From: Styela clava
Lineage: Eukaryota
Direction of reading: 5' to 3'
NCBI RefSeq assembly: GCF_964204865.1
Contig: NC_135260.1
Location: 7,936,001-8,000,000, forward strand
DNA length: 64,000 nucleotides
The notes under the pieces are model-generated. The model searched no databases, was not told the DNA's origin, and worked only from the letters and a program-made list of their open reading frames with translations. Numbering within the stretch: position 1 is the stretch's first letter; every line of letters starts with the position of its first letter. This document shows positions 1-64,000 of this stretch, piece by piece. Position numbers and translations under genes: made by a program.

Positions 1-199
1 TGGTACTGTGGTAGAGTATTCCAGTACCGGCATTTAGTAGTCTCTAGTCTGTTTCTGCATTGTAGCATCAGCATAAAAATGCCTATTAATGTATTACGAG
101 ATTGCTATCATCGTCACAATGCCTTGAATTTAATTTTGAAATGTTGCATGTAAACTGTTTGACATGTTGACGAAATAAAATACTACTACTAGACTACTA

Positions 200-654
200 C
201 GGCTGATGGACAACTCGACTACACGGACAACTCACCAGAGACAACTCGACGACCTAGAGGCCTGGTGAGTTGTCGTCTTTTGGCATTTTCTACGGTGGTG
301 TTTTAGGTCTATAGAAATGCGTTTTTGATATTTTTAGTGCTCAAATGTTGAGAAAAATACATAAATATGCTCTAGAAAGCATTTTTATTTGTATGAGTGG
401 CTTATTTTGATCATGTTGTATGAATACAAATACAGTCTACAGGCGAAATTGGAGGTTAGCGAAGTTAGACTGTTGACTTATAGGACTGTGTTCGTTTAAT
501 TTTTTGAACTTTATTGGTATTAAATGTTTTGAATGAGCATCTTTAAATATATTAAAAACTTTTCCAAATGCCAAAAGACTGACAACTCACCAGGCCTCTA
601 GGTCGTCGAGTTGTCTCTGGTGCGTTGTCCGAGTAGTCGAGTTGTTCGCCTCCC
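200..654. mobile_element. Non-autonomous TIR element (MITE) with ~90-bp inverted termini, inserted in a (TAC)n tract
   Basis: Left arm GGACAACTCGACTAC...GACCTAGAGGCCTGGTGAGTTGTC is mirrored by right arm GACAACTCACCAGGCCTCTAGGTCGTCGAGTTGTC...GTAGTCGAGTTGTTC. (TAC)n lies on both sides, preceded by AATAAA. Confidence 0.75.
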
Positions 655-1119
655 ACTACTACTACTACTATAGGCCTAAATATTACTGTATTGCCGGTAA
701 CATTATTTCTGAAACTATTACAGTATTACTACGTTGTTGCTGTTATTGCAGTATTGTTTAAGACTAACTTATCGGTATAGAATTTATCCCAATTTAACAT
801 CCTGGCCTCATGCTGATTTGTATATAAGTACCGTACCTTATAAGTTCATTTCCACTCCATACAGCTATACGGTATGGGTAATCAGCGTACAGGCGTAACA
901 GGCAATAAAATGATTGATAAAAACAAATAAATAAAAACTGATTATGAAATCAGGAGAGCAAAGGCAACCTTAGACAAGGTTTGAAACGTACAGCAGTACA
1001 GAATATAAGATGGAATGTTTTACCAAGAAGAAGTGTTATGTGTTCATCACCTGAAATTAATAAGTTACACACACACACAACCATAGAGAAGTTACAGAGT
1101 AGGAAAACAGCGCAGACTG

Positions 1120-1438
1120 CCGCTCATTGTCAGATTCTGCTAAGCGTTAGGAATACGCTCGCAACTGCACTTCTGATTACTCTATGTGGGTTCGAATCCC
1201 ATGTGGGGAAGGTATGTGCGAGAGGAATGCTGAACTACTCGCCGCTGTAGGGTGGTTCACGTAACCGCTGGACGGTTACCAATTACAGAGTTAACGGCTT
1301 CCTCCATCATCAGGTACATAACAAACTAATCCCATACCCGACATGAAATACCTACTAACCGGACGAGAGACCGTGGTTCGCCTTATGGTTAAGCCTCCTT
1401 ATTGCCTTCCCCCGGGATAAATGTGTAAATCCCATCCT
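1120..1438 (+). mobile_element. tRNA-derived SINE, near full length
   Basis: Box B GGTTCGAATCCC near 1190. The body (GGGTGGTTCACGTAACC, GGCTTCCTCCA, ATCCCATACCCGACATG, CCCCGGGATAAAT) recurs at ~6830, ~8505 and ~14505. Confidence 0.75.
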
Positions 1439-1525
1439 AAATATTACACTATAAGCTACAACCATATATCAGTTCTCAGATAAAATCAAATTAACCTATA
1501 GTTGAGTAGTTTGGAGCATTCTGAG

Positions 1526-4500
1526 ATGGCAGGTCGAAATCAAGAAAGATCTGTCCAACGTCGTGTTGGAGGTCGAGGTGATAATGATTTGAGTAAGGTT
1601 GAATTCGAAACATCCGAAGAAGTTGATGTCACTCCAACATTCGACTCAATGGGATTACGGGATGATCTTCTGAGAGGAATTTATGCTTATGGTATGTGGG
1701 GTAATCATTTGAAACTTGAGTTTTGGGATTTTGAATGAACATTTAAATACAAAGCAATTCTGTTAAGATTGATTGGTATTAATCAAAATGCAGGTTCTTC
1801 CAACTCACATTGGTTAATTAAAACTTAACAACATTACTATCTGTATACAAATTTTTGAACACTTGGTGGGAAGGAGTAGGACTTTATACAAGTTCTCCAA
1901 AACTTGGATTTTTGGAATCTGGTTCACCTGGTGCAAACAGTGTAATGGTAACATATTAGCCTTGAAATACAACATGAAGTGTAAACTAGTTTTCTTTTAT
2001 CCCATGCATTTATAGATCTGCCTAAAGATTATATTCATTTGATTATTTATAACAAATTTCTCTTTTTAATTTTTGTGTTCATTCTTACATGGGTTTCTGG
2101 AATTTGATTTTGATATAGTTAGCTCCTTCATGATCCCCTGTAGAATCAGCAATGGTTGAGTAGTGATTCGAAAGCTATCTATTATTTTGATTTGTAAAAT
2201 CTGCTACTCACTAATCAGACGACTTTTTCAGGTTTTGAGAAACCATCAGCCATTCAACAGAGAGCTATCAAGCAAATTATGAAAGGCCGGGATGTGATCG
2301 CTCAGTAAGTTTTATTTTGTTGTCTTTTTTGTGTAACAATATTGAATATAGGTTATTACCTATTGCCTATAAATGTTGTACTAAAGTGATGACTTAAACT
2401 GAAAATACTGAAATAAAATTTTTAGATCTCAGTCTGGAACTGGTAAAACAGCAACATTTTCAATCTCATGTCTCCAAATGATCGATACTTCAATTAGAGA
2501 AACGCAAGCTCTTATTCTTGCTCCAACTAGAGAGCTCGCTCAACAAATACAAAAGGTGAGTGTAAACAAAGTAGAATATGACAACTTTTCATTAGAGATG
2601 GGCCAAGATTTCGATCTGGGCTCGGGTTAGAGTCGAATCCACGCATTTTTTGGACTTTGGATTTCGAGTCCACGTCATTTTTACCGAGTCTATAACCAAT
2701 TCTGTTTATAATAATTTGCACCTATGCTTGTATTTTTACCTCTATAAATCACAGTACATACCCTAACTGGTTAAAATTCGTTGTTAGATCTGCAACAATC
2801 TTCCTCGTATGATGTCGCGCCAGTCACCTTCAAACTATCTATCCTTTTTGGTATACATGTGTACATTAAAATATGTGTGAGCGCAATATTTTTGAGTTTT
2901 TGATTCGCCTAAAAATGAAACATACTCTGGATCAACCCAAGGGATCCCCAAGTGATTTCATCAATATCTCTTTTAAATCGAGTTTATTACAGGCAATCTT
3001 TTCCCTAAAAAGGAATAAATGAAAGCATGTAGAATTTTAGAACTTTTATATGTACTACTAAATTGCAAGCAGATGTACCTCATTGTATTGACGAGTGGCA
3101 TCTCTCCACCATTTGCGCTTGCGACATAGTAAGTGTACAGCTAGAAGTATCTGGAATTATGGGGAAGCATTGCAGTCAAAAGCTTTTTATTTTTCATATT
3201 GACATGACATGTAAGAATTGCTAAATAGCCGCCCAGAATTAACGGATGGTGATGGGCTGGAAATCCGGTTCATAACCAAGGCGCATATTGACCCACGTTC
3301 ACGTTTGTATTGTGGCCGCTAAAAAAGAGGGAAAATATATTTCTAAAATGATTCAACAGCTATCTGCAGAACTATTAGGCAAAAAATACGAGTTACTGCG
3401 TATGTTTGTGAGCGCACGTTGCTGTACCTATACAACCTATAGAAGAAGCCTTAACTGTGTTAATTATATTTTCACTGAGTAGAAAAAAAATTAATCTAGT
3501 TTGCTATGACCTTATTGCTATTATTAAATAACGAAAAAGCATCCAAACATTGAATAAGAGATTTTAAAGTAAATTTAATTTTTTTGTTTGTTTGTGTTTG
3601 GTCCAAGAGTTAAATAATACCTAATAAAGTCTAAAAATTTAAATAAGCATGTTTGTTATTCAAAAAGATTTCATTTACCATAATCTTATTAATTTAATCG
3701 TTCAATGATTTGTTTATAATCAAGACAAGTTTTATTTCTAGGTTATTCTTGCACTCGGCGATTACATGTCCGTTCAATGTCACTCTTGTATTGGTGGAAC
3801 CAACGTTGGAGAGGACATCAGAAAACTTGATTATGGTCAACACATAGTATCTGGAACACCTGGAAGAGTTTTTGGTTAGAAGTTTATATTAATCTTGAAC
3901 ACGAAGTGAACCTTTGGATTGTTTAGATAAGTTGTTGTTGTTGTTATTGTAGCAGTGATATTGTATAATGAAACTTATTATTGCAATTATTCAGCACAAA
4001 ACATTTTTTATTTAGACATGATAAGAAGAAGAAATCTTCGTACTCGTGCCATCAAACTTCTAATTCTTGATGAATCAGATGAAATGTTAAACAAAGGATT
4101 TAAAGAACAGATTTATGATGTTTACAGATATCTTCCACCAGCCATACAGGTTAATTGTTTACTCGATTGAAAATTTGCTTCCAATAAATAATAGAACATT
4201 TCTTGATTGTCGAGTCTTACGCAAGAACTAAGGTGTTGATATTTAGTTATGTATAACATATAAAATATTTCTGTTTTTTCTGATCGATAGACCTAGTTAC
4301 CCAAATTATTTATCTAGATCAGGTGAGGGGCGACTTTTCTTGCAGAAGTCGCATTCTGAATTTTTTGCATTGCATTGAAAAAGGTACTTAACTCTTCTCT
4401 GAATACTGGCATTCCTGGAAATTGTCTGTGATGTCACAGTTACTATGTCCATTTGCTATGCTGGTGACAAATTTATTTGTAGGTGATAAAATATAAACAT

Positions 4501-7500
4501 TTATATATATATATAACATTTCCACAATTCATAGTTTAGATATTTTAAATAAATCTAAATTCTGTATGTAGAAATTTTCTCCAAGAACAATATGCAGACG
4601 GTGGTTTCCCGTCCATGGTCTAAACTGTTTTGGCTTGAATACATGAATCATCCACTATGGCTTGGTGCTGCATTCAGGCCGTGCCGTGTCTTTCTGCAGT
4701 TGAGTACCATATTTTTTAATTTTGTTCTCTAGGTTTGTCTGATCAGTGCCACATTGCCACATGAAATCTTGGAGATGACGAACAAATTTATGACAGATCC
4801 TATAAGAATTTTAGTCAAACGGTGAGAATGAACCTGACGTTACTTTAATTCAATAATGCTGTTTTATTTGGTATTTGTACATGGTTATACTATTAATGAT
4901 TTTCGTAGATATTATTACTGTGAAATTTCTAACCATTTCAAAGATAGATGAGCGTGGACTGAAGAATTTGTACTTAGTTATGGGCTATGGCAGGGATGGC
5001 GAAACTTTTTCGATGAATGGGTCAAAAATTATGCAGGGATGGCGAAACTTTTTCGATGAATGGGTCAAAAATTATATTTTAATAGCGGAACAGAAGAGAG
5101 TGGGTCACAGATATTTAATCAATGTTTGTATCTATAAGAAACTTCTGAAGCAAATCTTATAAGCTTCTGTTGGTGTAGTTTTGGGATTATGCAGCACTTC
5201 TATTAGGGAGTTTTTATGGCCTTCGATTTTATGAAATTAAAGTATGAAAACACGCATATTAATTACCCCAAACGTTTAGGATGCAGAAAATTATTTTACG
5301 GTTTTAAATAGTTTGGAAGGAATTCCACTCTGATAGTGTTATATTTTTCGATCAGCTTTCCACCACATTTAGGCACTTTTACACTGTCCCATTGTTATTT
5401 CTAGGTTTTTATTTCAAGTCTGAGAGATTTTGTTTTCTCAACGGCATTGTAGGCGAGAAACTAATAAAATGCAAAGTAGCATCTAGTTCTCGTATAACCC
5501 CTAAAACAGTCTACAGATTCACCTCCGAAAGAGAAGACGTTGTGAGAAATCAACAGATCAATTGCACTGTTGTGTCATAAACGATGTCAGGGCCAATAGC
5601 TGAATAACAGTACACAGCGGCGTAGACATGCGTCCAAGATTAGGGGTTTTGAAAATTACCATACCGGTCTAAAAAATTAACAATTTGAATATGAGGGATC
5701 GCTGCCCCGACTTCCCAAATGACGGTACATTATAATAGTTTAGGTATTGTTATAGTTTAATAGGCCGGTTTTCTCAAATTTGATCACTGATATGTTAGCA
5801 TTTTTTTAAATTTTATTCGTGCCTTGGCGGGTCACAAATAAAACGCGGTGGGTCACTTTGTGACCCGCGAGTCAGTGGTTCGCCATCCCTGGGCTATGGA
5901 ATGACTCTCTTAAATCCTTTTTACAAGTCAAGATTGCATTTCGGAGGGCGGAAACTTCATAATGTGCACATTTATTTTTTGATATCATGAGAATCTTTCA
6001 ATTTCTAATTACTGGAGATACTCTGTCTAAATTTTTCATGCTATTTTCAGTTTCTGGCTCCTGCTGTTTGCTTTATCCCTTATCATATTTTTGAAAACAG
6101 TTAGTGCCACCTGTATTGATTTAATAAAAGTCTCATCTTGATTTGGTTTCTAATTTATTTAGCGAGTTTTATTTAAAAAGTTGGAGACAAAGCCTATTAT
6201 ACTAACGGGCATGTTCACTATTATATTGCTCGATTGTTTTTAGTTTCATAGGATCACTCATCAATTTCACTAAATCAGTTGATGATAGGTAATTTTGACG
6301 TTGGTTATTAAAAATTCCTCTTGTTTTTAAACAGTGATGAATTGACTTTGGAAGGAATAAAACAATTCTTTGTTGCTGTTGAAAAAGAAGAATGGAAGTT
6401 TGATACATTATGTGATCTCTACGATACTCTCACCATCACCCAAGCTGTCATTTTTTGTAATACTAAGCGTAAGGTTAGTACTTTGGGTATTCAAAGTAAA
6501 TTTAATTTTGATATGAAAACTTGGACATTCATGGCCCATCATCAAGTGGAGTTGGGAAACAGCTGTACTTGTGAATTCCACACACGATGGAAAATATATG
6601 ATGCTTCATTCTGAAATTGTTTCCAGTTTGGCATAGACTTTGCAGTTAATTTGACTCTAGTTAGGTTGGATGGTGGTTATGGACTGACTGTTGGCTTAAA
6701 GTTAAAAGATAAGATTAGAAAATATGATGCTGACATATTTGGGTAGAATTGATACCAATTGGCTATTTTGAACTCTTGCAGAATTTTTTCACAAGTACAC
6801 GTAGCCACATCTAGAGGGGCTCTGCATTTGTCGTGAGCTTAAAGAACATGCTTCCCATCGCACCTGCACAGGTCACAAGTTTGAATCCTGTGTGGGATAT
6901 TTATTTGAGAGGTTATTGCTACACTGAATCGCTGTCGGTTATGGCTCATTATGCCGTCAAGTTCATGCATATGGACCATTAACCAGTCAACTATTCCCAT
7001 ACCCAACATGCACTGATAACTGGGGGAGAAGCCATGGTTTGCCTATGATTAAACTGTCTCATCGGTATTCCTCTCCACTGGAATAAATATGAAAAATACT
7101 GAGAAAGTTAACCTAATTCTTTTGTTCAAAAGGTCGATTGGTTGACAGAGAAAATGCGTGAAGCAAACTTTACTGTATCGTCAATGCATGGTGACATGCC
7201 ACAGAAAGAAAGAACAGAAATTATGAAAGAATTTCGATCTGGTTCAAGGTGAATTTTTTGTACTTTTTGCATATTGAATCAAATATTATGCCTCGTGAAT
7301 TAATCGTGGTATTTGTTTGATGACAATGTAAATAAGAAAGGTTGAAAATAAAAATAAAAATTTTATGTTCTAAGTTTTCGTGGAAATATTTTTAACATTC
7401 CTTCTCCTAGTTTATATTTGAAATCAATTTGAAACAGAAGGCTTTGGACTGATTTCTGTTCTGTGCAGTTAGATTTAGTTCGATACTTAGTTAGATAGTG

Positions 7501-8759
7501 AATATTATGATTTCATAATTTGCTTCATTTACCCTTCATTTAGTCGGGTTCTCATCTCCACTGATGTATGGGCGAGAGGGCTTGATGTTCCACAGGTATC
7601 TTTGATTATCAACTATGATCTGCCAAACAATCGTGAATTGTACATTCATCGTATCGGTAGATCGGGGAGATATGGAAGAAAGGGTGTCGCCATCAACTTT
7701 GTGAAAAATGATGACATTCGTATCTTACGTGATATTGAACAGTACTACAGTACACAGATTGATGAAATGCCCATGAATGGTGAGTAATTCTGTTGTTTTT
7801 GATGCTATAAGAGTAAGTTGGTAGATTATTTGTTTGTTCTGTTCCAACGCTGTGGAGTCAAGAGTACGAAAATTTACCATCGATAGTCAAATTTTCTCAA
7901 GGAAAACTTTGCCTCGCGCAACTCTTCGTTTATACACTTATCAGGACCACTGCAAATCCAGAAACAGTTGATATGTATGAATAAACTCAAAAAAGATGTC
8001 TAAAAAATTAGTTTTACTTGAAAGTTATAATTAATGCTATATGTCACAGATCTATTCTAAGATAAGAATTGCAGCTACGGTATCTAAATTTTAGAAAGTG
8101 AAATATGGCTTATTCCACTGATTTACTAAAAAATACATACATATAGAATATTGGAAGTTGAAATTCACTTCAAAAATACAATTTAAATGTCTAAAGTAAC
8201 TGTAATCGAAATGATATCTGGAAATGAACCACGTAATTTCAGTGACTTGCAGTATGGCCAATGCTGTACGATTGTTAGGCGAGCTGACACTTGCGAGTCA
8301 GTCTTGGAAAATAATGTATTCTGTAGTGCTACCTTGGGATGTACGAGTACTGATATATTTCCATGCGGTTGCATAAAAATTTCTGAGACTACTGAACATT
8401 ATAAGTACTTTAGTTTTGAGAAATAATCTCTCCATATGGGAAATTTTCTATTCCAATCAAGGGTTATGCTGTTATGTGATTGAGAAAAGCTCACCCCATA
8501 AGCTTCTTAGGGTGGTTCACATAACCACTGGTTGATGACGGCTTCCTCCAAGTCCATGCTTCCGAAAATAACTGGCCCATTAATCCCATATCCGACATGC
8601 ACTGGTGACCAGACGAAAAGCCATGGTTCTGCATATGATTAAGCTGTCTCATCAACTTTCCTCTCCCCCGGGATGAATATGTAAATCTTATCCTATTCTT
8701 TTAGAAAAAGACGTTTTATATGATTCTCAATTTATATTACAGTTGCTGATTTAATCTGA
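1526..8759 (+). CDS. EIF4A3: Eukaryotic initiation factor 4A-III (exon junction complex DEAD-box helicase), 10 exons, 410 aa
   Basis: Exons 1526-1691, 2232-2304, 2426-2555, 3742-3874, 4016-4149, 4733-4821, 6335-6473, 7133-7248, 7544-7779, 8743-8759. All introns are GT-AG and the total is 1233 nt in frame. Motifs: [48 protein letters not shown]-terminal MPMNVADLI (eIF4A-III-specific signatures). Confidence 0.97.
3063..3212 (+). ncRNA. Candidate intronic H/ACA snoRNA (EIF4A3 intron 3)
   Basis: Hairpin TTGCAAGC...GCTTGCGA, H-like box ATAGTA (3126-3131), second hairpin, ACA at 3207-3209. Folded by eye only. Confidence 0.35.
4321..4472 (+). ncRNA. Candidate intronic H/ACA snoRNA (EIF4A3 intron 5)
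   Basis: 3' hairpin ACTGGCAT(4405)...ATGCTGGT(4465) with an internal pocket, followed by ACA at 4467-4469. An upstream hairpin is present, but the H box is non-canonical. Confidence 0.35.
4991..5891. mobile_element. Non-autonomous hAT element in EIF4A3 intron 6
   Basis: TIR CAGGGATGGCGAA / TTCGCCATCCCTG; perfect 8-bp TSD GGCTATGG; the first 43 bp are tandemly duplicated. Confidence 0.92.
6500..6796 (+). ncRNA. Candidate long H/ACA RNA with a multibranched 5' domain (EIF4A3 intron 7)
   Basis: Outer stem TTTAATTTTGA/TTAAAGTTAAA; 15-bp GU-containing stem 6528-6543/6669-6683; inner hairpins; canonical H box AGATAA 6707-6712; 3' hairpin; ACA at 6791-6793. Confidence 0.5.
6830..7100 (+). mobile_element. 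Degenerate copy of the tRNA-derived SINE
   Basis: Colinear with 1120-1438 (AGTTTGAATCC, ATTCCCATACCCAACATG, GCCATGGTTTGCC). Confidence 0.7.
8196..8428 (+). ncRNA. Candidate structured H/ACA-like RNA (EIF4A3 intron 9)
   Basis: Closing stem GTAACTGTA..GAAATGATATC / GATATATTTC..TGCGGTTGC encloses several hairpins. Then ATAAAA (ANANNA), a second hairpin TTTCTGAGACTA/TAGTTTTGAGAAA, and ATA. Confidence 0.35.
8505..8695 (+). mobile_element. 5'-truncated SINE copy
   Basis: GGGTGGTTCACATAACCACTGG...CCCCCGGGATGAATATGTAAATC matches the body of 1120-1438. Confidence 0.75.
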
Positions 8760-9303
8760 AGATGGAGGAGGTTGGAAACAAGAAAATGGTTGTTGAAAGC
8801 ACTGTACATTCGTTTGCAGTTGGATTGTAGTAGTATCTTGAATGATTGTCCATACATTGCTAGTATCTTGCATTTGATATGCCTAAATCCATAAGAAATG
8901 TGCTACTGTTTTTACTCTATTATGTGTATACAATCATTTTTAGTCTTGCTGAGATTTTTCACGTTTGAAATGGTTTAGTCGGCGCTTGTGAAAATACTTA
9001 ATTCATTTTATCCAAGAAATTTCCCCCATTTATTTTCGACTCGAGAATACATAGGCAGCGCTGTATTGAAGCATATTTAACTGCCTAATCATTAGTTTAT
9101 CAGGCTTTGAATATATCAGAGAATTTTAGCATATTTTTTTCAGTACCACGCCAAATTCTGAAAAATGGTTTTTACACTCTCTTCCGGTTACACTCCGAAA
9201 AAATTCTCTTTGAAGCTTCTAAATTATCGAGGATGGTATCATGTGGCTCTTGTATGAATTTGTAAATAAAGTTGAAAAATCTGTATTTTGACTTGTTATA
9301 AAG

Positions 9304-9741
9304 TAGGGATGGCGAACCACTGACCCTTGGGTCAAAAAGTGACCCACCGTGCTTTGTCGGTGGCCCGGTGAGTGACGATTACATGCATAAACATGGAATG
9401 AAGTACACAACTGGAATCTGAAACAACAATGGTGCTGGATGGTTGTAACTTTTATATGAGAATATAATTCTCTCCGAAGTGATTTCCGTTTCTAAGTCTC
9501 CTCGTACCAATAAAGGATTTACCGTAACAATATATTCGTGTTTCTCGAGTGAATGTGATAGTTCCAGAAATCTCCTTAGTCTTGATATAAGTCAGCCTTT
9601 GTGAAGATCAAACTGTAAGATGCAGCAGCAAGTCGCTCATTGATGCAGACAATGTTCAAATATCTATCACCCATAGCCTGCTTCTACATAATTAAAAATA
9701 TAGTTTGTGACTCGTTCATTAAAAAGGGCTTGCCATCCCCG
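9304..9741. mobile_element. hAT-type MITE related to 4991-5891, between two convergent 3' ends
   Basis: TAGGGATGGCGAACC / GGCTTGCCATCCCCG termini; flanks TTATAAAG vs GTATTAAG (6/8). Confidence 0.7.
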
Positions 9742-9760
9742 GTATTAAGTATGTTATTGG

Positions 9761-12700
9761 TCACATGGGATTTGGCTGAATTCTCATCTCGACGGATTTG
9801 AGAGAGTAAAAATCACCAAGCCATTTGGACCAGGCCACACCATCACCTTCGATGCCATTTGACGAGTTATAGTATCGTCCGTTCAGGTTTGCGTGGTAGC
9901 AACGTTTATACCACCAGCCTCCGTGGTACCTTTTAGCACAGTTTCCAAAATTTTCGTCATTTTCTCTGTCGTAAGTTGAAAACGATTGGCCGCTGTGGTA
10001 AGTCATACCGTCGTCGGCATTTCCCGAGTATCCGTATATCGCTATGGAAAAGTTGGAAGGCTCGTTTGCGATATAAAATGAGCTGCAAAAAAAAACGACA
10101 TTATAATAGTTTTAATTCTTACGAATTTAAAAATAAAATTTATTGATGAAAGTGTTATTAGGGGGACTATAGCTAAGTTTTTGAACGCGAGATGAAGATG
10201 TGTGTGTCCATTCAGTAGTTGCCTATCTTTATTGCCCACTATCAGTTCCCGTTATGTAAATCTAGGAATACCCTTACATCGTCAGCCGTAGATCTATCCC
10301 TTCATTTAAAAACATATTTAGGAATGAGTATTTACGTATTATATTTATAAACTATACTGTTCAAGTCACCACTTACGCCAGTGGTTCTCAACCTGTGGTA
10401 CCCGTACCACTAGTGGTAGGCGGGGGCTTTTCAATTGGTACGCGAGAAGCTTCGAATTATTGCAACAACCGACTTTTGATGTCGCTAAAATATGACAGAA
10501 ACGCTTTATGTATTAGCTGAATAGTTTATAGCGTTACCAGTCCTTCTGTTTATAGAGCGCTCTCGCCCGCTACTGCCCACCTTAAAGGAAACGAGGCGGG
10601 CATATTTTCGCCCGTTTTATTTGTTACGTCCACAATGCATCTGCATTGGGAAATAGGCAACGAAGAGAGAGTTTTGACTTCGGAAAGGTGGTTGACGCGT
10701 GTCGAGATACCATCACAAGGATGTTACTTTTATTATCTAATGCAGTGTTTTTCAACCTTTTTCGAGCCAAGGCACACTTTTTTCAGTGAGAAAATCCCGC
10801 GGCACCCCACCAGCTGAAAATATGGGGAAAAGACCTAATATTCACAATATAAGTGTTATATTGTTAATATAAGATTTTTAACATTGAAGAAAGATGTTGA
10901 ATAGGACATCCTGAATAGTAATCAAATAAAAACAAAGACAAAAAGAAAATCGCCATCTGATGCTGCCACGGTCTGATATAGAACAGTACTACATGATTAC
11001 TCTGCCGGGCGCCACACCGCATAGACACACAACTTGGGAAATTTCCCACGGCACCCCTGACAATATTTAACGGCACACCGGTGTGCCGCGGCACCCCGGT
11101 TGAAAAACACTGATCTAATGTATGTGTTGGCTGATCGGCATAATCTTGACTTTTGAGGTCAAATAATTTGAAGATTAGGTTAGGCAGTTCCGGATAGCGA
11201 CTGGCGCCGACCAAAGTGTACTTGTAAGAATTTTGCGATAATTCAGTGATGGCGATGATTAGAGCCTTTCAGCTCTGACGGTAAACGACGCAAATTCTCT
11301 CGTGATTTTGCACGCGATTATTACGTTGTTACTGCATATAATTAATAGGTTGAAACTTTGCACGAAGCTCTAAAAATGGATGTAGTGCCACATAAAATAC
11401 TACCATAGAGCGTTTCTTGTGCCATTGTTCCTCGCCACAAAAGCGATTTTGGCAGCGGTACGCGGCCATGGTAAAAACACAAAAGTGGTACGCGGTCAGT
11501 AAAAGGTTGAGAACCACTGACTTACGCAATACATCTTTTGGACCTCCTGAAGTATGCGCACCAAGATAGCGCACAGCCTGAACTCAGGGTGTGTACCAGG
11601 GCAGGGTTCAGGTTATACAACATCTTGGTGCGCATACTTCAGGAGTACCCATTTTTTTTTATCTCACCTGTATTCGGCTATTTTCGTGACATCCTCCCAA
11701 CTGGTCAACACTATTTGCAAGCGATAATTTTGCCCAGACGTCAGTAGATGGAGATTGCGTAGACCTGTGATAGTTTAAAAATGCTGCTTCTGACGTGCTA
11801 CTGATCCCGCGTTTAAAGGAGTCTATAGTTGTACGAATTTTTATACCCGAATTCAGTATATATATATAGTACATTGTAATGTTTGTAATAATGATCTTAC
11901 ATACTTTGAATACTGCAGTTATTGTCACCATAAACAGAAATTCTACGCCCTTCAATATAGATTTGTAATCACTAGTCCGACTTATGTATATTGTAGCCTA
12001 CCTATATATATATATACAACTGGTTCCGACAAACGTACAACTAAAAAATATTAGGTTACAGCCAGTGGTGAGATCTAAATTTTTGGCAGCCGGTTCCATC
12101 ACAGAAGTCATATTTTTCGGCCGGTTCCGTTATATGTTTTTTTAGTAAGGCTAACCGGTTCGCTGATCTCATAAAATTCCGCGAGACTGTTCTATAGAAC
12201 CGGTGCGAACCGACTGAATTCCACCACTGCATGGTTACAGCACTTCATTGATCTTTGAACTTCATGTTTATTGAAAATTATTAAATAGGTTGGATTATGT
12301 GATCCCAAAAATTTGAGTGTCAATTTTGTATTAATCATTAAGCATTACTCAGCCTGCATTTGAAATCTATGAGCTTCATCTATGTCAAGAATTGAAATAA
12401 AAATAATTACTAGATTTTGTATCAGGTTAAACTAATGAAAATTTTGTGAAATTCGAGATGAAACTAACTCACCAATCCAATATTCATCGCCTAGTTTTCC
12501 AAACCCACTTGCATAACTTTCCCAATCTCTATAGAAGCTGATAGTTCCATGCAGACGTCGTTGTATCACCTGATACCAATATTACAATTTATCAAATACA
12601 ATAGCCTAGTATATAGTATATATTTATATATATATATATATGTGTGTGTGAAATATCTCTTTATGTGCCGTATGATTTTCTCTATTGGTAGATTGCCCTG

Positions 12701-15511
12701 GAGAACTAAAATCTTGATTGTTAGTCCCGCCTATTTATTTTCGTCGTTTTTATGCAGGTGCGCATGTAGTGCAGATAATTACATAATTTATATGATATGA
12801 CTCACCAGCCAGGAATCGGTCCCGTTATAAACACAATCCGCGATAATCGATTTGGTTTGATTATTGAACGGATACAAAGTTACAGTGTTTTGCGAGTCTG
12901 TCACTATTGTGCCTCTTCTCTCCTCGTCATATCTGAATTCAGCACATCCGTAGAATGGTGGAATGCCGTCGAAGACTTCTGACAACGAAATTGTAAAAAT
13001 GTTCATGGTAAAAATTAACTTCAGCATATATACCGACCGACAATCCTGTGTAATATGATTCCATCGATTTGGTCCCGAGCAAAAAATTAGGTTTACAGCG
13101 GTAGTACTCCACGAATGTACGTGGGTGCAAATTTTCATTGGTACAATTTATATGTGGGTGACAATCTTGCAGTGCAAATGTATGGGTGCAATTGTCCACG
13201 GGAGAAAAAGTAGATTGGTGCAAAAGCATAGAGGTGCAAAATACCAGTTGCTATTTACGAGTGCAAAGTTAACGAAACTTATATATATATTGCAAAATAT
13301 TGTAAATTAAAATCCGAAGTTCATTGCCATTATACTCGATGTGGTGAGGCTCTGGGATGGACATGTGTTGTGATAAGATGTTATTTATATATATAGCTGA
13401 AAGCTGTTAACTTATTTTATACAGTTTTAACAATTTAAGATTCTTCCTAGGTATAGTCCTATTCAGACTTGCGTGATCCGTACAGCACTGACAAAATTTA
13501 AACCACGCAATACCGAATGTATTCGTTATTGTGTAGTTGACTGATATATATAAATATTTTATTTACCTGTTTCATCTCGGATTGTAAATACATGTTCGTT
13601 TGACGGTGTTTCTAGGATTCCATGACATATTGCTAAAAAGTAGAAAACAACGTCCGGACCTCCTGAAGTATGCGCACTAAGATAGCGCACAACCTGAACT
13701 CAGGTTGTGTACCAGGTTAGGGTTCATGTTATGCGACATCTTGGCGCGCATACTTCAGGAGCACCCAACTTTCTTTATTCTATATGTAATTAAATTGTTA
13801 ACTCAACGTGTGACTGTCATTCACCACAGGAACATGCATCGTCGATCATTTCATTACCCTCTCTGGCATTTAGAGAAACCTATTGCGACTCACAAGCTCG
13901 CTATATGCCTGCTGTAGCGTGTTACGCAAATATAAACATATATTTAATCACAACCCATAATCTAATTTAAATTTACCTATAACAATCCTGTTTCAAATAA
14001 TTTGGTAGGATAAAGTAGACTGCTTTTAATTTTAAGTCACGGGCTGTAGGTGGCTATGTATTCGATGTAGTTGGTTTAATGATCAATATTTTCTAAACGA
14101 TACACAATATATTTTTTCCGTGGGTTTGGATATGCTTACATCACACCAACGCTAAGGTCGAGTTTTAAAAAAACATTTGTCTTACCGTTTGTATATTCCA
14201 ATTGCGATTTCATCTGTGAACATAAAACTTACCATGAAATTTGTCCGAAGTAGCCTATATGTTTATAACAATGCGACTCACTAAAAACAGGCAACATGGT
14301 ATTAACAAATTCTTCTTGTCAATGGTGCTACGCACAAAGCGAACACACGTAAACGTTTCTAATGAAGTGCAGAAAATGCTTCTGCGTATAAAGATATGAT
14401 CTTGTGACATTAAAGAATTTTTTATGAACCGTGGCAAAGTTAAGTCAGGTGTACTTTATATTTCCATCAATATGGATGAATTTGTCCTTTCCATTTTATT
14501 GCCTGAGGACCTTTCTGTCGCAGGGTAGCCAACTTAACTGCTGGTTGGGTACGGCTTTCTCCATCATCAAATCCACTTATATATATACATCTAGAACAAG
14601 TTATTATATAACTAATCCCAAACCCGACATGGACTGGTAGCCGGACAATATGCCGCATGATTGAGCCGTCCGTCCTATCGGTGTCCTATTTTCCGAGATA
14701 AATATGAAAATCTAATTATAATCTAAAATACACTAGATTTTCCACATACCTGAATTAGTAATATCAAACAGACGATGAACATCAGAAGTGTGGTCACGTG
14801 GAGTGCAAGTGATGCTAGCAGAATTTCTTTCTTCGAACAGCTCCAAACGTCTCCGGTCTTACGTTTCTTTTGATTTTGAGAGCCTTCACAGATGAAAAAA
14901 AAAATATTGAAATACAAACAAAATTTTGTCGTAAATGATTTCTACAGACTTTTTTGCGTAAGTTTTTTGTTTGCTTTTCATTAGTGTCATGTAATCATGT
15001 TGGCTTAAGCCTATCTAGTAAATGAATGTTTATTTATTATTTGCATTTAAAATTTACATATAAGAAATTATTCTGGATACTGGCGTTAGAATATTTTCTG
15101 TTGCTCCGGTAGTATGTGAACCAAGATGGAGGACACCGGAACGTAGCATGTGTACCAGATTAGGGTTGGGATATAATTTTATTCCAATTTTCCTTATTTT
15201 AGTTCTATTAAGAGTTCGGGGATTAGCCGAAATTATATTTTATACCTGAAATTATAGCCTAACCCCAACCTGGTACACATACTACGTTCCGGTGTCTGCC
15301 ATCTTGGTTCACATACTTTGGTGTACCAATTATCCATTACATTCAGAGAACGCAAAATGTAATAAAGTACATGAGTACCCATTTCCCTACTATCGCTTTC
15401 CTTGTGTTGTGTCGTTTGAGGGTTCACGCGAGTGTTATTGCGAGATACTGGAACTTCATATTCTTCGTATTCATTTTCTTCTAATTCCGCAGAATTGGTA
15501 TACACATCCAT
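9761..15511 (-). CDS. Type II transmembrane fibrinogen-related-domain receptor (FIBCD1/ficolin-like), ~347 aa
   Basis: Exons 15511-15379, 14883-14750 (TM ILLASLALHVTTLLMFIVCLILLI), 14254-14233, 13632-13567, 12978-12806, 12569-12473 (VIQRRLHGTISFYRDW..GFG..EYWIG), 11764-11668 (LRNLHLLT), 10082-9761 (FSTYDRENDE, GGWWY, ANLNGRY). Total 1044 nt in frame. Confidence 0.88.
10379..11519. mobile_element. Non-autonomous hAT element
   Basis: TIR CAGTGGTTCTCAACC / GGTTGAGAACCACTG; perfect 8-bp TSD ACTTACGC. Confidence 0.92.
10743..11112. mobile_element. hAT MITE nested in the 10379-11519 element
   Basis: TIR CAGTGTTTTTCAACC / GGTTGAAAAACACTG; perfect 8-bp TSD ATCTAATG. Confidence 0.92.
11543..11646. 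mobile_element. ~100-bp palindromic MITE (short form; also at 13659-13760 and 53539-53641)
   Basis: CTCCTGAAGTATGCGCACCAAGAT...ATCTTGGTGCGCATACTTCAGGAG forms a near-perfect foldback; three dispersed copies. Confidence 0.8.
12063..12229. mobile_element. Small hAT-like MITE
   Basis: CAGTGGTG / CACCACTG termini, internal CCGGTTC repeats, GGTTACAGC on both flanks (offset on the right). Confidence 0.6.
13659..13760. mobile_element. Palindromic MITE copy
   Basis: Near-identical to 11543-11646. Confidence 0.8.
14505..14712 (+). mobile_element. Truncated SINE copy in an intron of the fibrinogen-domain gene
   Basis: GGCTTTCTCCATCATCA, CTAATCCCAAACCCGACATG and GATAAATATGAAAATC match the SINE body. 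Confidence 0.65.
15104..15323. mobile_element. ~220-bp MITE with long TIRs (long form; also 16557-16778 and partial 60660-60800)
   Basis: AGTATGTGAACCAAGATGG..GACACCGGAACGTAG..TGTGTACCAG is mirrored at the right end. Shares its terminal motif with the short palindromic family and has TTAGGG inside the arms. Confidence 0.8.
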
Positions 15512-16556
15512 ACTTGTGCTATAAAGCTACTAACCGAAGACACTGTAAATGAGTGGTAATAATAGTCTATGTCAGATATAGACGAAAACTCATTTTGAAA
15601 TTAATAACGTTTGATAACGGAAAACATCTATTGTGAAACTTTCTCTGATACAGGACTCCTCGACCTATTGAAATCACTGGATACTCGTTTTTATTCATTG
15701 GTTTTATTTAATACATTAGTTATAACTACCTAAAAATATTATACCGTCATCAATTCTCGATTTTCATATTCGCTTCGAAAAACGATATAAATACGAATTA
15801 CTTCAACTGATATATCATAGGTTGAAAGAGAGCTGACGCCCAACCTCGACGCGATGTCTCGGACTTGCTAGGCTGTTACTTGTTATAGGCTAACACCAGA
15901 CTGCGTATATAGCCTAAAATGACGTCTTTGGGAAAAATAATAGCCTTTGTATACGACAGTCATCAGTATTCGATGTCTAAATGAAATTAGCTAAATTGAG
16001 TCTGTCCACACAGTTGAATGAAATTTCGTGTCAAACTATTTTCAGTCCTAATCATGAATACTGAAAGTTTATTCAACCTATATAATTCGTAGAACTTGAA
16101 AAGTTTGAAGTACAACAAACGTGTTGTTTAGGAACAATACGAAAGTGCATGTACTGCAAGTTGCTCAAATCGAATATCCAATTCAAATATTAAACATATT
16201 ACAGACCGATATTGAAGATGATGACGAGTAATATCTCGACTATTATGGTCCGTTAGTAACAAGTGTCATCACAGCGCCGAGTCTATTATTAAGAAAGCAA
16301 GCAATGTGTTCTGTTATATCTAAATTAGACTCTCCATGCCATGAATCATAGATTAACTTATTATAGGAACAATCATTGAATGATGTCAAATAATTTCAGT
16401 CGATCCTTCACGCATGTATCAAAGTGAGCACCCTGTGCGACTACAAAATAATGTGATCTGAATTGCAATCGGCTTATGGACACGAAATGTACATGTGGAT
16501 CGTTTTGTTATTACGTTGGTTGTTGATCATTTTGTTGTTAGTATTGCTTTTGGTAC

Positions 16557-16778
16557 TTCCATAGTATGTGCAACAAGATGGCGGACACCGGAACGTATTA
16601 TGTGTATCAGATTAGGGTTAGGCCATAATTTCATGTACAAATACTACGGGAGTCACTTGGCTAGTCCCCGAACTCGGGATAGAACCAGAACAAGGTAAAT
16701 TGAAATAAAATTATGGCCTATCCCTTACTTTGTGCATATACTATGTTCAGGTGTCCGCCATCCTGCTGCACATACTAC
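16557..16778. mobile_element. Long-form MITE copy, with a ~240-bp insertion at its right end flanked by CACATACTAC direct repeats (16769-16778, 17021-17030)
   Basis: Sequence similarity to 15104-15323; the 10-bp direct repeat is read directly from the sequence. Confidence 0.7.
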
Positions 16779-19057
16779 GGGCGCCTTTCCTTTTTCTCTT
16801 CTCTTTGTGAAAAGAAATCGCTTTTCTCCATAACTATTGGACCAATCGCTTTAAAATTTTCAGTGGTTGAAAACTGTATTTCAAACATTTCTGTAGACTT
16901 TATGAGATTTGTTTTTGTGTGCCATGACGTCATCAAAAATTGCGCAACCCGTGGTGGTTCCGCGTTTGATTTAAGTCGCGAAGATTGCTCTAGTCTACTG
17001 TGACAGATTGTATACCGATACACATACTACTTCGTTTTCGCTTTCGTGTCCACATATTCGAGAATTGCTCTTTTCGTATTCTTTTAATGATATAGTTGAC
17101 ACAAATTATATTTTTTATTTACAAATGACTGTATTATTTTCAACCATTTCATTGCAGCTTTATCTGAACACATGAAACTTACTGAAAACACATTTTAATC
17201 ACATAAGTACTGTATTAAAATTTGGTTTTTGATTGGCTATACTGAAATTCTAAAAACTGTATCTCAAACGAGTCAAAAAACAAAACTAAAGTATTTTTAT
17301 TTAACAATAATTTTGAAGTTGCGATACGTTGCGTTATCCCTAACTTCATAATATAATGTATTCTCGAACCAATCCAATTTCTTATTCCTCATTAAATATC
17401 GTAAAACCTCAAATATTTCGTTCTTCGCGAATAAAAAAATCAAAGAAGATTTATGAAGAAATCAACGCGGGATTAAGTAAAAAAAAATTTCCCGTTATTA
17501 TCGAACAGGGTTGACGTGAATAATTAGATATTTACAACTAACCTTGAAAGGAAAATCTGCGCATCGTTTTATGTTAGGCAGAGGGCGTGTTCGATGTGGC
17601 GTAGGGCCACAGGACTGGTTTTATGTTGCTGGTCATACTTTTCGATAATGTTTTTGAGTTTTAACATATTGTTATATTGATAATTCGGATTTTTCAATAT
17701 TTTACATATTTATTTTCGATTCTCACACACAGCCAAGTAACAGATTTTGGTTATGCCTATTATCAAATTTTTCAACGTTAGACTATTAAAACAAAATTGA
17801 ATCGAGTATTTTTGAATTGGATGATAATATGAGCTGTTTGATCTCTGGTGGCAAATGTTATAATAAATATTATTTTAAATACATCGTGCAATTATGCGCG
17901 AAATTTGTAACCCAAGTAGCATTAGCGTAGAAACGACATGCTGCCACCAGCCGCATAAATTCATTCTCAATTAATCTTTGTCGGTTTCCAACTTTTTGTA
18001 ACTTATATATGGGGTCTTATAAAATAATGGCAGATCTGGGAGTTCATAACACGTATATGTAAACCCGTTATTCAAACTTCTGCTATACCTAAAGCAATGT
18101 ACTGCAATATTTCAATTTGCAAAACCTATGTGTATAATGACACTGTGTCAACCACCAAAAACACACTATTTGAAGCATCTCCATATTCGATTAACGCTGC
18201 GGCGTTGCAATCTGAGAAACACGAACGTCCCGCAAAATGTAAACTAAATTTGCCACTTATTTATTACCCTTACACTTATTTATTGGACACATTTAAGTTT
18301 TCACCGCAGCTAGTAAACTAAATCAATTTAAAATCCCTGTACTTAAATATGGCAATGTCACTTTTCTTCAAATGCCGTTATTTTTTGGAAACCGGTTCTC
18401 AGCTAAGACTTACCGGTACCTTTGCGAATTGCTATGGTATTATTTGAATTCTTGTCTTCGCCATGCGAATAAGCAGATGAAAGATTTCTGTGTGTAGTTC
18501 GCAGAAGCCACTGATGTACTGCGGTCATTCATTTGACGGTAATGTCATAGTATTTTCTCATTGTTTTAACTATTGTCTATTATTTTATAGAAAAAAGTCA
18601 GGAGTTTGACTAGATCGCAAGGTCAACAAGGTCGAAAGACACCTGAAGGAAATTCCTATAACGATCAGACACTTAGGCAACATTTTCGCAGTTTTCAAAA
18701 CACTTGATTTAAATCTAGAGAAATAACAGTCTACATCGGTTGCTTGTAGATCGTTACTTAATCAGTTAAAACAATTACTTAATGGGAGACTTTTAGCTGT
18801 TGCAGCATTCTAGTCCGCAACACTTCCCGAAATCGGTTCAGCATTTGATATAATCGACTTATTTTTGTGTGATTACTTGTTAATATTCTTTAAAATTGGT
18901 AAAAATTCAAATGAATCCCACCAAAAGCCATTAAAGGCAAGATGATATGCTGGAAGTAACAAGGCGGAATCTTGTAGGAATGGCTTAAAATAGGAAAATG
19001 TTATCCTAAATTACTCGTACAGAACATATTTTGTTTATCACCACAATGGCTATAGAC

Positions 19058-19366
19058 CAGTGGTGGGCTAGGTTTTTAGAAAAAGGGTCAACAATTTTGC
19101 CCATCTAGAATGGCGGGCCACCTAAGTGTGAGCTAAAAAGTTAAATTCTATGAACAATATTTTTAGCGTTACAAAAGAAAGAAGGGAAATCAATAAGCCT
19201 CGTGCCAAAACTACATTTCATCGCAATCTCAACAAATTCTACAAGTTGATTTTTTACTAAAATATCAAATTTGGTTTTAGTTTGATTGTGGCAGCGTCAA
19301 GCGGGTCAAGATTAAATTACCCAACGTGTCGGATTTGGCCCGCGGGCCGTAGCTTGCCCATGTCAG
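19058..19366. mobile_element. hAT MITE
   Basis: CAGTGGTGGGC / GCTTGCCCATGTCAG termini, GGCCCGCGGGCC subterminal motif, TSD CTATAGAC vs CTATGGAC (7/8). Confidence 0.75.
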
Positions 19367-19454
19367 CTATGGACTATAAACGGATTGCTCTTATATTAAG
19401 TAGGAATTGAGTAAACATTATATATATATATAGGCATATATAGATATATACAAA

Positions 19455-21632
19455 TTAAACTTTGCTCTCAGATGAATCGGAAGCATCGCCATCCAGAAGT
19501 TCTTGCAAATCAATCATTGATGACATTATTTCCTGCTTATCTTCTTCATCCAATGCATCTGAGATGGTAACGTCATTGATGGCATCTGTCACGATATTGA
19601 GGGCTTTGTCGCGTTTTTTCAATCCGTAATTACAATATGCCAATAGGTACTTATTGTAGAAATTTAAGTATTGCGATATTTCATCGACTTCACCACCTAT
19701 TATATTGTCAATTGTGTGAGAAACATCTGCAGCATCTTGCCAGTTCTCAAGTTCTGTATGTAGAAGAGACATACCAAGTAAAGTAGCGCTTTCGGCGTAC
19801 ATTTTTGCCGTTTTCTCAACGTTTTTTATATCCTTCAAATTAGTTAGTATTTCGTTAGCAAAGGAAACTATGTATGGTCTCAAAGTAGGCAGGTATTGTC
19901 CACCTTCCTTTTGAATTTCACTCGTTGCGCTTGCTATAGAAAACATGCATTCTGCCATTTTAAGTGCTGCGTCATCGGGTGAGAAAGTTTCCACGTCTTC
20001 AACATTTGTTGAACCTTTTTTGAGAGAATTGTCGTCTGTATCCGCGCTTCCTGCCATTTGAACTGCTGCGTCATCGGTGGAAAGCGTTTCCTTCTTTTCA
20101 ACATTTGTCGAGCCTTTTTTAAGAGAATGGTCGCCTGTATCCGCGTTTCTGTTGTTAACACAACAGTCTTCGTCTCTTGGATTTTGGCGTGTTACATTAT
20201 CATCATTAATGATATTCGCGTCAGCCTCACTGAAGGTACCAGTTTTACCGGCTTTGGCTCCTCCGCCTTCACTGTCACGGCTGTCAGACGACAACTTTTC
20301 ATTTACGTCAAAAGTTGTGCTAGAGTCACATTTGCAGACAAGCCAGTACGATACTGCTCTGTATGTTATTATGGCACGAAAATATTTCTTTTCTCTTTCC
20401 CACTCTTCTCCTAAAGCTTGAATTGTATCCATACCAATGCCCGATTGCGATTTTGTGATTTCGTCAAACTTTTCTAACGTTTTTATGAATTCCGTTTCGT
20501 TTCCCGTTCTTGCAAAGTGGTCGGCCGTAGCACCAAGTGTTAAAATTTGACTGTTTTGAAGAGTTTGAAATAGCACGATTTCTCTGATCACTGAAGTAAT
20601 TTATTATATTAAGATTAATTAAAAAATGCATAGGTGATTAAAATATCTGACTTTATTCATTAGAAATCTTTTGTGCCGCGAATATTTCACATTTTGATCA
20701 TGTGGAATTTGAAATTCATGCTAGTCATAATGCGAAATCAAAACATTGAAAATAATATTTACATTTGTCAAAGCTATCTTGCTTATCTTCTTTGTAACAC
20801 TCGACGGATTGTTGTCTTGAAATATTTGGCCTTTTATCTGACGATAAAACAGGATTTTATTCACATACTAAGTATTTTACACGATGTTGATGGATAATGT
20901 TTAGAAGCATTACATGGCTTATAGGGAAGCATTCAGCAGCATGCGCAGTTGGATAACGGTATTAATAGATTGCTGATTGTTTACTAGGCTGCCTATTCAA
21001 ATAATGAAAATAGCAAAACCTGGTGATCGTAATTCAGTAACAAAGCAAATAAAAATTCGATAATGTATTTGTATTCGAATCGAAGGCAGTCGATAAACTT
21101 CATTCCTGCATTACCCATGATCAGTGAATGGTATAACATGACATGCATTCCTAACATTACACTGATTTAATAGTTGAGATTTTAAATAAATTTTGGATTT
21201 TAAATAATATTCAAGTAATATGAATACACTATTTTGTTCATCTTATAGTATAAATTATCAGTGATTCGGTATTGATACCTTATCCGTGTATTATGCAACA
21301 TAGACATAGCATACTAACACGTTGACATACAATATTATAAGCAAATTGTAAATAGCAGGATGTGTGATTCAAATCAAAACTTTCAAAACAGTGATGTTCT
21401 CAATTTATATAGGAATTAACGGATAAAATGATTGTAAGGTGCTGGCCGTAGGGTTTTAATAAAATAATAAAAATTTATACTTACTCATATTATTAACAAT
21501 GCTGACAATCGTTTCAAATATGTTATTTGTACTTCCATGGCCGATTTGTAATTGTAATACAGCTCCCGATGCTACGCTGATATTGGTTTGAAATTGAGAT
21601 TGACTCGGGCCTGGCTGTTCAGACATTGTCAT
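19455..21632 (-). CDS. RHIM-like motif plus helical/TPR-like C-terminal protein, ~452 aa
   Basis: Exons 21632-21485, 20837-20763, 20590-19455 (phase-1 GT-AG introns, 1359 nt in frame). N-terminal NISVASGAVLQLQIGHGSTNNI; 33-aa tandem duplication; C-terminal LAYCNYGLKKRDKALNIV TPR-like helix pair. Confidence 0.72.
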
Positions 21633-21786
21633 ATACTTCAAAGATACTTTATTATCTCTAACTTTTGTTTCCTTGCGATACCACAACGGCCATTTTACGG
21701 ATAAACAATCATTTCACTGACCATGAAAGTCTGCTGATTGCATTGAACTAAATACTTCGACAGAATACCGTTGTAACTGGTGGTAT

Positions 21787-23414
21787 TGTAGCGAATGTGC
21801 ATTGTGTAACTATGGATTATAATGTATTTTACCCTTTCATATTAATAGCATGTAATATTTCACAAACTAGGCCGCATTATGTTTCGCAACAGCGATAATG
21901 CATTCGCTCCATGTATTGCCTTTCTCGTTTCGACCAATTTGATAACGTATCGTTTCCGGTCTGCCGAGAATGCTCTATAATATTGTGCTTTTCTTGTTCA
22001 CTCGATTTATGACTTGGATCTGACCGTAATCTTACTGCATTAGGAATTAAGTGTATACAACTTTATCTGTATTTGGAATTTGGATCGTGCATCTTTTCAA
22101 TAATATACAACAATTCGACAATCATCATCGTGTGCTCATTATCGTCTGAGGGAATCCAGATTGGAGTCACATTCCATAACACGTGAAATTAATAACGTGG
22201 GAATCGAACTTTGATTATCTTTTCTCTTATTATTATCCATCATAAACATAAAAACACCTTACTATAAAAATATAAATATTACAAAACCATCAAAATAAAA
22301 AATTTTGCGTATTCTTATTTTTTTGTGTGTATTTACTTGTTACTAATCAATTGTTGTTTTTAGATATCATGAGTTCTTTTACTTCATACAGAATTTGATT
22401 CAGGTTCAATCTCAAGGATTCAATGGTTCAATAATTCTTCAAATCACTCATTATTCAATTTTCAGGGTTTTTTCTTCCTTATTATTTTTTCCAAGTTACC
22501 TCTAACATCAATTTTACGACCTTAAACATCTAATCAACTTCAATGCAATCTTTAGAACGAAACCCGCCATTTTTTTTTCCATTCTCAGTCTCTGCATTAA
22601 ACATCAGAACCGTTTTACATTTTAGGGTGTCCCTTCCGGTACATCGTCGCCATTTTGTTTCAATGTATCGTTACAATTTTATTTTCAAATGTTAAACATT
22701 TCAAAGCACCACGGAGACCCTTTGAAATTTTTTTTTCTTGTATTTTGATTTTTTTTCTTCTCTCTCGTATTTTCGTGCCCTCGTAAACGACGTATATTCT
22801 CTCGTATATCTTAGCCATTATTCATCATATCGTACCTTTTATTGATTCGTGTTTTTTGTTTTTAGACTTTCATCTCTCGGCGACCGGACTACAAAATTTA
22901 AAAAATTACCAAGTTAATTTTTTTTACTGTCGAGGGGGAATTGTGTAGCGAATGTGCATTGTGTAACTATGGATTATAATGTATTTTACCCTTTCATATT
23001 AATAGCATGTAATATTTCACAAACTAGGCCGCATTATGTTTCGCAACAGCGATAATGCATTCGCTCCATGTATTGCCTTTCTCGTTTCGACCAATTTGAT
23101 AACGTATCGTTTCCGGTCTGCCGAGAATGCTCTATAATATTGTGCTTTTCTTGTTCACTCGATTTATGACTTGGATCTGACCGTAATCTTACTGCATTGG
23201 GAATTAAGTGTATACAACTTTATCTGTATTTGGATCGTGCATCTTTTCAATAATATACAACAATTCGACAATCATCATCGTGTGCTTATTATCGTCTGAG
23301 GGAATCCAGATTGGAGTCACATTCCATAACACGTGAAATTAATAACGTGGGAATCGAACTTTGAATATTAGGGTGAACAGTCTTTATCCCTAAGACCGCA
23401 CTTGTCTCCCTATA
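21787..23414 (+). mobile_element. Internally deleted LTR retrotransposon (Gypsy-like, TRIM-sized)
   Basis: Direct repeats 21787-22214 and 22944-23364 are near-identical. The 3' LTR runs TGTAGCGA...TCCCTATA to 23414. PPT GAGGGGGAA lies just before the 3' LTR; 4-bp TSD GTAT. The 5' LTR lacks its last ~50 bp and the PBS; no ORF. Confidence 0.85.
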
Positions 23415-24150
23415 GTATACATTGTGAACCTAACAAGTCGTCGATGCGGAACTATACAGGCCCGTACGTTTTGTAAATCATTCACAAATGCCTGTAACGA
23501 GAAAAAGTCATGCCATACCTCGCATTTGGATGTGTTACGGCTACGCTATCCTGACCTAAAGTAACATAGCGCGATATCGCAATAATAACCCACACTATGG
23601 CTGAGCGACTGTGTTATGAGCCAGACTTCAACCCTCAAGTAAACTAGCTAAACTAAATATTAAAAACGCAATGCAAAATTCAAGTACACATTGCTAACTT
23701 TCAAAAGTAATAGGAAGAAATAGGATATTATATATATATATATATTGAAATGCAGGTCCTTTCTCCTTGTCTACTTCCTATTTCGGATCCGTATGTAACC
23801 GCAGCTACAAAGAAACTTGATCTAGTGTATCAAAGTGATGAATAAGAATAAAATAATTTTTGTCCTCGAAATAGCAAGTGCATGGAGGTTATCCTTCGTT
23901 AGGTCTTAGTTGTTTGGTCTGAAGGAGTTAGACCTTCATCTCACGAAAGCTAACGAATACACCTGCTATTTCGTGGAAAGAGATTATGTTATTCTTATTC
24001 ATAGTTAAAGTAGTTAAGTTCCCATCCCAGTCCCATTTTACATCTTCTTGAAATCACTTTAATAGAAACTTCTCATCGACATTGAAGTTCTTCTAGGCAT
24101 GTGATCGTTTTGATACTGCGATAGGCATTGTATGGTACTGACAATTTCTT

Positions 24151-27100
24151 TCATGCCACTCTGTCGACTTTTTTCTTGGCAATTTCAAGATCATTCGTTG
24201 TCAAAACTATAATTTTTTTTTTCTCTTTCTTGCTCCCCCAATCGAGGGCAGTTCGATAAATTTCAAGCGCTTTTCTATATCGTTCCACTGCTTCCTTGAA
24301 CTTTTCCATTCTCTCGTATCCGACCCCAACGTTCAGATAACAAAGTCCGTAAACGTGATGTCCAAGAACTTCTTCCCCAAATTCTCGTTTCATCAAATCA
24401 ATCGCATTTTCGTTTACTGAGACATAGTGTTCGTGATCGCCACAAAAATAATACGCGAGGGCTGTACAGAAGAGGGAACACGCTTCCATTTCGATACGAA
24501 CTTTATGAGTCGAACCTGGTATTGGTTTCTGAAACTCAATCATATCATACATAAACGGGATTAAGTGATTTCGGACAATATTCTTCGATTGTGTATATCT
24601 GATTAATGATTTTGAAATTAGTCTCAAGCCATGAACGCATTCTCTTATTCCACATATTGCTTTGTCCCCGTTGCCACTAACTTCATGCAGTTTGGCAGCG
24701 GCGTAAAATGCAACTGTAGCGTGAAAAAATTTGTTGTTGTTTGTTAATTCTTTTCCCATTATCATGACATCACTCAATTTTGATACGTAAGGTAGCAAAC
24801 CTTTGTGACTTTCTAAATCTTTTAAACGTAAAGAGGCCAGGATGTAACTCATCTTTGCCCAAGCTCCGTTTTCCGTATCCTTGTGGCATCGTTGAAAAGA
24901 AGATATCGCCAATTTGTTCCAAATAATTTTCCAAACTATGAGAATCAGCGGTAACATATTAAGGAATTTTTGTTTCATCGCTGGTGATATAGTTATTTCT
25001 AAAATAATAAAAAAATTGCTCTTCATTAATAAATAACACAATCAATTTAAAAGCAGGATTATAAATATTAATTCATATAAATTTAGCGTAGGCCTATATA
25101 TATATCATCCTATTGTTTTATGATGGAGATAATATCTCGACAGTAAGTTAAGAGTTCATATGTTTACAAAAAAGACATACAATTTTAAATCTTATCAACT
25201 GCTGTACTATGGTGTGGTGTCATCACTTGAAGCCATTTCACTGAGGAATGACAGCTCAAAGTTGTGTTGTGTTGTTGTGATATTTTGTAAAATTATAAAC
25301 TTCAGCAGTAATGTTAGTTACCTTCTTCTTTATATCGTTTGATGAATTCCTTTGCCGAAGTCGATTCCTCGTCGTTTTGGGATAGAATGTAAAAAGACTC
25401 TTGAAGGGATTTGTCGATGCATGGAGCAACATTTCGTTCAGTATCTCCGAGTTTGGTGCTTACATCTGTCTGTGTTGATTTGGTTGCTGCGAATCCCGAT
25501 TCAGTTTGAATCTCCATTGTTGAAACAGACTTTATCGTAGTTTGGGTATGGTTACTTAATCTCAGATTCTGTACAGTCTGAATGTCCTTCTCAAAACTCA
25601 ATTTAATGGATGTCTGCGTTGAGTTGTCTGAAAATGCCGAATCTTGTTTACACAATTTTCGTTTTAAAACAACTTCTTTACAGGTTTGCGTATCACTGTC
25701 AGTTGTTTTTAAACTTGTCTGAGATTTCCTATCTCTCGTGCAAGCGCCATCTGTTTGAGCTTCAGTGTCGTACAAAATTTCTACGGAAGTTTGTATCATT
25801 CTCTCCCGCTTCAGTGTCGGACTTGTTTGGGATTCAATGTCGAACTTTTTTAACGGAACATGTGTTGAAGGACAATCTGAAACCATTTAAAATATTTAAG
25901 GCTGCTATCAATTTTGGCAAATTAAATGAAGAAGAAATCTAGCTAAGATTTCGTTTTTTTTTCTAACTATATTTGTACGTATCAGCGGTTAGCAATCAAA
26001 GAAAAGATACGTAAAATATGAGTGAATTCTGTCCTTACTCGAACAGCAACTTTGTCCCCCACATCTGCTGTTGACAATTTTCTTTGGGTTAGTTCTTCTT
26101 CGAACCCGCCGCCTTGATCTGTTGTTCGTAGATTCTGCATTTTCAGAGTCTTGATAGTGAAAAGATACGAAACATCTAATTATACCATTTATACTAGCAG
26201 TTTTACCCTACAATTTATTGTTATACAGCACCACAAACAGAGCCCGGCGAATTACTTGTTCAGTTAGTCACCCCCATTAAATCAGAAAACTCCGAACGAG
26301 ATGTCGAAAGAGAATAATATATGGAATCCCAAAGTCTTGCTGTATCGGTGTAGCTTCTGTTTGAAATAGTGCTTTCACTTGTTTCACTTTTGGGCACGTT
26401 ATTGGCAAGTGATTTTAGTTAGTTTCCAATACGTTATTTTCTACAGCAATGTCGAAGCTAGTTTTTATATGCTTTTGGAGTAATGGTATTTAATATGATA
26501 AATGTTTTCAGTATCAAAAATATTTTTTGAATATTCTTGATCACACGATCACTGCAAGCAAGTATATTTGCTTTCCATTGGCCTGTGTACTGTATATTAT
26601 GGTTTCCTAAATTTCTAGCGACCGCCCTTTTCGACCAAGAATTCAATTTATTCAGAAATGAATTTTACTTACCACTTCCCGAATCGGTAAAGGTAAAACT
26701 ATCAAGATGGATTTGGAAAACATTGCTCGATTCAGTGTCGGTTGACGATTGTTCTGTAAATAAAATGAGAAATGTCAATATATTCAACATATTGTACTAT
26801 ATATGTTGATTAGATTTCATACTGGTATTCTTTGTTCAAAGTATTGAATGTGTCACTGAAATAATCCAATAGAATTGTGCTTACATTCATATACGGAATT
26901 AGGTATAATCTTAGATACTTGCTAATTCCAGGCTGTATTTCAAGACATATGATGAAAATACACCAGACCTGACTAAGAAAACTTAAAATTGTTATCAATT
27001 TAATTTCCACAGAACAGAAAAACTGAATAAATATTTCTCTATAAACTCAAAAAGGAGATCTACCGTTTTCATGATTATTTATTTCCTTCGGACTGGTGAA

Positions 27101-28584
27101 CGAGGGATGAACCTCACTTCGTCGGCAAACAGGGCGATTTCTCCAACTAGATAATGCTCCTGAATTGCTGCCTGAAATAATATGAAGATTAATACCAAAT
27201 ATAATTCAACATGCTTTGGTAGGCCTGACATCAAATCACATCTCGCTCAAATATCAACGTACCGTGGGCAGTTGCTGGAGCATGCGGGTATGGAAAAATA
27301 ACAGAGGGTAATCTAATCTATGTCATTTTTTTAAATACAAAACGCTATATCCCAGGGAAAACAGAGGATAATACTGGCTTTTTAGAATGTTCTTACATAT
27401 TTGAAAACTTGAAAATCGGATGATTTTATCACAATTAGGCAAAGCAATCCATGCTTACACTCTGGCTCCAATAATGAAGCCTACCAACAAACATCTCACT
27501 CGAAAAATCTGAACTACATACTTGTTAATATACTTGTAGCTGTCATTGTATTTTAAAACAAAATTACTGCTTGTCACAGACGCTTACTTGAAAAAACCTT
27601 TGCATTTTTTTCATATTATAACATGTCTCTTCCAGTAACTTGAAAAGCTAATGTGTTGGTCGCTTTTACCACGGCAAACATGTGATTTATAAGCATATTT
27701 GTCACCTTCATAAGGTGTTTTCAAAGCTGTCACTGATGCATCATCATGGTCAGAATGCCTTTTATTGCTCCTACTTGAACAAGACATAGACGACGAGCTT
27801 CTTCCACCTAAATAGAAAAAACGAGTCTCAAGTCTAGTCCGTTCCTGTAATTCGTGAATATTGCATTTACTTATTGATATCTACCACGGAATGTCTATTT
27901 TGTGAATATTTCACTCCTATAATATTCATTACTTGTGAATTTTAATGCTGCAACTTTAATGCTGGAGTCTTTCGTAATATTGGCTCAAACTTTTTCCAGT
28001 TTTTCCCAACATGATTCAGTTTGCTATTTGCGAATGCGATAATTGATATAGAAAAATCACTTTTTATTTGACTCCAACACTTTTGGCTACAGGTTATTTT
28101 GAATATCGGTAAATTTATGATAGAGAATACAATTTGCGTAGCCCACCTTGTGAAAGAAAAACTAAAATAATTGTTGCTTGTTTAATTCTATATATACAAT
28201 GCAAAGCTGTTTTCTTAAACTGTACTTTTATATTCCAATTTGATATCAGTTGTTGACTGTCAATCGGGGGTAACGGCTTTGGAAATTATATACGCATGAT
28301 TATTCACCAATATAAATATTTTCTATTAAAAAAATTATTTACAAGGTAACTACGCTATACACTCTACCAATTTAACATGCAACATGCTCACTCACATATT
28401 GATTTTGGAATCGTTTCTGAGTCACTTCCAGAACAGATGGCTTTCGGTGTTGTTTGTTCACTATTCCACGTATTGGTCTGTTCAACACGTCTACTTCCAC
28501 ACTGCTGTTCATGGCAGCGTCTGGTTTCTCGATAAAAGCGTCGCGCACACCCTGTATGTACAAATTTTCATACGAAGACATCAT
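24151..28584 (-). CDS. Disordered N-terminus, (T)QT-motif array and C-terminal TPR domain, ~665 aa (5' exon structure tentative)
   Basis: Phase-1 exon chain 28584-28392, 27807-27706, 27171-27064, 26753-26673, 26149-26039, 25876-25322, 24998-24151 gives 1998 nt in frame. TPR consensus GLCYLNVGVGYERMEKFKEAVERYRKALEI. Confidence 0.62.
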
Positions 28585-29025
28585 TACAGGGTATTCGCCA
28601 AACACTCTTCCACCACACGAACTATCATCAATAAAGTTTCATTTTAGTTGTACAATACATGCCGGAATGCAAAATATCAAGTACATTTTGTTCTTCACGT
28701 AACTATCTATATTCATGAATATCTGATAACAAAAACTCTTTCAAAAAAGCGGTTGTGCTTCTATTTGCGTCTTACCATGGTGGTGCTGATAACTTTTTAC
28801 GCTTAAACATACAATTCATATGAATATACAACAATTCACAAAGCAATCCTATACGCTTAATGAATTAGTAACCGAGGAAGGTAAAGAAGATGCATGTTAG
28901 TTATCAGACATCGACTTCCTCAACTACAACTCATTTTCTAGGAAAGGTTGCTTACGCCCTACGTGGACCGAAAAGGAGGCCGACAACATCTTTCAAGTGA
29001 GTGATTGACGATGGAGCGGTTTGAG

Positions 29026-30467
29026 CAGGGGTCACCAAACTTTTTTGACCGCGGGCCGGATATGACTCAAATTGTGTTGAAACGGGCCGGATGAATATTT
29101 TTGTCAATGCAATACAATAAATTCACAAATGTGGGGAATATCGCAGAATATAGATCGAGAACATTCTAGTGAAAAAAATTAACATGATTTCCATATCGAG
29201 ACAACTATCCTGAGTTTAGATGTTATCAAAACGTTGCTGTCATGAATTAGAAATGTTATAAAATCCGCGGCCAAAAATGTACGCATCACGTCTGCTAGGT
29301 ACCGTTACGTCGTCTTGAAATACCGCTTATAAAAACGACTGCCTGCTGTAGCTTGGAATTCTATGAAATTTTGACATAATTTAGATAAAATAAACAACTA
29401 TTATCTGGTATTTGATTTTCTCATTAGCGCATAAATTTCCCAACATTCGACGCTTTTAAAAATTACGCTCCAGTTATACGTAGCGCAAATTAATGATATT
29501 GTCTATGGACACCAATAAAATTTATATGGACGTGTGTATTTCTTTCCTAACTTGATACAATTTTTATGAAGTTAGTACAATCAAAACATCGTTAATTATT
29601 ACCCACAATGAACCACTGTCAAACTATCATGCACTCCAGCGTTTATTTACGACGATCTTTTGGCGGTGTCAATGACCGTTGCCAGAATAAAATCCTGAAA
29701 TAGTCTCAATATACCATAGATGTGACGCACAACGAAAGATTAGTGATTGATATGTGTTATTTTTCCATATTTAGTTCAGTTCTTATCAAAAAAGTAATAC
29801 AATCATTATGGAAAAAATTGGCCTGTCGGGCGGTACTAAAATTCCGATATCTCCGTTATTTCTTGACCGTTTATTATAAACTTGGTATTGTTTTCTATTT
29901 TTACTCAGATCTTTCCACTGGAGCAGTTTTTATTCAAATCGGATGAACTTTAATTTTTTTGTAACATACCTACATGAATATCCGCATTAAAGCAGTACAA
30001 AAGTTAGTGTGGCTTTTGAAATTGAAGCAGTAGGCGAAGGATTACAGTACTGTTAGCACAAAATGCACATTCGACGTTTATTTTAGCACAAAAAACAAAC
30101 AGTTCCGTCGAAAGCACGCGCCACGAGTGTTCAAGTGTATCGCAGAAAACGTTACTGCTGGAGCATTCAAAGTTGCAAAAACGAAGTTTTGTTTACAACC
30201 ACGACTGAAAATCTGTCAGGGTGACAAAAGTGTCTGAGCGGATGCGGAAAGGCCTATTATTACGTCACTTTTTTGCATCTTGCCAATTGGCTAATGTTCT
30301 TGGCCAACGAAATAAACAAGGACGACGATGCTCGTGAAAATCTCCCTTTGAAAAAAATTTAGCCATTTCTGTGTGTTATTGCAGACCGGATAAAATGACG
30401 CCGCGGGCCGGATAAAATGACGTCGCGGGCCGGATCCGGCCCGCGGGCCGTAGTTTGGTGACCCCTG
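29026..30467. mobile_element. Non-autonomous hAT element (1.4 kb)
   Basis: Perfect TIR CAGGGGTCACCAAAC / GTTTGGTGACCCCTG, CGCGGGCCGG subterminal repeats, flanks GGTTTGAG vs GTTTAGAG. Confidence 0.85.
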
Positions 30468-30867
30468 GTTTAGAGGTTTACTTCAGCTTGAAATCTAATG
30501 AATATCAACCAATTAGTTATTTTTTCTTGTGATTTCTCTGCACCCGAGGCTTCAAATGTTGAATAATGTTTTGAATAATATTATCATCAGGCTGCTACGT
30601 TTTAATTCGACCTTTTTTACTAGGAGGAAACTACATCCATGATGCGAAAAATATCGTGGTTACGTGAAATATTTTTCAATCAAGTTATAATTCCTGAATG
30701 GTATGCAGTAAACTCATGATTTGAGTTTGACAATATAATGATTCATGGATGCCATTGAATAGTCTCGGCTGTACCATATGTTTGGATCTTGGTATTGTAG
30801 TTATATGGGACATTGAAGTGTGGCTGCTGTAATAATTCTCTGTAATTGTTGAATGGTGGTTTATTTA

Positions 30868-31950
30868 CTAATTGGCGTTTTTAGCTGTGGGTTATTTTGT
30901 TTCTTAAAATGAAATGTTCATGCAAAATATTGTTTGCCAAATGGATATTTGTTTATCTAAGCTCTTTGTCAAGTCTTAAATCGAACTACAGCACTTATAA
31001 TAAAAAACGGTGTCTTCAACATTTACCTTCGCGTCTTGCTGCTCTTCCATGTCTTCTATTATTTTGCTGATAACGCTGGTAGTAGCGAGTTGAGGAACCT
31101 GGCGAGTCCGAATCATAACCCTCCCATGGCATTCCAACATGAGGAGAACCTGTTTGATAGACTCAGTGCAACAAAACTGTTGTTTCATTTTTACTTTCTT
31201 AATTATTACAAACTTGATGAGAATAGGGATAGCCCACCTCCGATTGATCCAACGTTGGAGTCTCTCAATTCCGTTTTTGACCTATAAATATTATAAAATG
31301 GATATTAGTAACAGCTCTAGGAATTGTGGCTAGAAAAATTAAACTTAAAAACATGTGATTTATATTTTTTATTTATGAAAAAATAAAAAAAATCTTATGC
31401 TGGAATATAACAGTAATATAAGTTCGGCACGTCAAATAGTCTAATTCCTTTAGAAAATGAATTTATAAATAAGAACAGAACTTACTGAACGACATCACCC
31501 TGAAATTTTCCTTGATATACAGGTCCCTGATAATATGTAGTTTGGTGATGATGTACATGGTGCTGCACAATGGTAGGATCATGATCTGATTCACCTTCTA
31601 CATAACGCGTATAGCTTGTGTTTGGTTCGTGCATTCCAGAAACAAAACTTGAATGAGCAATAACTGACATGTTAATCAAGAAAGAATAACATAAATACAA
31701 TCACTATAGATATTAAACCCAATTGCTATTATTTTTCTTGGATTTGCACAAAATTACTACACTGCTATCGGAACAACAATGTTTCCAAAATGAGTAAATG
31801 TTATAATGCTCGTTGTCCGGCACTGTAGATATTTATATCCAGTAAAGTAAATACTACGTCAACGTTATCTTGTTTACAGTAAATCGAATAAATATATTCG
31901 TCAACAGTCTTACAATAGTACGATTGCTTACAGAAATCCAATGAAGACAT
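30868..31950 (-). CDS. Small spliced gene (~134 aa) with a Q/Y/G/H-rich amyloid-like segment; alternatively the 5' exons of the downstream TPR gene
   Basis: Exons 31950-31932, 31663-31486, 31281-31214, 31149-31027, 30884-30868 join in frame (405 nt): MSSLDFF...HHVHHHQTTYYQGPVYQGKFQGDVVQSKTELRDSNVGSIGGG...TRYYQRYQQNNRRHGR. Confidence 0.5.
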
Positions 31951-33795
31951 TTGGGATAGGTTGGGAGCGTGACAAGGACATGAAATGCCAGTATTTTTCT
32001 GATTTGTTATATATATATTTCTTGTATGCAAACCCATAGGAAAAAATTCACGCTGCTCTTATATTCAACGAAAAACAAACACTCATATCGATCTATCCCT
32101 CCACCGAGAAAGTGGAAGTAATCATACATTTGTTCACAAATTATGGTAAGGCCATCCATTACACATGTATTATTATTCCTTACTAACGTATTTATATTTG
32201 GAGCAATCCGTGGCCAAGCCAAGAAAAAAAGGCCGCTTTCTTATCAGTATTTGCCACCCCTCCATCTGTTGTCTATGTTTTATTAAAACAGAAACTCAAT
32301 TTAACCGGTTTAAAAATATCTAACTAGTTATGATTTAACAAAGCAGCATATACCAAACCTATACTATAGGCAAATGACATCAAAAATATTCAAGTTACTC
32401 GGAAATCAAAGTAAAGTTACTAAACTTTTCTGTGCATCTCACCTATAAATAAATTAAATTCCTATACAAACATTTACACATTTCAAATTTATCTACGATA
32501 TATTTCCGGTCGATCAATTTTACGCTTATTCCCGGTTCATTGAATCCAATTAGTTGTCACAGAGTTGTGTGACGTTCACCTATATCAGCGATCTGCAACC
32601 TGCGGTTCGGAGCCGCATGCGACTCTTTGTTCTAGAAGCTCTGGCTCCCGTGATTCAAAGAGGCTACAGCAGCAGTTTTTTGTTCGAAGCAGTGGGGACT
32701 TAATGAAGGAGGAGATATAAAGCCAAATCCTCCTAACTAATCACACATCACAGCGGTCCCAAAGTGTTACTCGCGAGCGGTAAAAATGAGTCGCATTTAG
32801 ACGATTCAAGTCTACAATTTTTTTCTTTTCATAGACCACACTGTTAAAAATTTTTTTCCAAATTTACTAAAAAAAATGGCAGCAAAAGTACTGGCCCATG
32901 TAAAAAAATTTACAGGCCCTATCAGTAGTATTATGAACAGTATTTTCAGTAAATTTACAGAGATTGATGGTAGCAAAAATTACTATAAAACTGTAAAAAA
33001 TACTACTTTTTTGACGGCAGTAAACCTACCCACCAGTAGTAATATTTTTTACCTTAAAATAGTAAATAAAATTACTATCTCGATGGCAGCTACCTTACCC
33101 GACAGTAGTACCATACAATACTAGCATGATGGTAATTTCTCACTCGCGATAACCGAACCACTACGAGAGTAGCAAAGCTATTTACTAGCACGACACAACA
33201 GTAAACACACATATTACAGTTAAAATAAAAAAAAACGAGATTCTGGAAACGAAAATCATTTTATTACAATTGATATTTTTATAAAACCATAAATACACAC
33301 TGAATGCCTTTGAGGCTTGTAAAACAGTTTCGAAAGAAATTTCAGAAAATATATGGTCTACAGTCAAATTTAAACACCTATTAGGAGACGTTGAAGGCTA
33401 TCCATGCAATAAAATGAGGGCACAAGTTCTTGTAGGACATAGGAATTCTGTATGTAATGGATCAAAATCGAGTTTCTATTGGCACTTGTTAGAAATCTGG
33501 TCTATACATTTCGAGGTCTATTTATTTATCTCAATAGATCCAAATAAAGTCAAACAAGAAAACGTTTTAGGACTGGGTTGTTTAGTTGACAAACTTATTG
33601 TGAAATCAAATTTCTGGATACCAGGCTATGAGACGCTGGCAAACGTGACATAATAACGAGACTATTGTAAGAATTTCACGATTTTTTGCACTTTACTCTA
33701 ATTATAATGTTTCAAAATGAAAATTTTGGGAAATATCATGCAACCTATTTTGTAGCTATGTTAATTATGCAAGATAATTTTCAAGATAAGATTTC

Positions 33796-34234
33796 AAGGG
33801 GCGTGAAGTCGAAGAGCGGGAGTTTGAGGATTTTGGTAGGAGCATGAGTGGGAGTTCTAAATTTTGAAGCTTGCAGAGTCTATAGAGTTAATCATAGTCG
33901 GAGTTTATCCACACTTATGAATAGAGTTTGACTGGACATTTTTAAAGCTCATGAGCTAGGAGCAGAGTTTGCAGAAGTTGCAAATTCGAAAATGTTAAAA
34001 TTGATAAAACTGGACAAAAAGTTACACTAAAGCAGCTAGCATAGCAGCAGTCAAATCTTATAAGATCAGGGAGTCAAGAGTTTTAATTCATATTTTGAAA
34101 GAGTCTTGAGCAGGAGACGGAGTCATATATTTGCAAATGTGGGAGTTGATAGTCATGAGTGGAAGCCAGAAATTTTGTGGTTGAAGAAGATTACGGAGCA
34201 GAGTTTGTTTAAAATTATCCAGACTTCACACCCA
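33796..34234. repeat. Decayed MITE built of GGAGTC-like units
   Basis: GGGGCGTGAAGTC / GACTTCACACCC termini with scattered GGAGT(C/T) motifs. Confidence 0.55.
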
Positions 34235-34468
34235 ACACACAGCTAAATCATTTTTTATCAAATTAATCGATCAGCCAAAAGCAGGGCTGCGAACTCGAAC
34301 TTCGAAAAACTCTATCAAATACATGAACTCAAACCCCTGACCAGGGTAATGAACTCGAACTTGAGAAACTCAATCAAAGGCATGTGAAAATTTGATCGAG
34401 TTTTCACCCCTGGTCAAAAGTGATGTAAGCTGCAGTAACACCACCAAAGTTTACTTAAACATCAATTT

Positions 34469-36500
34469 CTAACAACGGCACGCCTGTGATAGATTCACTC
34501 TTCTTGCAAGGCCGATTACTTTTGCATGAACGTCTTTGCCTTTACTTTTTTTCGACTTAGTGCCTCTGGGGTTTATGTCACCGAAGAACCTGAAAAAAGA
34601 CCGAACTTAAATGGCGAATAGGTTTCACATATGAAATTTGGAAAACGTCCTGTCATCTCACCACCAAAATAGTAAAAACACGAACACTGGACAAAAATAG
34701 TAAAAATGTCATGTATTTATAATGTATCGTGCCTTGCCAAGGGATAAACAAAAAACTGCCAGTGGGCCAGGAATGCAATTGCTAAACCAGGAAGCACCAG
34801 ATCCTCCTAGCCTCCAGTTGTCGCAAATCGCAATAGGCTCATCCGCTCGTTGACATTCGATTGCAAATGCAGCAATTGAAAAATATTGTATTAATTTCTG
34901 TCATTAGTAATGATTTTTTGCAAATATATCAAAAATTTCCTGCTACAAAATGGAGAGCACAGTGACATCGTTTGAAATTGAAGTTCACTAAAATAGGATT
35001 GTTGTGAGTTCATTTTTCACATATGGATGTAAAACATATTAGATTAGGAGGAAACATGTGTGGTACCGCCAGTCAGTCTATTATTAACCACCTAAAACTG
35101 TTTAACTAATTAAATTATTCTCAGCCCTACTTATGGCCCAGTCCCCAGGATATGAACACCATGAGTTTGTGCAAGTCCAGTCACATATTTCCTTTTCACA
35201 ACCTATTTTTTGTATTGTATGTCATCAAATAACACTACATGACAGAAGAAACAGGTAATTCGTCAACAACGTGTACATTGTGCCAACAGCAAGAATTATA
35301 TCAGCACTGTAGACTAGCACATTTTTTCTTACCTCTGAATAAAATCAAACGTCAGCAAGGCCTTCTTTGGATATTCTATGTTGAAAACATAGAACGAAGC
35401 AAACTGAAAAGCTATCGCTTCAAAAAACGATCTACAGGAACACACCACTTCTCGTTCAGCGATGACGTAAAAAGTCTCAGCAGTCGCTACCGTGTTACCT
35501 GAAACACAAGATTGTAAACTTTAGCTTCGAATCTATAGGCTTATGAATAAAGTGAAAGTCACTCGACAGGTTGATTAATCTTATTATCTCAACTTCTAAA
35601 GCCAACTAATAACAAATACACTTACTAGAGGTGGACGATTAATGATTATTTAATAATATGCAATTACACAATTATTAATTGTATAATAGTACGATCATCT
35701 ACAAATTGGCTTTGGCTATATATCTAACATAGCAGACATGGATTTGTTCTTATTTTCACTCACCGTTGATAGCAAGCGCAACACTGATAAAACGAAGGGA
35801 GAACTTATTACATTGATGAGGCTTATGATGCGCATTATGTTCTTTCAGAAATATTATATTTCATATTTCAAGCAATGCATACTGTGGCGCAACAGTTAAA
35901 GCAGGTTGCATGACAGAAGCTGGTGATATTATTTTATAATAATCACAACTGAGAAGTATATGGCGACACAAAATGGCCTTTGAAAAAGTTGCGCAGAATT
36001 AATCACAGGAAAACAGCTATCATATCATTTTTCGAAATTGTTCCCGATATTCACAATTACATCGCTCACCTCTAACACTTACCTATGCAAGCAATAAATG
36101 GAGATTTTGGAATATCTTTTAATATCTGGGAAAAAGTGGTTTCTTTCTGAAAATAGGCAAAGTAGTGAATGTATATGCAAAAAAATTCCGTTAACCACTA
36201 TCATGCAGTTAGTTTCCAATTAATTTGCAGTCGGCTCACAAAACTTTATACGAACAGTGTTGTGCAGAAGTTACATTACTCTTGATGCAAAAACTTTCAA
36301 AAAAAAGTACTTTACACAAAAAAAGCATAGAACATACCTGGAAACACTTAAATATTTGGTTTAGGTTCTCTCCGAAATAATAGGCGATCAACGTGACCAC
36401 CCCAGTCGATTTTGGTAATTCAGTTTTCAGACTCTTTGATTCCGATTTTGAAGAACTTATAAATTCAGAAATTTTCTTATTGGTTGAATATTTCAATGTT
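34469..36500 (-). pseudogene. C-terminal exons of an animal EnSpm accessory (SAMD3-like) protein
   Basis: Spliced exons ~36500-36338 (LIAYYFGENLNQIF), 36125-36083 (ILKDIPKSPFIACIG), ~35498-35333 (FYVIAEREVV..FASFYVFNIEYPKKALLTFDFIQR), ~34589-34469 (FFGDINPRGTKSKK..KVIGL). FYVFNIEYP..T..FIQR is recalled as typical of this family. No N-terminus found. Confidence 0.65.
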
Positions 36501-36513
36501 CTAAATAATAATG

Positions 36514-36791
36514 CCTGCTAAAACGCTTAAAAACAGTGAAAAACCGTCAAAAAACACCCAGAACCCTTCTAAAACGCTCAAAAACAGTGAACAACCGTCA
36601 AAAAACACCAAGAACCCTGCTAAAACGCTTAAAAACAGTGAAAAACCGTCAAAAAAACACCAAGAACCCTGCTAAAACGCCTAAAAACAGTGAAAAACCG
36701 TCAAAAAACACCAAGAATCCTGCTAAAACGCTTAAAAACAGTGAAAACCGTCAAAAACACCAAGAACCCTGCTAAAACGCTTAAAAACAGT
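36514..36791. repeat. Minisatellite, ~51-bp unit x ~5.4
   Basis: CTGCTAAAACGCTTAAAAACAGTGAAAAACCGTCAAAAAACACCAAGAACC repeated head to tail. Confidence 0.95.
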
Positions 36792-38028
36792 CAAATAATA
36801 CAGTGTAAATTGTGAAATCGCCAAATACGTTCCGAACAAGATGGCCGCCTTGTAGACTTTGTAGGTATAGTTGAATTCATCTGTCTGTTACCGGTACCGT
36901 ACCTATTGTTGCCACTGACTTGTAACGTTTGAACGTATCATATCACCATAGGCTACCGGTAAGTTACATCTATTCCGAAACAAATACTGAAATAGCCAAT
37001 TCAGATTTTTACTCTTGGTCGTCGATATATACCGGTACCGGTAAGACGGCGAAACTAACGCAGTGTGTAAGCATGTCGCTGTATACAGGTACGGTACCGG
37101 TACCATTAGATGCTGATGTACACGGTATTTAAAGAATATTTTGGTCTACCAACTACAAGTCTGCTACTGTAACACAAACATGCTCAATCAACGCATGAAA
37201 AGCTACAAAAACCAACCGCCTAAAATAAACATCCACTAACGACAAAGAGCCTCGCTTACCGAGTCCTAATTCCTGAACCAGAAAAAGCGCGGGCTACAGG
37301 CACGTGACATTTGAGTGATGTCATAATTGGCACATTACCGGTACTAAATGACCTATGACGGTAAAGAGAAGGATTAAAATATAGGACACTTTGATCTCTG
37401 CAAAAAGTACCAGTACCGGTACCTCAATATTCAGACCACTACCCGTGGTAAATTCGCAGCTACCGTACAGACCGTTGCTAACACAATCATCAAACTCAGA
37501 CTCACGCTATTGCATACTTAACATACGTACCGCATTCAGTTTTGATACGCACGCAACCGATGCTGAGCTCCCAAACAGCTTAGCGTCCCAGCCGAGATGG
37601 GCAAGGAAACTCGAAATCAAAAATGCTGCGCACGCAACCTGCCTCGTGGAGTTTTTGCGGATGAATTTTTGGACAAATAGGTCCGCTTACTTCCGGAAAA
37701 ATAATATATAAAAACAATATCTTATCTTGTCTAATGCAATAGCAAAACAATCAGAATTTTTGGGTGATGAACCAAAATAATTTTAGAATAAAATTAATTC
37801 AAATTATTACCCAGAGCAAAATTTAGATGAAATTCTAAAGGAGTATTTAAATTTGCTTCGTGACTATATCGCATGCGTAGGTAGATAAATTCGTTTATTG
37901 GAAAGAATAGTTACTCGTAAATTAGAGGATCTTGGATTTTTTTACTTTTTCCAAGTATACTAATCTTTTTACTATTTTTCTGTTATATTAATTACTAACT
38001 GATCAGTGAAATTACTATTCATTAGTAA

Positions 38029-39102
38029 TATAGGCGCCAAATCGGAGTCGCTATCTAGCGCCAACACGCGTTAACGGACGGTTGCTCTCTGAATCGTTTC
38101 GAGACTCCACAATAAAAATACGCGTACAGATTGCCTTTTGAAATTTCTTGTTGTCACGAAAAAGGTACGTTTAAAATGCAGTGTACGTACGATTGAAATT
38201 CAATTACAGTTGAAAGTACGAATCAGTATACAGTTGTCAATTTGTACGGAAGTACGGTTTTCTAAACAGAAATGAAAAACAGTCTCAAAATATGTCACAC
38301 AATAAAACTTACTAAACATCTAACTAATTAGCACTTAAAAAACACAATATTTATCAATTTAGAATCACAAATTAATTGAAAAAGCCAAAAATACAGCACA
38401 ATTGTTTACCTTAAAATATCACTAAATAAAGCATAAAATACGACAAATCAAAGACTTACTTGACGATGTAGCCTTCAACTCAAAGAACAACCAATTATTT
38501 GACTGGAACTATTATTTTAACTAGCTCTATATTTGATCAGATCTAACAAATAAACACACAAAATATCATGAAATAACTACTTGCAACTGTTTTCCTAGCC
38601 TACTGAGAATAACGAACATCTAAACGCGAATAGAGCTGGGAAAGATTCAAAGGTAACTTTTACTAAATATATGACTTAAAAACCCGGTTCCTTGAGACCT
38701 TAAACAACTAAAAATCTAACAAAACTGGAGAGCAGATAATCACTGCCAACATTCCCGCCCAGAAAGCCGCGAGCGAAAGAACGAGCGTTGCCAGAAATAA
38801 GCAACAGCACAAAAAGAGCTGGCCTAGCAACACAGGACAAATTAGCATAATTCTATGTTCTAATTTGTTAACAGTCTGCAAATTGGGGTAGGTTGTCATC
38901 AGAAAAATATCATAAATTACACTAGTAATAAATCCTACTTGAGCAGCATTAAATTTGCCCAATACAAACCTAGAAATAATTACAAAACAATACTAGAAAC
39001 ATGGCAACATCAATGTGTGAGGTTATGTTGCAATCGCAGAATAAGCAAATCACAAAATCAGTCAAGTGTGAAATAAACGAAAACAAATGCGAGGCGGTTT
39101 CA
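38029..39102 (-). repeat. 3' LTR of the BEL/Pao element
   Basis: Direct repeat of 45839-46912; abuts the PPT. Confidence 0.96.
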
Positions 39103-39234
39103 TCCCGGCCCCTTGGAAATTTAAAATTTGCATCCACAAATTTACAAGATTTCCACACACTCAAAACACATCAAACACACTCAACAACCATGCCAGAAAG
39201 AAATTCTTTAAAACGAAATTGAAAAGTTATCAAA

Positions 39235-41955
39235 TCATGCTTCATCACACTCACGCAGAAGTACAAGTTTTGTCACAGGGCGTTGGAATATGGAATGTTT
39301 GGTTTGAACACCCACGGAACGAACCCTACCCTTGCTATCCTGGTAAGTTTCAATGACTCGTCCCAGCAACCAAGTGTTTCGTGGTTGATTCTCATTCACA
39401 ACAAGTACAATGTCATCCTTTTGAAGATCTCGTTGCACTTTGTTCCATTTTTGTCGACATTGAAGAAGCGGAAGGAATTCCTTTCTCCAACGTTTCCAGA
39501 AAACATCCGCAAGATATTGGACTTGCTTCCAACGCTTTCGAGCATACATGTCCTTGGGGTCAAACACACCTGGAGGAAGCATTGGTTCCTCTTTCATCAG
39601 TAATAAATTATTTGGACTTAATGGAGTTAAATCTTTAGGGTCGTTCGATACTGTAGTTATCGGTCGTCCATTCACAATATTTTCGCATTCGCACATAAGA
39701 GTTCTTAAACTCTCATCTGTCAACACTTGTTCACAGCAAATAGCATTAAAGATTTTCCTTATAGTTCTAATCTGTCTCTCAAACACACCACCATGATGAG
39801 ATGAAGCAGGCGTTTGAAATATCCATTTGATGTTTTTCTGTAACAAATAATCATGAATTTGGTTTTTGTTCCAAGATTTAATCGCATCTCTGAGTTCTCG
39901 TTCACCAGAGACGAAGTTAGTGCCATTATCAGATCGCATCTCAATAACTTGACCTCTCCTTGCTATGAATCTTCTAAGAGACATAATGAAAGCACTAGTG
40001 TCCAGACTGTTTGCTATTTCCACATGTACAGCGCGCGACACTAAACAAGTAAAAAGCACACCATAACGTTTAACCTCGCTCCTTCCTTGCTTGATCAAGA
40101 ATGGACCGAAACAATCCACTGCAACATATGTGAAAGGAGGTTTATCCGGTATCAAGCGATTCTCAGGTAAGTCCGCCATTAATTGGGATTCAGGAGGACG
40201 TTGTCTCTTCCTGCAAGGAACACATCCTCTCAAAACACTTCGCACCAAAGCATTACCTTTTACGATCCAATACTTTTGATTTATTTCAGCTAACACATAT
40301 TCACGACCGTTATGACCAGTTGTTCTGTGGACATAATCTATTATTAAAGAAGCAATTTTACTTTCTTTTGGGATAATAATTGGATGCTTTGCATTAAACT
40401 CAACATTTGCTGCTCTGATCCTACCTCCTACACGAAGTAGTCCGTTTTCCAAGAATGGTTGTAAATTACATAAAGAGCTTGATTTTGGAATTTGTTTTCC
40501 TTTGAACAAAACATCAATTTCTTTTGAAAAGTATTTTCTTTGTTCATGCTTTATAATTTCCACCTCAGCCAGAATCATTTCTTCTACAGTTAAAGATTCA
40601 ACAGGTCCAGATTTCAAATTGCAGTTTGATCCAACAATTGACTTTAATTTGTTTATGTAACGTAACATCCAAGCAATTATTTTCTTCAAGTGATGCCAAT
40701 TTGAATATTTAGCAACGACATCATCAAGAACACATGGTTGATCTTTCACAGCAGCAAAACATTTTTCAGGCAATTCTTTCTTAATTTCCAAATTTCCATC
40801 AGACACAGAATGTAAGAAATCAGGTTGTTCAGGCCAATCATCATGACATTTCCATAAAAAACTTGGACCAGATTTCCATTCCGGATAATTCAGGAAAGCA
40901 TCCACTGACATACCTCTGGAGGCAACATCAGCCGGATTCAATTTAGATGGCACATAATACCATTGGTTAATTTCAGAAACTTCCTTGATTAGATTTACTC
41001 TGTTAGCAACAAAAGTTTTAAATACCTTATCCTCATTAGCCAAATAGCGTAACACCGTCGTACTATCTGTCCAAAAATAAGATGCAGAAATTTCAATTTT
41101 AAGCTCATTTCTGAAAAATTTATCATTGCGCGCAGAAATAGTTGCTGCACACAGTTCGAGTCTAGGTATTGTCGAGCCTTTCAATGGTACTAGCCTAGAT
41201 TTTCCACAAAGTAACACACAGTGTATTTGTCCAGATGAATTCAACATCCTGAGATAAGACACAGCGCCATATGATTTTTCAGACGCATCCGAAAAATGAT
41301 GAATTTGAGTTTCTACAACTTCACCGTAATCCACGGGTACAAAACATCTTGGTACATTAAATTCCTTCAGTTTAGGCAACTCAGAAAGCCATTTTAGCCA
41401 TTCTTGTTCAACTCCCGGCGGTATTGGGTCATCCCAACTGAACTTCTGTCTGCAAAGCATTTGCATTAGAACCTTCACAGGCTGAAGCACTGGTTGTACC
41501 AGGCCCATTGGGTCAAAAATAGAATTCACGACACTTAACATGCCACGTCTATTACAAGGTCTCTCTTTAGGATTAACAGAGAAACACAAGATGTCTTCAT
41601 CAACAATCCAAATCATACCTAGAGCATGTTCAAGAGGTAAAGCGTCAACAGCTAAATTTAAATTTTTCAAATTCTTTGATCTCATATCTTCAGGAATTTC
41701 GGCAATAACATTGCGATCATTACTGATCCATTTTACAACTTCAAATCCGCCTTTTGCGCAGACAGCAGAAATATTTTTCACGAGAGAAACGGCACTTTCG
41801 GCATTTGGTCTTGAATCGAAAAAATCATCCACATAGAATGAATCGTTAATTGCATTTATGACACTTATATCAAAATCATGTTTATTGTCTTCGGCAGATT
41901 GTCTCAATGCATAATTACAGCAACTTGGGCTGCAAACCGTTCCAAATGGATAAGC
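39235..41955 (-). CDS. BEL/Pao pol C-terminal part (RT core, RNase H, integrase), downstream of the frameshift
   Basis: AYPFGTVCSPSCCNYAL, FYVDDF, HHFSDASEKSYGAV, TIPRLEL, H-x4-H..CVPC zinc finger, DCFGP..SDNGTNF..FERQI DDE triad. Confidence 0.93.
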   Translation of the reverse strand, partial: AYPFGTVCSPSCCNYALRQSAEDNKHDFDISVINAINDSFYVDDFFDSRPNAESAVSLVKNISAVCAKGGFEVVKWISNDRNVIAEIPEDMRSKNLKNLNLAVDALPLEHALGMIWIVDEDILCFSVNPKERPCNRRGMLSVVNSIFDPMGLVQPVLQPVKVLMQMLCRQKFSWDDPIPPGVEQEWLKWLSELPKLKEFNVPRCFVPVDYGEVVETQIHHFSDASEKSYGAVSYLRMLNSSGQIHCVLLCGKSRLVPLKGSTIPRLELCAATISARNDKFFRNELKIEISASYFWTDSTTVLRYLANEDKVFKTFVANRVNLIKEVSEINQWYYVPSKLNPADVASRGMSVDAFLNYPEWKSGPSFLWKCHDDWPEQPDFLHSVSDGNLEIKKELPEKCFAAVKDQPCVLDDVVAKYSNWHHLKKIIAWMLRYINKLKSIVGSNCNLKSGPVESLTVEEMILAEVEIIKHEQRKYFSKEIDVLFKGKQIPKSSSLCNLQPFLENGLLRVGGRIRAANVEFNAKHPIIIPKESKIASLIIDYVHRTTGHNGREYVLAEINQKYWIVKGNALVRSVLRGCVPCRKRQRPPESQLMADLPENRLIPDKPPFTYVAVDCFGPFLIKQGRSEVKRYGVLFTCLVSRAVHVEIANSLDTSAFIMSLRRFIARRGQVIEMRSDNGTNFVSGERELRDAIKSWNKNQIHDYLLQKNIKWIFQTPASSHHGGVFERQIRTIRKIFNAICCEQVLTDESLRTLMCECENIVNGRPITTVSNDPKDLTPLSPNNLLLMKEEPMLPPGVFDPKDMYARKRWKQVQYLADVFWKRWRKEFLPLLQCRQKWNKVQRDLQKDDIVLVVNENQPRNTWLLGRVIETYQDSKGRVRSVGVQTKHSIFQRPVTKLVLLRECDEA

Positions 41956-44900
41956 TGATGCGAAATTCTTTCATGGGTTTATTTATGTCGCTGTCTTCCC
42001 ACCAGAAAAATCTAAGATAATTTCTGTGTTTTTCGGGTACCTTCACTTGTAAAAACATTGAGCGAATATCTCCCTGTACAGCAACCACATTTTTGCGAAA
42101 CCTTGACAGAACACCAACCAAGTTATTGGCCAGGTCCGGCCCCTGTAACAGAACGTCGTTAAGGCAGATTCCTTGAAATTTAGATGAGCAGTCAAATACT
42201 ACACGAATTTTCTTCTTTTCAGGGTGATAAACGCCATGATGATTAATATACCAAATTTGACCATCACTTTCAGTAGAATCAGAAACTTCTTCTGCATAGC
42301 CCATAGTTAACATATTTTCCACAAAATCTTTATATTCGGAATAAAAATTTGGATCCCTAATAAATCGACGCTTGAGCGATTCGGTTCGCTGTTTCACTTG
42401 CAAATAATTTGAAGGTAATTTCGAATTTGGATTTATAAATGGCAAATCAATTTCATAGTGTCCGTCATCTTTCAACTTAATAGATTCGCTCACCCTATCA
42501 AGGAACATTTGTTGTCGAGGGGAGATTTCTTCCTTTTCATTATTAGCCGAATCAATGACATCCGTGCACATTTGACACAATGGATGCACTTCATTTTTCA
42601 CAAAATAATTACATGAATTACCTTGATTGTCATTCTTCTTAGGTGGACAACTAATCATCCATCCAGCAACAGTCTTAGATGCAAAATAGTCATGAGGGCC
42701 ATAGGCAACTTCCAAAGGTTTGTGCAATTTAGGATTATCCTTGCCAATTAAAAGACCCACTTCAGATTTAATATTTGGTATAACAACATTCTTAAATTCA
42801 ATAAATTGATCCACGTCCTTTTGAGAGGGAATATCAGATTGCTCAACACCAATTTTATCGTTTGAAAATAATGGCGTCAATGGCACATATTCAGATTCAT
42901 CAAAGTCCGAAATTTCAAGACCTTTCACAATGATACTTTGTTTACTTTCAGTTTCATTATTTATTGTACGAACATTCAAATTTATCTTGAGACCATCAAC
43001 ATTTAACTTGTGCATAAGAGACTCACTTATGAATGAGCAAGTGGAACCATTATCAAAAAATGCGTTTGTCACAATAGCATTTTTGTCACCATTAACACGT
43101 ACTTTAACAGGAATCACATTGAGCAAAACCTTTTCATTTTTAGATGTATTAACAAAAGCATTGAATTTGGTTTCAGTTTCAGGTGTTTGAGAGCCAAAAT
43201 TTTTCAAAACAGGAGATTCATCACCTTTTGTCTCAGAATGATTAATTTGAATTTTGTCTGGAGGATGAAGAACCGTTGTATGTCTTCTCTTGCATCCTTC
43301 AACCTTACAAGGCTTTGTTCGCTTACAGTCTTTGCTCCAGTGACCAGGTTCGAGGCATGAAAAACAAAGCTTTTGGTTCTTGACAAACTTAATTTTATCT
43401 TTGTAGCTCAATTCACGAAATTTAACACATTGATTCAAAAAATGATCTTTATTGCATTTAACACATTTTCGTACAGGCCTATCAACAACTGATGTAGCAA
43501 ATGTTGATCTATAGGGTTTCAGACCTTTCACAGGGTTCGATTGCTTTGGAGGTGAGTTCGAATCATTAGAAGGCAGATTCGTGTTTTCACGAGTTCGTTT
43601 TCGAACATAATTCGCCAAATATTCAACTGTTAAATTCACCTTCTTTTCATTTAAAACGTCATCAACTACAGACAGCCACCCTGCCCTCCAAGAATGAGGC
43701 ATTCTCATGGCCATCTTATCAATTGTCATAATGGATACATTATTATATTCAATTCCTATCAATGTATTCATACAGGACATCAGCTCTGCGGCAAACATTG
43801 TTAGGGCATCTTTATCAGCCAATTTTAAATTAGGACCACAGGAAACTGAATTTATACAAGCTTCCCCTATTTGATATTTTCGTCCATATGTTTCATCAAG
43901 CAACTGAATTGCTTCACTATAACATTCAGATCCACGATGCTGGCAACCTTTGACCAGTGCATGAGCAGGACCCTTTGTATATTTAAGCAAATACACCATT
44001 TTTTCTTTAGGGCTTTGAACTCTACTTCCAATTACAGTGTCAAATATATCCAAAAAATATCTGTACTCCGCAGCATCTCCAGAAAAAGTAGGGGGTTCCG
44101 AAGGTGGTAAACCAAACTGAGGTTGGGGTACATAAATTATTTGAGGGTATGACAAAACTTGATTAGGCATAACAGGCATTTGGGTCACACCTGTCAAAGG
44201 GACATTATTTGACATAGTCACTACCGGTATAGAACTTGCTTTAGGAGCAGTATAGATTGGAATCTGACTAGCATTTGAAATAGGTGAGGTGAATGGTAAA
44301 CTCACACTCATTTCAGGTATTCGAGTCACATTGTTCATAGTACACGCACTCACACTCACCCGGGGAGCTACGGTACTATCATTCAGCATATAAGAACAGG
44401 TAGTAGCCACTTCTGAACTAACATTCAACACATTTCTGGGATTCAATGACCCAGTAGTACAAATTATTTGTTCGGGCACATGAGACACATTCTCAACTGC
44501 AACATCACCACCCATAGTCACACTAACATTTTGTGGATTGCAAATTTCAATTTCAGAGGTAGGAATAACCGACTCACCATTTTCCCCGGCGATTGTCCTC
44601 TTTCTACTCATGGTACTCAACATATTCGTTCTGGTGACTTGTGTGATCTGCGGTTGTGAAAATTGTGCAGTTGTTACAGGTAACATTACAGGTGCATTTT
44701 TTATATCGGGTTCAGGTTCTGATGGTGTAGTTACAGAATTTTGTGTCGATTGTTGATTAGTAGTATCATTAGCAATAACAGCAGATGGGGATTTATTAAC
44801 AATTATCCCACTTTCTGCTAAAGTTTCATTAAAGTCCATGTCCAATCCCAGCAGTTCTCGTCGACTTCTGTCTTCGATTTCTTGCAGGGTTCTTTGTTTA

Positions 44901-45757
44901 CGTCGATCGAATGTAACGTTTTCGATCTTTCTTTTTTGTTGTATTTCCTGGCGACGACGCATAAATGCTTCTCGCTTACGTTGGTTTCCAATTCTAATTT
45001 CTTCCTCTTGACGTTGCTTTTCGTGCCTCAATTCTTCTTCTTGACGTTGCTTTTCTTTTTTCAATTCTTCTTCTTGACGTTGTTTTTCTTTTCTTAATTC
45101 TTCCTCCTCAACTTGTTGTTGTTGCAGGAGTTCTTGCCACTCCTTTTCCAGTGTCAAGTCTTCAATTTGGTTATTTTCTTCCCAAATTTCTTTTTCTTGT
45201 TGCAACCGGTTACCGAGCTGTTGTTTCTCTAGCTCAGTTTTTCTTTGCTGACTTATTTTTCGTGCTTCATAGATGTTTTCTATTTGCGACTCACTAAAAG
45301 CTGATTTTTGTGACTGGACAACAGATGTTGATCGATAACTTGCACTACGAAACGTTTTCAAGCTTCTTCTTTTTGAATTTCTTGACAAACAATCCCGAGT
45401 TAAAACAGTTGATTTCTTTTGTTTCACCTTTGATCTTGTGGTCATTACATGTGTGTTTGTTGACATTTCTTCAGCAACACAAGATGCTACAGACTTCTCT
45501 TTATTAGTGCTCTTTCGCGAACTTAGGTGAGAAACTGAATCCACATCAGGTATTCTTAGGAACAAGTCTTTACTCACACCACTAGAATGATCACTCACAA
45601 CATTTTCACTTGCCAATGCAAGACTTGATTTAGGTTGAGTTTCAACTGACATTGCAATTATTGTTGTTTCATGAACGTCTGATTTTGCAGAACCGTCATT
45701 TGTTGTTGAATCATCTTCATTGTCCTTGACATTTAAGTGAGCATCAGCCGTTGCCAT
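41915..45757 (-). CDS. BEL/Pao Gag-protease-RT N-terminal part
   Basis: 1280-aa ORF with coiled-coil EEELRKEKQRQ repeats, three Cys/His knuckles (CVKC..H..C, CFSC..H..C, C..C..H..H), protease FFDNGS, KIRVVFDCS and LLQGPDL. Confidence 0.93.
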   Translation of the reverse strand: MATADAHLNVKDNEDDSTTNDGSAKSDVHETTIIAMSVETQPKSSLALASENVVSDHSSGVSKDLFLRIPDVDSVSHLSSRKSTNKEKSVASCVAEEMSTNTHVMTTRSKVKQKKSTVLTRDCLSRNSKRRSLKTFRSASYRSTSVVQSQKSAFSESQIENIYEARKISQQRKTELEKQQLGNRLQQEKEIWEENNQIEDLTLEKEWQELLQQQQVEEEELRKEKQRQEEELKKEKQRQEEELRHEKQRQEEEIRIGNQRKREAFMRRRQEIQQKRKIENVTFDRRKQRTLQEIEDRSRRELLGLDMDFNETLAESGIIVNKSPSAVIANDTTNQQSTQNSVTTPSEPEPDIKNAPVMLPVTTAQFSQPQITQVTRTNMLSTMSRKRTIAGENGESVIPTSEIEICNPQNVSVTMGGDVAVENVSHVPEQIICTTGSLNPRNVLNVSSEVATTCSYMLNDSTVAPRVSVSACTMNNVTRIPEMSVSLPFTSPISNASQIPIYTAPKASSIPVVTMSNNVPLTGVTQMPVMPNQVLSYPQIIYVPQPQFGLPPSEPPTFSGDAAEYRYFLDIFDTVIGSRVQSPKEKMVYLLKYTKGPAHALVKGCQHRGSECYSEAIQLLDETYGRKYQIGEACINSVSCGPNLKLADKDALTMFAAELMSCMNTLIGIEYNNVSIMTIDKMAMRMPHSWRAGWLSVVDDVLNEKKVNLTVEYLANYVRKRTRENTNLPSNDSNSPPKQSNPVKGLKPYRSTFATSVVDRPVRKCVKCNKDHFLNQCVKFRELSYKDKIKFVKNQKLCFSCLEPGHWSKDCKRTKPCKVEGCKRRHTTVLHPPDKIQINHSETKGDESPVLKNFGSQTPETETKFNAFVNTSKNEKVLLNVIPVKVRVNGDKNAIVTNAFFDNGSTCSFISESLMHKLNVDGLKINLNVRTINNETESKQSIIVKGLEISDFDESEYVPLTPLFSNDKIGVEQSDIPSQKDVDQFIEFKNVVIPNIKSEVGLLIGKDNPKLHKPLEVAYGPHDYFASKTVAGWMISCPPKKNDNQGNSCNYFVKNEVHPLCQMCTDVIDSANNEKEEISPRQQMFLDRVSESIKLKDDGHYEIDLPFINPNSKLPSNYLQVKQRTESLKRRFIRDPNFYSEYKDFVENMLTMGYAEEVSDSTESDGQIWYINHHGVYHPEKKKIRVVFDCSSKFQGICLNDVLLQGPDLANNLVGVLSRFRKNVVAVQGDIRSMFLQVKVPEKHRNYLRFFWWEDSDINKPMKEFRISLSIWNGLQPKLL

Positions 45758-45838
45758 TTTTATTTAACTTCAACCAGGCAACTTCAGAATTAATGTCCAA
45801 TTTTCCTTTCAGCTTTTGTGCAAACGTCAAAAAACTTA

Positions 45839-46912
45839 TATAGGCGCCAAATCGAAGTCGCTATCTAGCGCCAACACGCGTTAACGGACGGTTGCTCTCT
45901 GAATCGTTTCGAGACTCCACAATAAAAATACGCGTACAGATTGCCTTTTGAAATTTCTTGTTGTCACGAAAAAGGTACGTTTAAAATGCAGTGTACGTAC
46001 GATTGAAATTCAATTACAGTTGAAAGTACGAATCAGTATACAGTTGTCAATTTGTACGGAAATACGGTTTTCTAAACAGAAATGAAAAACAGTCTCAAAA
46101 TATGTCACACAATAAAACTTACTAAACATCTAACTAATTAGCACTTAAAAAACACAATATTTATCAATTTAGAATCACAAATTAATTGAAAAAGCCAAAA
46201 ATACAGCACAATTGTTTACCTTAAAATATCACTAAATAAAGCATAAAATACGACAAATCAAAGACTTACTTGACGATGTAGCCTTCAACTCAAAGAACAA
46301 CCAATTATTTGACTGGAACTATTATTTTAACTAGCTCTATATTTGATCAGATCTAACAAATAAACACACAAAATATCATGAAATAACTACTTGCAACTGT
46401 TTTCCTAGCCTACTGAGAATAACGAACATCTAAACGCGAATAGAGCTGGGAAAGATTCAAAGGTAACTTTTACTAAATATATGACTTAAAAACCCGGTTC
46501 CTTGAGACCTTAAACAACTAAAAATCTAACAAAACTGGAGAGCAGATAATCACTGCCAACATTCCCGCCCAGAAAGCCGCGAGCGAAAGAACGAGCGTTG
46601 CCAGAAATAAGCAACAGCACAAAAAGAGCTGGCCTAGCAACACAGGACAAATTAGCATAATTCTATGTTCTAATTTGTTAACAGTCTGCAAATTGGGGTA
46701 GGTTGTCATCAGAAAAATATCATAAATTACACTAGTAATAAACCCTACTTGAGCAGCATTAAATTTGCCCAATACAAACCTAGAAATAATTACAAAACAA
46801 TACTAGAAACATGGCAACATCAATGTGTGAGGTTATGTTGCAATCGCAGAATAAGCAAATCACAAAATCAGTCAAGTGTGAAATAAACGAAAACAAATGC
46901 GAGGCGGTTTCA
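45839..46912 (-). repeat. 5' LTR of the BEL/Pao element
   Basis: Direct repeat of 38029-39102. Confidence 0.96.
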
Positions 46913-48661
46913 AGTAAACTATTAACAAACAAGCACCCTGATTGGCTCAGCTAAGCAAGTCACGTGATTTCAATAAAATACTCTTGTAGAAAGTAAAATT
47001 CAACGAAAAATTAGTAAAAATTTACTAGAAAAATTAGTATATTTACTAATTTTTTTACCAGTGCAGGGATTCGCAAACTGGGGGGCGGCGGACCCCTATA
47101 ACAGTTCAAACCCTCACTCATTTTCCCGTCTAACTGTTTAATCCATCAGACCGCAAATGTCACGCCACACCTTATTTTTGGTATGCTGCACGTTTGGTGC
47201 AGTTTATTTACTGGCATTTTGAAAGCCAAAATGAAAGGTGATTTGATAATGAAATCATGTAAAAACTAGTGCATACAGATCTTCATCAGATCGCTTGTTC
47301 CAACGTACATTACAAAATTTTGTTCACGTAGAATCTCAGAATACCGATAAATTGTGTAAATGTTTGCTATTAGTCAACATAGCCTATCGTATCATTTATA
47401 TAAACGGCACTTGAAGTGTGCCTTAATATGGCCCATTAGCACAATTAATGATGATATATTTGCGAAATACCGATGGTATATAACGAAGAAATAAACTGTA
47501 TATTGAATATCTTGCATGACGGAAATAAATATCTGAATCTGAATCTATCGGTACTGAATAGCCAGTTGAAGTGGCACGGTGAATATAAATTTTATCATGT
47601 TCATCATATTAAATATTGAATGTGAGTTCTGGTTTAAAGTTTTTCAAACTATAGGGACAAAGTAGTAAGAACTAGATTATTACATCATAGGGGGGTTCCC
47701 CCGAGAGTTTTAATAGCCACTGACAGTAGATTAGGCGTTGCGGTTCCGAGTGGGTTTGAGTTTGATGGAAAGCGTGCCAATGGATCTTTGAATGCTAAAG
47801 GTTGTCGACCCGTGATCTATATATATCACATAGTCAAATAATCCAGCACTGCGGTGACGTCATCAAACTTAAAAAATTGTGCGTCCTGGTCAGGTCTTCG
47901 TCTCCATATATTCAAGGATCGCTCTATTCTACGTTTAAGTGAGCCCGCGTGACATTATATATTCTTCTAAAATAGTCTATTGTGACATGCAATTTACAAT
48001 TTACTGTACTCGCGTGCAGTAAATATATACCGTAAATCATAATACAACCTTCCAATGTATGGAATCAAAGATGATGTTGTTAGTATTAATAAAATACACA
48101 TATGAAACACATGAAAGATCAAAGTAAATAAGCAATAATGCAATTGTATATAAATACACAAATTTTTTATGATCAATAGAACAAGACAACAACAACCGTA
48201 ACTATGAAAGCAGATTGTGAAATATAGCTTAACAGTAGAGATGCAAAAAGCGCACAAATAAAGAATTAAATTGTACGACTCCAAAAAAATGGCTTCGGTA
48301 ATTTGCGAAATATTTTCGAGATAAAATCAAATCTTAAATCCTCTGCTGCTGTGAATAAAGTTACCAAAATTCTCGTTCCCGATTGTTTTGAACATCCCCT
48401 ATCTAATTCAATCTACCTTTATTAGTAGTCATGTCTGACATTTACACCCTACAAAATTTTTACCCTCAAACATTTGTGTGCGAGTAAATTTCATTTCTTT
48501 GTTTCAATTATGCTTTTGGCTAGGGTAGATTTTGACACTCTCCATCCTTTACAGCAGTCTATGAAGTTAACTGAAAGATTATTGTATTGTCCCCAATATA
48601 AATTGAATGAGGTGTCAAGTATAATGCTATAATACCTAATTCAGTTGGACCCTAAATCTGC

Positions 48662-51600
48662 TCATACTTCACAAATGTAATAAAAGTATCTGGAACAAGA
48701 TATGTCGTTGATATCGTTTAGTTTAGTCAAATGAGCACATTTTTCATCTCCTTCTTCGTTGTTCGGCTCATTTTCACCCCAGGCTGTGGAGTTCATATCG
48801 TATAGGCCCCCATCCGACCACGCCCACTCATTGTCTTGAGACGTTCTATCTAATCCAATCCAAGAATAAACAGAAGTGGTTTTGACATTTTCCTCGATCT
48901 CCCTAAAATATTAGACATACTAGTAAATAGTACATATCTGATTGAATTTGTCTTTTATTACAAATATATTTTTAAAGTACATATGGAAAACAACAACTAA
49001 CATTCTACACGAATCAAATACTTTCTTTGCCATTTATGACAACAAAATTGCAAAAGGGTTTATTTTAACTTTACGTATATGAACGAAATAAATTTGTGTT
49101 TTAACGGAAAAGCAAACTCGTCCGGGCATTTAGTTCTTAATTACGCGAGAGTCAAGGCTTTGCAGTTAAATATCACCAGTAATTTCGTTCCTGCAAGCCC
49201 GATACGCTAATAGCAGAAGTACAATCGCTTTTAAAAATGATTGCTAATTTACTTGCTAAAAATGGTAACAATCAAAATACCAAATCATGCATACTTTCTT
49301 ATTTTTGAATCACGAATACCAGTCGATTCCAGTCGAGCTCCAAATTTTTCACATTCTGCCTTCGAGTTCACGTAGTTTCTTGATCTTTCCGACTGCTTGT
49401 AGAAGTGAGAATTACTGGCCGCGTACCATCCATTCAGTATATATGTATCTTTTACTAGATGGTGAACTCTTTCCGATTGACTTTTCTGTAATTTTGTATG
49501 AAACAAAATTGCTTTAGAAATATAAAAAAACATTGAAGAAAACTATGGAACAATAATACATTTAACAACATATCACATTATCGAACGGGAGCACAACATC
49601 TCGCGTCATACTTTCACTTCTTCCATACCTCCGCGTGTTCGCGTTTTGTACGATTAGTAATATCTTCATGGGGGTTAGGCCTAAAAGTTTTTATGCGTTT
49701 ATTGAATTTATTTTTCAAATATTTATAATGATTAATATTTTTAGAAGATAGGTCTCTAATTCAGATCTTGTCTCGCACAACTATGATGTTATTTATAATG
49801 ATGTTAGAACGTGTTTTTATGTCCTATCTGCATCACAATTCATACTTCTGTGAATATAAGGAAGTATGTTTTGAATGAATTTTGAAAACAAGTTTTAAAA
49901 TTGAATGAGCATTTTTAAATCAGATTGCGCGCAGAAAATTAGTGTATCATACGGGATACTTTCAGGATATTGCATAATAGCATAATAGAGGAGCGTGTAT
50001 CTATTCTACAGCATTCATGAAAAATGATAAGCACGAATTTGGCCTATCGTATTCCAATTTAAGGGTAATGCATAATGGCATAACAAACATTCTTATATTA
50101 TAGAAGATTTGTTATTTAAAAAATGTTCTGTTTCTGTGTTACAAATTCACGATTTTTCATTAATACTTTTTAGCTATTATTCGAGTGTTTCTGACCTCAC
50201 TTTGAGCAAGCATGTATACTCAACTGAATTGTTGAAAAATGATTCAAGATCAATCAGACGATTGTCATGTTGTTCCAACTTTCTTCCCAGAACCCAAGAA
50301 ACGTTCGAGATCGATAGATTCATTTCTAAATCAGAAAAAGTTATAATTAAAACGACACTGTAAAACAGTTTCTTTTATTCAGTCTGAGAAGCCATTGCAA
50401 TTCTGATCGACAGGCGGATTCTTGGTGTACTGAACAATTTGAATAAACTCGATATTTTCTTATTCAATGAGTTCTTTGTTGGTATTTCTAATTCGAAAAT
50501 ATTCTCTATTCCTGATCTAATGTGATGACACTGTGTGACACAATTTTTTTTCCTGACATCTATTTTTATTTTCTAATAGATTACGCGCCAAAACCTAACA
50601 AAATGACATTAATAAAAAGAATATTGATTGATTTTAGGTTTCCTTGGTTCCAAAATTTTATTTAACATGTATTTGTATTAATTCTTACATAGTATACAAG
50701 GAAAAGTTTTCCGGGATATCAAAAATAATAAAGAAAAAGCACCAGACTATGTTATAACCAAAGATTTATACGATTTTATGTTATCATTTTAAACAAAAAC
50801 CGGATTTCGAGGAAGTCTCTCAATTTTCCCAAAACCAAATTTAAAAAATGAGAAATGTGAGTTTATAAATGCAGGAAATATATGTGAAAAGCTGAAAACG
50901 AAGCAAATCGTTTTGTGTCTCAGTGTAATTAGAGTCTTGTCCGTAGATTTTCAAGATTCAAAAAAAGAATAATTGAATGTTAAAAAAATAAAATAAAAGT
51001 CATCATATACCATGGAATTGATCTCTATTTTTGGAGTCTTCTTTGTCGATAACATTGTGGAGATTTGCAATTGCGGCGTACAATTCAGCATTGACAACAA
51101 AACAGACGACGATCAGCACAATAAATAGGACAGTTAACGACGTAATCCCTAACAAGATCAGTTTTTGTTTCTGAAACTTGTGTTTGACAACATTTTGTGA
51201 TGATCGGCGATTAACTGAAATATACACGAGATAATTTACTTTATAAATGCAACGCATTAACTTCGACGAGCCAGTCTATTGATTCAAAGAATTCAAAGAT
51301 TTTTCGGATAGGAATGCAATACTATTCTATGGTAATGTGTTGACTAAGTTAAACCCCCATTATGGCATTGAAGCTGATGATTAAATGGTTTAAACCAAGG
51401 TTCCATTAGTCATCTTGGCTCCTTCAGTACAGCAAGTTTTCATCCGAATCCGAGAGTGAGTATTAATATATGTGTACTGTTTAAATATATTTAAATACCT
51501 ATTAGGTTAGCCATTATTATTCAGCTTGCTACACGTGGAAAATAATTTTGTTTTACCAGTATTAGGTTTTGCACATATAAATATATAGCTTATAAAGTTC

Positions 51601-52066
51601 TTCTTATAGCCTTACAGGTATTGCACATGGGTTCCTCGAGTCTCTGGAATGTTTTATTGGGATTTCGTTCCACCAAAAAGGTTAAAAACCACTAATATAA
51701 ATTTGTTTTAAAAGGTTTAGGCGTGCTGCTGATCTTCAAACTGGAAATGTGCACTCAGGCATTGTTTGCTATAAACCCCTAACTACGGGCATGTTGCAAC
51801 TATATGAACATCTGTTGCAACTATATGAACCTATATTGCACCTGCATTTTTTTACAACTTTTCCCTCAGTACCCACAACACTTGCAAATGAAGATTTGGG
51901 GTTCATTGCGAGAAAATATGTATGAGAAAATAGAGTTTGTTTGCTAAAGTGTTAGACTTTTAAACGTGTTACCTTCGTTATACTCTTCATAATCATTCCG
52001 TGGTGGTGGTAACGGAAGCTCCAGTTCATATACATTAGCTATTTCAACTTGAGTTTTTGTAGCCAT
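48662..52066 (-). CDS. Type II transmembrane C-type lectin receptor (EPN motif), ~284 aa
   Basis: Exons 52066-51973, 51214-51011 (TM LILLGITSLTVLFIVLIVVCFVV), 50325-50201, 49485-49295, 48902-48662 (WIGL, WAWSDG, WGENEPNN, KCAHL, INDISC, YICE). Total 855 nt in frame. Confidence 0.88.
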
Positions 52067-53538
52067 CTGCATCAAACAATGTAGCGTATTGCACATAAAT
52101 GATCAATTTAAAAAATATTACTATCTAAAACTTGACAACATTTCACTTCTGTTGTGCGAAGATTGTACTCAATGGTACCTGCTCTGTGAAAAAGCTATTT
52201 GACTTATTGTCTTCAAGTGACAACTAAATATTCAATTTATGACTCACAAGTCATGTTATAAAATTGGCTAATTTCATGTGGTATGTCGTAATACGTGGGA
52301 GCACCGTAGGTAATGTGTATTATATATGGTAAAGTGCATCTGATTTGAAGGTGGTATAATCAATTTCTATAAAACAGAAATAACTGTATACAAATTTTGA
52401 ATCGCATGATGTCGAAATATTTACCACAAACGTAAAGAGTGGGCGTGCTACTGTTCAAATAGAAAGTGTTTTCATTTACTGACCTCATTGAATTATGCGC
52501 ACAAAGTTAAAATTCCAGTTTGCATAACTGATTAATTTAAACATGACTGATTTAAACTTAGGTAAAAATGAATATATACTCAAGATTTTTGCATCCTGTC
52601 AGAATACAAATAATTGAAATTCATATCTGTATTTGTTAAATTAGACCAAATGTTATTCATTTACCATTTTTATATAATCTAATTTCGTATTATCCTACAG
52701 CAATTTTTCGCACGCAATCAGGCACAATTTTGCTCTAGTTGACGATCTTGCGATTGACTGAATTTACTTGCAAAGCTTTCGACGTTTTGAAATTTGATCA
52801 ATCTCTCTCCTTTGACTACAGGCAAAATATGGCATTTATTGTTAAAGTATTTTAACACCCACCTATCAAAGAAAATGCATAAATACTTGTAATGTCAGTC
52901 AGTTACTTCACTACTCCGAATCTTTTTGATTTTGGAACGGGTGATATGGCAGTGGCTCTCAACCGGGGGCCCAAGTTCCAGGGGGGCTACGACACAAGGC
53001 TAATAATTGATCATGAGGCGACTTTGTTTGCATAATTTCTTTCTAAAATCAAATTTCCGTTCACCGCTTTTTCATTACCTAACTAGGTTATTTGCGATCA
53101 CTGGGTATATTCACTTTCTTGTGCGTGAATTGTTTGATCATAATGGAATTTGGAATCCACCAATCAAAACAGTTCGCTGGTAGGCCGTCTAACCTGCAGC
53201 CGGGCGATTTCATCAAACTGCGAGATAACTTTCGCTATCGTATTATAGACGCAATATCCCATATGTAAATTCATAATCATCGTTGGCTTTACCAAAGTAA
53301 CTCGAGATGACAGAGAATGTGTTCAATGCCTGCATTACTCGTATGTATTGTGCAATGAATCATTACGTTCACCTAAACTCCAAAAGTGAAATGACAAAAA
53401 TCATACGCAGGTTAAAGACTTTGTCACAACCTATTTGTGCGAATCTGTTTTTTTTTTTCTGATCTTGTTAGCATCAAAAGCGTCTCCAGTTTGACAGTGA
53501 CATTCGTCTGGCTATATCAATGACGGTCCCTAGAAGGC

Positions 53539-53641
53539 GCTCCCGAAGTATGTGCACCAAGATGGCGCACAACCTGAACCCTAACCTGGTACAACCACTG
53601 TGTTCAGGTTGTGCGCCATCTTGGTGCACATACTTCTGAAG
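53539..53641. mobile_element. Palindromic MITE copy
   Basis: GAAGTATGTGCACCAAGATGGCGCACAACCTGAAC mirrored. Confidence 0.8.
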
Positions 53642-53653
53642 GTCCCCCTAGAA

Positions 53654-55005
53654 CAGTGTTTCCAAACCCGAGTCCGGGGTCTCAATTGAGTCCGTGGAGC
53701 GTTTGAATGAGTCCGCAAGGAGCCAGAAATTCGCTGTGGGCCGCAAATGTTTTTGCGAAACTTAACCATCAGCCACCTTACGATTTACGTTAGAATTTTT
53801 ATAAAACATAAAAAGCAAGTTTATTCACATAACTTTAATCGAGTCAATAATTACTGGATACTGAGTAGGGCTAGGCATATATTCGAATATTCAACTATTA
53901 GAATAGCAGTTTACTATTCGAAAATATGGTAGCAGGTGGCGCGACAGGTCACTTGCGCGTCGCTTGATCAAACGATTGGATTTCACAACTCCCTTGCGGA
54001 TTTCCGACGAAAACACGAGTCAGCACACGCGTGGATAGATACCTAAGTGGTGTTTCTCGCGAGCTCGAACAACGAGGAATAATTTTTTTGTGGTAGGTGT
54101 CAATGGTGGCAACCTAAATATTCTAAATTGAAAATCGGCAATACAAAATACTGAAAATAAAACGAAGAACACCATAAGTTTTGCTTTATGATGGTCCGCG
54201 ACCGATTCAAAACGGTTTTTAGAGATTGCAAATCGCAAAATTTCGGGTGCTACCGTAGTATACGGATCAGGGCATTTCCCTTAGTATTCTTTGCTTTACT
54301 GCCTCTACATTGGTACGTACAGTACTGGAGCGCCGTAAGTGTTGTACGAACAGCTCAGATTTGTCGTATTCACAAAGATACGAATAAAACAAAATATAAT
54401 CGGGCATTTTTATTTCGTCAACACAACCGCAGATTCAAACGATCTCAATTAAATTAATTAGGAAGGCGATGGATATTTTTGTTTGATTTACTAATATACT
54501 TCAATTATATTTTTAATAAGTACTAAATCAAGTTGTACTTTCTGGAAATTTATAGCATATAGTGAGATTTTTCTAACGGCGATAACAAATTCGCAAGATC
54601 GAAAAAAATATGTATCTAACTTAATATAATTGAGCAATATATTTTTACATTGTTATGTTCGCAGATTGCCGTGGAATTTTAAAGATGTAATGCTTTCATC
54701 TTGTCATAAATCGACGCATCCGCGAGTGACCATGAACACAATTAAATTAAAATAGAAAGACATTTTAAATTCTCGTAGTTGTCAGAGATTGAATATTGTG
54801 CGACAGAAAAAGCCATTTATACACTAACAAACGCGTAATTGTGGCGAATTTCCGATTTCGAAACTCGTTAATATTCTGTTGTGTTTGGTGTTATTGTTAT
54901 TATACTTTTTTACACAGAGTACGGTTGCAATAAACGCACGTTGAGTCCCCAATGGTTTTCGCCGGTGAGAAATAGTCCGCGACCAAAAAAGGTTGGGAAA
55001 CGCTG
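53654..55005. mobile_element. Non-autonomous hAT element (1.35 kb)
   Basis: CAGTGTTTCCAAACC / GGTTGGGAAACGCTG termini; perfect 8-bp TSD CCCTAGAA. Confidence 0.9.
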
Positions 55006-56034
55006 CCCTAGAATTAGAAACCTCGTCAGACAATCCAAAGCGCAATATACTCATTAGTTGTATTCCAAAACGCTTGGCCTTTCTTGTCTGCGGGTTGTTC
55101 CATAAAAGGTCGTAAAAACATAATACAATCCAACACGTTTAGTTTTTGGAATGACGTACAGGGGGCTACGAGAACAAAAAGGCACCGGAAGAGGGCCACG
55201 AATCATAAAAGGTTGAGAACCACTGTGATATGGGATCATAAATGTAATGACAACATTCTCAGGTTTAATAAGAAACATGGAAATTATTAGTTAGTAATAC
55301 TCTTAGCAGCTATTCTATGCACTGGGTTGCCAGCAATGCATAAAAAATGATTCATAGTCACAGTTCAATCGTTTATGCTGACGTATACATATGGTACAAT
55401 AGATGGTATAAGTTTGAAGTCCCATGACTCATTGAAATCTGCAAGATCAGATAATTCTTTGTATATCCCCGTAACTTGAAACTGCATTATTTCCTGCTTC
55501 GCTGTACATCTATGTTAAAGTGTTAAGAAAATCATTTGACGAAGACGATACCAGACAGAAGTCTTTTGTATTGCTCAACATTTCTATCATGGCTGACTGA
55601 TAGTTGGAATAAGGTAAGTGAAATGAGCTTTAGCAATTATTGTTTTCCTTTAAAATAGGTTAATTATGTTTAGAAAGAATTTGAGCGTTCGAATAATTTT
55701 TGCCGATGAAATTTTACAAATCGCGACTCGCTATTCCGTAAATGTCTGAACGGTAGATATATATCTAAAAAAAAATAGAAAAAATCAATTATACCAATAC
55801 GAATGTCAAATGCCTATAACTGTGGTACCGATGTAATAGCATTCTAGACGCCCAAACGTATGATCATTCGAATGTCTTCTCAAATCCAAATTACAAATCA
55901 GTCCTATCACTGTTGTAATTCACGTCGGTACTGGTATGCAAGATTACAGGTTTAAAATTTTGTAAAACTGATTGTTGTTTAATTTTTGTTATCCTGTTAA
56001 TATTTCTTGTACTAAATATTTACCGTTTTTAAAA

Positions 56035-57456
56035 CAGCGTTTCCCAACCTTTTTTGGTCGCGGACTGTTTCTTCACCGGCGAAAACCTTTGCGGGACTCA
56101 AGGTGCGTTTATTGCAACCGTACTCTATGTGAAGAAGCAATAAAACCGAACACAACAGGATTTTAACAAATTTCAAAATCGGAAATTCGTCGCAATTACG
56201 CGTTCGTTAAAAGAGCCGACTTTTTCAGTGTATAATGGCCTTTTCTGTCGCACAATATTCAATTCACGATAACGACAAGAATTTGAAATGTCTTTCTATT
56301 TTAATTTAGTTGTGTTTATGGTAACTCGTGGTTGCGTCGACTTACGACAGGATGAAAGCATCACCCTTTTTAAAATGCCACAGCAATCTGCGAACATAAT
56401 AATGTGAGAATATATTGCCCGATTATATTTAGTTTTGATACATATTTTTTGCGATCATGCGAATTTGTTATCGCCGTTAGAAAAACCCCATTATCTGCTA
56501 TAAATTTCCAGAAAGTACAACTTGATTTAGTACCTATTAAAAATATATCTTAGGTAAATTAGTAAATCAAAAATTCAAATTCATCGCCTTGCTTTATTAT
56601 TAATTTAATTGTGATCTGCGTCGCATTTTGATCTGCCGTTGTGTTGACGGAATAAAAGCAATATATACTACTCAGAAAATATCATGACAATCCGTGGACA
56701 CAAAAATGCGTGCTAAAGTGCCCCATTAAATTTTGTTTTAATTCGTATTTTTGTGGATTCGACAAATCTGAGCTGTTCGTATAACACTTACGGCACTCCA
56801 GTACTGTACGTACCAATGTGGAGGCAGTAAAGGAAATAATCCTAAGGAAAATTCGTATACTGGTACGTATCTATATGATAGCGGTAGCACTCGAAATTTT
56901 GCGGTTTGCAATGTTCAAAAAAGCATTTTTAATCGGTCGCGGACCATTATAATACAAAATTTATGGTGTGTTCGTTTTATTTTTAGTATTTTGTATTGCC
57001 ATTTCTCAATTCTGAAAATTTGGGTTGCCACCTACCAGAAAAAAATTTATTCCTCGTTGTTCGAACTCGCGAGAAACACCACTTAGGTATCTATCGACGC
57101 GTGTGCAGACTCGTGTTTTCGTCGTAAATCCGCAAGTGAGTTGTGAAATCCAATCGTTCGATTGAGCGACGCGCAAGTCACCTGTCGCGTCACCTGTTGC
57201 TAAATTTTAAATAGTAAATTGCTATTTTAATAGTTGAATATTCGAATATATGCTCAGCCATACTCATTAACCAGTAGTAATTATTGACTCAATTAATGAT
57301 GTTATGTAAATAAACTTGCTTTTTCTGTTTTACGTAAATTCTAACGTAAATCGTAACTTGGATGATAGTCGAGTTTCGCAAAAACGTTTGCCGTTCGCAG
57401 TGAATTTCTGGCTCGTTGCGGACTCATTCAAACGTTCCGCGAACTCATTCGAGACT
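56035..57456. mobile_element. Second copy of the same hAT family, inverted, with one terminus truncated
   Basis: Reverse-complement colinear with 53654-55005; starts CAGCGTTTCCCAACC and stops ~25 bp short of the other TIR. Confidence 0.88.
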
Positions 57457-58187
57457 TAGATATTTATTGCGTAATGTCCAAAAAAAAATATTTATCCATA
57501 TACAAAACCTCCATCTCTAGGGTGATTGTATGTCATTGTAAAGGTATTTTGAAGATTGATATAGTTTATCGTGAAATCGACATTGCTTTTGTTTCAGAAT
57601 ACAATTTCTACGATTTGTTCAAAGCAAACAGCAATGCTCAGTTATTTCAAAATAAATCAAACTTCGTTTTGAAAGTAAAGACATGGAAACTAAAGAATCA
57701 AGCAAAGAAAGGACGAGAATACCGTCGGCACTGCCCGAAAAAAAGAATTCAAACCTTGAAAGTGGGCGAATAAATTTTCACACATTTCTCCTTTTTTTGA
57801 CTAATAGCTGTGTTCTGCATACTATATGATGTTCGGTAAATTGAAAATAAAAATAACTTAACTCTAATGCAATGGTATCAGGTATAGACCAAGTTATTAT
57901 TCAGCATATTTACGGCAAGAAGATTTGCTTAAATAACTATAAGATTCTTCCAATAAGATATGAACATAATGGATATAGCGTACAGAGACGCTCGGTTTTC
58001 CGAGATTTTCACATTCAGCAAAAGCAAGGTTCTTGCGTAGACCCAAACAGAGTTGAAGTAAAAACAGTAAAATGTCATATTACTTGGTTAAAAAAATAAT
58101 AAAATACTACTACCCAAATACTAAATAAAAGTCTGTTGCTAAACTTAATTTTTTATCTCAACAGTTCCAATACCGGATAGCAGCACG

Positions 58188-61100
58188 ATGGAAAATATTG
58201 AAAATAAAATAGAATTGGAAGATATTAAAGTCACTGAAAAGAAAAATACCGCTGTATCACCGGAAACAGAAAGCCCTTTTGATGGCCAAGAAATTGCACT
58301 GTCAGGTGGTGTAATTGAAACGCTTCAGATTGTGAAACAAACCAACATAGAAGGTAATATAAAACTCATATTCAAATAAGGGAGCAATGCTCAAATATAG
58401 GGACACGAAGATCGAATGAATAGGTCAAACAGTCCAAGATAAAATGACTTATTTTAAACGTCGTTATTGCAGACATCGTTGTTGTGATGTCAAATTTACT
58501 AAAAGAGATTTTTAATCGGTTACAAAAACTTGTGTGTTTGCTATAGAAATACCCTAATGACATATGCTGCATTTTAGTCCAAAAATACTACATGGAATTC
58601 CCATCTCAGGCTACGAAACATTCAACGTTAGTCGAAGCCATATTCGTGTTTTTCTATGTGTATCTTTGCATTTATGCTTAAATTTCATATTCTTTGACAA
58701 ATGAGACTGAGGGACATAACTTGGCGCTTGTGCATTCTAACGCTGAGTGCGCAATACAAGCGGCCGACAAATGGGATGGAGACGGTCACGCTTGACAGAA
58801 TTAAAAAAGTGTTCCCATGAACTGGAATTAAAATAGCAAGATTTTGTGTAAAATATCGAGTTTCACGGGCCTCAGTCTTTTGATAACTTTTTCGATTTTT
58901 AATTGAGTACCTCCTCAAATTCAAAATTGATTATTTCATTAGCTGGGAGGATTTTCCTCAATGAAAATTTTGCTCAAACTACAAGTCTAATAACAACAAC
59001 AACGATTTGAAAAAAACTATATGCCAAAAGTCATTAATGAGCACGAAGTGAATTCTTTTTGCTAAAGTGTTGCTGTTGGTATTCTTGTTCCTTAAGGGGT
59101 TGTGGAAATTTCATTCTTCTCAGCGAAAAAAAATATGAATAGTAAATATCAAATATTGTTTCAGAATTTGCTTCCACACATGTTGTTGCTGACCATGGTA
59201 ACATTGAAACAGTTGAAGCAATCGTGTCGGCCGAATCCGCAAATGTTGCGGCTGAGGAAGTGGCCTTGACAGCCAAGGAGGCAGTAATAAACGCAGAAAA
59301 CCTGCATCAAACTAATATCAATGGTACGGCATCAAGATATTATTAAATTGTTGTACTGTCTACAACACTAAAAAGGAGTTCTCAACTTTCGCCATGCAAA
59401 TAGGAACTGATTATAATATTATTGTCCAATTCCGGACTGCCAATTCTGTCTAATAACCCAATCTTTACCAGAGAAAACTGATCGTCACTAAATACCAACT
59501 CGGTATATGGACCAGATAGTATTTAGGTCCAAATATTATAACAATAGCTGTATCTGCTCTTGCATGTATTAAACATACGTCATGGAAGATTGGCGATGTA
59601 CCGTATTCCCAGTATTTTACATTTTTAACATTTTTTTCCCTTTAACTTAAACGGAATTTCATACTTGTTTACAAAATTTTTAAAAAAAAAGTCATTCATA
59701 AACTCCTTTTTTTATTTGAGTTTAGAAACCAACTTTGTTGATGCTGAAATAAACAATATGGCGGTGCAAAATCTCAACATCCATATCCATCCAGGTGCGT
59801 ATATATTAATAATTAATTTATTATAAATAACTATTTAAATGAAGGGGTTTTTAGATTTAAACTCGAAACATATATTTTAAAATTGACATGTTTCCTTCTC
59901 ACAATACAATACTCAGTTGTGATAATTCCCCTTGAGTGGACGCGAATGTATTTCAGGATGTTATACTTTCTTTGTACAGTATATGATATATTTGTAATTT
60001 CCGAGATGTATTTACTTTACTTGAAGAGTGTATTAAAAACCAAAGAAAAGGAGAACAAACTCAGAATGTAATGGGTCATAACGTATCTTTGATACTGTGT
60101 TCTGAGAATTTCTGTTACATTCTGTCAAATCTGTCATCATGATTTTGCTTACATTCATTTTTGACCACATGTCTATAATCGAAGCTAATTGCGGTTAAGG
60201 TTTTGCATGAATCAAAAATATTACAAATTTTTACTTTAGCATTCAAATATTTGGTACAATATCAAGTTTTCGAAATATTTTTAGCCCCAGTACCAGCACC
60301 TGCAGCATCTTTACAATCTGATGATTTCATTGAAGCTGACTCTTGTCCCTTTGATTTTACTTCGGCAACAGAACGACAAAAGACAACAGGTTGGCTTTAA
60401 ACTAATATCGTAACTACTGTGCTCTTGTTATTTTAAAACTAATTCCATGGTTGGGAATGCAAATCTTTTGCCAACATTTTCAATATAGTGTGCAATGGTT
60501 ACCACGTCGCCAAAGGTTTTTCAAGCCAAAATTCAATTTAATTTTTATCGACTTTCAATGGCAATGAATACACTTAATAGTAATTTGAGAACTGTTGAAG
60601 TGGATAATAAGTATATCGGATAGAGATGTATGGAAAAATCTATGGCACAAAATTAGGTACTCCCGAGGTATGTGAACCAATATGGCGGACACCGGAACGT
60701 AGTATGTGTACCAGGTTATGGCCAGGCCATAATTTCAGGTACAAATACTATGGGAGTCACACGGCTAGTCCTCGAACTCACAATAGAACTAAAATAAGGA
60801 AAATTATACATTCGTTTACTGAAGACGACAAAAGGTGTGTCTGATTTCATATGCAGGTTGTTATCATGTATATTTTTTGAAATTATTATTCTGAAAAATA
60901 CAGCGATATTGGCTTGGCTTAGAGTCATGGAATTCGTAAGAATAAGCGCAATGCAATGAATCATATGTCAGCACAAAATGATGTTTTCGAAAGCTTCTCA
61001 AACATAAGGAAGTATGATTCATGTGAATAAAATCTGCACTCTTTGCAAAGTATACCATAGTAACTCACTGACTCGTGAAATTTCTTTCCGTTTGTTATTT

Positions 61101-61336
61101 TTTGCGAAGTTTGAACACATTCAGAGGATTGACTTTTTAAAAGCAATGTTGCACTCAATGTTATTTTGTTTAGTTATCACAAAACCCTAAATCTAAATTA
61201 GCACGAGCAGATAATGCATGATTTTTGTAAATTTATATTCCGGCCCACAGATTTTCTCATGACATTTTTTTTATTCTAACAGTTAATCAAGTTACTCCTT
61301 CATCGAAGCAGCAGACAGCTTTTAGACAAGAGCCAG
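58188..61336 (+). CDS. 5' exons of an uncharacterised gene with a repetitive beta-rich N-terminus; probably continues beyond the window
   Basis: Exons 58188-58353, 59165-59323, 59726-59794, 60285-60389, 61283-61336; all introns phase 1, frame open throughout, no stop reached. Confidence 0.68.
60660..60800. mobile_element. Partial long-form MITE copy
   Basis: Matches the left arm and middle of 16557-16778. Confidence 0.7.
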
Positions 61337-64000
61337 GTAAAATGTTCTTTTTACTTCATTATTAGGTTTGTGGTATTTTAAAACTATGCCTCTGGTGAAT
61401 TCATGATGAAAATTTCATTGATGGAAGAAGTTAATAATACACTCTCGATGACTTGTAAATATTTTCATTCGTACAAATCAATATATGATGCAGAAACCGG
61501 TTGACCAGCGTTTTGAGATCGGTGGTTGGCGCTTATAATCGCATCGGTGCAGCAGCAGGAATTGTTTTTTTTTATTTGCCCTAGTAGGAGTAAAAATTTT
61601 GAGCCAACCGAAGTCAGATGTCGAAGACAAAAAATTCAAGGCCAATTACATTCTTTATATCCTGGGGTGGGGCAGACTTTTTTGGACACAGTAACCTGAG
61701 TTGATTCCGAGGTTGGGTGTTCGAGCCGGATTAGGTTCTATAAATTTTTCATAATCAGAGTTCGGTTTAAATATATCTTCGACTCCGTATCTCCGGGGTT
61801 TAGACAAAACACTCTGCTGTCCATTAGTCGTGCTCAGAAATAAAGATGATGCACTGATGAATAAGGTATTTGAATACAAATTTGAAAATGACGTGAAGTT
61901 ATCGTATTGTTTTTTGATATATAAAATAAAATGCGGTTCTCGGACACATTTCGTGCGGCCCGCAGAACAATTTTAGCGTGCACTAAACCATTGGAAGATA
62001 TTTGTATTTGTTAGCAGAAAATTTTTGAGTTCTTTCTAAACGATTCCAACTGGGAATAGCCCTTCTCCTAATCCCCATGTCAGGATTATTTCTTCGACAA
62101 TAGCACCTGGCCTGCTGTAATAAAGTACTGGCCATGAAGTACTGTAATAAAATTAGCCAAATATAATAAATCATCATACGATCAGTGTGAAAAAAGGTGA
62201 CCGAGGAAAACTGGGAAGAAAAGGATTTCCTTGCCCACAACAAACCACAGTGTCTGGTGTGTTTTCAAGTAATATCTGTCACGAAAAAATAAAATTTTGA
62301 GACATTACAAAACCAAACACGATAAAATATATCGAACATTACACGGTAAGCAATTTTAAAATAACTGAAGGCTTTATATATCCTCATCAAAAAACAAATT
62401 AAAACGGTAAAATCTCATTCTTCAATAGATTTTAAGTGAGTGAATTCGCGATGTTTTGATCACTTTGGGGTTTTCTCGGATTGCAGCCTGCAAAACATTT
62501 TCAAAAGTTTTTGCGGCCCGCCAACCTCGCAACCTTGAACCTCGCAACCACCCTGAACTAGAGTATGTAAATACCGGACAAGCAGGTTGTTCCTAATGCC
62601 ATTCTAAATTACTATGTTTTGCAACAACACTGCGTGATTAATTGAATATATACTCAAGCATTTTGAGTGGTCAAATGAGAGACAAATTCTGCTCAAAACA
62701 TGAATCTAAGTAACAATTTTTAAATTGATTAGATTATACATTTGGGGTATAAGTTTCTAAAAATAAACTTGAACAGTGAGGTTATTTACGATTTTACCCC
62801 CTATTTTACGATTCCCACTTTTAGCTTTATGCTGAGTCTTAAAAAATGATTTTTGAGAATATATTTAAATAGATCCAACTGACCAGTCCATTCGGGTGTG
62901 GGGTACGAGGGCGTGGTCGCGTTGACTTGAGTTTGTGAGTGAGCTTCTCGTGTTTCAGATCTTTGTTTATATTCTTGATTATATTTCAAGGTTTATTGGA
63001 ACGAATGATCAGCTGTTTTGGAGCACGTGAGTCATTTGTGGCTATACAATAAACATTCTATCTGCTCCTTTTCATATTTATCGACAGGGGGGTCCTGAAT
63101 TGTTGAAATATGTTGGGCTTGGGAATTCTTATTTAAAATTTGGTAAATTATAACTATAAATATGAGAGATCCGAAGTTCCGAAACAATAACATATATATC
63201 GCAAAAAGCACATGCTTTAACAGTAATTGGGCTATCATTGATTGTCTAGGATTGATAACTAGGAAGTTATTTCAATTGGCAGTATCCGACAAACAGCATG
63301 GGCATTTTCGAATACTTGATTATTTCGAATCGATCTCGAATTCCTCAAAGATATTTAATTATACACGAATTTTTATTGTAACTGATCTTCTAGAATCTAG
63401 ACACATAAATTACTGAAAACATACAATCCGTTACTCAGACAGTTCGCTGAGTGTTCACACACAATTAAGAACATGTTGCATCAATAACTCACTCGAAATG
63501 AAAAGATTCATATCTTAGAATTGCATTGTACAAATATGGCTTCAATAAAATAATTAACCCCGACCTTAGGCTGACAAAAAAAAAATGGCGGCGATTCGAA
63601 ATTTTCGCCTAAACCGATTTGAATAATTCATTATTCGATTTGAATATTCGATTCGTCACGGGCCTCTAAACCAATCAAAGGACTAAAATAAACATTTTGG
63701 AGTAATAAAGACACGCTTGGTTGAATATACACTGTATTGTAGTATATCTATTTTGTTTATTTTTTACACTATACTTTGTGAAACGAACTAAACATAAGAT
63801 ATTGTAAACCTTTTCCCCGGGATGACACCCCTGTAAGATAAGTAAACCAGTGACTTGTTAAAGCTTTTATCTGTGTTATGATGAAATCAGGACGGAATTG
63901 ATTTTTTACCTGATTAAGAAAATGTTATCTGGCGATTGTCTATCAAATCTATAATTTTTTAAATTACTATTTTCATCGTTTAAAAGGGTTTTAAATATAA

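Follow-up and report, generated by a model that had tools for sequence, protein, structure and literature searches.

The repeats at the N-terminus of an NLR of Styela clava are best read, with a probability that we put at about 0.45, as a beta-sheet self-assembly module that replaces the death domain, and would then be a tunicate counterpart of NLR amyloid signalling. NLR-linked amyloid signalling has been described in fungi, bacteria and archaea, and one predicted RHIM-NACHT protein is present in amphioxus. We analysed a stretch of 64,000 nucleotides (the window), for which an initial annotation had proposed a polymerisation-based signalling cluster of three neighbouring genes, here called A, B and C. 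The beta-prone motifs that it named (LQIG, YYQG, NVGSIG and IETLQI/QTNI) were all found, and all lie in GT-AG exons. The motif of gene B is split by a phase-2 intron and does not sit on a single phase-1 exon.

The proposed innate-immune context was borne out by gene C, which corresponds to RefSeq XP_077974073.1, a NACHT protein of 1271 aa; the gene is an NLR and does not belong to the TPR genes. The window contains its 5' end on the forward strand. The first coding exon of the RefSeq model (57683..57761) is followed by exon 2 (58165..58353), which has the GGVIETLQIVKQTNIE stretch at its end, by exon 3 (59165..59323), a single family-1 repeat unit with an internal period of 7 residues, by exon 4 (59726..59794), a terminal unit common to paralogous NLRs, and by linker exons at 60285-60389, 61283-61336 and 62991-63026 (span 60285..63026). 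All exons from exon 2 to the last linker are phase 1-1, and the IETLQI/QTNI motifs lie at 58314-58338 and 59308 (+). The gene continues beyond the 3' end of the window with a NACHT exon that begins 1.6 kb outside it (extended coordinates 65602-67074, +; Pfam E 1.7e-17), with intact Walker A (GQAGSGKT) and Walker B (FFFDGLDQ) motifs, and then with phase-0 LRR-type exons of 53-56 codons. Pfam LRR models gave no match at E 0.001 on P0001, the protein searched for the LRRs of gene C; LRR_6 was matched in gene C paralogues, one of which was modelled as a confident strand-helix array.

Paralogues of gene C have Val/Ile/Thr-rich, Pro-free repeats, with one repeat per symmetric phase-1 exon. The arrays upstream of NACHT comprise 1 to at least 40 exons, with splicing, in gene C and the long arrays alike, taken from annotation only. 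One NACHT is preceded by 33 family-1 exons and four others by at least 21, 40, 20 and 28 family-2 exons; the family-2 counts are lower bounds because 150 of the 212 candidates were scored. RefSeq models contain up to 15 units, and many NLRs have a single short unit. The repeats contain 0-1% Pro and 30-37% V+I+T, with a hydrophobic period of 2.4-2.7, a helical power of 0.59-0.89 of the mean (1.28 in a helical control) and internal periods of 7 and 8 residues. They are also strongly acidic (net charge -78 over 490 aa), which argues against simple in-register stacking.

The beta-prone character of the N-terminal modules was upheld, and the repeat exons are under purifying selection. Exon 3 of gene C, compared with four paralogous exons, gave pS of 0.61-0.90 and pN of 0.32-0.38, and pN/pS was 0.35, 0.31 and 0.68 in three exon sets. 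Thirteen of the 14 non-redundant NLR N-termini compared were of the repeat or motif type, and one had tandem death domains. This death-domain NLR (P0002) clusters with gene C (tree support 91/90, not starred). Furthermore, a C1/C10-type head is found on a C8-type NACHT in one NLR (support 100/99), with the head exons physically upstream, and the same type of head precedes a distant FN3-NACHT gene. The repeat heads are thus interchangeable with death domains and have moved between NACHT clades, so that the suggestion of phase-1 exon shuffling stands for the NLR heads; it fails for the heads of the TPR-like genes discussed below. Among the genome matches of the three NLR repeat families, no close copy was found in any non-NACHT gene: a listed NACHT follows downstream of 98/103, 148/150 and 19/20 matches, which leaves orphan exons, exons that precede LRR-like exons, one match at noise level and the FN3-NACHT gene. 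We found no description of these repeats in the literature searched, which covered few subscription journals.

Candidate partners were sought among the caspases. Several caspases with an intact His-Cys dyad lack a death-fold prodomain and have a similar short motif at their start, a match that is borderline. A matrix built from eight NLR motifs, seeded by a pattern picked by eye, gave a score of 11.5 for caspase L142 and of 10.6 for L143 (shuffle P 0.006 and 0.004), against a background of one in 1820 40-mers at 10 or more. A second matrix, from six TPR-like paralogues, selected NLR P0018 and caspase L142 (0 and 1 of 164,923 control windows), but it also gave false positives in the death-domain helix of caspases L150 and L153 (11.6-11.7) and missed gene C (3.6) and gene A (-3.6). 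None of eight direct caspase-to-NLR motif matches was significant (P 0.19-0.99), and one of eight comparisons of caspases with TPR N-termini reached P 0.005, which is marginal after correction. All five death-domain caspases matched the death-domain NLR (P 0.02-0.085).

Genes A and B, both on the reverse strand, end in TPR-like domains, as the initial annotation had noted, and both belong to one family with a single-exon, C-terminal helical-repeat domain. The terminal exon of gene B (24151..24998) encodes an ascidian TPR-like helical domain with 129 genome matches (TPR_12 27.8 bits, below the cut-off of 30.1); other family members pass TPR cut-offs, and the family is also found in Ciona. The first motif exon of gene B (31486..31670; HHVHHH..YYQGPVYQG..GDVV, with YYQG at 31535) ends in phase 2 and is followed by a second, phase 2-1 motif exon (31238..31281; SKTELRDSNVGSIGG, with NVGSIG at 31256). 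The low-complexity linker exons, mapped from RefSeq XP_039274023.1, are all phase 1-1 (31027-31149, 28396-28551, 27706-27807, 27064-27171, 26673-26753, 26039-26149 and 25322-25876; span 25322..31149), and contigs cover parts of 25362-25872. The motif exons are kept in the older RefSeq model and absent from the newer one. Four public runs gave no cover over them, which is evidence neither for nor against these exons.

The motif is the best-conserved part of the N-terminus of gene B, scoring 88-156 against five paralogues, compared with 24-71 for ten other tiles. The first half of gene B may resemble BASS and insect motifs. Even in distant subfamilies, with TPR domains about 20% identical, the B-type motif is found on this pair of exons and is interrupted by this phase-2 intron. 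It was therefore inherited rather than swapped, contrary to the idea of TPR scaffolds that exchange N-terminal motifs. Of 35 TPR-family N-termini, 25 do not have the motif. A profile search recovered TPR paralogues of similar length (a word-based protein search returned none of 675 candidates). Attempts to guess the exons that precede TPR exons, made in 40 stretches, were too noisy and frequently fell short of the N-terminus. Neither the NLRs nor the caspases were reached by a full-length HMM built on the TPR motif (best E 0.26). An apparent caspase-TPR fusion at C1:24.26 Mb proved to be two separate genes.

Gene A has an open frame of 452 aa. Its first coding exon (21485..21632, phase 1) contains LQIG at 21551, a 75-nt exon not listed in the initial annotation (20763..20837, phase 1-1) follows, and the terminal exon (19455..20590) encodes a divergent member of the TPR-like family (hhalign probability 93%, E 2.8e-7) that contains an acidic insertion. 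In public runs from three studies, none of which is recorded as RNA, joint 20590/20763 was present in 4/4 and joint 20837/21485 in 3/4, so that these runs corroborate the splice joints of gene A and leave the motif exons of gene B uncovered. Conservation in paralogues was likewise uneven, being found for the motifs of genes B and C and not for that of gene A, whose exon 1 had no paralogue that we could find in S. clava. The LQIG stretch of gene A had been called RHIM-like. It lacks the leading Gly of the RHIM core G-phi-Q-phi-G, the tetrad appears in 2.5% of shuffles of exon 1, and it is absent from all 35 TPR-family and all 14 NLR N-termini, as well as from genes B and C. The Pfam RHIM profile (PF12721), which is short and can miss true RHIMs, had no match in the window exons and none above cut-off in the genome, where 10 candidates were scored. 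We rejected RHIM identity on these grounds (no RHIM score, no paralogue and no conservation of the tetrad), and the LQIG of gene A is not evidence of a RHIM.

The neighbourhood includes the lectin genes that had been reported, namely a fibrinogen-domain gene (9761..15526, -; Fibrinogen_C E 2e-30) and a C-type lectin gene (48662..52102, -; Lectin_C E 7.6e-14), each with a hydrophobic segment, a Tyr-containing N-terminal exon and an approximate 5' limit. The starts of genes B and C are 26 kb apart, and the C-type lectin gene and an LTR retrotransposon lie between them; the latter (38028..46912, -; BEL/Pao type as judged by eye), whose 1075-bp terminal repeats share 99.7% identity, does not belong to the system. 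In favour of a single RHIM-type cluster formed by genes A, B and C, with TPR scaffolds exchanging polymerisation motifs, one can cite the LQIG tetrad in an expressed exon and the occurrence within 60 kb of an NLR, two TPR-like genes and a pair of lectin genes. We consider this reading very improbable, given the missing RHIM score, the unconserved tetrad and a gene B motif inherited together with its intron. Moreover, the motifs of the three genes do not resemble each other (P 0.44-0.64), and across the genome NLR genes show no linkage to TPR genes: a TPR gene lies within 50 kb of one of 48 NLRs, against 0.89 expected. Genes A, B and C belong to dispersed families and do not form a dedicated sensor-effector cassette.

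Two further explanations concern the repeats themselves. They could fold into a rod of finite length, whether a long monomeric beta-solenoid, a trimeric beta-helix or a coiled stalk, and serve the NLR as a spacer, an oligomeriser or a bait for ligands, without any templating of amyloid signals. Such a rod would suit arrays of 20-40 almost identical units, which greatly exceed the 21-40-residue microbial motifs in length (PMC12261475), the periods of 7 and 8 residues and the failure to find an effector with a close repeat copy. It would also suit the helix that AlphaFold2 predicted for the single repeat exon of gene C (pLDDT 83) and a weak match of the repeat profile to a phage tail needle (E 0.45, with no match below this value in the PDB sequence searches). 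We nevertheless think a rod rather unlikely, since helical periodicity is depleted, many NLRs have a single short unit, and a rod leaves the related short motifs of the caspases and TPR proteins unexplained. Alternatively, the repeats could be disordered low-complexity spacers, spread by tandem phase-1 exon duplication and kept for frame and composition only, with chance likeness among beta-prone sequences accounting for the similarity across families. In the AlphaFold2 model of a paralogue, the four repeats stay unfolded (pLDDT about 25), these genes contain many further low-complexity phase-1 exons, and both the borderline cross-family tests with their false positives and the motif-free majority of TPR-family N-termini fit such spacers. 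This explanation, too, seems unlikely to us: pN is well below pS, the gene B motif is conserved far above its flanks with an intron fixed across subfamilies, and the repeats alternate in position with death domains. AlphaFold2 gave no beta fold for the repeat regions modelled, only helix or disorder, which counts against the self-assembly module. Prediction of a complex of three copies of gene C residues 66-168 scored 0.00, which counts neither for nor against, and the ESM Atlas returned no usable match for two repeat regions and was uninformative.

If the gene C repeats are a beta-sheet self-assembly module, NLR biology suggests that ligand binding would cause the NACHT to oligomerise, that the oligomers would bring the disordered repeats together, and that the gathered repeats would nucleate a beta-solenoid or cross-beta stack. 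The stack might then recruit proteins bearing a related short motif, which would be the weakest step; candidate recruits are the caspases that have an intact dyad but lack a death-fold prodomain, with gene B-type TPR-like proteins as possible adaptors or brakes. More speculatively, S. clava may possess an amyloid inflammasome, in which NLRs with 1-40 beta-rungs template the short N-terminal motif of these caspases, TPR-like proteins with the same motif serve as adaptors or brakes, and the threshold for firing is tuned by the number of rungs. We regard this fuller scheme as possible but doubtful.

Known systems offer partial parallels. In fungal NLR amyloid signalling (NWD2/HET-S, FNT1/HELLF and PNT1/HELLP), PMC7889193 likewise describes short beta-prone motifs at the N-terminus of NACHT receptors, in units of about 20-35 residues and with no folded N-terminal domain. 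As in the fungal and bacterial type, a gene C-type motif replaces a folded domain at the NLR N-terminus; adjacent receptor and effector genes were not found, the motifs of genes A, B and C being unlike. S. clava differs from the fungi in having no adjacent matching effector gene and no identified HeLo-type effector, in exon arrays of up to 40 units, and in a candidate partner motif at the caspase N-terminus. The bacterial BASS motifs (bioRxiv 10.1101/2020.01.06.895854) also form diverse NLR N-terminal families, some linked to caspase-like CHAT domains; cross-seeding BASS pairs, however, are adjacent and 43-56% identical over the motif, whereas the NLR-caspase likeness in S. clava is short and not significant. 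RHIMs and cryptic RHIMs (RIPK1, RIPK3, ZBP1, TRIF, PGRP-LC/LE, Imd and the amphioxus RHIM-NACHT protein BF82280; PMC4262963 and PMC13506858) share with the S. clava modules a non-globular motif in place of a death-fold domain, disordered flanks and sometimes a tandem arrangement. In contrast, genes B and C lack G-phi-Q-phi-G, Pfam RHIM and fungal amyloid-motif families had no match in any protein scanned, and copy numbers are far higher in S. clava. According to PMC4262963, amphioxus RHIMs occupy the usual place of the death-fold domain and tunicates appear to lack RHIMs. Death-domain NLRs (NLRD; PMC11508797) share the NACHT core and probably the LRRs, and a death-domain version lies in the gene C clade (P0002). 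Unlike the ascidian NLRs described there as having no N-terminal domain, the "empty" N-terminus in S. clava is occupied by a conserved module of repeats, for which domain libraries have no annotation.

The reported lack of RHIMs in tunicates and of an N-terminal domain in ascidian NLRs leaves a gap. It is filled by a repeat module that is conserved, shuffled and present on dozens of ascidian NLRs. If this module templates caspases, amyloid signalling would extend to an animal NLR-caspase pair, and the arrays would provide a natural series of 1 to 40 units in which seed length can be related to the switch. An amyloid inflammasome, if true, would mean NLR-to-caspase amyloid signalling in the sister group of the vertebrates, with motifs unrelated or distantly related to RHIM.

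All motifs named in the initial annotation (LQIG in gene A, YYQG in gene B and IETLQI/QTNI in gene C) are present in the sequence and lie within GT-AG exons of the window (G000:C14:7936001-8000000; 377 Mb of genome searched). The observation is confirmed in part, and the description of gene C required correction: it starts at 57683 on the forward strand and runs past the window as an NLR. RefSeq gives a single protein of 1271 aa (XP_077974073.1), and its annotation joins the small exons to a NACHT exon 1.6 kb beyond the window, followed by LRR-type exons. The seven N-terminal introns are all in phase 1, the Walker motifs are intact, and the NACHT has at least 151 genome matches. A stretch of another contig (G000:C2:25000-8100000) holds about 50 NACHT genes of near-equal frame length and score, spaced by about 100 kb.

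Among the relatives of gene C, the N-terminus opens either with repeats, of which there are several types, or with two death domains. A single symmetric phase-1 exon encodes each repeat, and these exons are under purifying selection. Counted as exons on genomic DNA, the longest array of repeat family 1 has 33 units and those of family 2 have at least 21, 40, 20 and 28, while RefSeq models contain up to 15. In a NACHT tree of 25 proteins (NLR P0017 included, every row kept), gene C groups with a death-domain NLR (support 91/90), and a C8-type NACHT bears a family-3 head (support 100/99), as confirmed on DNA. Moreover, an FN3-like NACHT gene from a distant clade is immediately preceded by four family-3 head exons that share 82-97% identity with the head of P0017 (G000:C13:17445267-17462730, L211-L213; FN3, like BEL/Pao, ZU5 and eIF4A, is a label given by eye, without a family search). 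Hence, phase-1 exon shuffling of heads is real among NLRs. The initial interpretation is thus supported in part, with NLR heads in the place of the TPR scaffolds for which it proposed such shuffling.

For TPR scaffolds themselves, swapping found no indication in gene B (31670-24151, reverse strand), where the motif travels with the family and its phase-2 intron. The YYQG exons in the older RefSeq model (770 aa) are identical to those modelled here; the newer model (688 aa) begins downstream of them. The TPR-like exon has 129 genome matches, and full-length relatives were recovered by profile search. Among 35 family proteins whose N-terminal part exceeds 30 residues, 10 have the motif, these being the nine used to build the profile plus gene B, which that nine-protein profile found independently (E 1.7e-17). 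The motif tile of gene B scored 88-156 against five paralogues, versus 24-71 for ten other tiles; pN was 0.21-0.31 versus a pS of 0.73-1.03; and a phase-2 intron splits the motif at the identical place in gene B, near paralogues and three distant subfamilies. Hence, the motif is under constraint and inherited with the family, and many members have since lost it or have it unannotated. A Ciona family member (P0037, XP_026692798.1) has a beta-prone N-terminus that is not significant against the motif matrix, and a putative death-domain-like phase-1 exon (L097:5244-5450) lies upstream of a divergent TPR-family exon.

Gene A (21632-19455, reverse strand) was traced in spliced contigs, with joint 20590/20763 in four of four runs and joint 20837/21485 in three of four. 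Its frame of 452 aa includes an extra 75-nt exon, and its last exon belongs, as a divergent member, to the TPR-like family of gene B (rank 2 in the window, E 0.0013; hhalign 93%). Upstream, a 430-bp block occurs in two copies (21787-22218 and 22944-23368; 97.7% identical); contigs of two runs link 21782 to 23415, either as a 5' UTR exon or as an artefact of this duplication.

A RHIM cluster of genes A, B and C, as initially proposed, is very improbable. The LQIG stretch of gene A has no Pfam RHIM score, PDB match or detected paralogue, an LQIG-type tetrad turns up in 2.5% of shuffles, and none of 10 candidates scored in the genome exceeded the RHIM cut-off. LQIG stays a beta-prone stretch, putative at most as a motif. 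The motifs of the three genes are unlike one another (P 0.44-0.64). Among 48 close-clade NLRs, only gene C has a TPR-family gene inside 50 kb (0.89 expected), and 14 have one inside 500 kb (6.6 expected, P 0.09), counts that assume the length of one contig.

The neighbourhood is immune-rich, yet a unit with a common function is not demonstrated. Between genes B and C lie a C-type lectin gene (48662-52102, reverse strand) and a BEL/Pao-type LTR retrotransposon that contains two long open reading frames (38028-46912, reverse strand); its 1075-bp terminal repeats are 99.7% identical and mark it as a recent insertion. The C-type lectin gene and a second lectin gene, with a fibrinogen domain (9761-15526, reverse strand), both seem to encode type II membrane proteins whose cytoplasmic exons contain Tyr, and 6312-7787 (forward strand) holds eIF4A-like DEAD-box helicase exons.

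Candidate partners were sought among caspases (40 matches, 30 retrieved). Five caspases, each an intact single exon, lack a death-fold prodomain and retain SHG and QxCRG; their N-termini open with a short beta-prone segment, a feature shared by two broken copies. A quick tree places the prodomain-less motif caspases in two clades. A matrix built on eight paralogous NLR motifs, with 15 caspases examined, scored gene C and caspase L142 at 11.5, caspases L143 and L154 at 10.6 and 4.8, gene B at 3.7 and gene A at 2.3, and also scored two death-domain caspases within long prodomains. A matrix of six TPR paralogues, flattered by a mostly helical control set, scored gene B at 20.5, TPR-family P0053 at 14.9, NLR P0018 at 14.7 and L142 at 12.4. 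With this TPR matrix, a death-domain helix likewise reached 11.6-11.7, and neither gene C nor gene A was picked. In unseeded pairwise tests, none of eight caspase heads was significant against NLRs (the death-domain control worked) and one of eight was significant against TPR heads. Close copies of the three NLR repeat families were found in no gene outside NACHT loci. A common core of the type hydrophobic-x-D/G-S-x-I-G-x-I is therefore a candidate lead rather than a result.

Several caspase loci have further features. At G000:C1:28.9-29.27 Mb, a set of caspases that includes two broken copies (L142, L143, L154, L178 and L179) shows a likeness, over the first 20 residues, to the TPR-family motif in its second half; in one of the broken copies, 8 of 11 residues agree with TPR protein P0059. 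Prodomain-less caspases and fragments at G000:C1:24230001-24290000 (L110, L185-L187) embed a partly co-duplicated TPR-family gene. In the death-domain caspases L138 and L184 (G000:C6:18.83-18.84 Mb), a beta-prone segment of the I-x-V-x-G-K-N-A-x-G-I type, which may resemble RHIM, occurs once or twice between death domain and protease domain. Caspases L148 and L155 have a long, ZU5-like N-terminal region, and an open reading frame of 676 codons that lies among caspase genes (G000:C1:29248574-29250601, reverse strand) looks by eye like a secreted or envelope-type glycoprotein.

The NLR repeat heads may be a beta-assembly signalling module, a tentative reading to which we assign a probability of roughly 0.45. 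The repeats are Pro-free, acidic and rich in Val, Ile, Thr, Asn and Gln, with a hydrophobic period of 2.4-2.7 and low helical power. AlphaFold2 predicted a helix for one isolated repeat exon, which contradicts a beta fold, and disorder for the four repeats of a full-length paralogue, which leaves it unsupported; this disorder is not decisive, because an amyloid motif is likewise expected to be disordered as a monomer. That the repeats are an inert spacer is doubtful, and that they form a folded rod is unlikely too.

The genes here showed no RHIM membership, and tunicates have no RIPK1 homologue according to PMC12119088; further comparison drew on PMC4262963, PMC13506858, PMC11508797 and PMC12261475. 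In contrast to fungal and bacterial NLR amyloid signalling, gene adjacency was not found here, and for an effector with a matching motif there are candidates in the matrix-scored caspases L142 and L143. On the receptor side, the architecture of these Styela NLRs, with repeat heads that may be a beta-assembly module, resembles that of the fungal and bacterial systems (PMC7889193, bioRxiv 2020.01.06.895854).
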